Shown: in pieces, positions 1 to 24,000 of the stretch | Layout: each line of letters begins with the position of its first letter | Numbering within the stretch: the first letter of the stretch is position 1 | Assembly: GCA_018697035.1 (NCBI GenBank) | Contig: JABHSE010000004.1 | Span: 20,211 to 44,210 of the forward strand | Reading direction: 5' to 3' | Length of the DNA: 24,000 bases | DNA from: an archaeon | GTDB taxonomy: Archaea; Nanobdellota; Nanobdellia; Pacearchaeales; GW2011-AR1 | Position numbers and translations under genes: made by a program | Notes under the pieces: generated by a model | The model's database searches: none | The model's input: the letters and a program-made list of their open reading frames with translations, nothing else | What the model was told of the DNA's origin: nothing

Positions 1-680
1 GTATTGTATTCGGCTTCACCTTCTGAAGTAATTTCGGCTGCTTTCTGATTACGTTCAGCAGACATCCTACCATAAACCGCTGTCCGAACCGCTTCAATAT
101 AATTGACCCGCTTGATTTCAAACCCAATCAGTTCTATACCAAACTCCGCAACCTTAATCTGCGCAGCCGCGAGAATCTTATTAACTACCCCTTCTCGGCC
201 CAATTCAACATCATTAAAGTCTCCAGTTTCACTGAGTTTCCTGTTGGTGCTCCTTACAATATTCGCCAAGCTGGCCTGTTGGACAGCATTCCTGGTAGCC
301 GGGTCAACAATGTCATCAAGCCGACTTAATGCTTCATCCCGAGTTCCAACAACAGTATAATATTTTTTAAGGTCAGCGATGCGCCATCTGGCAAATGTAT
401 CAACATGGATATATTTTTTATCAGCAGTAATCATTTGACCACTCTGTCCATCCCACTCAAGAATTTGTTTCGAGAAGGGTTTGGCGGTATTTAAAAAAGG
501 AGTTTTCCAATGCAAACCAGCATCATTTTTCTCACCGTACTCATTCACCACATCTACCAGTTTACTGAAGCGTGTTATGACCATCTGTTCCGTTTCATGG
601 ACAGTATACAATCCAGAAAACAATATCCCCACGACCAAAACAAAGACAAGGACAGTAACAACAGCAATAGTTTTTTTCAT
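1..680 (-). CDS. hflC: HflC-like SPFH/band-7 membrane protein; the 3' end is cut by the window edge
   Basis: Absent from the ORF track because it runs off the window. Reverse-strand ATG at 680-678, with GGAGG (plus 687-691) 6 nt upstream. My translation is MKKTIAVVTVLVFVLVVGILFSGLYTVHETEQMVITRFSKLVDVVNEYGEKNDAGLHWKTPF..., an N-terminal TM helix followed by an SPFH-type core. It sits directly downstream of the hflK-like gene, the classical hflK-hflC order. Confidence 0.8.
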   Translation of the reverse strand, partial: MKKTIAVVTVLVFVLVVGILFSGLYTVHETEQMVITRFSKLVDVVNEYGEKNDAGLHWKTPFLNTAKPFSKQILEWDGQSGQMITADKKYIHVDTFARWRIADLKKYYTVVGTRDEALSRLDDIVDPATRNAVQQASLANIVRSTNRKLSETGDFNDVELGREGVVNKILAAAQIKVAEFGIELIGFEIKRVNYIEAVRTAVYGRMSAERNQKAAEITSEGEAEYN

Positions 681-690
681 AGCAATCCTC

Positions 691-1665
691 CTATTTATTC
701 ACGTTAAGTAAGGGTAAGAGACTGTCAAGATTACCGTCTAATATTTTGATACTCTTGGCATTCAGGGCAACGATATCCATTGTCTCATAGTATAGCCGCT
801 GTAATGTAATCTCAGAGGCCTCCAGATACTTAGCATATAACAAGTTGAATTCAACAACATCACCATTCGCCTTATTGACTTTTGCGATTGCATAACCATT
901 TGCTCTTTCAATGGTTGCCTTAGCTTGTCCGGCAGCATTTGGAATAACATCATTATATTCTTTCTGGGCCTGAAAAATACGTTTTTGCTTTGCCTGATCC
1001 GCAATATTGACTGCATTAAAAGACTCTCTCACGGGACCAGGAACATCTGTTTTTTGCATTTCAATTGTGACAATTTGAATCCCGGATTCTGCCTTATTAA
1101 GATCGGCTTGAAGAATTGGGATACCTTCTGCAGCAATTTGCTCCCTTTCCGCAATAATCTCTACAACAGACCGATCTCCGACAATGGCCCTGATAACCTT
1201 TATCGAGGTATCACGTAGTAATTCAAGAGGCTTTTCAACATTGAATAAAAATGCCTTTGGATCTTTGATTTTAAACTGTACCAGCCATGGGGCTACGACA
1301 ACATTCAAGTCGCCAGTCAGCATGAGGGCAGTGCTACCGGTCCCATAGGCTTCTTCTTTAACCGTGGCAGCATTTTGTCCCTTTTTCCTGGATGTGCTAA
1401 AACCGAATTCCGCCTGAAAGACTTTCTTGGTTTTAACTTCTTTCAACTGTTCAATGTATGGTATCTTGAAACCCAGACCAGGATTAACAGTTCGGTTATA
1501 TTTACCGTATCTGGTGATAACACCCTGGGAATCCTGTGCAATGGTAAATGCGCCATTGTATGCAGTAACACCAGCAATCAATACAATAATAACAACAAAT
1601 CCTATTGTAAAATTCTTGCCCGTAATACCAAAATCATCCATAAATTCCTTAATCTTTTCCCACAT
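691..1665 (-). CDS. hflK: HflK-like SPFH/band-7 membrane protein
   Basis: ORF 691..1812 trimmed to the ATG at 1665 (MWEKIKEF...), which has GGAGG (plus 1673-1677) 7 nt upstream. It has an N-terminal TM segment, then GVITRYGKYNRTVNPGLGFKIPYIE and a long SPFH/coiled-coil region typical of HflK. Confidence 0.8.
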   Translation of the reverse strand: MWEKIKEFMDDFGITGKNFTIGFVVIIVLIAGVTAYNGAFTIAQDSQGVITRYGKYNRTVNPGLGFKIPYIEQLKEVKTKKVFQAEFGFSTSRKKGQNAATVKEEAYGTGSTALMLTGDLNVVVAPWLVQFKIKDPKAFLFNVEKPLELLRDTSIKVIRAIVGDRSVVEIIAEREQIAAEGIPILQADLNKAESGIQIVTIEMQKTDVPGPVRESFNAVNIADQAKQKRIFQAQKEYNDVIPNAAGQAKATIERANGYAIAKVNKANGDVVEFNLLYAKYLEASEITLQRLYYETMDIVALNAKSIKILDGNLDSLLPLLNVNK

Positions 1666-1735
1666 AGTTCTTCCTCCAATAAAAATTAAATTAATTAAAA
1701 AACAAAACTTCCTTCTTCCAAATCCTCCTTCCAAT

Positions 1736-1846
1736 TTAAATTCTAAGTAAATAAGCAATCCCTTTTCCAATAATACAAAGAGCAAATGCGGTAATACTAG
1801 CCATCGCAACAAGCTCTAAAAAACAAGTTCCAACCTTTTTCGCCAT
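1736..1846 (-). CDS. Small (36 aa) single-TM protein upstream of hflK
   Basis: Not in the ORF track. ATG at 1846 with AGGAGG (plus 1853-1858) 6 nt upstream. Translation is MAKKVGTCFLELVAMASITAFALCIIGKGIAYLLRI*. Support comes only from the SD, the hydrophobic core and the operon position. Confidence 0.35.
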   Translation of the reverse strand: MAKKVGTCFLELVAMASITAFALCIIGKGIAYLLRI

Positions 1847-2147
1847 CACATACCTCCTATCTTCGGCTAAAAGTCAGCAGAAAGTCCCACCTACGATCGA
1901 AACCAAAAGTCCAAATATATCAAAGCATTACGCTTCAACAACCTATTCCACTCGTTCAAACACCAAAGGGTATTCCAACAAACAAAATATGAACTACTAT
2001 GCACAATCTTTGGAAGTCGACATCGTTAGATGAGTTATTTCTGTATTCTTTATTTGTGTGTGTGCTGTTATATATGTTATAAAAAATCAAACAATTCCCC
2101 TTTAAAAATCTTTACAATTGTAGCAATTTTCTAGTGATAACAATAAA

Positions 2148-2501
2148 TCACTTCCCCAAAAACCTATCACAAAAATACCCAACCAAACTCTCACAATCAT
2201 ACCTCACATCCCCACCAATCTCCGCTTGCAGCCAATCAAAATAATCCCCACTCTCTTCATCATACGCAATATATTCAACAGCCGAACTCCGAACAACCCT
2301 ATCGGTTTCCCAGCAAAAATACATAGGAAAAGAATATTTCCCACCCTCATAAGTCGCCATACTCAAATCAACAACACTATCGGGAAACTCAGTCGACAAC
2401 TCATGAACCATACCCAAAACCTCCCTAACCTGATCCGGCATCTCAACATCAACCTTCCCCTCAATAACATCAACCAACATCTCAATTCCCTTGACCTTCA
2501 T
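2148..2501 (-). CDS. Hypothetical acidic protein (117 aa), third gene of the DUF1963-led operon
   Basis: ORF from the track. Its ATG overlaps the upstream stop codon (ATGA at 2498-2501). Composition matches neighbouring native genes. I recognise no motif. Confidence 0.6.
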   Translation of the reverse strand: MKVKGIEMLVDVIEGKVDVEMPDQVREVLGMVHELSTEFPDSVVDLSMATYEGGKYSFPMYFCWETDRVVRSSAVEYIAYDEESGDYFDWLQAEIGGDVRYDCESLVGYFCDRFLGK

Positions 2502-3007
2502 CTCCTATTCAACCTCCCCCAAACCGCCTCAAGCTCAACCGGAACCTCATCCGGAAAAAAACCATAAAACGAAGAAGACAAAGTAGGGAAAGAATCCACA
2601 GTTCGAATCTTAATCCACTCACACAATCTATTTTTTATTTCTCCCTCAAAACTAAATTTCTCATCCAAAAAAAATTGATAATTGGCCTCCCTCACAAAAA
2701 CATCCTCACTTCCCCGTCCCATAGTCAAAGTCTGTATCTCATCCACCACAGACGAACCAGCAAGCCCAGTCTCCTCTCTCACAATACTATCTATCTCCTG
2801 AATACTCTTCACCGGCTTAACTTTCCCAAAAGAAAAAAATCCACCCTTCCTCTCATCAACCTTAATAGAATAGTCATGAAAAGTAGTATAGGTAGAAACA
2901 GAATTACTAACCCCCAAACGATACTTCTCCAAAGAAACGCCCTCAATACTATTCAAAACATCCCCAACCTTTCCATAAACTTTAATTCTTTCTTGTAAAA
3001 TATTCAT
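2498..3007 (-). CDS. Hypothetical protein (169 aa), second gene of the DUF1963-led operon
   Basis: ORF from the track. GAGGT lies about 10 nt upstream of the ATG at 3007, and the gene is translationally coupled to the downstream gene. I recognise no motif. Confidence 0.6.
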   Translation of the reverse strand: MNILQERIKVYGKVGDVLNSIEGVSLEKYRLGVSNSVSTYTTFHDYSIKVDERKGGFFSFGKVKPVKSIQEIDSIVREETGLAGSSVVDEIQTLTMGRGSEDVFVREANYQFFLDEKFSFEGEIKNRLCEWIKIRTVDSFPTLSSSFYGFFPDEVPVELEAVWGRLNRR

Positions 3008-3042
3008 TTCAATTTAACCTCATAATCTCGACCCATTCTCCC

Positions 3043-4185
3043 CTAAGTACAAGACCCATCAGTCTTGCAATAAACCTGATTACTCTCCTGCCCCAAACAC
3101 TTCAAGCAACCATCAACTTGATAAGTAAAATCGTGATCACGATCAGTCCAATTAACAATCGGTCCCATTCTATGTAAACCATGATAAGTATTCTGACAAG
3201 CAAACCTTCTATTACCCTGCTGACTCTCAGGCTTCCCAAAAAATTGATAATCTCCTTCCCTTCCAAAAATCTCCGGATGATCCTCCTCCACATCATACAT
3301 CCAATCCTCCCCATAATCCTCCCCAGGAATATCCAAATCAAACTTAAGCGCCACTCCCTCCAAGCTCCGAATAGAAATATTAGATTCAATCCCATTATCT
3401 TTAACAAACTGAGAAACAACATCTCTATACTCTTCAACATTCATCACCTTACCTTTATCCCCCTCATATCTCTGCTCTGCATGTATCATCGAATCAAAAG
3501 CCGGACTATCAAAATGAGGCTCATTACAATAAAACATCTGAAAAAATGGCCTATGCGCAGAGCTATCACTACATATAGTCCTACCAAATCCAACTCCACT
3601 ATACTGACTAGATTTAAGATCCAAACTAGTAACTTTAGGCCCACTATCCATACCACCCCCAGTCATAACATGAATAGGAATTAACCAATCACTTAAATCG
3701 ACACCACCCAAAAAATTCATATGTTCGTTACATCCCCCACACTTAGGCCATAAATTAGAAACAACCTCCAAAGGCGTCTTTCCCCCAGAATGCTGAAATC
3801 TATAAGTATACCTAAAATCCGGAACACCTCCAAATTTAGATCCCTCAATAGGATCCACATCCAAAGCTCCAGAAAGGTTAGTATCAAGACGATAAGCCAA
3901 AGGATAAATCCCTTCTCCATTAACTTCTCTCAAAATCCCTTGCGCCAAATCCCACTGCTTCACCCACTCTCTAGAATTCGCCTCAAGTGCCTCAGCTCTA
4001 TTTTCTCCAATCTTCGCAAGAAGTTCTTTCTTAATTTTTTCAGGATATCCATCACGAATAAAACGCGCCTCATTAAAATCAGTCTCACTAAAATCTAAAG
4101 GCCCTCTCCGAATATGCCTAACTATATGAGGATTCCATTCATCCAAAACTGTTTTTTGAGGAAAAGTAAATTTATCCTGATTCAT
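3043..4185 (-). CDS. DUF1963 / YwqG-like protein
   Basis: ORF 3043..4257 begins with TTG. I prefer the ATG at 4185 (MNQDKFTF...) because a TATA-like 'tttttaaattg' box lies about 30 nt upstream. Motifs: SKFGGVPDF...LWPKCGGCNEHMNFLGGVDL near the middle and YQFFGKPESQQG near the C-terminus. These resemble the G-G-x-P ... W-P-x-C-x-x-C ... and second G-x-P-x-x-x-Q signatures of the YwqG family. Confidence 0.6.
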   Translation of the reverse strand: MNQDKFTFPQKTVLDEWNPHIVRHIRRGPLDFSETDFNEARFIRDGYPEKIKKELLAKIGENRAEALEANSREWVKQWDLAQGILREVNGEGIYPLAYRLDTNLSGALDVDPIEGSKFGGVPDFRYTYRFQHSGGKTPLEVVSNLWPKCGGCNEHMNFLGGVDLSDWLIPIHVMTGGGMDSGPKVTSLDLKSSQYSGVGFGRTICSDSSAHRPFFQMFYCNEPHFDSPAFDSMIHAEQRYEGDKGKVMNVEEYRDVVSQFVKDNGIESNISIRSLEGVALKFDLDIPGEDYGEDWMYDVEEDHPEIFGREGDYQFFGKPESQQGNRRFACQNTYHGLHRMGPIVNWTDRDHDFTYQVDGCLKCLGQESNQVYCKTDGSCT

Positions 4186-4313
4186 TCTAGGTTTCCAAGA
4201 ATATAACAATTTAAAAACGTTTGCTAAAGTAGTAATTCCAAAGTAATAACAACTCAACTATCTTTCTCATGAAATATAATAGTAAACCATACTCATAAAA
4301 TTTATATTCTTAC

Positions 4314-4559
4314 CTACCGCTGATCCTTCCGAAACTTAATAACAGTCAAAACATATCCAACCAACTTAAATCCATACTTACTCCCCAAAGCATCAACCAA
4401 ATCCTCACCAATCTTCTTCGCCTCACCCTTATCCCGACAAGCCGACTTCAAAATCGAAATCTTAACCATCCCCTCATTCTCAAAAACACTCCTAACCTGC
4501 TCAACAAATGCATCGCTAAGTCCCGCCTTCCCCATCTGCAACTGCCTAATTGGTTTCAT
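4314..4559 (-). CDS. YhbY/CRS1 (CRM-domain) RNA-binding protein
   Basis: 81 aa. KPIRQLQMGKAGLSDAFVEQV...MVKISIL matches the LKPvvqiGKnGlT...liKvkvl pattern of the YhbY family. Confidence 0.75.
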   Translation of the reverse strand: MKPIRQLQMGKAGLSDAFVEQVRSVFENEGMVKISILKSACRDKGEAKKIGEDLVDALGSKYGFKLVGYVLTVIKFRKDQR

Positions 4560-4929
4560 TCAACATCTCCTCAAATTTCAAAATATCAGCCTTCTTAACC
4601 TTAACCCTCTCCTGCTTCTTAACTCCCCAAGTCCCACTCTTCATCTTCCTATCCTTCTCCATATCACACCGCCTAAAAACATTAACCGAAACATCCCGCT
4701 TCGAATCCCGCCAGTCCTGAGAAAACTTAGCACAAAAAACCGCAGCCTCTTTCAAGTCAACCTTAGAAGCAGAGTCTCCAATATTAACAAACGGACTCCC
4801 AGGCGCAGACGTATGAAGCATCACATCATTAGGCCCAGCTTCAAGAACCAATTTATCATTATTCTCAGCATCCCGCCCACCAAAAACCGTCTTTCCACTA
4901 CCCACAACAAACTCCCGAAAATTAACCAT
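4546..4929 (-). CDS. NFACT-R / DUF814 domain protein (RqcH/Tae2 C-terminal-like)
   Basis: 127 aa. FGGRDAENNDKLVLEAGPNDVMLHTSAPGSPFVNI matches the GRna-eN-eL ... lHa ... GS signature of DUF814. It overlaps the YhbY gene by 14 nt. Confidence 0.7.
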   Translation of the reverse strand: MVNFREFVVGSGKTVFGGRDAENNDKLVLEAGPNDVMLHTSAPGSPFVNIGDSASKVDLKEAAVFCAKFSQDWRDSKRDVSVNVFRRCDMEKDRKMKSGTWGVKKQERVKVKKADILKFEEMLNETN

Positions 4930-4978
4930 AACAAACCAACCAATCCTAACTTTAAAAATTTAACACTATAACATAGAC

Positions 4979-4991
4979 AATATTTAAAAAC
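4979..4991 (+). promoter_or_regulatory. TATA-like box for the 5012 gene
   Basis: 'atatttaaaaac' is centred about 27 nt upstream of the ATG at 5012. The same spacing recurs at most unit-leading genes in the window. Confidence 0.5.
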
Positions 4992-5011
4992 AATATTCAA
5001 CTCCCTAAGAC

Positions 5012-6472
5012 ATGAAAAAAGAGGCATTAATCCTGACCCTGTCGATAACATTCTCACTATTCCTATCCCTCGCCTCCGCATCAATGATAACAATCCAAGA
5101 CGACAAAAGCCTCAACGAAGGAGACACTTGGTACGTCGGAGAAGGATATAGTATCAAAATAACAAGTATAGACACAACCGCACAAATCAGCTTCAGCCTA
5201 GACGGAAACGAACTAGAAAGCCAAACCCTATCACAAGGAGAATTCTACACCTACTCAAACGTCTTCAACACAACCATAGAATCAATATCAGCAGGAAGCG
5301 TATCACTCAAAAACTCCTCAATGAACTCAGACACAATAGGAGCAACAGTTCCCTCCATGACAAAAATACAAAGTGCGGGAATATCAGGGAGCACACTAAC
5401 AGAAGGACAAATCTGGTACGTCAGCGGAGGATACAGTGTATACGCCAACGACATAGACATGGACTCGAACCCAAAATCAGCACAAATCATCCTACTAAAA
5501 GATTGCACACAAGTCAAAGAAGAACTAGTAAACGAGGGCGAAAATATAGATTACAACGGAGAATTCATTGCAAAAGTAAATACGCTGTCAGGAACAACCG
5601 AAAAAACAATAAAATTCTCAGACACATCCCTCTCTCCCTCTTTCTCAGTGCATAGCACAGGGTATCAAACTTGCGTAATCACCTGCACAGAAGATTGGAG
5701 CTGCGAAACTTGGACCGAATGCTCGTCCGAACAACAAACAAGAGAATGCACAGATTCAAACACATGCGGGACAACCAACACTAAACCAGAAGTAACTCAG
5801 GCATGCACTTCCACTCCCATCGCAACATGTACCGAAGATTGGAATTGTACAGAATGGACTGAATGTATAAATAACGAACAAACAAAAGAATGCACGGACT
5901 CAAATTCCTGCGGAACAACAGACAGTAGGCCAGAAGTAACTCAAGCCTGTAATTATGAAACAGATATACCAGCCCCAGAAGGAGAGGTCTATCCTGAAAA
6001 TCAATTAGCAGATACAACTCTACAACAGAATACAACAAGCCAGAATACTCCGATGAAAGAAAAAATCACTTCCCAAATATTCGAAGTAACAATTCAAGAT
6101 GAAAAAATATCCCTAGAGAAATTCTCAAATGGAGTAAACGTAATAAACACAAGTCTCAACTACATAAAAACACCACTGAACATCATAATGAAATCATCAA
6201 AGCTCTATGTGAACTTATCAGGAGAAGAGATAGAAATGAAAATTTCCCCAGAGCAAGCGGTTGAAAATTCTCTTATATTAGGAAACATAGAAAACGTGGG
6301 AATTACAAAACACAATAAAAGAGCAGTCTATTCGGTCACTGGAACAGAGAAAGTAAAACTATTCTTTATCTTCCCAGTCCTATCCGGAATCGAGGCAAAA
6401 GTAGATATCGAAACAGGAGAAATTCTTAAAGTAGAAAGATCATGGTGGCACTTTCTAACATCCAGTATCTAA
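5012..6472 (+). CDS. Secreted or surface protein with two N-terminal beta-rich repeats, two Cys-rich repeats and a C-terminal globular domain
   Basis: Signal-peptide-like N-terminus (MKKEALILTLSITFSLFLSLASA). Two homologous modules of about 100 aa contain EGDTWYVGEGYSI and EGQIWYVSGGYSV. Two 6-Cys repeats of about 41 aa follow (CTEDW-C-(E/T)W-TEC...Q-(T)-(R/K)ECTDSN-CGTT...PEVTQAC). The protein is rich in Thr, Ser and Asn. Confidence 0.8.
   Translation: MKKEALILTLSITFSLFLSLASASMITIQDDKSLNEGDTWYVGEGYSIKITSIDTTAQISFSLDGNELESQTLSQGEFYTYSNVFNTTIESISAGSVSLKNSSMNSDTIGATVPSMTKIQSAGISGSTLTEGQIWYVSGGYSVYANDIDMDSNPKSAQIILLKDCTQVKEELVNEGENIDYNGEFIAKVNTLSGTTEKTIKFSDTSLSPSFSVHSTGYQTCVITCTEDWSCETWTECSSEQQTRECTDSNTCGTTNTKPEVTQACTSTPIATCTEDWNCTEWTECINNEQTKECTDSNSCGTTDSRPEVTQACNYETDIPAPEGEVYPENQLADTTLQQNTTSQNTPMKEKITSQIFEVTIQDEKISLEKFSNGVNVINTSLNYIKTPLNIIMKSSKLYVNLSGEEIEMKISPEQAVENSLILGNIENVGITKHNKRAVYSVTGTEKVKLFFIFPVLSGIEAKVDIETGEILKVERSWWHFLTSSI
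5684..5950 (+). repeat. In-gene tandem duplication (period 144 nt) encoding the Cys-rich repeat
   Basis: The repeat units start at 5684 (tgcacagaagattggagctgc...) and 5828 (tgtaccgaagattggaattgt...). Both end in ccagaagtaactca(g/a)gc(a/c)tg. Confidence 0.85.
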
Positions 6473-6488
6473 TAAAAAAATTCAACAT

Positions 6489-6803
6489 TTAAAGATTTAA
6501 TCGCTCTTCATGTTTCTTCAAGGCATAAGTAGCAATGGACATATAAAAACCAAGCCCGCAAGGAGAACCCTCTCCACGAGATACCCCAGCAAATCTAGAG
6601 AAATCATTATCATTATCAGCATAATTAGACAATTGAAGAATGGCAGCCTGTTCTTCAGGAGATAACTCAGATTTCACTCTTAAAGAAATGTCTTTCCACC
6701 CATCACGATTCTCCACAACACCAGAAACACTCCTGGCGACAACATCATAAAAATTCTTAAGCTCAATTCCAAGAACATCAAAAGGATTACTTTCGGCAGT
6801 CAT
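6489..6803 (-). CDS. Hypothetical protein (104 aa)
   Basis: ORF from the track. Its ATG at 6803 directly abuts the FKBP stop codon (TAAATG). No motif recognised. Confidence 0.55.
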   Translation of the reverse strand: MTAESNPFDVLGIELKNFYDVVARSVSGVVENRDGWKDISLRVKSELSPEEQAAILQLSNYADNDNDFSRFAGVSRGEGSPCGLGFYMSIATYALKKHEERLNL

Positions 6804-7226
6804 TTACAGAACCTCAACAATCTTAATCCAAAACACAAGTGTCTTTCCAGCCATAGGATGATTCATATCAATAGTAGCTTCTTTTTCATCAATTTTGGTA
6901 ATCTTAGCCGGAATCTGTTGCCCATTAGGTAAAGGCACTCCGATCATCATTCCTTCCTTCGCCTCAGTCGGAAACTTATCCCTAGGCACCTTCTGCACAG
7001 CCCTCTCGTCAGGCATCCCATAAGCCTCCTCGGGTTTCAAGGTAAAAGTCTTCTCCTCGCCAACATCCATCCCAATCACAGCAGCATCAAACCCAGGAAC
7101 AACCATACCAGCACCAGCCTCAAACTCCAACGGCTGCCCATGCTTCTCACTCGCATCAAAAACCTCACCGTCCTCAAAACTACCCCTATACTCAACCTTA
7201 ATCTTACTACCTTTTTCAACTACCAT
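6804..7226 (-). CDS. FKBP-type peptidyl-prolyl cis-trans isomerase (SlyD-like, with insert-in-flap region)
   Basis: ORF trimmed to the ATG at 7226 (MVVEKGSKIKVEYRGSFEDGEVFD...). A TATA-like 'acttataagg' box is centred about 27 nt upstream. VPGFDAAVIGMDVGEEKTFTLKPEEAYG and HPMAGKTLVFWIKIVEV are typical of archaeal and bacterial short FKBPs. Confidence 0.85.
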   Translation of the reverse strand: MVVEKGSKIKVEYRGSFEDGEVFDASEKHGQPLEFEAGAGMVVPGFDAAVIGMDVGEEKTFTLKPEEAYGMPDERAVQKVPRDKFPTEAKEGMMIGVPLPNGQQIPAKITKIDEKEATIDMNHPMAGKTLVFWIKIVEVL

Positions 7227-7387
7227 ACAAAACCCTGGAAATTTTCCCTTATAAGTTTTTCTACTTTCAAAAATATAATACAAAACAATTTCAATTCTTA
7301 AACGATTTAGACAAGGCGAAAAGTTGTGAAGCGTACAGGCGTACGTAAGCGTTTTTTTAACGAAGTATAAACCATTAAGAATTTAAA

Positions 7388-8011
7388 TTAAAAATCATCA
7401 TCAGTGCCATCTTCCTTAGCCTTCTTCGCAATCTCCTTAATCCTCTTAAGAGCAGCCCTAACGTTCTTATTCAACTGAATCATAGAGTCATCCAACTGCG
7501 CCTTATTCTTAGTCCCAGTACAAACCAACTTCCCATTACTAAACAATAAAAACGTAGCAGTAGGCGCCTCCAACTTGTAAACCAAACCAGGAAACTGCTC
7601 CGGTTCATATTCAGTATTCTCCAACTCCAAAGACAAAGTATTCAAATTCAAATCCAAATCAATGGCACCCGAAGCAACAATATTCTGCACCGTAATCTTC
7701 GGCTTAATCGTAACCTTAACCCCAATCTTCCTCAGCTGTTTAATAACTTGACCAACAACATCCCTAACCTGCGAAACAGACTTGGTCCCAGTACAAACCA
7801 AATTCCCTGAACTAAATACTAACACAGCCGACTTAGGCTCCTTAACTCTCAAGACAAGCCCAGGAAAAGTATCAGGATTATATTCAGTATTAGGCTGAGT
7901 CCGAGCAAGTTTAGTCAAACTAACTTCCTTTTCTAATGATGTCGTAGCTACAATATTCTGCACCTTCAACTTCGTATCCTTCCGAGAAACAACTTTTTTC
8001 GCTACTACCAT
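7388..8011 (-). CDS. tbp: TATA-box binding protein
   Basis: Two internal repeats: VQNIVAT...FPGLVLRV...LVCTGTKS and VQNIVASG...FPGLVYKL...LVCTGTKN. Acidic C-terminal tail. Confidence 0.95.
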   Translation of the reverse strand: MVVAKKVVSRKDTKLKVQNIVATTSLEKEVSLTKLARTQPNTEYNPDTFPGLVLRVKEPKSAVLVFSSGNLVCTGTKSVSQVRDVVGQVIKQLRKIGVKVTIKPKITVQNIVASGAIDLDLNLNTLSLELENTEYEPEQFPGLVYKLEAPTATFLLFSNGKLVCTGTKNKAQLDDSMIQLNKNVRAALKRIKEIAKKAKEDGTDDDF

Positions 8012-8060
8012 ATAACACTATAATTATTTTCTTTTATAAAGGCTTTGATATACTCGAAAA

Positions 8061-9782
8061 CTATTTTTCTCCAACCTCAACCTCAACCTCATCCAAAGTA
8101 GCAATATCAGAAACCCTCCTATCCGGCCTCATTCTCAAAATCCTAGGAAACCTCAAAGCAAACCCACTAGAATTCGCCGGACTCCTCTGCACATCCTGAA
8201 AACGAACTGATACCACAACCTCAGGCCGAACCTCAACATGCCTCCCATCAACTTTCGTCACCAACTTCTCCAGCATATCCGTCATCTCCCCAAACGTCAA
8301 CTCGCTCCCAACTCCCAGCTCCGAACCCCCAACCTCCGCAGAAATCTCCTTCAACCCAGTAGAAACCTTACCAATCCCAAGCAACTCTCCATCATCCCGA
8401 CAAGAAACATCAAAACTCGTCAACCACCCAGCTCTCTTCCCAGTCCCCCACTCAGCACCCGTAATCACCAAATCAAAATCGCTATCCTCTGGCTTCAACT
8501 TCACAGCATGCCCAATCCTCGCACCAGGCTTATACGGAGCATCAAGCCGACGACCCATCAACCCCTCCTGATCATCCTCTAAAGCCGCATTATAAAACGC
8601 CTCAACCTCAGCCTCATCCGAAGTCACAATCTGCTTAGCCAAAACAATCTTCTTTTCCTCAACTCGAACAATCTCCTCGATCAATTTACGCCTCTTCTCA
8701 AAAGCAACATTAATCAAGCTATCCCCATCAAGAAACACAACATCAAAAACAACCAACTCAACTGGCAACTTCGCCCTCATCTCCGAGATCCCATGCTTCC
8801 TTCGAATTCTCTGACTAATCGCCTGAAAATCGGTATACTTCCCCGTCACAGAGTCGAACCCAACTGCCTCACAATCCAAAATAAAACTCTTCTCCGTAAC
8901 ATTAGATTCAACAGCTTCGACAATATCAGGAAACTGCTTAGTCACATTCTCCAAAGCTCTAGTAAAAATCTTAACCTCACCATTCTCATCTTTATTCACC
9001 ATCACCCGAAATCCATCATACTTATACTCAAACGCAGCCGGCCGACCAACAATCCGAAACGCATCCTCAACATTCGCAGCCTTAGGAAACAACATCACCT
9101 TCAACGGCTTCCCCGCAACCATCTTAATCTTCTCTAACTCATCCACACAAGCTTTCTCAAAAACCTCCGCAAAATCCGTCGCCTTATCATACGCCTCCTG
9201 AACAGCCCGCGCACAAACCTTCTTATCCTCCAAGCTCTCCGGTGCAAAACAATAAACCGCAATCGCATCCCGAAGTATACCAACCCCAACCCCAATCTTC
9301 AAGTCAGAAAGCACAGTCCTCACAATATACCTAGCCTCAATCGCCGAAGCCGAATGTAACAAATCAACAATATACCCAATCTTCAAGTCCACTGCCCCCG
9401 AACCTTCCACATCAACCAATTTTCGCAAATTCCCCATCACTTTCTCAACACTAAGCTTTCCCTCAAACAGACCCTGCTGCTTTTTTCCCTTCCCTAAAAC
9501 ACTCTCAGCAACCAAACCTAAATCCCCACTCTTCCGAAAACTCTCAACAACTTCATCCTCCGAAATCCCAGCAGCCCGACCCACAGCCTTAATCACCAAC
9601 TGATGCGAAATCCCAAGTTCTTTAGATTCATAATCCGCAAACAACTGTCCACGAAGCAAATAAACAAACTCAGGACTGTCTCTAATCTCCCCCAAAAAAG
9701 AAGCAAGAATCTCAGTCTTCTCAAGCCCACTCGCCGTCCCCTCAAGCGCAGTATAAACCTCACATATCCTCGAATAATCCAT
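8061..9782 (-). CDS. lig: ATP-dependent DNA ligase
   Basis: ORF 8061..9839 starts with GTG. I prefer the ATG at 9782 (MDYSRICEVY...). Adenylation motif FEYKYDGFRVMV, then EGLMGRRLDAPYKPGAR, with an OB-fold-type C-terminus. Confidence 0.9.
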   Translation of the reverse strand: MDYSRICEVYTALEGTASGLEKTEILASFLGEIRDSPEFVYLLRGQLFADYESKELGISHQLVIKAVGRAAGISEDEVVESFRKSGDLGLVAESVLGKGKKQQGLFEGKLSVEKVMGNLRKLVDVEGSGAVDLKIGYIVDLLHSASAIEARYIVRTVLSDLKIGVGVGILRDAIAVYCFAPESLEDKKVCARAVQEAYDKATDFAEVFEKACVDELEKIKMVAGKPLKVMLFPKAANVEDAFRIVGRPAAFEYKYDGFRVMVNKDENGEVKIFTRALENVTKQFPDIVEAVESNVTEKSFILDCEAVGFDSVTGKYTDFQAISQRIRRKHGISEMRAKLPVELVVFDVVFLDGDSLINVAFEKRRKLIEEIVRVEEKKIVLAKQIVTSDEAEVEAFYNAALEDDQEGLMGRRLDAPYKPGARIGHAVKLKPEDSDFDLVITGAEWGTGKRAGWLTSFDVSCRDDGELLGIGKVSTGLKEISAEVGGSELGVGSELTFGEMTDMLEKLVTKVDGRHVEVRPEVVVSVRFQDVQRSPANSSGFALRFPRILRMRPDRRVSDIATLDEVEVEVGEK

Positions 9783-9883
9783 AACATAACTAAGCAGTAT
9801 CCAATTAAATAACTTCCGCGCGCACGAAGCGCGCAACACTCAGACTCCCAACTCCTAGCGAAGCGTACACCAAACTCTTAACT

Positions 9884-9904
9884 ACAATTTCCAAAGGAAA
9901 TTGT
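9884..9904. promoter_or_regulatory. Perfect 9-bp inverted repeat (acaatttcc aaa ggaaattgt) between the divergent lig and trx genes
   Basis: Read directly from the sequence. It is centred about 58 nt upstream of the trx ATG and upstream of the trx TATA-like box. Confidence 0.4.
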
Positions 9905-9922
9905 TAACACCGCTCCCAAACC

Positions 9923-9932
9923 TTTATAAAAA
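9923..9932 (+). promoter_or_regulatory. TATA-like box for trx
   Basis: 'tttataaaaa' is centred about 25 nt upstream of the ATG at 9952, implying a leaderless or near-leaderless mRNA. Confidence 0.5.
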
Positions 9933-9951
9933 ATAATCAATTTAATCAACA

Positions 9952-10275
9952 ATGGAAATCAACGTAACCGACATAAACTTCCAAAAAGAAGTAATAAAAA
10001 AATCAAGTGAAACCCCAGTCCTAGTAGACTTCTGGGCTTCATGGTGCGGACCCTGCATGATGCTAGGCCCAACGCTAGAAAAAATCGCAAAAGAATACGA
10101 TGGAAAACTGATAGTAGCAAAAGCAGCAACTGACGAGAACGCAGATGCAGCATCCAAATTCGGAGTAATGTCAATCCCAGCAGTAAAACTTTTCAAAGAC
10201 GGCAAAGTCATAGACGAATTCGTCGGAGCCCAACCCGAAGCCACAATCAAACAATGGCTAGATCAAAAATTATAA
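9952..10275 (+). CDS. trxA: Thioredoxin
   Basis: 107 aa with the WCGPC active site (FWASWCGPCMMLGP) and a thioredoxin-fold pattern (...MSIPAVKLFKDGK...). Confidence 0.95.
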   Translation: MEINVTDINFQKEVIKKSSETPVLVDFWASWCGPCMMLGPTLEKIAKEYDGKLIVAKAATDENADAASKFGVMSIPAVKLFKDGKVIDEFVGAQPEATIKQWLDQKL

Positions 10276-10314
10276 TTATAAAAAATCCGTGCAATCCGCG
10301 AAATCCGTGAGCAA

Positions 10315-11034
10315 TTATTCCCCTTCCCCAAAACAAACATCTCGCAAAACCTTCTTCCCAACAAACTCATCGTTTTCCTGAAACCGGTCCATCTCAATCC
10401 ACCGAAACCCATCCCCCTTCGCAATCTCATTAGGAGCTAAAGCACTCGGAAACGCCTTCAACCCGGCAACATCCTCCTCACTAATCCAATGATTCTCCCC
10501 CTCCCTAGTCTTCTCAATTAACTCCCCACGAGGATTCGTAGCCAAGATAACAAACATTTGATGATTATAACTAAGCTTCCCATTATTATAAGTCTTATAA
10601 GAACAAAGTCCCTTCAGCTCCAAATCACAAACCAACCCACTCTCCTCCATCAACTCCGCAGCCGCAGCCTCATAAATATACTGATCAAACTTCAACTTCC
10701 CAGCAATCGAACCCCAATAACTATAAAACGGCTCCTTCTTTCTCTCACACATCAAAAACTTTTTCTTCACATCATCATAAACGACAATAACAACACAAAC
10801 CAAAGGAGCCCTAGCTTTCTCCCCACTCTCACCCTCGAGATAGGCACAATACTTTTTCCCCTCACTACTTAAACAATATACTTCTTTTACTTTATCCACC
10901 AACCTATCCTCAACCAAAACCTTCAAATGATAAGCAAACAAATTACTCGCTCCAACATTACCCCACAACTCATTAAAACCCATCTCCCGCTTATGCATCA
11001 ACTTCCGCAAAATCTCCCGCCGTTCTTTCTTCAT
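10315..11034 (-). CDS. Winged-helix (ArsR-like) plus Nudix-domain fusion protein
   Basis: N-terminus RREILRKLMHKREMGFNELWGNVGASNLFAYHLKVLVEDRLV is wHTH-like. The Nudix box GKLKFDQYIYEAAAAELMEESGL compares with the consensus GX5EX7REUXEEXGU. The first E is Q and the R is A, while the EUXEEXGU part is intact. Confidence 0.75.
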   Translation of the reverse strand: MKKERREILRKLMHKREMGFNELWGNVGASNLFAYHLKVLVEDRLVDKVKEVYCLSSEGKKYCAYLEGESGEKARAPLVCVVIVVYDDVKKKFLMCERKKEPFYSYWGSIAGKLKFDQYIYEAAAAELMEESGLVCDLELKGLCSYKTYNNGKLSYNHQMFVILATNPRGELIEKTREGENHWISEEDVAGLKAFPSALAPNEIAKGDGFRWIEMDRFQENDEFVGKKVLRDVCFGEGE

Positions 11035-11107
11035 GTCAAAATAATAAAATCAAACTATATAAAATACTATCTCAAAAACATTTGAGCACTCCAATCTCTC
11101 AAGTAGA

Positions 11108-11179
11108 AAAGTCATAGACGAATTCGTCGGCGCACAACCAGAAGCCACAATCAAACAATGGCTAGATCAGAAGTTATAA
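11108..11179 (+). pseudogene. Detached second copy of the last 23 codons plus stop of thioredoxin
   Basis: 72 nt align with 10204-10275 without gaps. There are 5 differences (gga/ggc, gcc/gca, ccc/cca, caa/cag, aaa/aag), all at synonymous third positions. Both copies translate to KVIDEFVGAQPEATIKQWLDQKL*. Upstream of 11108 the homology decays, with an in-frame-breaking deletion and a tag. Confidence 0.9.
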
Positions 11180-11476
11180 AAAAATTCTATCAAGATAAAA
11201 GAGATAGTAGACGACTACAAATACTCCAATAAGTCCAATTGTAACAATTGCGATCCAATAGAGAGGAAAAATAAGTATCCTGAGAAAAAGGGGTACATTA
11301 AATTTTTTAAAAAAAGTCTCTATCTCAAGATGTCTCCTAATGTCAAAAACAACCAACCCATAAATTACTGAAATAAATAATGCACTAGTTAGTTCTCTAG
11401 AGAAAGTTAAAGCAAAGTATTCTTGTAATGTTTGTGTAGTTTGATTAACACAGTTGAGACAGATTGTGCCGTTCAT
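11174..11476 (-). CDS. Hypothetical membrane protein (100 aa, about 3 TM)
   Basis: ORF from the track with the ATG at 11476. It has hydrophobic segments. Its last two codons are read from the antisense of the trx fragment. Confidence 0.5.
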   Translation of the reverse strand: MNGTICLNCVNQTTQTLQEYFALTFSRELTSALFISVIYGLVVFDIRRHLEIETFFKKFNVPLFLRILIFPLYWIAIVTIGLIGVFVVVYYLFYLDRIFL

Positions 11477-11537
11477 AAAAAATCAAACAAATATTACTTT
11501 TTAAAAAAACACCATACTCCAAACTATATATTAGAAT

Positions 11538-12107
11538 CTAATTCCCTCTTCGCCTATTCGCCCTCAAACTAGGAAACGCCTTAGGAACACTCTCTCGCCT
11601 ATTCCTCTGCTGTCCCCGAGCCTTCTTCCCACTCGAAGTCAAACCACGCAAAGCCCTCTTCTTAGGAGCCTTAACAAACGGACCTAATTGCTTATCAACC
11701 AAAATACCAGCCTCACTTCTATCAACCAAAATAACCTCGTAAAAATAATTCATCCCATCCTTACCAATCCAATAACTCCCCAAGACTTCCATATTAACAT
11801 ACTTCTTCTGGACACGACCCTCCGCAATCTCCTTATAATTCATCCTCAAATTCTTCCTAATATGCAACCTCTTAGTCCTCCTCGCCTTATTCGGCCTACT
11901 CCTATGATGCCCACCACGCTTAATCTTAACACGAACAACAACAATCCCTTTCTTCGCCTTATACCCCAAACTACGAGCCCTGTCCAATCTCAAAGGCTTC
12001 TCAACCTTAGTAATAGCCCCATCCTTTCTCCAATCAATCATACGCGCACGCAAAGTCAAAACATCCGGCTTTCTCCACGCCTCACGCAAATACTTCATTA
12101 AACCCAT
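11538..12107 (-). CDS. rpl15e: Ribosomal protein eL15 (L15e)
   Basis: MGLMKYLREAWRKP...RLDRARSLGYKAKKGIVVVRVKIKRGG...: highly basic and typical of L15e. A TATA-like 'aaactttaaaaagg' box lies about 27 nt upstream. Confidence 0.9.
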   Translation of the reverse strand: MGLMKYLREAWRKPDVLTLRARMIDWRKDGAITKVEKPLRLDRARSLGYKAKKGIVVVRVKIKRGGHHRSRPNKARRTKRLHIRKNLRMNYKEIAEGRVQKKYVNMEVLGSYWIGKDGMNYFYEVILVDRSEAGILVDKQLGPFVKAPKKRALRGLTSSGKKARGQQRNRRESVPKAFPSLRANRRRGN

Positions 12108-12226
12108 AACAACTAATCAAAGATTTCCTTTTTAAAGTTTTAGTCTAGCAAAAATTCTAACTCCCAAACTTTAGCTCACAAGAGATACCTAAAGGGTTAT
12201 AAATAAAAAATCCTCTCCATTTCTAT

Positions 12227-12300
12227 GAGGCTGTGGCGCAGTCAGGTAGCGCACTGCTCTGATAAGGCAGGGGTCCGCGGTTCAAATCCGCGCAGCCTCA
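12227..12300 (+). tRNA. tRNA-Ile (anticodon GAT), 74 nt, no encoded CCA, no intron
   Basis: Hand-folded. Acceptor gaggctg/cagcctc, D arm gcgc-agtcaggta-gcgc, anticodon arm ctgct-CTGATAA-ggcag, variable gggtc, T arm cgcgg-ttcaaat-ccgcg, discriminator a. A TATA-like 'ttataaataaaaaa' box lies about 30 nt upstream. Confidence 0.9.
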
Positions 12301-12322
12301 TATGGATCTGAAACAAGGACGT

Positions 12323-12414
12323 GTCCGTGGCGAACAATTTGCTCGAATTTTTATTGCAAAGCAATTATAAAAATTTTAGAGTGAATTGTGAGTAAAATCC
12401 GCGCAGCCTCATAT
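12323..12414 (+). repeat. Partial second copy of the tRNA-Ile 3' third, interrupted by a 65-nt palindromic module
   Basis: gtccgtgg (12323-12330) matches the tRNA variable/T-stem gtccgcgg (12273-12280). The module occupies 12331-12395. aaatccgcgcagcctcatat (12395-12414) is an exact copy of 12284-12303. Confidence 0.85.
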
Positions 12415-12424
12415 TAATTAAGAA

Positions 12425-13048
12425 TTAAATCATATTCTTAGCATCTTCCCGAATCATCCCCACAATCTCCGGAAACTCCTCTACATCAAAATGCCCATTT
12501 TTATCATCATAAACAAAAATCTCAACCTCGCCCAACTTATCCCGATACTTCTCAGCGTGCGAAATAGGAACACAATCATCATCGGAAGAAAACATCAAAA
12601 CAACTCGCCCACAATTCTTCTCAATCAAACTCAAATCCTCCCCCAACTCAAATCCACCAACCAAATCTTCCCCGATTAAATCATTATCAAACGGAGGACA
12701 AACTAAATAAACAGAAATAATATTTTTATCGACAACATTCTCAGATAGGTATTTAGTCAAAAAAATTCCACCCAAAGAAGACCCAGCCAAAATAAAATTA
12801 TCATCCATCTCCTCAAGATATCTCTCAAACCAAATCTTCCAATCCTCATATTCAGCACAATCCTGCAAGGGCATTCTCGGCTTAACAATCTGAAAATCCT
12901 CTCCAAGACCATTCTTCAAATAATCCCCATGCCAACTATTTTTAAAATCAAGCTTAATACTCCGAGTCTTTAACCAATCTAGATAATCATCCCGACTCTT
13001 GAAAGTCATACCACCCCCAATACAAAGTACCTGAATTTTCTTCTTCAT
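12425..13048 (-). CDS. Alpha/beta-fold serine hydrolase (YdeN/RBBP9-like)
   Basis: 207 aa. Nucleophile elbow GSSLGG, later SSDDDCVP and a NGHF-type Asp/His. Size and order fit the small YdeN-type serine hydrolases. Confidence 0.65.
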   Translation of the reverse strand: MKKKIQVLCIGGGMTFKSRDDYLDWLKTRSIKLDFKNSWHGDYLKNGLGEDFQIVKPRMPLQDCAEYEDWKIWFERYLEEMDDNFILAGSSLGGIFLTKYLSENVVDKNIISVYLVCPPFDNDLIGEDLVGGFELGEDLSLIEKNCGRVVLMFSSDDDCVPISHAEKYRDKLGEVEIFVYDDKNGHFDVEEFPEIVGMIREDAKNMI

Positions 13049-13144
13049 GATAAAATTAACCTAAACCAATTTATATAATTTCCGGGCTCACCAGAGTCAT
13101 GCCATACGTGGCCAAAACAAAACTTAGCCAAGCCTCGCGCATGA

Positions 13145-13209
13145 GCGCTACCTCCATCATTCAAAGAACGATAACCACCATTTTTCAAAGAAAAATAACC
13201 ACCGTTTCG
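13145..13209. repeat. Three imperfect tandem units of period 24 nt in an intergenic spacer
   Basis: 'ataaccacc' occurs at 13171 and 13195, 'caaagaa' at 13162 and 13186, and a degenerate unit 'ctacctccatcat' sits at 13147. Confidence 0.7.
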
Positions 13210-13242
13210 CAAAGCGAAACAACCCCCAGTCGCTTCGCGACT
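13204..13242 (-). terminator. Two perfect hairpins just after the Hsp20-like gene; the second is followed by an oligo-T tract on the minus strand
   Basis: agtcgc-ttc-gcgact (13228-13242) overlaps the stop codon. gtttcgc-aaa-gcgaaac (13204-13220) is followed on the minus strand by ggtggttatttttctttg. Confidence 0.4.
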
Positions 13243-13876
13243 ATCCTCGCAACTCAACCGAAACCTTCTCCCTATCAATCCGCATCCCCAAAATCTCAAC
13301 CTTCATCGGAATCACCTTAACATAACACTTATCCTGAGCATACGCCCGAATCTCTATCCCAGTCTCAAGCTCAGTCAAAACAACATCCTCCTTGTTCACA
13401 ATCCCAGGCGCTTCAATCTCATAAACAATAACATCCCCAAGTCTCTTAACCCTAGATTTAGCATCAACCTTCTTAAGCTCAGCCCGTCTCTTCCCCTCTT
13501 CTTCCGAAACTACAACAACACTTCTTTTGACAGCCGGCTTTTTCTGAACAACCTGCGGACCACCCCGGCCCCTAGCAATCTGAATCTTCAAGCCCTTAGG
13601 CATCCCCGTCTTCTCATCAACCTCCATATTCCCAAGCTGCTTCTCTAACTGATTAATCAAACCCCCCATAAGCTTCTCAACACCGAATGGCAACTTCAAA
13701 TCAGGGTCACCAGAGCCATGCCTGTCTGAGGCGGACTGAATACGCCCTCCATCATTAGCACCAAGCATCCCAAGATCCTTACTATCTCCAACCTTAAGAG
13801 ACCCACCACACCAGGGACAATAATTAAATTTCCTATCAACTTTCTCCGCGCAGCCTCGACACTTCTTCTTAAACAT
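13241..13876 (-). CDS. Zinc-ribbon plus Hsp20/alpha-crystallin-like domain protein
   Basis: ATG at 13876 (MFKKKCRGCAEKVDRKFNYCPWCG gives a CxxC...CxxC ribbon). The C-terminus RLGDVIVYEIEAPGIVNKEDVVLTELETGIEIRA...YVKVIP is ACD-like. Confidence 0.7.
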   Translation of the reverse strand: MFKKKCRGCAEKVDRKFNYCPWCGGSLKVGDSKDLGMLGANDGGRIQSASDRHGSGDPDLKLPFGVEKLMGGLINQLEKQLGNMEVDEKTGMPKGLKIQIARGRGGPQVVQKKPAVKRSVVVVSEEEGKRRAELKKVDAKSRVKRLGDVIVYEIEAPGIVNKEDVVLTELETGIEIRAYAQDKCYVKVIPMKVEILGMRIDREKVSVELRG

Positions 13877-13951
13877 CAACTAGAAAAAAATATCAACTAC
13901 TTAAATCTTTGTAAACACACTTCACATTTAAACAACTCACTTCGACGAAAA

Positions 13952-15433
13952 CTACTCAGTCAGAACATCTTTCTTCTTTTCTTCTTCAAGTTCTTCCCTA
14001 TCCTCAGGAACCACATAATGCTCTACCTTCTCAACCAAATGTTCCAAGTTATGAACTTCTTTCAAGACACCCTGAGCCGGAGCAAACTCTCGAATCCAAA
14101 ACTGCGAAGAAAACTTCCTAACATTTCGAACCTCATGCAAAAGCCTCGATCCATAAATAGCAACCCCAATTCTACCAATACCTGAAACCGTAAAGATAAA
14201 CAACATAGAATTCATAAACGAAACATCCATCCAAGCGATTCCAGCTCCAACACAAGCACCAAGGAAACCACCAACACCAATCATAAGATTCATATAAGAC
14301 AAACCAAAACCTCGCTTCCGATTACTAACCGCATCATAAACATAATTATTCAAAGCCAAATTATAACCAGCCCAACCAAAACCACCAACAATCGACGGCA
14401 CAATCAATAAATAGATCTTCACCCACAAATCACTCCCAATCAAAACCGACGCAATCCAAAGAAAAGGAGTCATCCCCGCAAGCACCGAACAAGTTTGCAT
14501 CAACCTAACATTCCCAAACCTATCACTAAACTTACCAAGCAACGGCAAAAACACCAACTGAAAAACAACAGCCGAAACCGTAATAGCCATATACCAAATA
14601 TAAGACAAGCCCAAATCACGCAACATATAAACCGCCCAAAACGGAGTCGAAATTCCAACCACAAAAGTAAACGCCCCAGCAAACAAGCTAAACCGCCCAA
14701 ACGGAGTATCCCTACTAGTCCTCAAAAATTCAACAAAAGAAAAATGATCCTTCTTCCTAATTTTAATCTTCGGCTCATAAGTCTTACTAAGCAACCTCCA
14801 AGACCAAATCCTAAATACACCATTCAAAGCAAAAAGTAATCCAAAACCAAGCAATGTAAACCCGACGACATCACCATAAGAACCACCCAACTTCTTCAAG
14901 CCATCCAAGATCAGAGCACCTGCGATCATAGTCATAATACCAAAAAACCCAATAATACGATTCCGCTTAGAAAAATATCTTCCCCTCTCATTCTCTGGAA
15001 CTAATGACCCCATCCATGAAAACCAAGGAGGATGAGCAATGCCAAGAAAAACATAATGAAAACCAACAAGCACAATGAAGGCCCAAACCATATGAGCAAC
15101 ACCCATCCAATGCAAAAACCCAATCAATAAAAAAGGTAATACAACCAAAATCTTCCCCATCACTCCAGCCAAAACAATCCGCTTCCTCGAAAACCTCTCA
15201 ATCAAATCAGCCGCCTTCAATTGAACAAGACTCGGAAGCAAACTAATAATAGCATATAAAATTCCCATCTGAACAGCAGTCGCATTTAAAGCCAGAGCCG
15301 CAGGAGCAAAATACGACAAACTAAAATTAGAAGCAATAGAAGACACCGCACCCTCCCGAATACTAAGTTTCAAACTCCGCTTAATCTTCTTCTGCACAAT
15401 AGGATGATCGACCCTAACCTGTCCTCTTTTCAT
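13952..15433 (-). CDS. MFS-type transporter
   Basis: ORF trimmed to the ATG at 15433 (MKRGQVRV...). About 12 or more hydrophobic segments. LGKFSDRFGNVRL resembles the MFS G-x-x-x-D-R-x-G-R motif. Confidence 0.75.
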   Translation of the reverse strand: MKRGQVRVDHPIVQKKIKRSLKLSIREGAVSSIASNFSLSYFAPAALALNATAVQMGILYAIISLLPSLVQLKAADLIERFSRKRIVLAGVMGKILVVLPFLLIGFLHWMGVAHMVWAFIVLVGFHYVFLGIAHPPWFSWMGSLVPENERGRYFSKRNRIIGFFGIMTMIAGALILDGLKKLGGSYGDVVGFTLLGFGLLFALNGVFRIWSWRLLSKTYEPKIKIRKKDHFSFVEFLRTSRDTPFGRFSLFAGAFTFVVGISTPFWAVYMLRDLGLSYIWYMAITVSAVVFQLVFLPLLGKFSDRFGNVRLMQTCSVLAGMTPFLWIASVLIGSDLWVKIYLLIVPSIVGGFGWAGYNLALNNYVYDAVSNRKRGFGLSYMNLMIGVGGFLGACVGAGIAWMDVSFMNSMLFIFTVSGIGRIGVAIYGSRLLHEVRNVRKFSSQFWIREFAPAQGVLKEVHNLEHLVEKVEHYVVPEDREELEEEKKKDVLTE

Positions 15434-15469
15434 AATACATACTCGACAAAACAATATAAAAACTTAATC

Positions 15470-15479
15470 GTTTGCAAAC
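15470..15479. promoter_or_regulatory. 10-bp perfect palindrome GTTTGCAAAC between the divergent MFS and metG starts
   Basis: Read directly from the sequence. It abuts the metG TATA-like 'caaataaaaacc' box. Confidence 0.25.
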
Positions 15480-15509
15480 AAATAAAAACCTCTACCTAAT
15501 TATCAAACC

Positions 15510-17294
15510 ATGAAAGAAAATTTTTATATAACAACACCAATATACTACCCAAACGACGTCCCACACATAGGCCACGCCTACACAACAATCGCAGCCGACA
15601 TCATCGCAAGATGGAACAAGCTCCAAGACAAAGACGTATTCTTTCTAGTCGGAACCGACGACCATGGAAAAAAAATCGCAGATACAGCCCAAAAAGCAGG
15701 CAAGACACCAAAACAATTTACAGATGACATGATACCAGAATTCAAATCAGCATGGGAAAAGCTAAACATAAACTACGACAAATTCATCAGAACAACAGAT
15801 ACACATCACGAAAAGATAGTTCAGGAAGTTCTCCAAAAATGTTTCGACAACGGCGACATCTACAAAGGCGAATACGAAGGGTTATACTGCACAGGATGCG
15901 AAGCCTATTTCACGGAAAAAGATTTAGAAGATGGCTGCTGCCCAATCCACAAAAAACCAATCGAAAACCTAAAAGAAGAAACCTATTTCTTCAAACTTTC
16001 AAAATATCAAAAACCTCTCTTAAAATTCTACAAAGACAACCCAACTTTCCTCTCTCCAAAACACAGATCAAAAGAAATTATCAACAGAGTAAAAGAAGGT
16101 CTTCGAGATTTAAGCATATCAAGAAATTCATTCGACTGGGGAGTCCCACTTCCATTCGACAAATCCCACGTAGCATACGTATGGTTCGACGCACTCTTCA
16201 ACTACTACTCAGCAACAAGAGAAAAAGGGAAAGAAGGTTTCTGGCCAACCGACCTCCACATCGTAGGCAAAGATATCTATTGGTTCCACACGGTATACTG
16301 GCCAGCCTTCTTAATGTCCGCAGGAATAGAGTTACCAAAACAGGTATACGCACACGGCTGGTGGACACTAGATAAGGAAAAAATTTCGAAATCACGAGGC
16401 AGAGTAGTAAGTATAGATGAGCTAACAGAAATCGCAGGACTAGATTCAGCAAGATACTTCCTATTCAGAGAAGCCTCATTCGGAGAAGACGGAGACTTCA
16501 GCAAAGAAGCCCTAATCGATCGACACAACAACGAACTAGCAAACAAACTAGGCAACCTAATTTCAAGAACCTCAGCTCTGGCAGAAAAATACGGAATAGA
16601 AAAGGTAGAAAACGCATTACTAAAAAAATTAAAACTAAAGAAAATTGAAAAACACTTCGATAAATTTAGAATAGATAAAGCTCTAAGTGAAATCTTCACA
16701 TTCATCGACCATTGTAACGAATTCATCCAACACCAAAAACCATGGGAAACTCACGACAAGAAAGTATTATATCAATTAGTGGAATCCATCAGACAAATCG
16801 CAAAACTCCTAAGTCCCTTCATCCCAGACTCAGCAGAAAAAATACAAAAAATATTCAAAACAGACAAAATTAAGAAAGCACCAGTACTCTTCAATAAGAT
16901 AGAAGTCTCAAAACCAAACCTTAATAAGTCAGAAGAGCCAAGACAAATAATGGAAGGAATAACAACAATAAATTTCGAAGACTTCGCAAAACTAGACCTC
17001 CGAATCGCAGAAATCACAAACGCCGAAAATATAGAAGGCGCCGACAAACTTTACAAATTAACTCTAGATGTAGGAGAACTCGGGCGACGAACAATTTGCG
17101 CCGGAATAAAAGAATTCTACAAAGCAGAAGATCTCAAAGATAAAAAAATCATAATCATAGCAAACCTAGCTCCACGAAAACTCCGAGGAATAGAATCGCA
17201 AGGAATGCTATTAGCAGCATCAACCAAAGACAAAAAAACAGTCTCCCTAGTATCCCCAGACCAAGACATAGCCCCAGGAAGTACAGTTGGTTAA
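15510..17294 (+). CDS. metG: Methionyl-tRNA synthetase with a C-terminal tRNA-binding (Trbp111/EMAPII-like) domain
   Basis: HIGH motif PHIGHAYT, KMSKS motif KISKSRG, a Cys knuckle CTGCEAYF...CCPIH, and the C-terminal LDLRIAEITNAENIEGADKLYKLTLDVGE. Confidence 0.95.
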   Translation: MKENFYITTPIYYPNDVPHIGHAYTTIAADIIARWNKLQDKDVFFLVGTDDHGKKIADTAQKAGKTPKQFTDDMIPEFKSAWEKLNINYDKFIRTTDTHHEKIVQEVLQKCFDNGDIYKGEYEGLYCTGCEAYFTEKDLEDGCCPIHKKPIENLKEETYFFKLSKYQKPLLKFYKDNPTFLSPKHRSKEIINRVKEGLRDLSISRNSFDWGVPLPFDKSHVAYVWFDALFNYYSATREKGKEGFWPTDLHIVGKDIYWFHTVYWPAFLMSAGIELPKQVYAHGWWTLDKEKISKSRGRVVSIDELTEIAGLDSARYFLFREASFGEDGDFSKEALIDRHNNELANKLGNLISRTSALAEKYGIEKVENALLKKLKLKKIEKHFDKFRIDKALSEIFTFIDHCNEFIQHQKPWETHDKKVLYQLVESIRQIAKLLSPFIPDSAEKIQKIFKTDKIKKAPVLFNKIEVSKPNLNKSEEPRQIMEGITTINFEDFAKLDLRIAEITNAENIEGADKLYKLTLDVGELGRRTICAGIKEFYKAEDLKDKKIIIIANLAPRKLRGIESQGMLLAASTKDKKTVSLVSPDQDIAPGSTVG

Positions 17295-17334
17295 TCACAA
17301 CAATTCTTTTATATCAAATCAAACACCAAATCTG

Positions 17335-17850
17335 ATGACAACCCTAGGCCAACAAGTCAGAACCATAGTATCAAATCTACCAAGACAAGACAAATTATTT
17401 TTCGGTGGACCCCCACACGGTTCAGAAATCGACAGAGAAATAAAAAACTATAACACCTATTTAGAATCAGGATTACCATCACGTCAAAGAGTCTGCCTCG
17501 GAATTTGCGCATTCGACCAAAATGGCCAAGTGATAGGATACACCTCTTCAACAATCATGACAAACGCAAACCCAACAAAGTATGAAAGAGAAAGTATCAA
17601 ATCAACAACTCCATTGAATTACATCCAAGGAAAAAAAATAGTAGTAGCTCAAGCCTATTGGAGAAAAGGAGTCGCAGAAAAACTTTTCAAAGAAAGCCTA
17701 GGCCTAGCAAAAACCCACAACAAAAAATGGGTAACCGATATTAACGCAAAGAATATAGCAGTCCTAAAATTTCTAGAGAAACATGATATCCAAAAACAAT
17801 TCAGTTGGAACACACTCCGTGGAACCGAGATGTATAGAGTAGGAAATTAA
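17335..17850 (+). CDS. GNAT-family N-acetyltransferase-like protein
   Basis: The track ORF starts with TTG at 17287. I prefer the ATG at 17335, with a TATA-like 'cttttatatcaaat' box about 25 nt upstream. AQAYWRKGVAEKLFKESLGLAK resembles the GNAT motif A (R/Q-x-x-G-x-A). Confidence 0.6.
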   Translation: MTTLGQQVRTIVSNLPRQDKLFFGGPPHGSEIDREIKNYNTYLESGLPSRQRVCLGICAFDQNGQVIGYTSSTIMTNANPTKYERESIKSTTPLNYIQGKKIVVAQAYWRKGVAEKLFKESLGLAKTHNKKWVTDINAKNIAVLKFLEKHDIQKQFSWNTLRGTEMYRVGN

Positions 17851-17978
17851 GCCCGAGACCTTCTAATTAATCCCTTTAAACCAAAACATTTCCCCAGACA
17901 ACACAATATACCAGATCATTTTCATAAGGCATATTGCATCCCAACAAACATTAAAAACAAAAGTCTCATAAAACATAC

Positions 17979-18224
17979 ATGTCAAAAACAATCGAAGAAG
18001 AAGTATCATCTCTAAAATGTATGGATGGCAAAGTCCACATCGGAGACTACATGATAGAACTCCAAAGAGCTCCGACAGGAATAGACGAAGCGGAAGAGAG
18101 TGTAGTCTATTGGTGTACAGAGTGTGGCGCAGCAGCCATAGACCATGAAGTAGACAGAAGACGTTGCGGAAAACTAATGAAATTAACACCCTCGGAATTA
18201 TTTAATAAAGGATATAATAAATAA
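17979..18224 (+). CDS. Hypothetical small protein (81 aa, 4 Cys)
   Basis: ORF from the track. A TATA-like 'acattaaaaac' box lies about 28 nt upstream. The gene is convergent with the MinD-like gene. It has a single CTEC pair plus two distant Cys. No family recognised. Confidence 0.45.
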   Translation: MSKTIEEEVSSLKCMDGKVHIGDYMIELQRAPTGIDEAEESVVYWCTECGAAAIDHEVDRRRCGKLMKLTPSELFNKGYNK

Positions 18225-18236
18225 TTATTCAATATA

Positions 18237-18989
18237 TTACCGCCCAAAAATCCGACCCAAAAAACTTCTAACTTCCTCAACCTCATCCCCATTAACCTTC
18301 CTCGCAATCTCCAAATACTTCCTCGACACTCGGCTTCTAGGATGCGTATGAACAACAGCGTCCCTCATATTCAAAGCCTCCTTAACTGCCTTATCTTCAG
18401 GAATCACTCCAATAATCTGTGTCTCCAACATCGACCTAATCGAACTAAGCGGCATCTCATACTTAGCGTTCACATGCCGAGTCACAATAACACCATTAAC
18501 TTCCTTCCCCATCTCCCTAGCAACCTTAACAGCCTTCAAGGCATCAGTCACCGTCGGCATCTCAGGGTTAGTAACAATAACAACCTCATCAGCAACACCC
18601 AAAACGGCAATAACTTCCTCACCAAAACCAGCAGCAGAATCAATTATAACATAATCACAACTATCCCTCAGGCTCTCAATAATCTCCGGAATCTTCTTCG
18701 TATTAAACTTCGTCAACTCTTTAATCGACAGCGAGGACGGTATAATTTTAGTTCCAGAATGATGCTCATAAATAGCGTCCTCAATATCCGCCTTCCCTTT
18801 CAAAACATGATTCAGCGTCACCGGAACAATAGGAGCACCAAGTTGCAAACCAACATTCGGCGTATTCAAATTAGCATCAATAATAATAACTTCTTTCCCC
18901 AATCTATTTAGAGAAGTCCCTAAGTTAATCGCAGTAGTAGTCTTACCGACGCCACCTTTCCCCGAATTTATAACAATTACTCGTGCCAT
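18237..18989 (-). CDS. minD: MinD/ParA-family P-loop ATPase
   Basis: ORF trimmed to the ATG at 18989 (MARVIVINSGKGGVGKTTTAINL). Deviant Walker A KGGVGKTT and Walker B VIIDSAAG. Confidence 0.85.
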   Translation of the reverse strand: MARVIVINSGKGGVGKTTTAINLGTSLNRLGKEVIIIDANLNTPNVGLQLGAPIVPVTLNHVLKGKADIEDAIYEHHSGTKIIPSSLSIKELTKFNTKKIPEIIESLRDSCDYVIIDSAAGFGEEVIAVLGVADEVVIVTNPEMPTVTDALKAVKVAREMGKEVNGVIVTRHVNAKYEMPLSSIRSMLETQIIGVIPEDKAVKEALNMRDAVVHTHPRSRVSRKYLEIARKVNGDEVEEVRSFLGRIFGR

Positions 18990-19102
18990 TATTTTATTTC
19001 TATGTATCAAAGGTACTCTTCGAGCGCCATTTTGAACAAACGTATATCTATCAGAAAAAGTCACTTTATAAGTCTTATTCATAAACAAAAATACACACAA
19101 CC

Positions 19103-19546
19103 CTAAGCAATTATCTTCTTAACCTCGACACTAAATGCCTCAACAACATCATAATACTCACCCAATTTTTCCATATTAATATCAATAACCCTAGTAGGCG
19201 TCATCCTAACTTTCAAATTAACATTCTTTCTAAACTCCCCACTTCGAGTTTTCGATAAATCAGGAACACGCTTAAAGAAAATATACAACGGAATAACATC
19301 CTGGATAGCCTTATCCTTAGCAAAATATTTCTTCATAAATTCAATCCTTTGTATCGGCGTAGCGTGCATACACGGAATCTTCCCTTCCTCACATCGCTTC
19401 TCCAAAATCGCGTCAAAACTAATCTCAATTAAACTTTTCCAACGCGCCAACAGGTTCAAAATAACATCACATGTCTTCGTATATTTCAAACTAACATACA
19501 TAAGATGATCCGCGCTCGTCTTCTCCTTGATAATTTCTTCAATCAT
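19103..19546 (-). CDS. Hypothetical protein (147 aa), paralog-like to the upstream gene
   Basis: ORF trimmed to the ATG at 19546 (MIEEIIKEKTSADHLMYVSLKY...). Its layout is shared with the 19590-20003 product (N-terminal A-x-H/W-L helix, C-terminal EF-x-(R/K)N-x-x-L-x-V ... L-x-E). Confidence 0.55.
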   Translation of the reverse strand: MIEEIIKEKTSADHLMYVSLKYTKTCDVILNLLARWKSLIEISFDAILEKRCEEGKIPCMHATPIQRIEFMKKYFAKDKAIQDVIPLYIFFKRVPDLSKTRSGEFRKNVNLKVRMTPTRVIDINMEKLGEYYDVVEAFSVEVKKIIA

Positions 19547-19589
19547 TCTACTATCTCCCAATGCAAAAGAAACCACGATACTTATCCTT

Positions 19590-20003
19590 TTATACCTGTC
19601 GGAAATTCTCAACAACAGAACCAATATGACCAATAATCTCCCTCAATCTCGAAACTTCTAAGATTTTCCACTTTCCCCCAACCTCTAATAAAACCTTATC
19701 ATTCCTAACAAACTCAACCCTCGCCAGTTTTTGATCTCTTTCCAAATTCAAGATTCCAACAACCCCACAAATCTCTTCCTCACTCAAATATCTAGGCGCA
19801 ACATCAATCATAAAAGTCTGCAAGTTCCCCTTAGCCCCCTCTCGAATCAAAAACGCTCGAACCAGTTTCCCAGCCGATTTCGCCCCCTCTCGAATCACCC
19901 CAACCAAAACCCGCTTCTCCGCATACTCATCATAAACCCCAAGCATCCTCTTCGCAACATCCAAATGCCACCGCGCAGAATAAAACTCCTCTCTATAATC
20001 CAT
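19590..20003 (-). CDS. Hypothetical protein (137 aa) containing an in-frame 48-nt internal duplication
   Basis: The track start at 20018 is TTG. I prefer the ATG at 20003, with a TATA-like 'attaatataaag' box centred about 26 nt upstream. The 16-nt exact repeat gccccctctcgaatca at 19834 and 19882 encodes IREGAK twice. Confidence 0.55.
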   Translation of the reverse strand: MDYREEFYSARWHLDVAKRMLGVYDEYAEKRVLVGVIREGAKSAGKLVRAFLIREGAKGNLQTFMIDVAPRYLSEEEICGVVGILNLERDQKLARVEFVRNDKVLLEVGGKWKILEVSRLREIIGHIGSVVENFRQV

Positions 20004-20051
20004 CAAACGAAAACCCAAAATCTCTTTATATTAATTATGACACTCGACAAC

Positions 20052-20309
20052 CTATCGCTTTTTCTTCTTCTTCTCGACCTTCTCCATATCCACTATCAAT
20101 TTTTCATGCAACATTTCATTATTCTCATTTTCTAGAATACTCTTATCAACGGCAGAAGCAACCAGGACCGATAATGTAATTATTATAGCCCAAAGAAAAC
20201 TACCATCTAAAAATATAATCAATATCTTATAACCAACAACACCAAAAATAGCACCCCAAAAAATAGAAACTATTTTTCTAATCCAGTTTTTCATAGTAAA
20301 GTTCATCAT
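20052..20309 (-). CDS. Hypothetical membrane protein (85 aa, 2 TM, Lys-rich tail)
   Basis: ORF from the track with the ATG at 20309 and a TATA-like box about 27 nt upstream. Confidence 0.5.
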   Translation of the reverse strand: MMNFTMKNWIRKIVSIFWGAIFGVVGYKILIIFLDGSFLWAIIITLSVLVASAVDKSILENENNEMLHEKLIVDMEKVEKKKKKR

Positions 20310-20343
20310 TTTAATATATTCTTAATGAGATAATTATATTTAA

Positions 20344-20685
20344 CTAGTTTTTGTTTAAGGCATTCAATGAAACAATCGCCTCAGCAATATCTCCATCACT
20401 ATCCTCTAACGCAGCCCGAACTTCCGCCTCACTTTTCCCACTCTGCGAGGCAACCATCTCAACGTCATCATCACTAAAAACTTCAACCGATTCCTCAACA
20501 ATATCCCCAGTCACCTGAAAACTCTCCTGTCCCTGCATCTTAATCTGCATAACATTAGGATTCTCAACAACCAGATTACCATCCTCCATCTCAAAAACAA
20601 CCCTCTTCACCGGCAACTCAACCTGACTAATTCCCATCTTCTTCATCATCCCCTTCATTTGCGACGGATTAACACCACCAAACAT
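20344..20685 (-). CDS. nac: Nascent polypeptide-associated complex protein (archaeal NAC, alpha type)
   Basis: MFGGVNPSQMKGMMKKMGI...NPNVMQIKMQGQESFQVTG forms the NAC domain. The C-terminus SEAEVRAALEDSDGDIAEAIVSL is UBA-like. Confidence 0.9.
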   Translation of the reverse strand: MFGGVNPSQMKGMMKKMGISQVELPVKRVVFEMEDGNLVVENPNVMQIKMQGQESFQVTGDIVEESVEVFSDDDVEMVASQSGKSEAEVRAALEDSDGDIAEAIVSLNALNKN

Positions 20686-20849
20686 TATTCACGCACCTCA
20701 TATTTTCCTGTTTGTATATAAGCAATAATGTCTTTAAGTCCTTCCTTAAAAGGTCTTAGCTCATCATTAGCTTTTTTCAAATCAGAAATATCAGCAGATT
20801 CATCATGATACTGCCCCGGATATCTACTACCTTCATCCATCAAACTCAT
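20685..20849 (-). CDS. Small hypothetical ORF (54 aa) between the Sec61-beta and NAC genes
   Basis: Not in the ORF track. ATG at 20849, one nt after the Sec61-beta stop. Its TAA overlaps the NAC ATG (TAATG). Translation is MSLMDEGSRYPGQYHDESADISDLKKANDELRPFKEGLKDIIAYIQTGKYEVRE*. Confidence 0.35.
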   Translation of the reverse strand: MSLMDEGSRYPGQYHDESADISDLKKANDELRPFKEGLKDIIAYIQTGKYEVRE

Positions 20850-20850
20850 C

Positions 20851-21006
20851 TTAACCGTAAAACATTCTCAGACCCACAACCAAAACAATCGTAACAATAA
20901 TCATTCCAACAACAACCCCAGGTCCAAACTTTAATTTAGAATTATACTCCTCGTTATACCGCATTAACCCACCAAATCCACTCGGCATAGTCGCATTATC
21001 AGCCAT
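20851..21006 (-). CDS. secG: Preprotein translocase subunit Sec61-beta (archaeal SecG)
   Basis: Not in the ORF track (51 aa). Translation is MADNATMPSGFGGLMRYNEEYNSKLKFGPGVVVGMIIVTIVLVVGLRMFYG*. The G-L-M-R-Y motif followed by a C-terminal TM anchor is the Sec61-beta signature. Confidence 0.8.
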   Translation of the reverse strand: MADNATMPSGFGGLMRYNEEYNSKLKFGPGVVVGMIIVTIVLVVGLRMFYG

Positions 21007-21044
21007 AACAAATCAAGCAACAATCAATTTATAAAAGTTCCTAC

Positions 21045-22319
21045 CTACTTCTTCTCAATCCTCTTCATCCCACCCATATAAGGAATCAAAATCTCAGGAA
21101 TACTAATACTCCCATCCTCATTCTGAAAATTCTCTAAGAAACAACACATAGTCCTCTGCAAAGTTATCGCCGTCCCATTCAAAGTATAAACAAGCGCTCG
21201 TCCAGTTCCAGTATGATACTTAGTATCCATCTTCCGAGCCTGATAATCACTAGCATTACTCGTACTCCCAAGTTCTCTATACTTACCCTGCGCAGGAAAC
21301 CATCCCTCTAAATCATGCGTCTTCTTCATCGAACCACTAAACTCCCCCGCGCATAAAGCCACAACCCGATACGGAATCCCAAGCAACTTAAAAATCTCCT
21401 CCTGATTAGCAATAATCTCATCAAAAACCGCATCCGCATCTTTCGGCTCACAATAAACAAATTGCTCAATCTTCTCAAAACGATGCACCCGAAAAATCCC
21501 CTTCGTATCCTTCCCATGACTACCAGCCTCCTTCCTAAAACAACTACTCAACCCAGCATACCTAATAGGTTCCTTAACATTAATTACCTCGTCCTTATGA
21601 AGCGCCGCAAGCGCATGCTCACTCGTCCCAATCAAATACAAATCCTCTCCATCAATCTTATAAATACTCTCCTCAAAATCCTCCAAACTAACAGCCCCAC
21701 CAACAGCAGCCCGATTCAACATATAAGGAGTCTGAACAGGTAAAAATCCTTTCTTAATTAAAACATCCATAGCAAACCTCTGCAAAGCCTGATTCAACAA
21801 AACCAGATCACCCTTCAAATAATAAAACCTCGAACCAGCAACTTTAGCTCCACGCACACTATCAACCAAATCCAAATCCTCGACGATATCCTCATGTCCC
21901 TTCGGCTTAAAGCCAAAATCCCTAATCTCTCCCCACTTCCTCAATTCAAGATTATCCTTCTCATCTTTCCCATCTGGAACAGAGGCATCCATAATATTCG
22001 GCAAGCTCAATAAAATATCCTTTATTTCATCATATAATTTCTTGGCTTTTTCCTCAATCTTATCAATCTTCCCAGGAATCTCCTTAGCCTCTTTCAACTT
22101 CTTAACAACGTCCTTGCCAGCCTTCTTCAACTCACTAATTGCCTCACTAACTTCATTTCTTTCATGCTTCAAATCATCAACACTCTTCTTCTCTTTCCTC
22201 CATTCAACATCCAACTCCAAAACCCGATCAACAAGCGCCAACTTTCCCTCCTGAAACTTCTTCTTAATATTAGCCTTCACTAACTCAGGATCCTCTCGAA
22301 CCAATTTAATATCTATCAT
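21045..22319 (-). CDS. serS: Seryl-tRNA synthetase
   Basis: ORF trimmed to the ATG at 22319 (MIDIKLVREDPELVKANIKKK...). N-terminal coiled-coil arm and a class II core: GTSEHALAALH, SSCFRKEAGSHGKDTKGIFRVHRFEKIEQF, YTLNGTAITLQR. Confidence 0.95.
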   Translation of the reverse strand: MIDIKLVREDPELVKANIKKKFQEGKLALVDRVLELDVEWRKEKKSVDDLKHERNEVSEAISELKKAGKDVVKKLKEAKEIPGKIDKIEEKAKKLYDEIKDILLSLPNIMDASVPDGKDEKDNLELRKWGEIRDFGFKPKGHEDIVEDLDLVDSVRGAKVAGSRFYYLKGDLVLLNQALQRFAMDVLIKKGFLPVQTPYMLNRAAVGGAVSLEDFEESIYKIDGEDLYLIGTSEHALAALHKDEVINVKEPIRYAGLSSCFRKEAGSHGKDTKGIFRVHRFEKIEQFVYCEPKDADAVFDEIIANQEEIFKLLGIPYRVVALCAGEFSGSMKKTHDLEGWFPAQGKYRELGSTSNASDYQARKMDTKYHTGTGRALVYTLNGTAITLQRTMCCFLENFQNEDGSISIPEILIPYMGGMKRIEKK

Positions 22320-22462
22320 AAAAGAGAAAGCCCCAATCAATTATTTAAACTTTTCCGTAACCACTACCAAATGCCCTGTCACTAAAGCCGAATTCTGTAT
22401 CTACTCCCCATAGACGAAAATCCACAGCAAAACTTATAAGCAAAAAAACTCTAATATATACA

Positions 22463-22481
22463 TTGGAACATATAGTTCCAA
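22463..22481. promoter_or_regulatory. 7-bp inverted repeat TTGGAAC-atata-GTTCCAA between the TATA-like box and the ATG of the wHTH gene
   Basis: Read directly from the sequence. It lies 10 nt upstream of the ATG at 22491 and just downstream of 'ctaatatatac'. This is the position expected for an autorepressor operator. Confidence 0.5.
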
Positions 22482-22490
22482 ACAAATACA

Positions 22491-22757
22491 ATGGCAGAAA
22501 ATTTTGACCTATTCTTCAGAAGAAAACCAGCGATGATGTTAATCGCTCTAGGCAAAGTTTCCCGTGCCAAATACGGCTCACAACTAGCAAAAGAAGTCGA
22601 TTGCACATACTCTCACGCCGTTAAGATATTACAAACTCTAGAAGAATACGGGCTAGTAAGTTTCGAGAAAAAGGGCAGAATAAAAATAATCAAACTAACA
22701 AAAAAGGGAAAGGAAGTCTCAGAACATATAGCAGCAATTCGAAAAATAGTTTCTTAA
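22491..22757 (+). CDS. Small winged-helix transcriptional regulator
   Basis: 88 aa. SQLAKEVDCTYSHAVKILQTLEEYGLVSFEKKGRIKIIKLTKKG gives an HTH plus a beta-hairpin wing. Confidence 0.7.
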   Translation: MAENFDLFFRRKPAMMLIALGKVSRAKYGSQLAKEVDCTYSHAVKILQTLEEYGLVSFEKKGRIKIIKLTKKGKEVSEHIAAIRKIVS

Positions 22758-22758
22758 G

Positions 22759-23025
22759 ATGACAGAATACAAAAGGTCATATATTATAAAAAAAGTAAAA
22801 GAGTCTATCGTTTCTCAATTAAAGAAGAGTACCTTTTACGATAATATCTCACCAGACAAAATAAATATGGAGATAGGGTTGGCAGAATTAGGATTAGATT
22901 CCTTTTCTTTAGTTGATTTAGTCGTAGGTTTGGGAAAAAGATTTCAAAGAGATGATATCTACAATAAGATGCTTGACAAAAATTATTTTAATGGAAATGG
23001 ATTAGTAGAAGTAATTTCTTCATAA
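22759..23025 (+). CDS. Acyl/peptidyl carrier protein-like (PP-binding-like) small protein
   Basis: 88 aa. IIKKVKESIVSQL...GLAELGLDSFSLVDLVVGLGKRF parallels the ACP pattern (...DLGxDSLxxVELVMxLEEEF) with a Ser in the DS position. It starts 1 nt after the wHTH stop codon. Confidence 0.55.
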   Translation: MTEYKRSYIIKKVKESIVSQLKKSTFYDNISPDKINMEIGLAELGLDSFSLVDLVVGLGKRFQRDDIYNKMLDKNYFNGNGLVEVISS

Positions 23026-23064
23026 CAATACTTTTTTAAATCAAAAATTCTCTAATCAACCATT

Positions 23065-23139
23065 GGCTTCGTAGCTCAGCCTGGTTAGAGCACTAGACTC
23101 TTAATCTAGGTGTCGGGGGTTCAAATCCCCTCGAGGCCA
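23065..23139 (+). tRNA. tRNA-Lys (anticodon CTT), 75 nt, no encoded CCA, no intron
   Basis: Hand-folded. Acceptor ggcttcg/cgaggcc (one G-T pair), D arm gctc-agcctggtta-gagc, anticodon arm ctaga-CTCTTAA-tctag, variable gtgtc, T arm ggggg-ttcaaat-cccct, discriminator a. Confidence 0.9.
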
Positions 23140-23144
23140 TATAA

Positions 23145-23164
23145 ATGCCATCGCAAGATGGCAT
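23145..23164 (+). other. 8-bp perfect hairpin with a GCAA (GNRA) tetraloop in the tRNA-Lys trailer
   Basis: atgccatc-gcaa-gatggcat, read directly from the sequence. Confidence 0.6.
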
Positions 23165-23197
23165 ATTCTACTCTCTGTGTATTTCAAGTCACGGCAA

Positions 23198-23288
23198 TGT
23201 CGGGGCGAACGATTTGCTCGAATTTTTATTGCGAAGCGATTAGAAATTTTTAGAGTGAATCGTGAGTAATTCAAATCCCCTCGAGACA
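23198..23288 (+). repeat. Partial second copy of the tRNA-Lys 3' third, interrupted by the same palindromic module (64 nt)
   Basis: tgtcgggg (23198-23205) matches the tRNA tgtcggggg (23111-23119). The module occupies 23206-23269. ttcaaatcccctcgag (23270-23285) is an exact copy of 23120-23135. The acceptor strand then degenerates (gaca versus ggcca). Confidence 0.85.
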
Positions 23289-23489
23289 TTATTTATTTAA
23301 AAATCCCCAAGCCCTAAGCGCGACTCCGGTAATCATCAATAATAAGATACTCATTGCAATCAGTGCCAAATAATCTAACGCATCTTCTACTTTAAATTGA
23401 TTATATATAGATATGGACTGAATAACTGCGCTCAAAGCAATTGCTATAGTTGCCGTTGCCATTATCTCATTAGTTTTTTTATTTCCCAT
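23289..23489 (-). CDS. Hypothetical small membrane protein (66 aa, 2 TM)
   Basis: ORF 23289..23534 trimmed to the ATG at 23489 (MGNKKTNEIMATATIAIAL...) to avoid overlap with tfs. Its stop codon abuts the distal tRNA-Lys fragment. Confidence 0.45.
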   Translation of the reverse strand: MGNKKTNEIMATATIAIALSAVIQSISIYNQFKVEDALDYLALIAMSILLLMITGVALRAWGFLNK

Positions 23490-23503
23490 CTGTATTAACT
23501 CAA

Positions 23504-23812
23504 TTAATCGTCTACTCTGCATGTCTTCCCACACTTAACACACTCATAAAACTTCGACTCCGCCTCATCCCCACTCCTCATCTGCCTAATCCAAAAATAC
23601 GCCCTCTTCGACTTACACTTCTTACAATCCCAATCCGTAATCGGGTTAACATTCGTCCCCTTCGCATCAACAACCGCAACAACCTGCCCCTCATCAACCT
23701 CTTCCTTCATCTCCATATCAATCTTCCCTTTTGCAACATAATCACATTTAGGACAACCAACCTTAGTTCTCTTCATAGCAAGAATACAACCACACTTCGG
23801 ACAAAATTCCAT
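23504..23812 (-). CDS. tfs: Transcription factor S (TFS; RNA polymerase subunit M/TFIIS C-terminal type)
   Basis: N-terminal ribbon CPKCG...CPKC. C-terminal ribbon CKKC...CVKCG with the acidic loop QMRSGDEAES (compare TFIIS RSADE). Confidence 0.9.
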   Translation of the reverse strand: MEFCPKCGCILAMKRTKVGCPKCDYVAKGKIDMEMKEEVDEGQVVAVVDAKGTNVNPITDWDCKKCKSKRAYFWIRQMRSGDEAESKFYECVKCGKTCRVDD

Positions 23813-23844
23813 ACCTCAAAATCTAGAATCCAAACTTTAAATAA

Positions 23845-24000
23845 CTAACTGCAAAGCCCTCGTCTGTCAGTACTCTTCCCAGCCTCAAAAAAAATCAACT
23901 TAACCCATCCAATCGCCGGAACCTTAAATAAAGCCTTCCCAATTAGTCGAGATTCATCAATAGATTTCTCAGCAGGCCTTTGTTGCGAATTCGTCTTATA
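23845..24000 (-). CDS. 3' end of an unidentified gene entering from the right edge
   Basis: The open frame on the minus strand runs from the window edge to the TAG at 23847-23845 (...IGKALFKVPAIGWVKLIFFEAGKSTDRRGLCS*). Plus-strand composition is like other minus-strand genes. Too short to name. Confidence 0.35.
   Translation of the reverse strand, partial: YKTNSQQRPAEKSIDESRLIGKALFKVPAIGWVKLIFFEAGKSTDRRGLCS

Follow-up and report, generated by a model that had tools for sequence, protein, structure and literature searches.

Displaced gene ends are known from several bacterial loci. For instance, the tips of Rhs genes are proposed to be displaced by homologous recombination via circular intermediates (Jackson et al. 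2009, PMC2935791). Similarly, homology-facilitated illegitimate recombination has been proposed for the displacement of T6SS effectors (Kirchberger et al. 2017, PMC5361080). In archaea, the att sites of elements from Crenarchaeota have a length of 29-69 bp (Krupovic et al. 2019, PMC6563490). Here, we describe a duplicated end of the thioredoxin (trx) gene in a Pacearchaeota/Woesearchaeota (DPANN) archaeon, which lies in the window, i.e. the whole 24-kb stretch of DNA that was analysed. DPANN archaea are uncultured and the routes of gene flow among them are largely inferred. The detached copy of the gene end, designated copy B, is probably the non-functional, displaced 3′ tip of a second (homeologous) trx allele and thus a scar of recombination with the DNA of a diverged relative. 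The features around the repeat are compiled in Table 1.

Table 1. Features of the window between the thioredoxin gene and the gene for ribosomal protein L15e
Feature	Coordinates	Strand	Details
Thioredoxin gene, intact, 107 aa, WCGPC	9952..10275	+	Pfam PF00085, E=6e-30
Repeat copy A	10204..10275	+	codons 84-107 plus stop of the intact trx gene
Convergent spacer, trx stop to Nudix stop	10276..10314	.	three ATCCGYG motifs, 9 nt apart
wHTH (DUF7347) + NUDIX gene, 239 aa, between the copies	10315..11034	-	PF00293, 1.8e-10; PF24038, 9e-6
Promoter of the Nudix gene, conserved	11035..11087	-	TATA box 11055-11064; 16-nt palindrome CTCAAAAACATTTGAG 11071-11086
Filler, 20 nt	11088..11107	.	between promoter block and copy B; junction 11107/11108
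Repeat copy B	11108..11179	+	detached trx tip, codons 84-107 plus stop, without start codon and upstream ORF
Orphan hydrophobic ORF, 100 aa	11174..11476	-	stop (TTA on + strand) overlaps with the final sense codon in copy B
Ribosomal protein L15e gene	11538..12107	-	Pfam PF00827, 2e-54; conserved, bounds the variable islet on its far side

An earlier note on this DNA had reported a gap-free alignment of 72 nt with five synonymous differences at third codon positions, and both the coordinates and the differences could be reproduced exactly. Copies A and B form a direct repeat and are identical at 67 of the 72 positions. The differences (GGA/GGC, GCC/GCA, CCC/CCA, CAA/CAG and AAA/AAG in A/B) are synonymous in five of five cases, and both copies are translated to KVIDEFVGAQPEATIKQWLDQKL followed by the stop codon. 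A perfect palindrome, GACGAATTCGTC, is located within the repeat. The distal edge of the repeat is the trx stop codon, and beyond its edges the identity of the flanking sequences drops abruptly on both sides to the random level (15/60 upstream and 18/60 downstream). The breakdown of homology upstream of position 11108, which the note had taken as the junction, was thus found as described. The repetition is limited to these 72 nt; the intervening 832 nt are unique sequence and copy B is displaced from copy A by 904 bp. Upstream of copy B, the in-frame translation reads isoleucine, a stop codon and NTISKTFEHSNLSSR, without any ATG, GTG or TTG codon. Moreover, none of the listed ORFs on the + strand covers copy B, which is therefore no ORF.

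The repeat is located in a neighbourhood that is well conserved among the relatives of the host. Orthologues of the thioredoxin (59-89% identical) occur in syntenic L15e-trx-ligase-TBP neighbourhoods of Pacearchaeota, in which the end of the L15e gene and the end of the trx gene are between 17 nt and 2324 nt apart. In relatives, the spacer between the trx and Nudix genes is a gap of 4-10 nt only, and the longer spacer in the window contains no significant RNA structure. The nearest solved structure for the wHTH-Nudix protein is that of a MutT protein (3fk9). The promoter block of its gene is near-identical in three relatives (L091, L093 and L095) and ends 20 nt before copy B; the palindrome CTCAAAAACATTTGAG within this block is likely to be the operator of the Nudix gene. 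The 20-nt filler is homologous neither to relatives nor to the DNA that precedes copy A. Scans for promoters, terminators and RNA structures around both copies revealed nothing significant, and a search of the window against Rfam identified tRNAs only.

The earlier note had suggested that the 832-bp insert was either brought to this site or trapped there. In those of the closest relatives that have no duplication of the type found in the window (L091/92 and L095), homologues of the wHTH-Nudix gene (61-81% identical) converge on trx, and in L093/94 the homologue adjoins the trx tip of that genome. Because the Nudix gene is syntenic with trx and its promoter is conserved, trapping fits better than the arrival of the gene as a cargo. 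In L091/92, L093/94 and L095, and likewise in L096 and L097, the wHTH-Nudix homologue is always preceded by PspC, whose position in the window is occupied by the orphan ORF. The gene order in the window is a mosaic: the Nudix-trx-ligase part is arranged as in L091 and the L15e-X-trx part as in L012 and L022. Judged from this gene order, it is copy B together with the orphan ORF at the position of PspC that is out of place in the window.

The orphan ORF had only itself as a match among 5.8 billion proteins. Furthermore, it gave no DNA or tblastx match in the relatives and no match to Pfam, NCBIfam or PADLOC, and its GC content and GC skew differ from those typical of minus-strand genes in this region. 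A donor lineage carrying copy B or the orphan ORF was found neither among proteins, nor in the DNA of the relatives, nor in 23 contigs. An empty site, in which trx would be directly followed by the orphan ORF, had been proposed as a check and was not found: all of the 23 ORF-bearing contigs that were read also carry the Nudix gene. An exact 36-nt probe for the junction of copy B and the ORF yielded no match in metagenome_contigs because this collection does not contain the species. A scan of the L15e gene for a breakpoint revealed that homology to the relatives ends at the stop codon, and a mosaic signal was absent.

With regard to the divergence between the two copies, the method of Nei and Gojobori (S=14, N=55) gives a pS of 0.357 and a pN of 0 over 23 codons, values that for the window rest on 5 substitutions only. 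If every change had occurred in a neutral copy, the probability that five out of five are synonymous would be 0.0003-0.0016; with copy A constrained and copy B neutral, it would be 0.004-0.015. The chance of about 1 percent given in the earlier note is therefore of the right order or conservative. A neutral copy B at a pS of 0.36 should have acquired about 10 nonsynonymous changes, whereas none was observed. Although copy B lacks a start codon and does not form an ORF, it differs from copy A at silent sites only, and hence this pattern must date from the past of copy B as part of a working trx gene. The note's rejection of a duplicate that subsequently decayed is thus upheld. Constraint on the nucleotide sequence of the tip was also considered: among 17 orthologues, the synonymous-codon identity is 0.566 for codons 84-108 vs 0.597 for codons 1-83. 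As it is not elevated in the tip, there is no indication of a hidden constraint by an RNA or an att site.

Similar scars were found in relatives. Trx tips downstream of an intact trx gene occur at 4 of 34 loci of Pacearchaeota and at 0 of 75 unrelated trx loci (Fisher p=0.008); the 75 control loci were among the matches listed in a second metagenome scan with the trx alignment (generic WCGPC patterns; one relative, L145). The other tips are located in L016 (67 nt), L042 (two tips) and L093/94 (117 nt). The stop codon forms the 3′ limit of each of the five trx repeats. On the 5′ side, homology breaks off abruptly, namely at codons 69, 84, 86, 91 and 93. The differing breakpoints imply that the junctions arose independently and not at a fixed core. 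All five are confined to the last 39 of the 107 codons (P ~0.006 if uniform), which hints at a preferred site, although a survival bias against long repeats could explain the clustering. The same type of scar is present at the 3′ ends of L15e genes (L093 and L063) and at the 5′ ends of ligase genes (L063 and L018), and the ligase fragment in L063 begins at the ATG. That homology stops at gene ends is as expected for alleles derived from genomes with different neighbours.

The pairs of fragments and intact genes in relatives give the same signature as the window, with more power. The trx tip of L093 differs from the intact trx gene of the same genome with a pS of 0.62 and a pN of 0.13, i.e. silent sites are saturated while the protein is conserved; for the L15e fragment and the intact L15e gene of L093, pS is 0.60 and pN is 0.19. 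Two of the fragments, the trx tip of L016 and the L15e tip of L093, are decaying and have accumulated nonsynonymous changes and an in-frame stop. Moreover, L042 and L021 represent a pair of occupied and empty sites: the distal tip of L042 and the trx end of L021 are collinear and have the same TGA stop, and L021 is the empty site for the toxin-antitoxin insertion of L042. The identities of tip and body were also compared for L042, L021 and L095, for which the sequences are very short. The other loci contain no sequence homologous to the spacers or inserts of L093, L042 and L016.

On the basis of these observations, we infer the following route for the recombination with a diverged relative. 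In the incoming DNA, the genes of the small variable islet that separates the convergent L15e and trx genes would have been arranged differently. One side of the exchange would have been guided by homology in a conserved flanking gene, while the other side would have been an illegitimate join, which is now seen 20 nt past the conserved wHTH-Nudix promoter. An equivalent route would be the integration of a circle of about 0.9 kb, consisting of the trx tip and the Nudix cassette, by a single crossover within the trx tip (Campbell-type). In either case, trx would have been kept intact because the incoming or the resident DNA supplied a complete tip; the other tip, which may be the foreign or the resident one, would have been moved 904 bp away and would have lost its start. 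The differences between the tips would be silent only because each tip evolved within a working trx gene in a separate lineage. The time since the event would have been too short for the decay of copy B, the direct repeats would still recombine with each other, and a dedicated integrase would not be needed. In keeping with this reading, a variant (L001) of an otherwise clonal population has the bases of copy B at two of the five sites in copy A, as if by gene conversion. The earlier note had likewise proposed that a second allele reached this site by recombination or by integration at the 3′ end of trx. The separate origin of the allele is supported by the silent-only signature, whereas no integrative element was seen. 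Either copy may be the one that arrived, as the trx genes of the relatives show mixtures of A and B states at the five differing sites.

It may further be speculated that small, self-contained cassettes in Pacearchaeota (wHTH-Nudix genes, pairs of a wHTH gene and a small ORF, and RHH-PemK toxin-antitoxin pairs) exploit the copied end of a conserved host gene as a "homology handle". A cassette between two trx tips would then be excised as a circle or moved as a linear piece by the homologous recombination of the host and be inserted at the trx gene of related genomes. We consider this idea rather doubtful; if true, it would mean integrase-free mobility of cassettes that is guided by gene ends, with the L15e-trx-ligase neighbourhood as a shared exchange site.

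The repeat could also be the remnant of the integrase-mediated, site-specific integration of a mobile element, the attP site of which mimicked the 3′ end of trx. Copies A and B would then be attL and attR, and the integrase, along with most of the element, would have disappeared later, or the cassette would be moved in trans. Indeed, the topology resembles that of archaeal elements that target the 3′-distal regions of tRNA or protein genes, and 72 nt is close to the length of their att sites of 29-69 bp (PMC6563490). Moreover, a single gene end was struck in four lineages, the array of two tips in L042 is reminiscent of re-used att sites, and a PemK/RHH toxin-antitoxin pair abuts the trx stop codon in two lineages. 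The clustering of breakpoints in the last third of trx and the palindrome within the repeat would also be in line with an att site. However, the 24-kb window encodes no integrase or recombinase, and none was found for the 56 islet ORFs of the relatives among the top 25 of 69 Pfam families. Furthermore, the 5′ edges of the repeats differ each time and hence a common att core is absent. The same scars are also found at the ends of the L15e and ligase genes, the wHTH-Nudix gene, being syntenic with trx in relatives, does not look like the cargo of an element, and the trx tip is present on no viral contig. An integrase is thus an unlikely cause of the repeat. An origin from a virus or plasmid was rejected as well: a degenerate probe for the trx tip detected no viral contig, and the trx genes of viral contigs are unrelated (<=48% identical).

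Even less probable is a duplication in situ, either in tandem or as a long target-site duplication at a staggered break, after which copy A was maintained by purifying selection and copy B by chance acquired few changes, perhaps being cleaned by gene conversion. Repeats with 98-100% identity in L018 (124 nt) and L063 (110 nt) would fit a fresh local duplication. Conversion between the copies also appears to occur: in the strain variant L001, copy A carries the bases of copy B at the final two of the differing sites and then continues into its own downstream flank, which looks like gene conversion, and two of the five differences are thus polymorphic in copy A. However, a duplication in situ has to account for the probability of 0.004-0.015 and the expected nonsynonymous changes on copy B mentioned above, and gene conversion would wipe out silent and non-silent differences alike. 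A staggered cut gives no reason for a repeat that ends at a stop codon in five of five cases, and the pairs of L093 are too diverged at silent sites for an origin in situ with a conserved peptide. In addition, only 72 nt instead of a whole unit are repeated, and the ends of the insert have no terminal inverted repeats and no transposase. Two specific variants were rejected, namely a transposon with target-site duplication, given a 72-nt repeat at a pS of 0.36 without terminal inverted repeats and transposase, and a tandem segmental duplication, given that no head-to-tail whole unit exists and that the 832 nt between the copies are unique.

It is very improbable that copy B has been kept for a function of its own, be it that it provides the orphan ORF with a 3′ UTR or terminator, giving an RNA antisense to the tip of the trx mRNA, or that it serves as a recombination handle for the excision of the Nudix gene. 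The stop codon of the orphan ORF is indeed located inside copy B, and its transcript would run antisense into the trx tip; moreover, many samples share this arrangement, which is fixed, with 100% conservation. However, the population is clonal, with at most 2 SNPs per 10-17 kb, and the conservation across samples is therefore uninformative with respect to constraint. Selection at the nucleotide level would not predict differences at third positions only, neither a significant structure nor a terminator was detected at copy B, and the tips of L016 and L093 (L15e) visibly decay. Finally, a chimera in which two co-occurring strains were joined via the conserved trx tip during assembly or binning has a negligible probability: low-coverage contigs do stop at the repeat (L001 29 nt past trx and L228 within copy A) and L231 departs inside the Nudix gene at 2.2x coverage, but the 1.7-kb region with both copies is 100% identical (99.94% in one assembly) in no fewer than 9 independent metagenome assemblies, which vary in project and assembler (MEGAHIT, SPAdes, JGI; contigs of 426-546 kb), and the junction 11107/11108 lies within unique sequence and thus cannot be created by a k-mer chimera. 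The assembly artefact that the earlier note had allowed for is therefore not borne out.

Taken as the result of recombination between diverged genomes, copy B would be a concrete and datable footprint of DNA exchange between diverged DPANN lineages. By the recurrence of scars at the ends of the trx, L15e and ligase genes in several genomes, the neighbourhood is marked out as a hot spot of recombination, where much of the turnover of gene order seems to be steered by conserved gene ends and not by dedicated integrases. Displaced tips could be used as markers of recent insertions in metagenome-assembled genomes, and they account for the low-coverage assembly breaks at this locus. The biology of the thioredoxin and of the Nudix protein is unaffected by the finding.

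As in the archaeal elements flanked by attL and attR (PMC6563490), direct repeats comprise the 3′ end of a gene, the gene is restored, the site is re-used in tandem and the repeats are of comparable length. In contrast to these elements, the locus has no integrase and variable repeat edges, the enclosed gene is a conserved neighbour and scars are found at 5′ ends, too. Homology-facilitated illegitimate recombination has reportedly been shown by experiment in naturally transformable bacteria, where it usually deletes DNA of the recipient. It resembles the proposed event in that one homologous anchor and one illegitimate joint place foreign DNA beside a conserved gene; microhomology could not be shown at the joint in the window. 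Unlike in the bacterial cases, the anchor end is duplicated and the host is an uncultured archaeon, and we know of no demonstration of homology-facilitated illegitimate recombination or of Campbell-type integration in DPANN archaea. The closest likeness in arrangement is to the C-terminal displacement in Rhs, CDI and T6SS loci, with an intact gene that is followed by one or several orphan 3′ fragments in the same orientation. In these systems, lateral DNA provides a new 3′ end and new downstream genes and pushes the old tips downstream, and a corresponding course of events is proposed here; successive events generate arrays, as in L042. The orphan tip also lacks a start codon and a promoter, the tips derive from different alleles and the break is abrupt on one side. 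However, the gene concerned is a housekeeping gene, which codes for the thioredoxin of a DPANN archaeon, and both of its tips encode the identical 23 residues, so that nothing has been diversified. Whereas the Rhs, CDI and T6SS loci switch toxin and immunity functions, the displaced trx tip would be a by-product of a change in gene order.

The window is a gene-dense piece of archaeal chromosome with genes for an ATP-dependent DNA ligase, TBP, ribosomal protein L15e, NAC, MetRS and SerRS, and its ligase is 76% identical to homologues in MAGs labelled Pacearchaeota, Woesearchaeota or Nanoarchaeota. The final 72 nt of the thioredoxin gene trx (copy A, 10204-10275) are repeated without gaps at 11108-11179 (copy B, a detached trx tip), with 67/72 identical positions. 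Each of the five differences falls on a third codon position and is synonymous, as the earlier note had described, and either copy encodes the peptide KVIDEFVGAQPEATIKQWLDQKL with its stop. The stop codon forms the distal edge of the repeat, and the flanks are at random identity (15/60 upstream, 18/60 downstream). The earlier note had also raised an assembly artefact. This is excluded for practical purposes because the 1.7-kb region is 100% identical (99.94% in one assembly) across nine or more independent assemblies, which come from several projects and were made with different assemblers, on contigs of up to 546 kb; the repeat is real. In several public annotations of this genome, trx is overlooked in favour of an antisense ORF of 100-102 aa (9942-10250, minus strand) or a 72-aa truncation, so that only three contigs are indexed for the exact trx protein. 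Both copies also contain the perfect 12-nt palindrome GACGAATTCGTC (10213-10224 and 11117-11128; codons D-E-F-V, with a central EcoRI-type site), which is separated from the fragment breakpoint by 9 nt in the window and by 5 nt in the related locus L016. Codon choice may have produced it by chance, or it may mark a site where breaks occur preferentially.

The synonymous share of random single-base changes in the repeat stretch is about 20-27%, and the probability of five out of five is 0.0003-0.0016 if every change fell on a neutral copy. Under a fairer null, in which strict purifying selection acts on copy A alone and copy B is neutral, P = (2S/(2S+N))^5 = 0.004 (S = 14 synonymous and N = 55 nonsynonymous sites), a value that a strong transition bias would raise to at most 0.015. 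Moreover, the silent divergence between the copies is large (pS = 0.357), and copy B, had it been neutral for so long, should have gained about ten nonsynonymous changes, while none is observed. The frame of copy B has a stop 16 codons upstream and thereafter no ATG, GTG or TTG, so that coding selection on it is impossible at present and the silent-only pattern must be historical. These figures, which for the window comprise five substitutions and the analogy to relatives, agree with the proposal that the second copy evolved within a functional trx allele; copy B most probably diverged while it was part of a working trx gene.

The population of this species is otherwise clonal, with 0-2 SNPs per 10-17 kb. 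A 579-bp contig from another assembly (L001, ERZ4201002) corresponds to window positions 9726-10304 and differs at two bases only: its copy A carries the bases of copy B at the last two of the five discriminating sites and continues into copy A's own downstream flank, a combination beyond any k-mer chimera. This resembles a short gene conversion from B to A, a trace of recombination activity at a cassette flanked by two tips. Another contig (L231, ERZ4200949, 2.2x coverage) matches window 12272-10852, covering L15e, the 100-aa orphan ORF next to copy B, copy B itself and that portion of the Nudix gene which encodes the wHTH, and then runs into unrelated DNA with a repetitive 106-aa ORF and an apparent tRNA gene. 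The contig represents either a strain with a rearrangement or a chimera assembled at low coverage.

For comparison, neighbouring genes were mapped in 80 loci around ligase homologues, one genome per species. The order L15e -> <- trx ... ligase -> TBP is kept in about 30 of them, and the convergent gap between L15e and trx is hypervariable, measuring 17 nt (L022), 38 nt (L023), about 219 nt in several loci, where it holds a 65-aa PspC gene, and up to 2.3 kb (L042). Detached tips downstream of an intact trx were found in three further lineages. Together with the window, this makes 4/34 trx loci of Pacearchaeota, vs 0/75 among unrelated trx loci from a scan of metagenomes (Fisher p = 0.008). All tip repeats terminate at the stop codon, while their 5' breakpoints vary (codons 69, 84, 86, 91 and 93). 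In L093, the silent sites between tip and intact gene are saturated (pS 0.62) and the peptide is conserved (pN 0.13), which repeats the silent-only argument with more data. L042 and its sister L021 form an occupied/empty pair: the trx end of L021 and the distal tip of L042 are collinear and have the same TGA stop. Gene-end fragments are likewise present for L15e and the ligase; the ligase 5' fragments, located 1.7-1.9 kb upstream of the intact gene, match it at 98-100% identity and in L063 begin exactly at the ATG.

Features of the trx locus in the window and of corresponding loci in related genomes
Feature	Position or size	Strand	Remarks
Intact trx	9952-10275	+	Pfam PF00085, 6e-30
Winged-helix (DUF7347) and NUDIX gene	10315-11034	-	Sole gene between copies A and B
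Nudix promoter	11055-11086		TATA box and 16-nt palindrome CTCAAAAACATTTGAG
trx tip, L016	67 nt, ~660 nt downstream		Encloses wHTH ORF and small ORF
trx tips, L042	Two, 45 and 48 nt		Nearer one encloses RHH/PemK toxin-antitoxin pair
trx tip, L093/L094	117 nt, 208 nt downstream
L15e 3' fragment, L093	3911-4060		Behind inserted MarC gene; pS 0.60; in-frame stop
L15e 3' fragment, L063	4931-4980		1-nt deletion
Ligase 5' fragment, L063	4227-4336
Ligase 5' fragment, L018	2156-2279
Gene order, L091/92			SerHyd-PspC-Nudix -> <- trx-ligase
Gene order, L095			PspC-Nudix-RHH-PemK -> <- trx
Gene order, L093/94			PspC-Nudix -> <- trx tip
Gene order, L097			L15e-PspC-Nudix

The RHH/PemK (MazF-like) pair abuts the trx stop with zero gap in L042 (4529-5075) and L095 (1408-1954), with 82% and 71% protein identity, and stands within trx tips in the former and not in the latter. 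A fragment of archaeal 23S rRNA, 111 nt long (1473-1583; model positions 1157-1270), also stands isolated in L042, remote from any rRNA operon and adjoining a tRNA gene and local repeats. It may be a further relic of illegitimate insertion.

Contigs with homologues of the wHTH-Nudix gene (61-81% identical) were located and their neighbours mapped. In the closest relatives, the Nudix gene is convergent to trx as in the window, and PspC always precedes it. Across four lineages, the Nudix promoter block hardly varies although protein identity is just 61-79%, and it ends 20 nt short of copy B; its palindrome probably serves the winged-helix domain as an autoregulatory operator. The stop-to-stop gap between trx and Nudix is just 4-10 nt in relatives, vs a 39-nt spacer in the window with three ATCCGYG motifs at 9-nt spacing (10283-10310). 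PspC is absent from the window, and its position is filled by copy B and the hydrophobic orphan ORF, which has an atypical composition, no homologue among 5.8 billion proteins and no DNA-level match in relatives. Coding strands in the window are very purine-rich, with a strongly negative GC skew of the plus strand (-0.4 to -0.6) wherever genes lie on the minus strand and a strongly positive AT skew wherever they lie on the plus strand; the orphan-ORF region (11180-11480) breaks this pattern. The gene order of the window is thus a mosaic of "Nudix-trx-ligase" (as in L091) and "L15e-X-trx" (as in L012 and L022), joined at 11107|11108. Of the two roles that the earlier note had allowed for the insert, trapping therefore fits better than cargo: the Nudix gene, a trx neighbour in the closest relatives, is better described as trapped between tips. 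As to which 3' end agrees with relatives, these carry mixtures of the A and B states at the five sites, and searches of relatives and proteins found no donor, empty site or circular form for the window arrangement.

Recombination between homeologous chromosomal segments, rather than a site-specific integrase with a fixed core, is the better fit to three features: breakpoints that differ in position, scars at the ends of several different genes, 5' ends among them, and a start or stop codon as the boundary of every repeat. Such recombination might proceed by a single crossover with a circularised fragment (Campbell-type) or by one homologous anchor and one illegitimate joint. In a first scenario, a relative's block L15e-ORF-trx' would have replaced PspC, with the anchor in L15e. 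In a second, a relative's trx-Nudix block would have entered a genome having L15e-ORF-trx, via an anchor in trx or the ligase or as a circle of about 0.9 kb. The first is only slightly more likely, as it would need fewer steps given the synteny. Once formed, a cassette between two tips could in principle be transferred to other genomes by homologous recombination alone, and it may pop out through tip-tip recombination; that small cassettes enjoy such integrase-free "homology-handle" mobility is a speculative and rather doubtful idea.

Among the alternatives, reading the copies as att repeats of an integrated element survives best, and we regard it as unlikely. The topology, the toxin-antitoxin cargo and the repeat length of 72 nt are compatible with it (crenarchaeal att sites measure 29-69 bp; PMC6563490), as are a repeated use of the site in L042 and breakpoints that cluster in the last third of trx (P ~0.006 if uniform); with genomes available as MAG fragments, an integrase may also act in trans or have been lost. 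However, this reading fails both the test for an integrase and that for a shared core. The window has no integrase, transposase or terminal inverted repeat, no integrase or transposase is among the best 25 of 69 Pfam families for 56 ORFs in the L15e-trx interval of relatives, and no viral contigs with this trx or its tip were found. In-situ duplication followed by drift is very improbable in view of the substitution statistics, the stop-codon boundary and the L093 pairs. A present-day function of copy B, for instance in an RNA antisense to trx from the 3' UTR of the orphan ORF, whose stop overlaps copy B, is still less credible, since there is no structure or terminator signal and the sister tips are in decay.

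A separate element of about 85 nt occurs at 12326-12410 and 23201-23285, 25-60 nt downstream of tRNA-Ile and tRNA-Lys. The copies are 86-89% identical and fold as a long hairpin; changes on both sides maintain two of its pairs. No credible Rfam match was obtained, and the element may act as a bidirectional terminator or represent a small RNA not yet described.

The feature in the window is best classed as a recombination scar of a kind already known. Circular intermediates and arrays of dissociated tips have been invoked for the formally identical C-terminal displacement of Rhs genes (PMC2935791), and homology-facilitated illegitimate recombination for the replacement of T6SS effectors (PMC5361080). 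The window resembles tip displacement in Rhs, CDI and T6SS systems in anatomy and probable mechanism, but alternative C-termini are one defining feature of these systems, whereas the tips described here encode none and nothing is diversified. It also resembles an att-flanked integrated element, but one without an integrase and without a shared core. What is modestly new is the recurrence of such scars, within a single small neighbourhood of DPANN archaeal genomes, at ends of conserved housekeeping genes.

What the first reader, a model, noticed from the sequence alone, without database searches (positions are those of the whole stretch)
10204..23288. A recurrent 'intact gene plus downstream copy of its own 3' end' architecture occurs at three loci with no recombinase in sight
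The trx locus (inter-copy gap 832 bp), tRNA-Ile (91 nt between the exact 20-nt copies) and tRNA-Lys (134 nt between the exact 16-nt copies) all show a functional gene whose 3' end is repeated a short distance downstream. This is the footprint left by elements that integrate into gene 3' ends while supplying a replacement end, such as tyrosine-recombinase integrative elements, or by long target duplications such as those of Cas1-type integrases. However, the inserts are tiny and the window encodes no integrase, casposase or transposase. Three cases in 24 kb, two of them within 2 kb, suggest an active or recently active process in this lineage whose enzyme is encoded elsewhere. Alternatively there may be a non-canonical mechanism.
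Basis: inference. Interest (0 to 1): 0.65.

Follow-up and report, generated by a model that had tools for sequence, protein, structure and literature searches.

The report
Hairpin mini-inserts that duplicate tRNA ends
Both tRNA genes in this archaeal window are followed by the same tiny insert, built around a conserved hairpin and ending in a spare copy of the tRNA's own 3' end. The insert belongs to a large, apparently undescribed family sitting beside at least 18 kinds of tRNA gene in related DPANN archaea, whereas the thioredoxin duplication is a separate recombination scar.

Summary
All three repeats are real, at the stated coordinates and gaps, and far beyond chance.

The tRNA-Ile and tRNA-Lys inserts share a ~64-nt hairpin, HP1 (12331-12394 and 23206-23268).

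- **Spread:** a metagenome scan found 85 HP1 copies. Essentially all lie beside tRNA-derived sequence, and 18 isoacceptors were called.
- **Unit layout:** intact tRNA, then inverted and direct copies of its T-arm, then the hairpin, then a copy of the tRNA 3' end.
- **Structure:** the stem is kept by compensatory changes and folds better on one strand in 58 of 58 copies.
- **Mobility:** hairpin subtypes do not follow tRNA identity, units form arrays that differ between strains, and related genomes have empty sites.

The window encodes no recombinase. Relatives carry a very abundant tyrosine integrase family next to tRNA genes, including an 85-nt enzyme-less derivative. That family has different ends and has not been linked to HP1.

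The trx repeat contains no HP1. Its five differences are all synonymous, so it joins two diverged trx alleles. A second, independent trx 3' duplication exists in a relative.

Best reading: small non-autonomous mobile inserts served in trans. The mechanism is unresolved.

The parts
9952..10275 (+). Intact thioredoxin gene (107 aa).
   Evidence: Pfam Thioredoxin, E = 6e-30.
10204..10275 (+). trx 3' end, copy X, which is part of the working gene.
   Evidence: the repeat finder family D4. Its last codons and downstream flank resemble the trx of relative L060.
10276..10314 (.). 39-nt spacer between the trx and NUDIX stop codons, absent in relative L093. It holds the 9-mers AAATCCGTG / CAATCCGCG / AAATCCGTG, which resemble the tRNA-Ile T-loop and T-stem, followed by GTGAGCAATT, which resembles an HP1 start.
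   Evidence: Read by eye; it could be chance.
10315..11034 (-). wHTH (DUF7347) plus NUDIX hydrolase gene lying between the two trx copies.
   Evidence: Pfam. In relatives L092/L093 the same gene sits next to trx with no duplication.
11108..11179 (+). trx 3' end, copy Y, a displaced non-functional fragment.
   Evidence: 93% identical to X. All 5 differences are synonymous third-codon positions.
12226..12301 (+). Intact tRNA-Ile(GAT).
   Evidence: ARAGORN; Rfam tRNA 68.5 bits.
12304..12322 (+). Filler: a degenerate inverted copy of tRNA positions about 46-62 (variable loop, 5' strand of the T-stem, T-loop).
   Evidence: Local alignment of the spacer to the tRNA in both orientations.
12323..12330 (+). 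Direct 8-nt copy (GTCCGTGG) of tRNA positions 46-53, with one mismatch.
12331..12394 (+). HP1 hairpin, CGAAC...GTGAGTA.
   Evidence: Covariance model R1, 80.8 bits. Fold. Covariation and strand asymmetry.
12395..12414 (+). Displaced copy of the tRNA-Ile 3' end, from T-loop position 57 to 3 nt past the discriminator base.
   Evidence: Exact 20-mer.
23064..23140 (+). Intact tRNA-Lys(CTT).
   Evidence: ARAGORN; Rfam 69 bits.
23145..23164 (+). Small hairpin ATGCCATC-GCAA-GATGGCAT directly after the tRNA. Its structure, but not its sequence, is kept in the orthologous units of L013, L034, L058 and L077.
   Evidence: by comparing sequences.
23198..23205 (+). Direct copy (TGTCGGGG) of the 5' strand of the tRNA-Lys T-stem and the bases just before it.
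23206..23268 (+). HP1 hairpin, CGAACG...GTGAGTA.
   Evidence: Covariance model R1, 63.6 bits. 89% identical to the tRNA-Ile copy.
23270..23285 (+). Displaced copy of the tRNA-Lys 3' end, running from the start of the T-loop into the 3' strand of the acceptor stem. It has decayed after GAG (ACAT in place of GCCAT).
   Evidence: Exact 16-mer.

Best explanation
**What is shown**

- The tRNA-Ile and tRNA-Lys loci each carry one copy of a small insertion unit, about 110 bp at tRNA-Ile and about 150 bp at tRNA-Lys when the downstream tRNA-end copy is counted.
- The unit belongs to a family specific to tRNA genes of Woesearchaeota/Pacearchaeota-type DPANN archaea.
- Its layout is: intact tRNA, 1-5 nt, an inverted copy of the tRNA's own T-arm 5' half, a direct 8-nt copy of the same region, a roughly 64-nt hairpin (HP1), and then the tRNA's 3' end again.
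- The hairpin ends are YGAR...YGAR, which form a C-G (or U-A) pair followed by tandem G.A pairs.
- The hairpin is the part that moves. The same subtype sits at different tRNAs, and orthologous tRNAs carry different subtypes. It occurs in either orientation, stacks with other hairpin families in one slot, forms arrays that vary between strains, and is absent from some related genomes.

**What is inferred**

- These are non-autonomous mobile inserts that enter the T-loop to 3'-end segment while an intact tRNA copy is kept or rebuilt. The displaced end is left downstream.
- They act through a single-stranded hairpin form, DNA or RNA.
- They depend on an enzyme encoded elsewhere, most plausibly a tRNA-targeting recombinase. 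The lineage has an extremely abundant tyrosine integrase family beside tRNA genes, and that family also leaves tiny derivatives without an enzyme.

**The trx repeat** follows the same logic, with a replacement 3' end arriving alongside foreign DNA. It is a separate event: a junction between two diverged trx haplotypes, with no HP1.
For: **Homology of the two inserts.**

**Family size and tRNA association.**
- 78 metagenome loci and one Woesearchaeota MAG carry the hairpin.
- That gives 85 copies, of which 53 have a same-strand tRNA upstream. 18 isoacceptors were called.
- 43 of 50 testable copies have an exact copy of at least 12 nt of that tRNA's 3' end within 45 nt after the hairpin. The median copy length is 18 nt.
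- Where ARAGORN called no tRNA, the copy lies at a contig end or next to an intron-containing tRNA or a tRNA fragment.

**Regular unit anatomy.** Seen at about 25 different tRNA loci.

**Hairpin structure.**
- Compensatory pairs: columns 9-70 are CG 25 / AU 23 / UA 1 with none broken. Columns 24-53 are UA 24 / CG 13 / GC 6 / AU 3.
- The base of the stem covaries through many variants.
- The sense strand folds better in 58 of 58 copies with RNA parameters and 52 of 58 with DNA parameters.

**Mobility.**
- In its variable parts, the window's tRNA-Ile hairpin is 93% identical to tRNA-Lys hairpins in L013/L039 and 91% to a tRNA-His hairpin in L021. It is only 55-67% identical to tRNA-Ile hairpins in other genomes.
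- L069 has one unit and L085 has two identical units at the same tRNA-Ser locus. The tRNA-Asn arrays in L014, L016 and L088 all differ.
- L066 is a chimera: the filler matches tRNA-Leu but the end copy after the hairpin is tRNA-Thr-like.
- Empty sites exist. L094/L095 have a tRNA-Ile identical to the window's with no unit. L096 has a tRNA-His without a unit, while L021's has one.

**Enzyme supplied in trans is plausible.**
- 2175 relatives of a roughly 390-aa integrase were found, many with a PF00589 hit and named integrase by their sources. One lies on a contig of about 0.5 Mb (P0110; 502,180 nt listed, a 480,040-nt contig read). A 502,180-nt contig also holds the related tRNA-Lys unit L058.
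- These integrases sit right after tRNA-Glu or tRNA-Asp genes. L098 shows an 85-nt mini-derivative, and L099 is a 10.6-kb island bounded by a 13-nt repeat.

**trx.**
- The five differences are all synonymous.
- L060 has trx next to the L15e gene with 20 nt between them. L093 has trx and NUDIX adjacent with no repeat. L095 has an independent 105-nt trx 3' duplication around a 230-nt non-coding insert.
Against: - No enzyme has been linked to HP1. The known integrase islands have different ends and a different crossover point, and none carries HP1 at its own boundary.
- No autonomous element with HP1 ends was found.
- HP1 is absent from IMG/VR viral contigs.
- The length of the duplicated tRNA end and the exact insertion point vary: positions 53/54, 56/57 and 60-64, and anticodon or D loops of pseudo-copies. 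This is unlike a clean site-specific or fixed-stagger mechanism.
- The inverted-plus-direct filler derived from the tRNA is not explained by any standard pathway.
- The tRNA-Lys unit, apart from its hairpin, is conserved over relatives with about 74-81% TFS protein identity. Whole units can therefore be old, and a host function is not excluded.
- The loci were collected by searching for the hairpin, so frequencies per genome are unknown.
- Covariation between the two arms could partly reflect co-evolving terminal repeats bound by a protein rather than a folded strand.
Confidence: 0.55

Rival explanations
1. **Inert scars.** Each unit is what remains of a larger tRNA-integrated element after its interior was deleted, leaving attL and attR. 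On this view HP1 is a conserved arm or terminal sequence of one family of integrative elements, and nothing moves today.
For: - Integrase islands at tRNA genes are common in relatives.
- L098 shows exactly such an 85-nt leftover of the integrase-type element next to a full island.
- Islands sit between hairpin units in L033, L068 and L084.
- The tRNA-Lys unit is shared by several relatives.
Against: - No full-length element with the filler at one end and HP1 at the other was seen in about 100 loci.
- The integrase islands found have unrelated ends.
- One hairpin family occurs at 18 or more tRNA types, whereas integrases are normally site-specific.
- Hairpin subtypes are swapped while the surrounding filler stays identical, as in the window against L058 at tRNA-Lys.
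- The hairpin occurs in both orientations.
- Identical tandem units occur (L085).
Confidence: 0.18
2. **Host-selected module.** The hairpin and the spare 3' end serve the cell. Possible roles are a terminator or processing element between convergent genes, a structured small RNA, or a decoy landing pad that lets integrases insert without touching the working tRNA.
For: - The strand-specific structure is kept by compensatory change.
- The direct 8-nt copy and the 3'-end copy match the local tRNA even where T-stems differ between lineages: CGCGG, CCAGG and CTGGG in tRNA-Ile.
- T-runs lie inside the hairpin, and both window copies lie between convergent genes.
- Islands in L068 and L084 are integrated at the spare copies rather than in the tRNA itself.
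Against: - Identical tRNA-Ile genes work without the unit in L094/L095.
- The hairpin occurs in either orientation relative to the tRNA, which would destroy its G-U pairs in a co-transcript.
- No Rfam family matches.
- The inverted filler decays, for example AAGGAC where the exact inverted copy would read CGCGGAC.
- Arrays and nested insertions look selfish rather than designed.
Confidence: 0.12
3. **No dedicated enzyme.** Replication template switching at the palindromic T-arm creates the forward-reverse-forward duplications. Gene conversion between T-arm-like flanks then spreads the hairpin.
For: - The forward / inverted / forward order of the tRNA-derived segments is the classic signature of template switching.
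- Breakpoints vary and a few nucleotides are lost at the hairpin site.
- T-loop flanks are similar in all tRNAs, which offers microhomology.
- The L066 chimera shows recombination within the hairpin.
Against: - The same regular layout, with an 8-nt direct copy and a 14-16-nt inverted copy, recurs at about 25 different tRNAs.
- Several unrelated hairpin families also occupy this slot. That regularity is unlikely for random repair events.
- The hairpin has conserved YGAR ends.
Confidence: 0.1
4. **Cas1 or casposase-type integration.** A fixed staggered cut gives a long target-site duplication.
For: - Casposons are known to target tRNA 3' ends and to form tandem arrays.
- The arrays of tRNA end, insert, tRNA end look like repeat-spacer arrays.
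Against: - The repeat length is not fixed. It runs from 10 to about 50 nt with a median of 18.
- There are no casposon-like terminal repeats.
- No Cas1 was found in the window or in any island examined.
Confidence: 0.02

Closest known systems
Tyrosine-recombinase integrative elements at tRNA genes (attL/attR with the tRNA 3' end duplicated), and their enzyme-less derivatives such as CIMEs (cis-mobilizable elements)
   Same: - The gene stays intact and a displaced copy of its 3' end lies downstream.
- Tandem arrays form at one tRNA.
- The enzyme may act in trans.
- The lineage has abundant integrases of this kind, plus an 85-nt derivative in L098.
   Different: - The units are only about 110-150 bp.
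- One hairpin family serves 18 or more tRNA types.
- The hairpin sits inside the T-loop of the spare copy, in either orientation.
- The filler is made of inverted and direct copies of the target.
- The ends are unrelated to the integrase islands found here.
MITEs and palindromic repeat elements (REP/REPIN, Rickettsia palindromic elements, IS200/IS605-derived PATEs)
   Same: - Short, non-coding and hairpin-forming.
- Many copies per lineage, grouped into subfamilies.
- Nested and tandem insertions.
- The enzyme is supplied in trans.
   Different: - Strictly associated with tRNA-derived sequence: essentially all 85 copies.
- No fixed target-site duplication.
- No autonomous partner was found.
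- The arms pair only when G-T or G-U pairs are allowed, so they are poor terminal inverted repeats as duplex DNA.
Folded single-strand recombination sites: integron attC, and CTX-phi attP used by XerCD
   Same: - Structure rather than sequence is conserved.
- Strand-specific, with bulges and a variable apical loop.
- In the model sketched in the report, a single-stranded unit could fold into a duplex mimic of the tRNA T-arm.
- Such systems regenerate a site and build arrays.
   Different: - No attC R''/R' consensus (RYYYAAC / GTTRRRY).
- No adjacent integron integrase.
- The hairpin occurs in both orientations, which a fixed folded att site would not predict.
- This comparison is purely an analogy.
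Archaeal bulge-helix-bulge (BHB) tRNA introns, split tRNA genes and permuted tRNA genes
   Same: - Extra structured sequence at tRNA loops, namely the T-loop, the anticodon loop and the D-loop.
- Related inserts occur at different tRNAs, as in the intron transposition reported for Thermoproteales. That report is recalled from my own knowledge of Fujishima and colleagues' work.
   Different: - The working tRNA upstream is complete, so no splicing is needed.
- The spare copy often lacks the TTC of the T-loop.
- The base of the hairpin is a symmetric loop of tandem G.A pairs, not two bulges at opposite ends of a 4-bp helix.
Homology-facilitated illegitimate recombination between diverged genomes (applies to the trx locus)
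   Same: One end of the event lies in homologous sequence and the other is illegitimate. This leaves a partial gene duplication whose two copies differ like orthologues, here by synonymous changes only.
   Different: A second, independent trx 3' duplication in L095 around a small non-coding insert hints that the trx 3' end is a preferred site, which a random scar would not predict.

Membership tests
Tyrosine-recombinase integrative element | An integrase gene lies inside the element or next to its att site. | tested here: not met
   The three inserts hold no such ORF. No Pfam recombinase domain was found in the window, and tblastn with the lineage's integrase found nothing.
Tyrosine-recombinase integrative element | Direct repeats of the target gene's 3' end flank the insert, and the gene stays intact. 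| tested here: met
Tyrosine-recombinase integrative element | A cognate integrase is present in the lineage and uses the same att core and arms. | tested here: inconclusive
   The integrase family is abundant and lies beside tRNA genes. Its elements end in ACCYWTCTTGGCA and duplicate only the last 11-13 nt of the tRNA. That motif is absent from the window.
Casposon / Cas1-type integration | A Cas1 integrase, terminal inverted repeats, and a target duplication of fixed length (about 14-15 bp). | tested here: not met
   The repeat length varies from 10 to about 50 nt. No Cas1 was found in the window or in the islands examined.
MITE | Terminal inverted repeats, many dispersed copies, and a fixed short target-site duplication. 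| tested here: inconclusive
   Hairpin arms and many copies are present. There is no fixed duplication flanking the hairpin; a few target bases are lost instead. No autonomous relative was found.
IS200/IS605-derived element (PATE) | Insertion 3' of one specific tetra- or pentanucleotide without duplication, similar subterminal hairpins at both ends, and TnpA or TnpB nearby or in the genome. | tested here: not met
   The bases 5' of the duplicated segment differ between loci (TTC, CAC, CTA, GGC and others). There is one large hairpin, not two alike. No TnpA or TnpB was seen in the window.
Integron attC site | R''/R' core sites (RYYYAAC ... GTTRRRY), and an array next to an integron integrase and attI. 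| tested here: not met
   The hairpin ends are YGAR...YGAR, and the AAC/GTT bases are not conserved. There is no adjacent integrase. Tested by reading the alignment, not with an attC model.
Archaeal BHB intron | Two 3-nt bulges on opposite strands separated by a 4-bp helix at the exon-intron junctions, with the intron interrupting the only functional gene copy. | tested here: not met
   By inspection, the base of the hairpin is a symmetric C-G / G.A / A.G motif. The upstream tRNA is complete, scoring 68-69 bits. No dedicated BHB search program was run.
Diversity-generating retroelement (VR/TR pair), considered for trx | The differences between the two repeats fall at adenines of the template repeat, and a reverse transcriptase lies nearby. 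| tested here: not met
   The five differences go in mixed directions (A>C, C>A, C>A, A>G, A>G) and all are synonymous. There is no reverse transcriptase in the window. A genuine DGR was seen only in the unrelated locus L068.
Any curated RNA family (Rfam 15) | A covariance-model match at E <= 1 in the window, or at E <= 0.1 in the related loci. | tested here: not met
   Only tRNAs matched at the relevant positions in the window. Seven related loci with arrays gave tRNAs only.

The most novel reading that the evidence does not exclude
HP1 and its sister hairpins would be a new class of mobile element specialised on tRNA genes. On this reading a hairpin of about 64 nt inserts into tRNA loops through a single-stranded, folded intermediate. 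It borrows a host or island recombinase, in the way CTX-phi uses XerCD or integron cassettes use attC sites. The process itself would build the inverted and direct copies of the target and the spare 3' end, so that an essential tRNA survives each hit. As a by-product the spare ends multiply the landing sites for integrase islands, which makes tRNA genes of these reduced genomes into growing, array-like insertion platforms.
Probability: 0.25. Interest if true: 0.85.

Novelty: new variant of a known kind. Interest (0 to 1): 0.7.

Why it matters
**tRNA genes as insertion sites.** tRNA genes are the classic docking sites for mobile DNA. How very small archaeal genomes tolerate and channel that traffic is poorly known.

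**What this family would add if confirmed:**
- It is a compact element of about 64 nt that lives only at tRNA genes of many specificities.
- It keeps the tRNA intact.
- It builds arrays of spare tRNA ends, at which larger islands are then found. These include conjugative-type islands and one carrying a diversity-generating retroelement.

**What it would open up:**
- A tractable model for recombination at folded single strands in archaea.
- A marker for strain-level variation in DPANN metagenomes.

**Practical warning for annotation.** tRNA 3' fragments and hairpins downstream of tRNA genes in these lineages are neither noise nor split tRNA genes.

**The trx result.** It shows that protein-gene 3' ends are also reused as junctions between diverged relatives.

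Tried and rejected
**Searches that found nothing**
- Rfam gave nothing but tRNAs.
- The hairpin is absent from IMG/VR viral contigs under two patterns.
- An exact 19-mer scan of GTDB species genomes gave one true hit, L013, and three chance hits. The source species is therefore apparently not among those representatives, or carries other subtypes.
- The hairpin model found no copy in the trx insert or anywhere else in the window. It also found none in L092-L096.
- Four full-text literature searches and one preprint on complete Nanobdellota genomes gave no description of such units.

**Identities considered for the hairpin and rejected**
- C/D box or H/ACA guide RNA, k-turn, or hammerhead-like core: by inspection the boxes, the 3-nt bulge and the core motifs are missing.
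- BHB intron: rejected as set out in the membership table.
- RNA-guided nuclease guide (TnpB-like, scaffold plus flanking guide): attractive because the spare end follows the hairpin. However, no common adjacent motif precedes the matching sequence in the tRNA, the hairpin occurs in both orientations relative to the spare end (L078, L044), and no such nuclease was seen.

**trx and other repeats**
- DGR reading of the trx repeat: rejected as set out in the membership table.
- A third tRNA-Ile end copy at 13846-13858 is a 13-of-14 match inside an ORF. I treat it as chance, with about 0.008 such matches expected.

**Integrase**
- Pfam and PDB sequence searches with the L070 integrase alone failed. 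Its identity rests on weak NCBIfam XerA hits, and on PF00589 hits and source names among its 2175 relatives.

Full report
**The organism and the window**

The window is from an archaeon. It encodes ribosomal protein L15e, TBP, an ATP-dependent DNA ligase, a TFS-like protein, SerRS and MetRS. It has about 40% G+C and a very strong strand asymmetry, with GC skew near -0.5.

The same sequence occurs on contigs of up to 546 kb in several metagenomes. The closest named relatives of its proteins and of the hairpin-bearing loci are Woesearchaeota, Pacearchaeota and Nanoarchaeota MAGs, that is, DPANN archaea.

**Checking the observation**

The window holds 11 exact direct repeats of at least 14 nt within 2 kb, against 0.8 expected. 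The other eight lie inside genes as domain repeats, so the three repeats at gene 3' ends stand out.

No recombinase domain was found in any ORF. The integrase family of this lineage has no match in the window.

The two tRNA inserts are homologous. Both contain a 64-66-nt imperfect hairpin, which I call HP1. Its sequence is GGCGAAC(A/G)ATTTGCTCGAATTTTT...TTTTAGAGTGAAT(T/C)GTGAGTA, and it ends one to a few bases before the spare tRNA end.

A 38-nt degenerate pattern hits only these two places, where none is expected. The hairpin folds on the tRNA-sense strand with several G-U pairs, and folds less well on the other strand.

**How widespread the hairpin is**

- An exact 19-mer scan of one genome per GTDB species found one true relative. 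It is a Woesearchaeota MAG whose tRNA-Lys has the same insert and its own spare 3' end.
- A gapped pattern that leaves the stem base and the apical loop free found 78 metagenome loci.
- After two false hits were removed, there are 85 hairpin copies. Of these, 53 have a tRNA gene upstream on the same strand, 12 have a tRNA only in another arrangement, and 20 have none called.
- Those 20 lie at contig ends or next to intron-containing tRNAs or tRNA fragments.
- Eighteen isoacceptors were called: Arg (two), Asn, Gln, Glu, His, Ile, Leu (two), Lys (two), Met, Phe, Ser (three), Thr and Val. Intron-containing tRNA-Glu(CTC) and tRNA-Ile(TAT) add to that list.
- In 43 of 50 testable cases, an exact copy of at least 12 nt of that tRNA's own 3' end follows the hairpin within 45 nt. 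The median copy length is 18 nt.
- A covariance model built from 49 distinct copies finds only the two known copies in the window, and about 75 in 60 loci.

**Anatomy of a unit**

Aligning each spacer to its tRNA in both orientations shows a regular plan at about 25 different loci:

1. The intact tRNA.
2. One to five bases, often T-rich.
3. An inverted copy of tRNA positions about 46-62, covering the end of the variable loop, the 5' strand of the T-stem and the T-loop.
4. A direct copy, usually exactly 8 nt, of positions 46-53.
5. The hairpin.
6. The tRNA sequence from about position 57 to a few bases past its 3' end.

In effect the spare copy is a T-arm plus the 3' strand of the acceptor stem, in which the hairpin replaces two to six bases of the T-loop.

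Variants exist:
- In the tRNA-Lys units the whole T-loop is kept.
- In tRNA-Gln, tRNA-Glu and some tRNA-Ser units the spare end starts inside the T-stem.
- In L055 the spare copy is a nearly full-length pseudo-tRNA with the hairpin at the anticodon loop.
- In L020, L022, L051 and L075 a pseudo-copy lies upstream of the tRNA and carries the hairpin, antisense, at its anticodon arm. L022 has a second insert at the D-loop.
- In L078 and L044 the hairpin is inverted inside an otherwise normal 3' unit.

Other, unrelated hairpin families fill the same slot. They stack in tandem or nest, as in L016, L018, L086 and L088.

**Evidence that the hairpin is a real structure**

- Outside the bases fixed by my search pattern, the paired columns covary. 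Columns 9-70 are CG 25 / AU 23 / UA 1 with none broken. Columns 24-53 are UA 24 / CG 13 / GC 6 / AU 3.
- The base of the stem runs through many compensated variants, including CGAAAATC/GTTTGAG, CGAACAA/TTGTGAG, TGAGCAA/TTGCGAA and CGAGAAGC/GTTCGAG.
- Through all of these it keeps a C-G or U-A pair followed by tandem G.A/A.G.
- The sense strand is more stable in 58 of 58 distinct copies with RNA parameters, at -16.5 against -10.1 kcal/mol. With DNA parameters it is more stable in 52 of 58.
- No Rfam family matches.
- One caveat applies. Arms that co-evolve to fit one protein could mimic part of this signal, although the diversity of the stem bases argues for structure rather than sequence recognition.

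**Evidence for movement**

- *Subtypes ignore tRNA identity.* In its variable parts, the window's tRNA-Ile hairpin is 93% identical to tRNA-Lys hairpins in L013/L039. It is 91% identical to a tRNA-His hairpin in L021 and 84% to the window's own tRNA-Lys hairpin. It is only 55-67% identical to tRNA-Ile hairpins in six other genomes. One apical sequence occurs at tRNA-Ile, tRNA-Leu and tRNA-Ser.
- *Hairpin swapped, filler unchanged.* At tRNA-Lys, the window and L058 share 45 identical filler bases but carry hairpins only 53% identical in their variable parts.
- *Strain differences.* L069 has one unit and L085 has two identical units at the same tRNA-Ser locus. The tRNA-Asn arrays of L014, L016 and L088 all differ.
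- *A chimera.* In L066 the filler matches tRNA-Leu but the spare end after the hairpin is tRNA-Thr-like, so recombination has taken place inside the hairpin.
- *Empty sites.* L094/L095 carry a tRNA-Ile identical base for base to the window's, followed directly by ATTTTTTATAAAG, with no hairpin model hit. The tRNA-His of L096 has no unit, while that of L021 has one. The tRNA-Lys of L022, L037 and L087 lacks the 3' unit and has a 5' one instead.
- *Against pure recency.* The tRNA-Lys unit occurs in L013, L034, L039, L058 and L077. These include relatives whose TFS protein is only 74-81% identical to the window's. In the window its spare end has begun to decay.

**Searching for an enzyme**

L068 is a 4,995-nt contig whose two ends are the same 100 nt. 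Those ends consist of hairpin plus spare tRNA-Glu end. The contig carries:
- a diversity-generating retroelement, with a reverse transcriptase and an 80-nt repeat pair;
- a split gene weakly similar to XerA-type recombinases.

An intact homologue of 400 aa lies right after tRNA-Glu in L070. It has 2175 relatives at E <= 1e-5. Most are 380-400 aa, many have precomputed PF00589 hits, and several are named integrase by their sources, in Pacearchaeota, Nanoarchaeota and similar lineages.

Their contexts are classic:
- tRNA-Glu followed by an integrase on a 480-kb contig of a relative (L096). The same protein is listed on a 502,180-nt contig, the length of the contig that holds the related tRNA-Lys unit L058.
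- tRNA-Asp followed by an integrase and an island with a TrbC pilin, a VirB4/TraC ATPase and a methyltransferase (L098).
- A 10.6-kb island bounded by CCGGTGGGAGCGT repeats (L099).

All of these elements begin two to four bases after the tRNA with ACCYWTCTTGGCA, and they duplicate only the last 11-13 nt of the tRNA.

L098 also holds an 85-nt miniature of such an element, made of its two ends and nothing else, in tandem with the full island. Tiny enzyme-less derivatives of integrase elements therefore do arise in this lineage.

Their ends, however, are unrelated to HP1, and their end motif is absent from the window. Islands in L033, L068, L084 and L062 sit between or behind hairpin units, which shows that the spare ends serve as extra landing sites.

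**The trx locus**

The two 72-nt copies differ at five positions, all synonymous third-codon positions. Both copies therefore evolved as part of working trx genes before being joined.

Relatives show the alternative arrangements:
- L060 has the L15e gene, trx and ligase, with 20 nt between the trx and L15e stop codons.
- L041 has a small PspC-like ORF there.
- L092/L093 have PspC, NUDIX, trx and ligase, with trx and NUDIX back to back and no repeat.

Copy X and its flank resemble L060 and L093. Copy Y has the codon choices of L041. Homology with L093 upstream of NUDIX stops just after a small hairpin ending in TTTGAGCA, 19 nt before Y.

The simplest reading is one recombination between two diverged haplotypes, homologous on one side and illegitimate on the other. 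Which side is foreign cannot be told from these data. The hairpin model finds nothing in this locus.

Two details keep the case open:
- L095 has an independent trx 3' duplication of about 105 nt, with non-synonymous differences too. It surrounds a 230-nt non-coding insert containing hairpins, and there the displaced copy keeps the native position next to NUDIX.
- The window has 39 extra bases between the trx and NUDIX stop codons that look like tRNA-Ile T-arm fragments followed by an HP1 start. This may be chance.

**Mechanism**

What is shown is the anatomy, the conserved structure, the restriction to tRNA, the signs of movement, and the presence of tRNA-targeting integrases and their miniatures in the lineage. 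How the hairpin units form is inferred.

A single conservative exchange could in principle give the observed order. It would join the tRNA at the 5' edge of the duplicated segment to a small element of the form: spare end, inverted T-arm, 8-nt copy, hairpin. As a single strand, that element would fold into a duplex mimic of the T-arm site with the hairpin bulging out, in the way CTX-phi attP mimics a dif site. I did not test this model, and three observations do not fit it cleanly:
- the hairpin occurs in both orientations;
- the insertion point varies;
- a few target bases are lost at the insertion site.

A two-step history, with a tRNA-end duplication first and the hairpin landing in the harmless copy later, explains those points. 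However, no hairpin-free intermediate was seen among about 90 tRNAs examined.

Template switching explains the forward-inverted-forward order but not its regularity. I therefore commit only to [quoted passage not shown], at about 0.55.

**Verdict**

The interesting object is not the three repeats as such. It is a tRNA-specific hairpin element family that I could not find described in the searchable literature.

Noticed in passing
window 13846-13858: CCGCGCAGCCTCG matches 13 of 14 bases of the tRNA-Ile 3' end. It lies 1.5 kb downstream of the tRNA, inside the N-terminal zinc-ribbon codons of ORF 13241-13879. About 0.008 such matches are expected by chance, so it is probably coincidence. If it were real, a serine-hydrolase gene and two small ORFs would lie between tRNA-end copies.
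   Followed up: partly
window 10276-10314: 39 bases between the trx and NUDIX stop codons are absent in relative L093. They are flanked by AATTAT and made of three 9-mers resembling the tRNA-Ile T-loop and T-stem, followed by GTGAGCAATT, which looks like the start of a TGAG-type HP1 hairpin. This could be the footprint of a lost unit.
   Followed up: partly
window 1-24000; L001-L007 gene calls: GC skew is extreme, about -0.5 over most of the window, because coding strands are purine-rich. In several ENA assemblies the gene caller places a 100-aa ORF on the wrong strand in place of thioredoxin.
   Followed up: no
window 5681-5954: Two 144-nt tandem repeats (71-79% identity) lie inside the 486-aa S-layer-like protein gene (5012-6472).
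   Followed up: no
L068 1-4995: This contig has identical 100-nt ends, so it is either circular or bounded by repeats. It carries a diversity-generating retroelement (reverse transcriptase at 216-1256, repeat pair at 1287-1366 and 1670-1749 at the end of a 263-aa target gene). It also carries a split tyrosine-integrase gene, and is bounded by hairpin plus tRNA-Glu end modules.
   Followed up: partly
L097 11186-16995; L098 11203-19293: The integrase-bearing islands next to tRNA genes in these DPANN archaea encode a TrbC-type pilin, a VirB4/TraC-like ATPase, a TraG-like P-loop domain and N6/N4 methyltransferases. They therefore look like integrative conjugative elements.
   Followed up: no
L098 9822-9935: An 85-nt miniature of the integrase-type element (ACCTTTCTGGCAC...GTGCCAAGATGGT) sits between tRNA-Asp and a degenerate 11-nt copy of its 3' end, in tandem with the full island.
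   Followed up: partly
L095 4690-5130 (minus strand): An independent duplication of the trx 3' end, about 105 nt, surrounds a 230-nt non-coding insert. The insert contains a long G-T-containing hairpin (ATTTCAAATTGCATTTT...AAAATGTAATTTGAAAG).
   Followed up: partly
L066 597-700: A chimeric unit: the filler matches the upstream tRNA-Leu(TAG), but the spare end after the hairpin is tRNA-Thr-like. This suggests that hairpins act as dispersed repeats mediating genome rearrangement.
   Followed up: no
window 23145-23164; L013, L034, L058, L077, L086: A short hairpin directly after tRNA-Lys keeps its structure while its sequence changes (ATGCCATC-GCAA-GATGGCAT, GGGAATT-ATA-AATTCCC, GAGGGATT-GCA-AATCCCTC). 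A near-identical GGGATTGCAAATCCC also occurs in a tRNA-Val array in L086.
   Followed up: no
L094/L095 1482-1557: A tRNA-Ile identical to the window's lies on the same strand as the L15e gene, whereas the two are divergent in the window. A local inversion therefore accompanies the empty site.
   Followed up: no

Follow-up and report, generated by a model that had tools for sequence, protein, structure and literature searches.

A hairpin module between partial tRNA copies beside intact tRNA genes of Woesearchaeota/Pacearchaeota-type archaea: a possible tRNA-gene-specific insertion element

tRNA genes are classic landing sites for mobile DNA, and in archaea these genes are oddly fragmented, with introns as well as split and permuted genes, the origin of the fragmentation being an open question. 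The described systems that come closest to the loci reported here are the archaeal tRNA-gene att repeats of the SSV1 and pNOB8 types (tRNA gene fragments are reviewed in PMC9897764 and PMC3293823), the MITE and REP/PATE repeats, the attC sites of integrons, including the archaeal integrons of PMC9668308 (integrons are reported in Nanoarchaeota), and the disrupted archaeal tRNA genes, that is, non-canonical introns, the transposed introns of Thermoproteales and split or permuted tRNAs (PMC4090602, PMC3218864). The stretch of 24,000 nucleotides analysed in this work (hereafter the window) comes from a Pacearchaeales genome, and both of its tRNA genes are accompanied by a unit in which a hairpin is placed between a degenerate and an exact copy of parts of the neighbouring tRNA. 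Our literature searches found no earlier description of this hairpin family, which is apparently undescribed.

The tRNA-Ile(GAT) gene occupies positions 12227–12300 of the + strand and is intact, as the preliminary description of the locus had it (ARAGORN and Rfam RF00005 agree, 68.5 bits). It has neither an encoded CCA nor a T-run 3' of the gene, and the same tRNA-Ile sequence is found in the relatives L092, L097 and L103 (related loci are given here by their L numbers). The trailer TAT and a proximal degenerate copy of the same tRNA, running approximately from the anticodon loop to the T-stem 5' strand, follow at 12301–12330 (+ strand). The match noticed earlier between GTCCGTGG (12323–12330) and GTCCGCGG (12273–12280) holds at 7 of 8 positions. 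This fragment had been thought to start at the variable loop; the copy is real, but by eye a weak tRNA likeness of the sequence extends past the variable loop to the anticodon loop. In L009, L087, L097 and L103 the segment is homologous yet diverged, with short tRNA matches only. The hairpin module itself covers 12331–12394 (+ strand; covariance model R1, 91.6 bits at 12330–12393) and is 64 nt long and not 65 nt (12331–12395) as first counted, position 12395 belonging to the repeat. The distal piece, AAATCCGCGCAGCCTCATAT at 12395–12414 (+ strand), is indeed an exact 20-nt copy of 12284–12303 and comprises T-loop positions 58–60, the T-stem 3' strand, the acceptor 3' strand, the discriminator base and 3 nt of trailer. 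No longer local direct repeat without mismatches occurs in the window, and 200 shuffles gave a maximum of 16 nt. The distal block is perfect over 25 nt in L097 and over 22 nt in L087; in the latter, two acceptor base pairs differ from the tRNA-Ile of the relatives and the distal copy carries both of the same changes, which is a concerted change.

The claim that the same insertion occurs at a second tRNA was also borne out. The intact tRNA-Lys(CTT) gene at 23065–23139 (+ strand; ARAGORN and Rfam, 69 bits) shows the layout of the Ile locus, with an intact tRNA, a degenerate piece, the hairpin and an exact tRNA piece in this order, and the two inserts have an identical 20-mer in common (found twice in the window, with 0 expected). 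tRNA-Lys is separated from its unit by an apparent spacer hairpin, ATGCCATC-GCAA-GATGGCAT (23145–23164, + strand), which is present with a GTCA loop in L097 and is replaced by an unrelated hairpin in L001. The proximal degenerate segment (23165–23205, + strand) ends with ATGTCGGGG and resembles the variable loop and the T-stem 5' strand; it contains a tRNA match of 7 nt only, and its identity is almost complete in L001 and about 70% in L097. The Lys copy of the hairpin lies at 23206–23269 (+ strand; R1, 84.6 bits at 23205–23267) and is followed by the distal copy, TTCAAATCCCCTCGAG (23270–23285, + strand), an exact 16-mer copy of 23120–23135 that spans the T-loop and the T-stem 3' strand and runs into the acceptor 3' strand, whose final bases have drifted (GACA vs GGCCA). 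In L097 the block shows no mismatch over 22 nt, and in L001 it agrees at 22 of 23 positions. In the Lys copy the insert lies precisely where the T-stem 5' strand meets an intact T-loop; in the Ile copy, for which an insertion at or near T-loop position 53/54 was proposed initially, positions 54–57 (TTCA) are absent. An assembly artefact or a chance tandem duplication, in favour of which one can cite the small size of the repeats only, is so improbable that we regard it as ruled out: the same layout recurs in independent ENA, JGI, NCBI and Logan assemblies and at five tRNA species, the 20-nt exact repeat exceeds those of all 200 shuffles, and the common 20-mer is not expected by chance.

The hairpin is backed by covariation, and its wobble pairs work on one strand only. 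From base to tip the Ile copy is built of a closing C-G pair, a tandem G.A, a 4-bp covarying helix, a conserved TTTGCTC/GAGTGAA helix, a 2-nt bulge, an A/T helix and a variable tip, and a TAA tail comes after it. The arms may also be read as inverted repeats. The two window copies are 86% identical and show compensatory differences (ACAATT/AATTGT vs ACGATT/AATCGT), and a compensatory change at an orthologous locus (GCTC/GAGT to GCAC/GTGT) is seen in L097. Over the alignment, standard pairs fill 94% of pair cells, two-sided changes occur at 8 pairs, none of 500 shuffles reaches the observed score, and two G.U pairs are invariant in all 13 aligned copies. The 2-nt bulge is conserved, while the upper stem is swapped wholesale between lineages. 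The RNA folds of the window's two inserts reach −25.5 and −29.5 kcal/mol on the + strand (z −2.9 and −2.8), with z of −0.5 and −1.1 on the − strand; the + strand has the lower free energy in all three copies folded, either as RNA or as DNA. As DNA, however, the Lys hairpin has a z of −0.9, not clearly better than shuffles, which favours RNA over single-stranded DNA.

These features could be explained by a functional small RNA, in which the hairpin with its tRNA-derived arms would be released from the tRNA-precursor trailer (sense units) or from a divergent transcript (antisense units) and would act on tRNA metabolism or on the DNA near tRNA genes. The much higher stability of one strand as RNA, the conserved G.U pairs and the compensatory change in L097 all speak for this, as does the Lys unit, which between the window and L001 is conserved far above the flanking intergenic DNA although the neighbouring TFS proteins are only 74% identical. 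There is also no T-run between the tRNA and a sense unit, whereas at the empty sites of L084 and L092 a T-run directly follows the tRNA, and the upstream units appear to have a palindromic TATA-like box between the unit and the tRNA. On the other hand, the arms are sense at some loci and antisense at others, so that no single base-pairing target fits them all (an antisense tRNA regulator would suit Phe and Tyr but not Ile and Lys, whose arms are sense); there is free drift in the proximal arm and in the acceptor portion of the distal one, as seen in L009 and in the window's Lys unit; the upper stem is replaced as a whole; and 3 of the 9 syntenic tRNA-Ile sites have no unit and one more is decayed. 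A conserved T4–T6 run in the 5' arm would tend to end archaeal transcription before the hairpin is completed. At gathering and permissive Rfam thresholds the tRNAs alone reach a gathering score, the best sub-threshold matches over the units having E ≥ 0.8, and, judging from the sequence itself, neither C/D nor H/ACA boxes are present; no kink-turn register seems to fit either, as the tandem G.A at the hairpin base comes without a 3-nt bulge and the UA-bulge register breaks the covarying basal helix. A guide RNA consisting of a scaffold and a 3' guide does not fit, since the perfect flank has no fixed length (7 to > 85 nt), the sites matched in the tRNAs share no motif on their 5' side, and no gene for a nuclease is nearby. 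The structured RNA, one of the initial readings, may still be entertained but is weakened by the two orientations and the patchy distribution, and we consider it quite unlikely.

In related genomes we identified 14 distinct copies of the hairpin, 13 of which lie in or beside tRNA-derived sequence, the remaining one (L027) being cut by the contig end. The tRNA contexts are Ile, Lys, Phe (two positions), Tyr and a Glu-like pseudogene, and about half of the tRNA genes sampled in these genomes have the hairpin. The module was found in archaeal contigs only: three scans of viral contigs gave no matches, 41 kb of the window's genome contained no further copies, and of the 81 loci returned by an 18-mer scan of metagenomes only 8 were true copies, the remainder being chance matches. 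The expected association with tRNA fragments thus holds (13/14), but not the restriction to the T-loop and 3' fragments, because the hairpin is also found in the anticodon loop (Tyr), at the anticodon-stem/variable junction and the T-stem/acceptor junction (both Phe) and in the anticodon stem (Glu-like copy), and the units occur on either side of the intact gene, upstream as well as downstream, and point in either direction with respect to the tRNA. Orientation could be read at 6 loci, and in 4 of these the hairpin runs antisense to the tRNA; antisense hairpins are seen at Phe, Tyr and the Glu-like copy.

A common topology is recognizable in 4 of 5 independent loci: an intact tRNA, a spacer, a degenerate tRNA piece, the hairpin and, at the 3' foot of the latter, a perfect tRNA piece of 12–25 nt or more. 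Counted by copies, the distal flank is perfect or near-perfect and the proximal one degenerate in 11 of the 12 scored units. The rule is true both of the downstream sense units (Ile, Lys) and of the upstream antisense units (Phe, Tyr), the perfect side being there always at the 3' foot of the hairpin; the copy located downstream of tRNA-Phe in L035 breaks it. The distance between the intact tRNA and the fragment is only 3–85 bp at every locus, and the upstream Phe repeat is at least 85 nt long, too long for a duplication of fixed length. Empty sites, the search for which had been suggested from the start, do exist. Among the nine tRNA-Ile sites in synteny with L15e, five are filled (the window, L009, L087, L097 and L103), three are empty (L084 and L092, as mentioned, and L099, where a gene start directly follows the tRNA) and that of L085 is decayed. 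Likewise, the downstream Phe unit of L035 is absent from L011. The locus L107, where an 87% homologue of the Fic-like neighbour in L023 is found, has an ordinary tRNA-Glu without the hairpin.

In view of these data, the initial statement that the layout is not an att-type repeat was too strong. A tRNA-end direct repeat of 16–25 nt brackets 90–150 bp and the tRNA is restored (20 nt at Ile and 16 nt at Lys, 22–25 nt in L087 and L097), and a tRNA-end repeat bracketing an insert next to a restored tRNA is what integration into a tRNA gene classically leaves behind. As with the described att repeats, the tRNA is rebuilt from element sequence, the displaced original piece is found on the far side, 3'-end and 5'-end versions both exist, and relatives have filled or empty sites. 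The differences are that the inserted DNA of the units is only 90–150 bp long (91–134 bp in the window, with no ORF) and carries no integrase or other gene, that the 64-nt hairpin is always located at the junction with the displaced piece, that the junctions lie at several tRNA positions instead of one per integrase, and that the repeat ranges from 7 nt to > 85 nt.

We tentatively favour, at somewhat less than even confidence, the explanation that the units are a non-autonomous insertion element specific to tRNA genes, with a terminal hairpin recognized as a folded strand and with its own replacement tRNA segment; of the readings proposed earlier, the data come nearest to that of a composite site belonging to an undescribed tRNA-targeting mobile element. 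Each unit would be a small non-coding insertion of about 110–150 bp in a tRNA gene, belonging to a repeat family specific to the tRNA genes of Woesearchaeota/Pacearchaeota-type archaea. The element would enter the gene usually at or near a loop and bring a substitute for the displaced piece, by which the intact tRNA would be rebuilt, and the conserved hairpin would end up against the displaced original piece. In the hairpin sense, the locus would read: host 5' side, [host 3'-side copy, spacer, degenerate host 5'-side copy, hairpin], original host 3' side. The hairpin would serve as a cis-acting recognition site, functioning as a folded single strand (top-strand DNA or RNA), and a recombinase supplied in trans would join the DNA at its 3' foot. 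Formally this resembles a Campbell-type integration in which a mini-circle has, as its attachment site, a tRNA segment that the hairpin interrupts. The copies may then persist, swap sub-modules and flanks by gene conversion, and sometimes be cleanly lost or decay. It is from the anatomy, the topology rule, the strand-specific paired structure, the presence or absence in relatives and the module shuffling, all of them observed, that we infer the mobility, the single-stranded recognition, the position of the crossover and the enzyme.

Several observations do not sit easily with the insertion element. The divergence of the Ile and Lys copies within one genome gives no sign of a recent burst, and the conservation of the Lys unit above its flanks points to purifying selection in place, unlike in a purely selfish relic. 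No recombinase, integrase or transposase was found in or beside any unit and none could be linked to the family; the gene tables of the related loci list no member of the Phage_integrase family, and no full-size element bearing the hairpin was found, including in about 400 kb of related loci and in viral contigs. At the insertion points there is neither a common target motif nor a short target-site duplication. The L035 exception to the 3'-foot rule, the length of the upstream Phe repeat and the DNA fold of the Lys hairpin also count against it. One may go further and suppose that the hairpin is the recognition site of an unknown DPANN site-specific insertion system, which would use an attC-like folded strand or RNA, take the loops of tRNA genes as targets and bring its own replacement tRNA segment, the 110–150 bp units being its minimal ORF-less cargo, or else that it is a structured RNA or DNA mark domesticated by the host at about half of its tRNA genes; this broader proposal seems to us possible, although rather unlikely. 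The units in any event represent an intermediate that is compact and recurs in a group with tiny genomes that has been little studied, a hairpin lying inside tRNA-derived sequence at loop positions with the rebuilt gene beside it, and they provide a concrete path, open to testing, by which insertion could lead to disrupted tRNA genes. Should they prove mobile, no smaller integrative elements would be known, and they would give access to an unknown archaeal recombinase, possibly one that reads folded DNA; should the host maintain them, they would constitute a new structured element linked to tRNAs. Either way, partial tRNA copies are created directly, and annotation pipelines can miscall them.

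A different history would have two steps: ordinary integrative elements would first have left att-type partial duplicates of tRNAs, and a separate MITE-like palindrome with a preference for tRNA-like DNA would later have landed in these dispensable copies, insertions in the intact gene being lethal. The hairpin family is similar to MITEs and REP/PATE repeats in being short, non-coding, palindromic, multi-copy and variably present between relatives, with sub-families and an enzyme probably acting in trans. The occurrence of both orientations and of several tRNA positions agrees with the two-step scheme, as do the exchange of the hairpin, CGA to GAG, as a discrete unit, the partial T-arm duplicate without a hairpin that follows tRNA-Gly in L099, and the fact that archaea commonly have tRNA fragments left by integrated elements (PMC9897764, PMC3218864). 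Yet no target-site duplication adjoins the hairpin (the flanks GG|...|TAAAAT, GGGG|...|TTCAAAT and ACAC|...|CAGG are not duplicated), there are no terminal inverted repeats beyond the hairpin itself, whose outermost 4 bp are variable while the inner stem is the conserved part, the association with tRNA-derived sequence is strict, and the target gene is restored. The two-step scheme would also need a pre-existing fragment at about half of the sampled tRNA loci and an independent, near-total deletion of the first element each time to give the 3–85 bp gaps. Finally, the position of the 3' foot against a perfect distal piece with a degenerate proximal one in 4 of 5 loci is left unexplained by it, and we find this two-step origin, which is the scar-and-MITE reading of the preliminary description, doubtful. 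A derivative of IS200/IS605 (PATE) or of REP/RAYT, which would have left- and right-end hairpins and a fixed target of 4–5 nt beside the left end, was rejected, the hairpin being single and its 5' bases varying (GG, AC, TG, GT, CC); the sole Y1 transposase seen among the relatives (the Y1_Tnp gene of L092–L096) is associated with unrelated GC-rich hairpins with no module nearby, and the tRNA-Ile site of that genome (L092) is empty. A casposon-type insertion, with its 14–15 bp duplication at a tRNA 3' end and inverted repeats at both element ends, fits neither the repeats of 16–25 nt, and of at least 85 nt at Phe, nor the left end of the insert, which is not the inverse of the right one.

The attC sites of integrons are likewise imperfect one-strand hairpins of about 60 nt in which the lower stem is conserved, some bases are bulged and the tip varies strongly; they are located at the end of the inserted unit, with the junction at the hairpin foot. 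The strand-specific folding, the conserved 2-nt bulge, the invariant wobble pairs and the replaced upper stem of our module amount to a resemblance to attC and no more: the units have no cassette ORF, array or nearby IntI, they target a tRNA gene, and their repeat measures 16–25 nt against 6–7 nt. The feet of the hairpin read GGCGAAC ... GTGAGTA in the module sense and TTACTCAC ... GTTCGCC on the reverse strand, and they depart from the RYYYAAC/GTTRRRY boxes at 2–3 positions in each orientation, so that an attC identity was rejected.

The disrupted tRNA genes of archaea have in common with the units that one short insert recurs in different tRNAs at corresponding positions, which are often in loops, the T-loop among them, and a link to mobile elements is already suspected in that field. 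The units might be remnants of an older interrupted tRNA gene or att site with an intron-like insert, as in the Caldiarchaeum model, in which an insert-containing att sequence recombines with a tRNA gene that has none; the insert might persist by spoiling the site for further integration or excision. The hairpin does sit at the expected strand-exchange point of a T-loop-type integrase, between the T-stem 5' strand and the T-loop, the same insert occupies equivalent positions of different tRNAs (compare the transposed Thermoproteales introns and the PMC3293823 model), and the protection of tRNA genes by disrupted att sites is an established idea (discussed in PMC3293823 and PMC3218864). The carriers of the hairpin are, however, nonfunctional, with an intact tRNA beside them: the 5' two-fifths are missing from the Ile and Lys carriers and the acceptor 3' strand from those of Phe, or else stems are broken, and at the antisense loci no spliced intron is possible. 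A script scan for a 3-nt bulge, a 4-bp helix and a 3-nt bulge with flanking pairs found no bulge-helix-bulge recurring across copies at the hairpin borders (a single candidate in the window's Lys unit is missing from L001), and checking by hand gave the same result; an EndA-spliced tRNA intron, which would have this motif or its relaxed hBH/HBh' form at both borders, was rejected. No integrase or larger element is seen, and a protective role would give no reason for the conserved sequence of the lower stem. Taken together, a remnant of this kind appears to us improbable. A split or permuted tRNA, or an alternative 3' half, is in conflict with the intact tRNA, with the lack of a partner 5' strand for the distal acceptor strand and of a bulge-helix-bulge, and with the degenerate segment, which restores no anticodon stem.

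Hairpin sub-modules are shuffled between loci. The Ile copy of L103 combines the basal helix of the Phe copy of L011 with an upper stem of the type found in L035 (Phe), L084 (Tyr) and L097 (Lys), and at the Lys locus the upper stem is of type A in the window and L001 and of type B in L097.

Exactly two tRNA genes were found in the window by ARAGORN and Rfam, tRNA-Ile(GAT) at 12227-12300 and tRNA-Lys(CTT) at 23065-23139, both on the + strand and neither encoding CCA. The tRNA-Ile is followed by TAT and then by 27 nt ending in GTCCGTGG (12323-12330), which is identical at 7 of 8 positions to the variable-loop/T-stem segment 12273-12280. A hairpin insert of 64 nt (12331-12394) comes next, and AAATCCGCGCAGCCTCATAT (12395-12414) then copies 12284-12303 exactly, comprising the last three T-loop bases, the 3' strands of the T-stem and acceptor, the discriminator base and 3 trailer nucleotides. 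No local exact repeat in the window is longer than this 20-mer, and 200 shuffles gave 16 nt at most. The Lys locus is built in the same way: the tRNA, a small GCAA-loop hairpin, a degenerate segment with ATGTCGGGG directly before the insert, the 64-nt insert (23206-23269) and TTCAAATCCCCTCGAG (23270-23285), a copy of 23120-23135 within tRNA-Lys. The two inserts share an identical 20-mer (2 matches versus 0 expected) and differ by compensatory changes. The layout given for tRNA-Ile in the preliminary description, a 3' third duplicated and split by a palindromic module that recurs at a second tRNA, is borne out with small corrections: the insert measures 64 rather than 65 nt, and the insertion at or near position 53/54 is exact in the Lys copy, whereas T-loop positions 54-57 are missing from the Ile copy. 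The small hairpin between tRNA-Lys and its unit, ATGCCATC-GCAA-GATGGCAT at 23145-23164, is kept with the loop GTCA in the related locus L097; in the related locus L001 an unrelated hairpin, GGGAATT-ATA-AATTCCC, stands in its place.

The + strand of the insert folds as RNA at -25.5 kcal/mol for Ile and -29.5 kcal/mol for Lys (z about -2.9 in both), while the - strand does no better than shuffles; with DNA parameters the + strand again has the advantage, a clear one for Ile and a weak one for Lys. In an alignment of 13 distinct copies (a 14th, from L103, was found later) standard pairs fill 94% of pair cells versus 88% in shuffles, both sides change at 8 of 24 pairs, the covariation score is matched by none of 500 shuffles, and pairing falls to about 50% when partners are shifted by one column. 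The base of the hairpin consists of a closing Y-R pair, a tandem G.A and a variable, covarying 4-bp helix; the mid-stem helix TTTGCTC/GAGTGAA, including two invariant G.U pairs, is almost invariant, and beyond it come a 2-nt bulge, an A/T helix and a tip that is swapped wholesale between lineages with pairing kept. No Rfam family matched the hairpin even at permissive thresholds, and no description of it was found in the literature searched. A canonical attC was rejected since the hairpin does not conform to the R boxes, and a MITE in the strict sense since the palindrome is not bordered by a target-site duplication and has its variable pairs at the outer end.

The window belongs to a 546-kb contig of a DPANN archaeon: its host genes include, by Pfam, ribosomal protein L15e, a TFS/RPB9-type zinc ribbon and seryl-tRNA synthetase among others, the sole match of the insert in the genome collection is a Candidatus Woesearchaeota MAG, and L15e homologues bear the labels archaeon, Pacearchaeota or Nanoarchaeota. 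Metagenome contigs scanned with an 18-mer gave 81 loci with 8 true hairpin copies among them, a covariance model was made from nine copies, and further copies were obtained by walking along L15e homologues. The association with tRNA sequence noted earlier is seen again in these relatives, 13 of 14 copies lying in or beside tRNA-derived sequence and the other (L027) being cut by its contig start. Since the layout recurs in independent assemblies, chance or artefact is excluded. Units of the window's layout occur at tRNA-Ile in L009, L087, L097 and L103, and tRNA-Lys units in L001/L030 and L097. At tRNA-Phe (L011, L015, L081, L035) the intact gene is preceded by a near-complete copy of itself, the promoter region duplicated with it, which bears the hairpin reversed at about positions 40-43 and ends in the T-stem 3' strand. 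In L035 this tRNA is also followed by a second unit, whose hairpin occupies the T-stem/acceptor junction; the close relative L011 lacks that unit. The tRNA-Tyr copy (L083/L084) lies about 60 nt upstream of the gene, with a reversed hairpin in the anticodon loop. The tRNA-Glu(TTC)-like pseudogene of L023 (300-490, +) carries a reversed hairpin in the anticodon stem, a second insert of 32 nt in the T-loop and an encoded CCA; it adjoins a Fic-family gene, and 1.6 kb of sequence holds no intact tRNA near it. The 41 kb examined of the window's genome contain two tRNAs and two hairpins, with no further copies; scans of viral contigs gave no match to the hairpin. A spliced intron was rejected because no bulge-helix-bulge recurs at the borders, the carrier genes are incomplete and the hairpin often lies antisense to the tRNA; the reading as a split or permuted tRNA was rejected as well.

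For 12 unit copies we aligned the 26 nt flanking the hairpin at each end with the intact tRNA next to it, and in 11 of them the flank distal to that tRNA is perfect and the proximal one degenerate. In the downstream Ile and Lys units, where the hairpin is in sense, the distal flank matches over 12-25 nt with at most one mismatch, beginning 1-3 nt from the hairpin, and about 7-10 nt are retained proximally (14/17 nt in the Ile unit of L097). In the upstream Phe and Tyr units, with the hairpin antisense, the distal flank is perfect over 23-25 nt within the 26-nt window and the proximal one near-perfect over 17-19 nt, at Tyr set apart from the hairpin. The conflict between sense-downstream and antisense-upstream units is only apparent and vanishes when each locus is read in the direction of its hairpin. 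The perfect flank then adjoins the 3' foot of the hairpin at Ile, Lys, upstream Phe and upstream Tyr, which are 4 of the 5 independent loci; the exception is the antisense downstream Phe unit of L035 (7 nt distal, 9 nt proximal). Therefore one order is common to them: the 5' side of the host; the unit, made up of a second host 3' side, a spacer, a degenerate second host 5' side and the hairpin; and last the host's original 3' side. Integration into a tRNA gene has this appearance if the DNA that enters supplies a replacement for the piece it displaces; here that DNA is 90-150 bp long, has no gene and carries the hairpin at its end. A two-step history, in which an att scar was later struck by a MITE, seems improbable to us, as it leaves both this rule and the uniformly tiny spacers without explanation. 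A casposon-like origin was rejected, the insert ends having no terminal inverted repeats and the repeats no fixed length.

Among L15e-syntenic relatives the tRNA-Ile site is filled in the window, L009, L087, L097 and L103. Empty sites were found in L084 and L092, where a T-run directly follows the tRNA, and in L099, where a gene start does; in L085 the site is decayed, with a T-stem sequence proper to that lineage. The upstream flanks of L092, an empty site, and L103, a filled one, are very similar. Parts of the hairpin are shuffled between loci: in the Ile hairpin of L103 the basal helix, GAAGC/GTTC, is that of L011-Phe and the upper stem that of L035-Phe, L084-Tyr and L097-Lys, and the Lys upper stem is of one type in the window and L001 and of another in L097. 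Two acceptor base pairs of the L087 tRNA-Ile are unlike those of relatives and both changes recur in the distal copy, while the acceptor part of this copy has drifted by 1-3 bases in L009, window Lys and L103; the flanks are therefore either regenerated or at times homogenised with the tRNA. From ACTCTCTG through its end the Lys unit hardly differs between the window and L001, next to an unrelated spacer and a TFS protein of 74% identity, which speaks against a purely selfish relic. Such conservation in place, RNA-type wobble pairs and probable co-transcription would suit a functional small RNA; we consider this doubtful given the mixture of sense and antisense arms, their drift and the patchy distribution.

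The reading we tentatively favour, at somewhat less than an even chance, is that the units are a non-autonomous insertion element specific to tRNA genes. The hairpin at its end would act in cis as the site that a recombinase provided in trans recognises in folded, single-stranded form, as DNA or RNA; the join would be made at the 3' foot, and the tRNA segment brought along would rebuild the interrupted gene. Mobility, the mode of recognition and the enzyme are inferred here from what is observed, namely the anatomy, the topology rule, covariation and strand asymmetry of the hairpin, filled, empty and decayed sites, and exchange between copies. The closest known cases are att duplications that integrative elements have left in archaeal tRNA genes (PMC3293823, PMC9897764, PMC3218864), along with palindromic non-autonomous repeats and disrupted archaeal tRNA genes; integron attC sites (archaeal integrons, PMC9668308) are analogous in working principle only. 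That the hairpin copy is an insert-bearing att site or former intron, after the Caldiarchaeum model (PMC3293823), appears very unlikely. We give a minor share of belief to the possibility that the family is a hairpin-directed insertion system of a new type or a domesticated element linked to tRNA genes. An IS200/IS605 derivative was rejected because there is a single hairpin and the target is not fixed; the IS200-like Y1 transposase gene (PF01797) of L092 (11312-11731; also L093-L096) lies between GC-rich hairpins unrelated to the module, in a genome whose tRNA-Ile site is empty.

Several other features were recorded. A 72-nt direct repeat (10204-10275 and 11108-11179, 93% identical) places the 3' end of a thioredoxin-like ORF, 9952-10275(+), again 904 nt downstream, the copies enclosing a NUDIX ORF, 10315-11034(-); it resembles an insertion that replaces the end of a protein gene, of the same logic as at the tRNAs and without a hairpin. 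Directly after its first copy stand three tandem octamers AATCCGYG (10284-10309), a motif that is also the T-loop/T-stem 3' segment of tRNA-Ile (12285, 12396) and has 5 matches in the window versus 0.74 expected. Two 78-nt direct repeats (5733-5954; 79% identical, 144 nt apart) are internal protein repeats of a 486-aa ORF, 5012-6472, whose copy in L091 gives only a faint Pfam S-layer match. In L035 a different hairpin, GCGTGG-TTTGT-CCACGC (2090-2128, -), adjoins a T-loop fragment, GTTCGATTCTCAC, at the head of the tRNA-Phe array, and a 23-nt tandem repeat (2140-2188) lies at the contig end. L099, from a related small archaeal genome, bears reverse transcriptase (RVT_1, 2154-3185) and DDE_Tnp_1 transposase (7727-8665) genes, as does L102. 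Directly downstream of its tRNA-Gly(CCC), 6100-6170, is a partial T-arm copy, ACCCGGGG-TTGAACAG-TTCAATCC (6055-6099, -), with 8 additional bases at position 53/54 and no hairpin, which may be the footprint of a deleted one. In L011 (7857-8187, -) a match to archaeal RNase P RNA stays below threshold, at 37 bits where gathering requires 84, and suggests that RNase P RNA is divergent in the clade.

Follow-up and report, generated by a model that had tools for sequence, protein, structure and literature searches.

A strand-specific, covarying hairpin family found in duplicated tRNA gene ends of a DPANN archaeon and its relatives

The window, a 24,000-nt stretch of DNA from an archaeon of the order Pacearchaeales, contains two tRNA genes, each followed on the same strand by a partial second copy of its own 3′ part. 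A short hairpin, designated module M, is set into this spare copy. The copied tRNA segment before M is designated X1 and the one after it X2. The features of the tRNA-Lys locus, and of the tRNA-Ile locus with the same architecture, are as follows.

23065..23139, + strand: tRNA-Lys(CTT), intact, no encoded CCA (ARAGORN, Rfam RF00005)
23145..23164, + strand: hairpin 1, a perfect 8-bp stem with a GCAA loop in the tRNA-Lys 3′ trailer (sequence, fold)
23168..23197, + strand: spacer block, a CTGTG-10 nt-CACGG stem-loop at 23175-23194 and then CAA (conserved in relatives)
23198..23205, + strand: X1, copy of the variable-loop end and T-stem 5′ strand, TGTCGGGG (repeat search)
23206..23269, + strand: module M, Lys copy, a hairpin of 64 nt (fold, covariance model R1)
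23270..23288, + strand: X2, copy of the T-loop, the T-stem 3′ strand and the start of the acceptor 3′ strand (exact repeat)
12227..12300, + strand: tRNA-Ile(GAT), intact, second locus with the same architecture (ARAGORN, Rfam)
12304..12320, + strand: inverted, partly degraded copy of the 5′ half of the tRNA-Ile T-arm and of the T-loop (sequence)
12323..12330, + strand: X1 of the Ile locus, GTCCGTGG, which reads GTCCGCGG in the tRNA (sequence, alignment)
12331..12395, + strand: module M, Ile copy (R1, 95.1 bits; fold, z = -4.35)
12396..12414, + strand: X2 of the Ile locus, exact tRNA-Ile 3′ end and three flanking bases, AATCCGCGCAGCCTCATAT (exact repeat)

The tRNA-Lys(CTT) gene was called at 23064-23140 by ARAGORN and matched Rfam RF00005 over its full length at 23065-23139 with 69 bits, in agreement with the original prediction of an intact gene. 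Hairpin 1 (ATGCCATC-GCAA-GATGGCAT) was likewise recovered in both sequence and fold. Its proposed place in a shared architecture holds for the Lys locus and does not extend to the Ile locus, and there the shape is conserved and the stem sequence is not: the orthologous loci of L027 and L009 carry hairpins of equal size with unrelated stems (GAGGGATT-GCAA-AATCCCTC and AGGGAATT-ATAA-ATTCCCT), and the orthologous locus of L029 has no counterpart. The spacer block that follows is near-identical in the window, L027 and L009, the outer intergenic flanks being unalignable, and is homologous to an inverted T-arm copy in L029, where the corresponding stretch (ATTTGAAACACCGACA) is 88 % complementary to nucleotides 45-60 of the tRNA; in the window this copy is degraded. 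Because the Lys-locus sequence is identical in five independent assemblies, the arrangement is not an assembly artefact.

The 8-mer TGTCGGGG occurs at 23111-23118 and again, as had been claimed, at 23198-23205. Taken alone it is weak (8 of 100 shuffles also gave at least two matches), and it takes its meaning from the recurrence of X1 at every sense-type locus with the sequence of that locus's own tRNA. The sequence TTCAAATCCCCTCGAG is present exactly twice, at 23120-23135 and 23270-23285, with no matches in shuffles, after which X2 is degraded to ACA. The distal acceptor strand thus reads CGAGACA where the intact gene has CGAGGCCA, and the distal fragment is unable to make a tRNA, as originally stated. 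X2 adjoins the stop codon of a convergent 81-aa ORF (23289-23534, minus strand).

At the tRNA-Ile locus two exact copies of AATCCGCGCAGCCTCATAT are present, at 12285-12303 and at 12396-12414. A C to T change sets X1 apart from the tRNA and retains a G·U pair with X2, as would be predicted by compensatory maintenance of a stem rather than by plain copying. The inverted T-arm copy reads GGATCTGAAACAAGGAC against an expected reverse complement of GGATTTGAACCGCGGAC, a match at 13 of 17 positions overall and at 1 of 5 in the T-stem part, so that the T-stem is not tracked. The spacer of the orthologous tRNA-Ile locus in L031 is 88 % complementary to tRNA nucleotides 45-60 over 16 nt. The spacer is thus a clear inverted T-arm copy at the Ile locus and in relatives, and a degraded one at the Lys locus of the window. 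This inverted copy ahead of the fragment had escaped the earlier reader.

The Lys module (23206-23269) matches the Ile module (12331-12395), confirming that the module is common to both loci; they share 51 nt at 86 % identity and a 21-mer with no chance matches. In the Lys copy the closing pair C23206-G23266 is followed by tandem G23207·A23265 and A23208·G23264 pairs and by a stem formed by 23209-23232 with 23236-23263, with a GAA loop and a TAA tail. This fold has a predicted energy of -20.2 kcal/mol and z = -3.75. Across the family, the base consists of the conserved C-G pair, the tandem G·A/A·G pairs and a covarying 4-bp helix, and M also has invariant G·U pairs (four among the ten copies), a bulge and a variable apex. 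The T5 tracts within the Lys copy (23223-23227 and 23247-23251) are the first oligo-T 3′ of the tRNA, no oligo-T of at least five being present between tRNA-Lys and M.

Covariance model R1 scored the Lys copy at 84.1 bits on the plus strand and gave no match to it on the minus strand; minus-strand scores reached about 13 bits, against 84-95 bits on the plus strand. Pairing was retained at 96.6 % of the paired positions in seven copies and at 95.5 % in ten copies. Nine pairs changed on both sides among the ten copies, a number reached by none of 500 shuffles, and pairing with slid partners amounted to only 32-55 %; the covariation of M exceeds every shuffle and slide control. Ten distinct copies in eight distinct loci passed an E-value cut of 0.5, and most copies share a core of about 48 nt with an identity of at least 90 %. 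The M′ of L029 is a weak match (15 bits, E = 0.29). M is therefore a family of strand-specific, covarying hairpins, and each of the multiple copies is a short, non-coding, imperfect palindrome with conserved arms. The comparative data agree with the earlier view that the module is the shared and probably mobile or functional part of these loci.

An R1 scan of the window with filters off returned exactly two copies, those of the Lys and Ile loci. The region inspected extends over contig positions 483,984-542,662 (58.7 kb of a 546-kb contig, about 11 % of one genome) and holds two copies of M and two tRNAs, always together; within it no further tRNA, and no copy of M away from a tRNA, was found. 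The same architecture is present at the orthologous tRNA-Lys loci of three relatives (L027, L009 and L029) and at the tRNA-Ile locus of one (L031). Scanning a genome collection with M gave one true locus and three chance matches; in metagenomes, seven matches proved to be true loci (five distinct sequences) and another seven were due to chance. Further examples, on which the original prediction had been staked, were thus found in at least six other genomes or contigs. M is present at 8 of the 10 tRNA loci seen, a figure that includes Phe loci found via M itself.

The flanks of M match the local tRNA at seven loci of three or more tRNA types, and they follow lineage-specific T-stem changes both at the Ile locus (CGCGG/CCGCG in the window versus CCAGG/CCTGG in L031) and at the Lys locus (CCCCT versus CCCCC), which upholds the claim that the flanks are locus-derived. 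Insertion at the boundary of T-stem position 53 and the T-loop, put forward for testing as a general rule, holds for the sense class (52/53) and fails at the tRNA-Phe loci of metagenomic contigs, where M lies inverted, in antisense orientation, at about 40/43 and at 65/66. At tRNA-Phe loci M is found upstream as well as downstream of the tRNA, and the copy lying upstream takes in the promoter and the first two-thirds of the gene. These other positions and this orientation had also gone unnoticed. At all six sense-type loci (6/6) the next gene is convergent and begins no more than about 45 nt from X2. The tRNA-Ile loci of L029 and L032 are empty of M; they have a co-directional neighbour, and a plain hairpin with a T-run instead. 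In L017 a module M2 (62.9 bits, with a degraded apex) and a fragment occupy a site that in L011 is a bare tRNA end.

The similarity of M is mismatched with host relatedness and with locus orthology. In L027, whose MetRS is 84 % identical, the apex of M is replaced and the outer stem is CGAAAATC/GTTTGAG, which is otherwise found at the tRNA-Phe locus of another contig; in L009, with proteins only 55-78 % identical, M is near-identical to the copy in the window. The Lys-locus unit, including its non-tRNA spacer, is kept in four genomes with proteins only 55-84 % identical, and the intergenic DNA that neighbours it is unalignable among the four.

Duplication signatures surround M at several loci. 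Exact direct repeats of the tRNA 3′ part measure 16, 19, 20, 21 and 36 nt, as expected of att repeats. In L029 the 36-nt repeat is perfect, flanks GGG and M′, is bounded by GTCGG microhomology and takes in non-tRNA flank, as in a tandem duplication; L017 has a 97-nt tandem repeat, and the spacers of L029 and L031 contain inverted T-arm copies. No target-site duplication directly flanks M. Two further observations concern the tRNA-Ile region. The tRNA-Ile gene is inverted between relatives, and in L027 a tyrosine integrase and small ORFs adjoin an orphan 19-nt tRNA-Ile 5′ fragment, at the very position that tRNA-Ile and M occupy in the window.

Searches of reference libraries placed M in no described RNA family: Rfam 15 at the gathering threshold reported tRNA only, and at E values up to 10 M was covered only by weak matches resting on tRNA-like sequence (for example HPnc0260, 26 bits against a threshold of 59 bits). 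Scanning IMG/VR with module patterns gave one match, by chance; the INPHARED phages gave three weak matches (E = 0.9), none of them true, and the PLSDB plasmids none. No integrase, transposase, RAYT-like or HUH protein was present in the Pfam-annotated gene tables for about 59 kb, and no description of a tRNA-linked hairpin element of this kind was found in the libraries and literature searched.

Several identities for M and its surroundings were tried and rejected. M has the tandem G·A pairs of a kink-turn or L7Ae-binding sRNA, but its unpaired stretch is on the wrong strand; C/D and H/ACA guides were discarded because RUGAUGA/CUGA and ACA boxes are missing from the positions where they are needed, and for both types M had no Rfam match even at E = 10. 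The flanks are antisense to tRNA-Phe with one nucleotide unpaired, which suggested a guide RNA; this idea was dropped because the flanks are sense at the Lys and Ile loci and anywhere from 0 to 4 nucleotides are left uncovered, with no consistent number. A hammerhead core was rejected on inspection of sequence and folds. An oligo-U terminator for the convergent gene was excluded, the T-runs on the antisense strand being no longer than 3, and a stretch of 12 nt in the L027 element that matches M lies within an ORF and is a chance match. Integrons reportedly occur in archaea, and M resembles an integron attC in being a folded single-strand hairpin, strand-specific, whose base is conserved, whose apex varies and which has extrahelical bases. 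Unlike attC it has no R″/R′ (RYYYAAC/GTTRRRY) boxes, its ends being GGCGAAC...GTGAGTA or CGAAAATC...GTTTGAG, and it has no cassette ORF, no array and no nearby IntI, neither a cassette nor an integrase being listed in the gene tables.

The reading favoured here, and held tentatively, is that M is a non-autonomous, REPIN- or MITE-like hairpin repeat living in locally duplicated tRNA ends. M would then represent a family of non-coding, strand-specific hairpins of about 65-75 nt that reside inside redundant tRNA pieces of Woesearchaeota-like archaea. The last third of tRNA-Lys would have been duplicated directly 3′ of the gene, within a direct-inverted-direct rearrangement of the T-arm that this arm, as a natural quasi-palindrome, may have seeded, and hairpin M would have been placed in the T-loop of the spare direct copy, so that the essential tRNA gene was left untouched. 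Copies may be renewed or exchanged between sites, by folded-strand transposition or by gene conversion guided by the conserved T-loop, which would account for the near identity of the core from locus to locus and from genome to genome. Loss, producing empty sites, and re-homogenisation with the tRNA would both be made possible by the short direct repeats, and the copied T-stem strands would lengthen the hairpin and stay paired. Since the first oligo-T tracts lie inside the hairpin, M is necessarily part of the tRNA 3′ trailer, and it probably ends tRNA transcription before the convergent gene.

The case for such a repeat comes from the covarying, strand-specific structure of M, from a similarity among copies that departs from host relatedness and locus orthology, from the G·U-retaining change in X1 of the Ile locus, from the occurrence of M in multiple copies across tRNA types, positions and orientations, from its presence/absence polymorphism (L017 versus L011, the empty tRNA-Ile loci of L029 and L032, the degraded M2), from the duplication signatures of L029, L031 and L017, and from the restriction of M to tRNAs within the 58.7 kb inspected. 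Against it stand the lack of a transposase or integrase in about 59 kb, movement of M being a proposal only, the lack of a target-site duplication directly at M, and the difficulty of homogenising the 8-nt X1 island by gene conversion. The high occupancy (8 of the 10 loci seen) in a streamlined genome is unusual for junk, and the region inspected is about 11 % of one genome.

REP and REPIN sequences, and the hairpin-type non-autonomous IS200/IS605 elements (PATEs), are among the nearest parallels. Like them, M is short (tens of nt), non-coding and multicopy, an imperfect hairpin with conserved arms and a variable loop that is read in one strand orientation and tolerates G·T pairs and bulges, has no transposase of its own, and shows little or no target duplication. 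It differs in that REP families are bacterial and linked to RAYT, and that the IS200/IS605 type has two different end hairpins. REP and PATE elements scatter through ordinary intergenic DNA, and M was seen only inside tRNA-gene copies; its ends, CGA...GAG with tandem G·A, do not resemble GTAG-REP, no RAYT or TnpA is nearby, and its mobility is hypothetical. For the rearrangement itself, tandem inversion duplications, which are reportedly begun by snap-back at quasi-palindromes, also start from a natural stem-loop and place a short segment in direct-inverted-direct order, and remodelling of their junctions breaks the palindrome. Those duplications arose in Salmonella under selection and have kb-scale units, whereas the M loci have 20-40-nt units that are stably inherited and combined with a shared hairpin insert.

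The main rival is a selected RNA, which is possible but rather less than likely: the spacer, X1, M and X2 would together form a functional non-coding RNA or cis element in the tRNA trailer or terminator. M would be a putative protein-binding hairpin with two oligo-U terminators ahead of the convergent gene, and the T-arm mimic and the spacer complementary to nucleotides 45-60 would contact the tRNA during folding or 3′ processing, a contact that would explain why mimic and spacer stay matched to the tRNA. Retention of the Lys unit over deep divergence while the neighbouring intergenic DNA became unalignable indicates purifying selection, and a host function accounts for it no less well than a repeat does. 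The same reading draws on the way X1 and X2 follow lineage-specific T-stem substitutions, on the covariation, invariant G·U pairs and strand specificity of M, on the want of an earlier oligo-T tract of at least five between tRNA and M, on the 88 % complementarity of the L029 and L031 trailers, and on gene order, the six sense-type loci being convergent and the two empty tRNA-Ile loci co-directional. It is harder to reconcile with M at tRNA-Phe, which is antisense, at other tRNA positions and also upstream, with the degraded copy and the orthologous site that has no M, and with the apex and outer stem swapped between close relatives. In the window itself the distal acceptor strand is degraded, and the inverted spacer copy (13 of 17 positions, 1 of 5 in the T-stem part) does not track the T-stem. 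A new functional class of this kind, a DPANN tRNA-trailer RNA in which a protein-binding hairpin is grafted into a T-arm mimic behind an upstream anti-T-arm strand, with the mimic kept matched to the tRNA by selection, is unlikely. Were it to exist, such an RNA would regulate how the adjacent tRNA folds, is processed at its 3′ end or is terminated, or else would be a decoy that occupies a T-arm-recognising enzyme or integrase, and the tRNA-Phe copies would be relics or antisense variants.

Derivation from an integrative element is improbable. On this view a tyrosine integrase would have crossed over in the T-loop, leaving the intact tRNA as attL and the fragment as attR; almost all of the element would have been deleted later, and M would either derive from one of its arms or be an insert by which the attR core was locked. 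The T-loop is reportedly a documented sublocation of integrase crossover, and in seven loci the T-stem/T-loop boundary is also the left edge of M. A downstream partial 3′ tRNA copy in direct repeat is the classic integration footprint (PMC9897764), and attR-type tRNA fragments left by integrative elements (Reiter 1989 and Williams 2002, cited in PMC9897764) likewise follow an intact tRNA with a direct repeat of its 3′ part starting in the T-arm. The tRNA genes of this clade are, as in those cases, rearrangement hotspots, to judge from the L027 tyrosine integrase beside the orphan tRNA-Ile piece. The inversion of tRNA-Ile between relatives also speaks for integration. The known attR cases, however, have 9-121 kb of element with an integrase between the repeats, whereas the M loci have only 20-60 nt, with no integrase or cargo at any of them. 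The interval is an inverted tRNA copy and not foreign DNA, M splits the repeat from inside instead of lying beside it, and the 36-nt repeat of L029 includes non-tRNA flank. M was not found in IMG/VR, INPHARED or PLSDB, and the upstream Phe copy, with promoter and 5′ two-thirds of the gene, is not an integration product.

Introns and tRNA fragments of a similar kind are reportedly known from archaea. A disrupted tRNA gene is extremely improbable here. In such a gene M would serve as a non-canonical intron, or would link the parts of a split or permuted tRNA, and the splicing endonuclease would join on the fragment as a functional 3′ piece. The size and hairpin shape of M are intron-like. Introns of archaeal tRNAs are known from non-canonical sites, among them the T-arm, and similar ones are found in more than one kind of tRNA (PMC3293823). 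Transposed introns of this type, and tRNA fragments reportedly scattered by a mobile element, also resemble the M loci in their near-identical short inserts in different tRNAs, in partial tRNA copies near the full gene and in a proposed link to recombination at tRNA genes. Those inserts sit in the functional gene and are spliced by way of a bulge-helix-bulge (BHB) motif; M is set in a spare copy that has no function as a tRNA, and it can be antisense, as at the Phe loci. Inspection of the predicted structures of seven loci showed no BHB, CGA and GAG being directly opposed instead of staggered by a 4-bp helix, and the 3′ side of the junction being a single strand of 9-13 nt with no staggered bulge. 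Removal of M would leave four or six G's instead of five, or no TTCA, and would restore neither a T-loop nor a complete foldable tRNA. There is no 5′ partner either, since the spacer has no significant similarity to the tRNA 5′ part (as a decayed tRNA-Lys 5′ part it aligned with a score below the shuffle mean); ARAGORN and Rfam call the upstream gene only, a complete tRNA of the same anticodon stands next door, and the acceptor strand is degraded in the window.

Given the very small genomes of DPANN archaea, in which tRNA genes are single-copy, additional structured DNA kept for long beside such genes calls for an explanation. For annotation, the covariance model and the rule of tRNA, inverted T-arm, X1, hairpin and X2 would spare such loci from being called pseudo-tRNAs or left blank. 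To our knowledge no REPIN-like element has been described before in these archaea. If M is a selfish hairpin repeat, it would be the first of its kind there, as far as we know, with spare tRNA ends as its niche, and it would provide a handle on the duplication, inversion and fragmentation of tRNA genes that bears on the origin of disrupted and split archaeal tRNA genes. If M is instead part of a selected trailer RNA, it would represent a new layer of control of tRNA expression, in which a T-arm mimic co-evolves with the tRNA.

The original prediction for the tRNA-Lys locus (23065-23288), an intact gene followed by a hairpin and a distal copy of its own 3' part interrupted by a module (M, a hairpin of about 64-65 nt), was borne out. 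All of its elements, including the tRNA-copy flanks 5' (X1) and 3' (X2) of M, were found at their predicted positions:

23065-23139, tRNA-Lys(CTT)
23145-23164, hairpin 1, 8-bp stem with GCAA loop
23198-23205, X1, TGTCGGGG, source in the tRNA at 23111-23118
23206-23269, M, Lys copy
23270-23285, X2, exact 16-mer TTCAAATCCCCTCGAG, source in the tRNA at 23120-23135

The 16-mer TTCAAATCCCCTCGAG had zero matches across shuffles; the 8-mer TGTCGGGG is weak by itself, two matches also occurring in 8 of 100 shuffles. The tRNA-Ile locus (12227-12414, M at 12331-12395) is built on the same plan and repeats its own tRNA 3' end exactly over 19 nt. A 21-mer is common to both copies of M (chance matches, 0), and exactly two copies were found in the window by a home-made covariance model run with filters off. 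The part of the source genome that was read, 58.7 kb or about 11%, contains just two M copies and two tRNAs, each M being paired with a tRNA.

The window carries genes for an ATP-dependent DNA ligase, ribosomal protein L15e, an S-layer-like protein, MetRS and SerRS, and the neighbouring genes include TFS, NAC, Sec61-beta, TBP, MCM and Cbf5, a gene set that marks the DNA as archaeal. The window maps, reversed, to 501,928-525,927 of the 546-kb contig k141_70902 (ENA ERZ27237598) and its sequence recurs in many samples, with the Lys region at 100% identity in four other assemblies and with a 1-nt difference in a fifth. Among named genomes, the nearest are MAGs labelled ‘Candidatus Woesearchaeota’ and ‘Nanoarchaeota archaeon’. 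In this neighbourhood a further partial 3'-end duplication was observed as a 72-nt direct repeat of 93% identity ending in TAA, one copy (10204-10275) being the 3' end of a thioredoxin-like ORF (9952-10275) and the other (11108-11179) an orphan about 900 nt off, past a NUDIX gene. Inside the S-layer-like ORF (5012-6472), tandem repeats at 5681-5954 recur every 144 nt (78 nt at 79%; 41 nt at 71%).

Further M copies were recovered by synteny walks and exact-word scans, the collection scans requiring an exact 19-mer, so that diverged copies are under-sampled. Every copy folds as a long hairpin, and a consensus structure was derived from seven, later ten, distinct copies. Its base is a closing C-G (or U-A) pair, followed by tandem G·A/A·G and a 4-bp helix of varying sequence but preserved pairing (ACGA/UCGU, ACAA/UUGU, GUGA/UUAC, AAA/UUU and others), by a conserved stem UUUGCUC/GAGUGAA in which U·G and G·U pairs are invariant, and then by a 2-3-nt bulge, an A/U stem and a variable apex. 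In the ten-copy alignment, which was fitted to the model and is biased towards structure, 95.5% of cells are paired, with changes on both sides at nine pairs and just 32-55% pairing with slid partners; none of 500 shuffles attained any of five covariation measures. The seven-copy MAFFT alignment, which is independent of the model, gave 96.6% pairing. The opposite strand of M scored about 13 bits versus 84-95 bits, so the hairpin is read on one strand, whether as RNA or single-stranded DNA; E-values from this model are rough. No match to M was found in Rfam, and M was not found in phage, plasmid and viral collections, the sole viral match being due to chance.

Orthologous tRNA-Lys loci in a Woesearchaeota MAG (L009/L015, proteins 55-78% identical to those of the window) and in two further relatives (L027 and L029, MetRS 84% and 78% identical) all have X1, a hairpin and then X2, with the split in the T-loop. 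The M of L009 is almost identical to that of the window, that of L027 has a replaced apex and an outer stem of CGAAAATC/GTTTGAG, and the weak M of L029 (M', 15 bits) retains the CGA...GAG base and position alone. The spacer block at 23168-23197 is almost invariant across the window, L027 and L009, and the DNA beyond the unit is unalignable across these genomes. MetRS is split in L029 (10001-12009): the catalytic part is a 467-aa protein and the tRNA_bind domain a protein of its own (122 aa), with a chorismate-mutase-like ORF in between. A short MetRS form (78% coverage) also occurs in several further relatives on the homolog list. Hairpin 1 keeps its size in three of the Lys loci, not its stem sequence: 8-bp stems of unrelated sequence carry loops GCAA, GCAA and ATAA in the window (23145-23164), L027 (17653-17672) and L009 (about 2595-2615, minus strand). 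Its 3' arms are loosely similar to the 3' end of the local tRNA (GATGGCAT versus GAGGCCAT; AATCCCTC versus AATCCCCTC), and each hairpin may be a small inverted duplication.

The proposal that the flanks are locus-derived was upheld at both loci by lineage-specific T-stem variants. In the relative L031 (MetRS 69%), whose orthologous tRNA-Ile locus carries M, X1 (GTCCCAGG) and X2 (AATCCTGGCAGCCTCATAT) both equal its own T-stem CCAGG/CCTGG; the window Ile flanks are CGTGG/CCGCG and the adjoining tRNA has CGCGG/CCGCG. The Lys X2 likewise follows its own tRNA, with CCCCT (window, L027) versus CCCCC (L009, L029) and CGAGGCC versus TGAGGCC, so that in each case the flanks go with the adjacent tRNA. 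The spacer between tRNA and X1 is also non-random. That of L029 and L031 is an inverted copy of tRNA nt 45-60 (16 nt, 88%), the window Ile spacer matches the inverted T-arm at 13 of 17 positions, and the window Lys spacer is a degraded, yet recognisable homologue of the L029 spacer; the plan is therefore direct (gene), inverted (partial T-arm), direct (X1-M-X2). A perfect 36-nt direct repeat in L029, AATCCCCCTGAGGCCATTTGAAACACCGACAGTCGG, lies on both sides of GGG plus M'; the locus there reads precisely like a segment duplicated in tandem between two GTCGG microhomologies, the second copy having M' for TTCA.

At tRNA-Phe loci on contigs from other metagenomes (L011/L012/L024 and L017), an ascertainment-biased sample, M runs antisense to the tRNA. 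In one instance it takes the place of nt 41-42 in an upstream tandem copy of the gene, which spans the promoter and 5' two-thirds (tandem repeat of 97 nt, 99% identity). A second, degraded copy in L017 (M2, 62.9 bits), 20 nt past the tRNA-Phe gene, splits a 17-nt tRNA 3'-end copy into TGGGGCTG and GGAGAATC; the whole insert is absent from L011, which is therefore an empty site. At the L017 contig end (2139-2184) a 23-nt unit, CCCACCACCCACCAGCGAAGCGT, stands twice in perfect tandem, directly past another partial copy, the third, of the unit made up of the tRNA-Phe promoter and GAGAATCGAAC. On the metagenomic contigs L013 and L014, M lies next to T-arm-like pieces in incomplete context. In the window Lys spacer (23190-23199) and in the unrelated L013 locus (417-460, minus strand) alike, the T-stem 5' strand is preceded by the motif CACGGCA(A/G)TG; in L013 uninterrupted CCCAGGTTCAAAT follows the motif and M is on the other side, and part of the spacer may travel with M.

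In four genomes the tRNA-Ile(GAT) gene is flanked by L15e and the following gene, in one of two opposite orientations:

window 12227-12300 and L031 6985-7060, convergent with the downstream gene, M present
L029 4099-4172 and L032 (a further relative) 6420-6496, inverted and co-directional with L15e, M absent

The loci without M have only a small hairpin and a T-run after the tRNA. In L027, no intact tRNA-Ile was found within 21 kb, and window synteny ends exactly at an orphan tRNA-Ile 5' fragment (7343-7361, with promoter; 19 nt identical to the window tRNA-Ile), where the window carries tRNA-Ile and M. Beside it are a tyrosine integrase (6201-7286, minus strand; Pfam Phage_integrase, 4e-13) and several small ORFs, and the region 4204-7361 resembles an integrated element or the product of an integrase-mediated rearrangement that broke in the D-loop.

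Taken together, the observations rule out a chance origin, an assembly artefact, a simple attL/attR pair and, in all likelihood, a BHB intron or split tRNA. Two readings remain and are not mutually exclusive. The leading one, tentatively preferred, is that M would be a selfish, REPIN/MITE-like hairpin repeat surviving only in redundant tRNA pieces. It is favoured by the duplication signatures, by the several tRNA types, varied positions and both orientations, by empty and degraded sites, and by M variants common to unrelated loci yet unlike between orthologous ones; REPINs, attC sites and tandem inversion duplications were the points of comparison. A selected trailer or terminator RNA is a possible but less probable reading, to which the long conservation of the whole unit, non-tRNA spacer included, at orthologous loci would point, as would the continued match of the flanks to the tRNA, the position of the earliest oligo-T tracts past the tRNA within M, and the convergent downstream gene at 6/6 sense loci, the two empty Ile loci being co-directional. 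The footprint of a degraded integrative element, for which the integrase sublocations reportedly described by Williams served as comparison, is improbable, and an intron or split gene is very unlikely. Literature compared with the loci was PMC9897764, on tRNA fragments left by integration, and PMC3293823, on archaeal tRNA introns. In this clade tRNA genes do undergo integrase-driven rearrangement (L027), which could be a source of the spare tRNA pieces.
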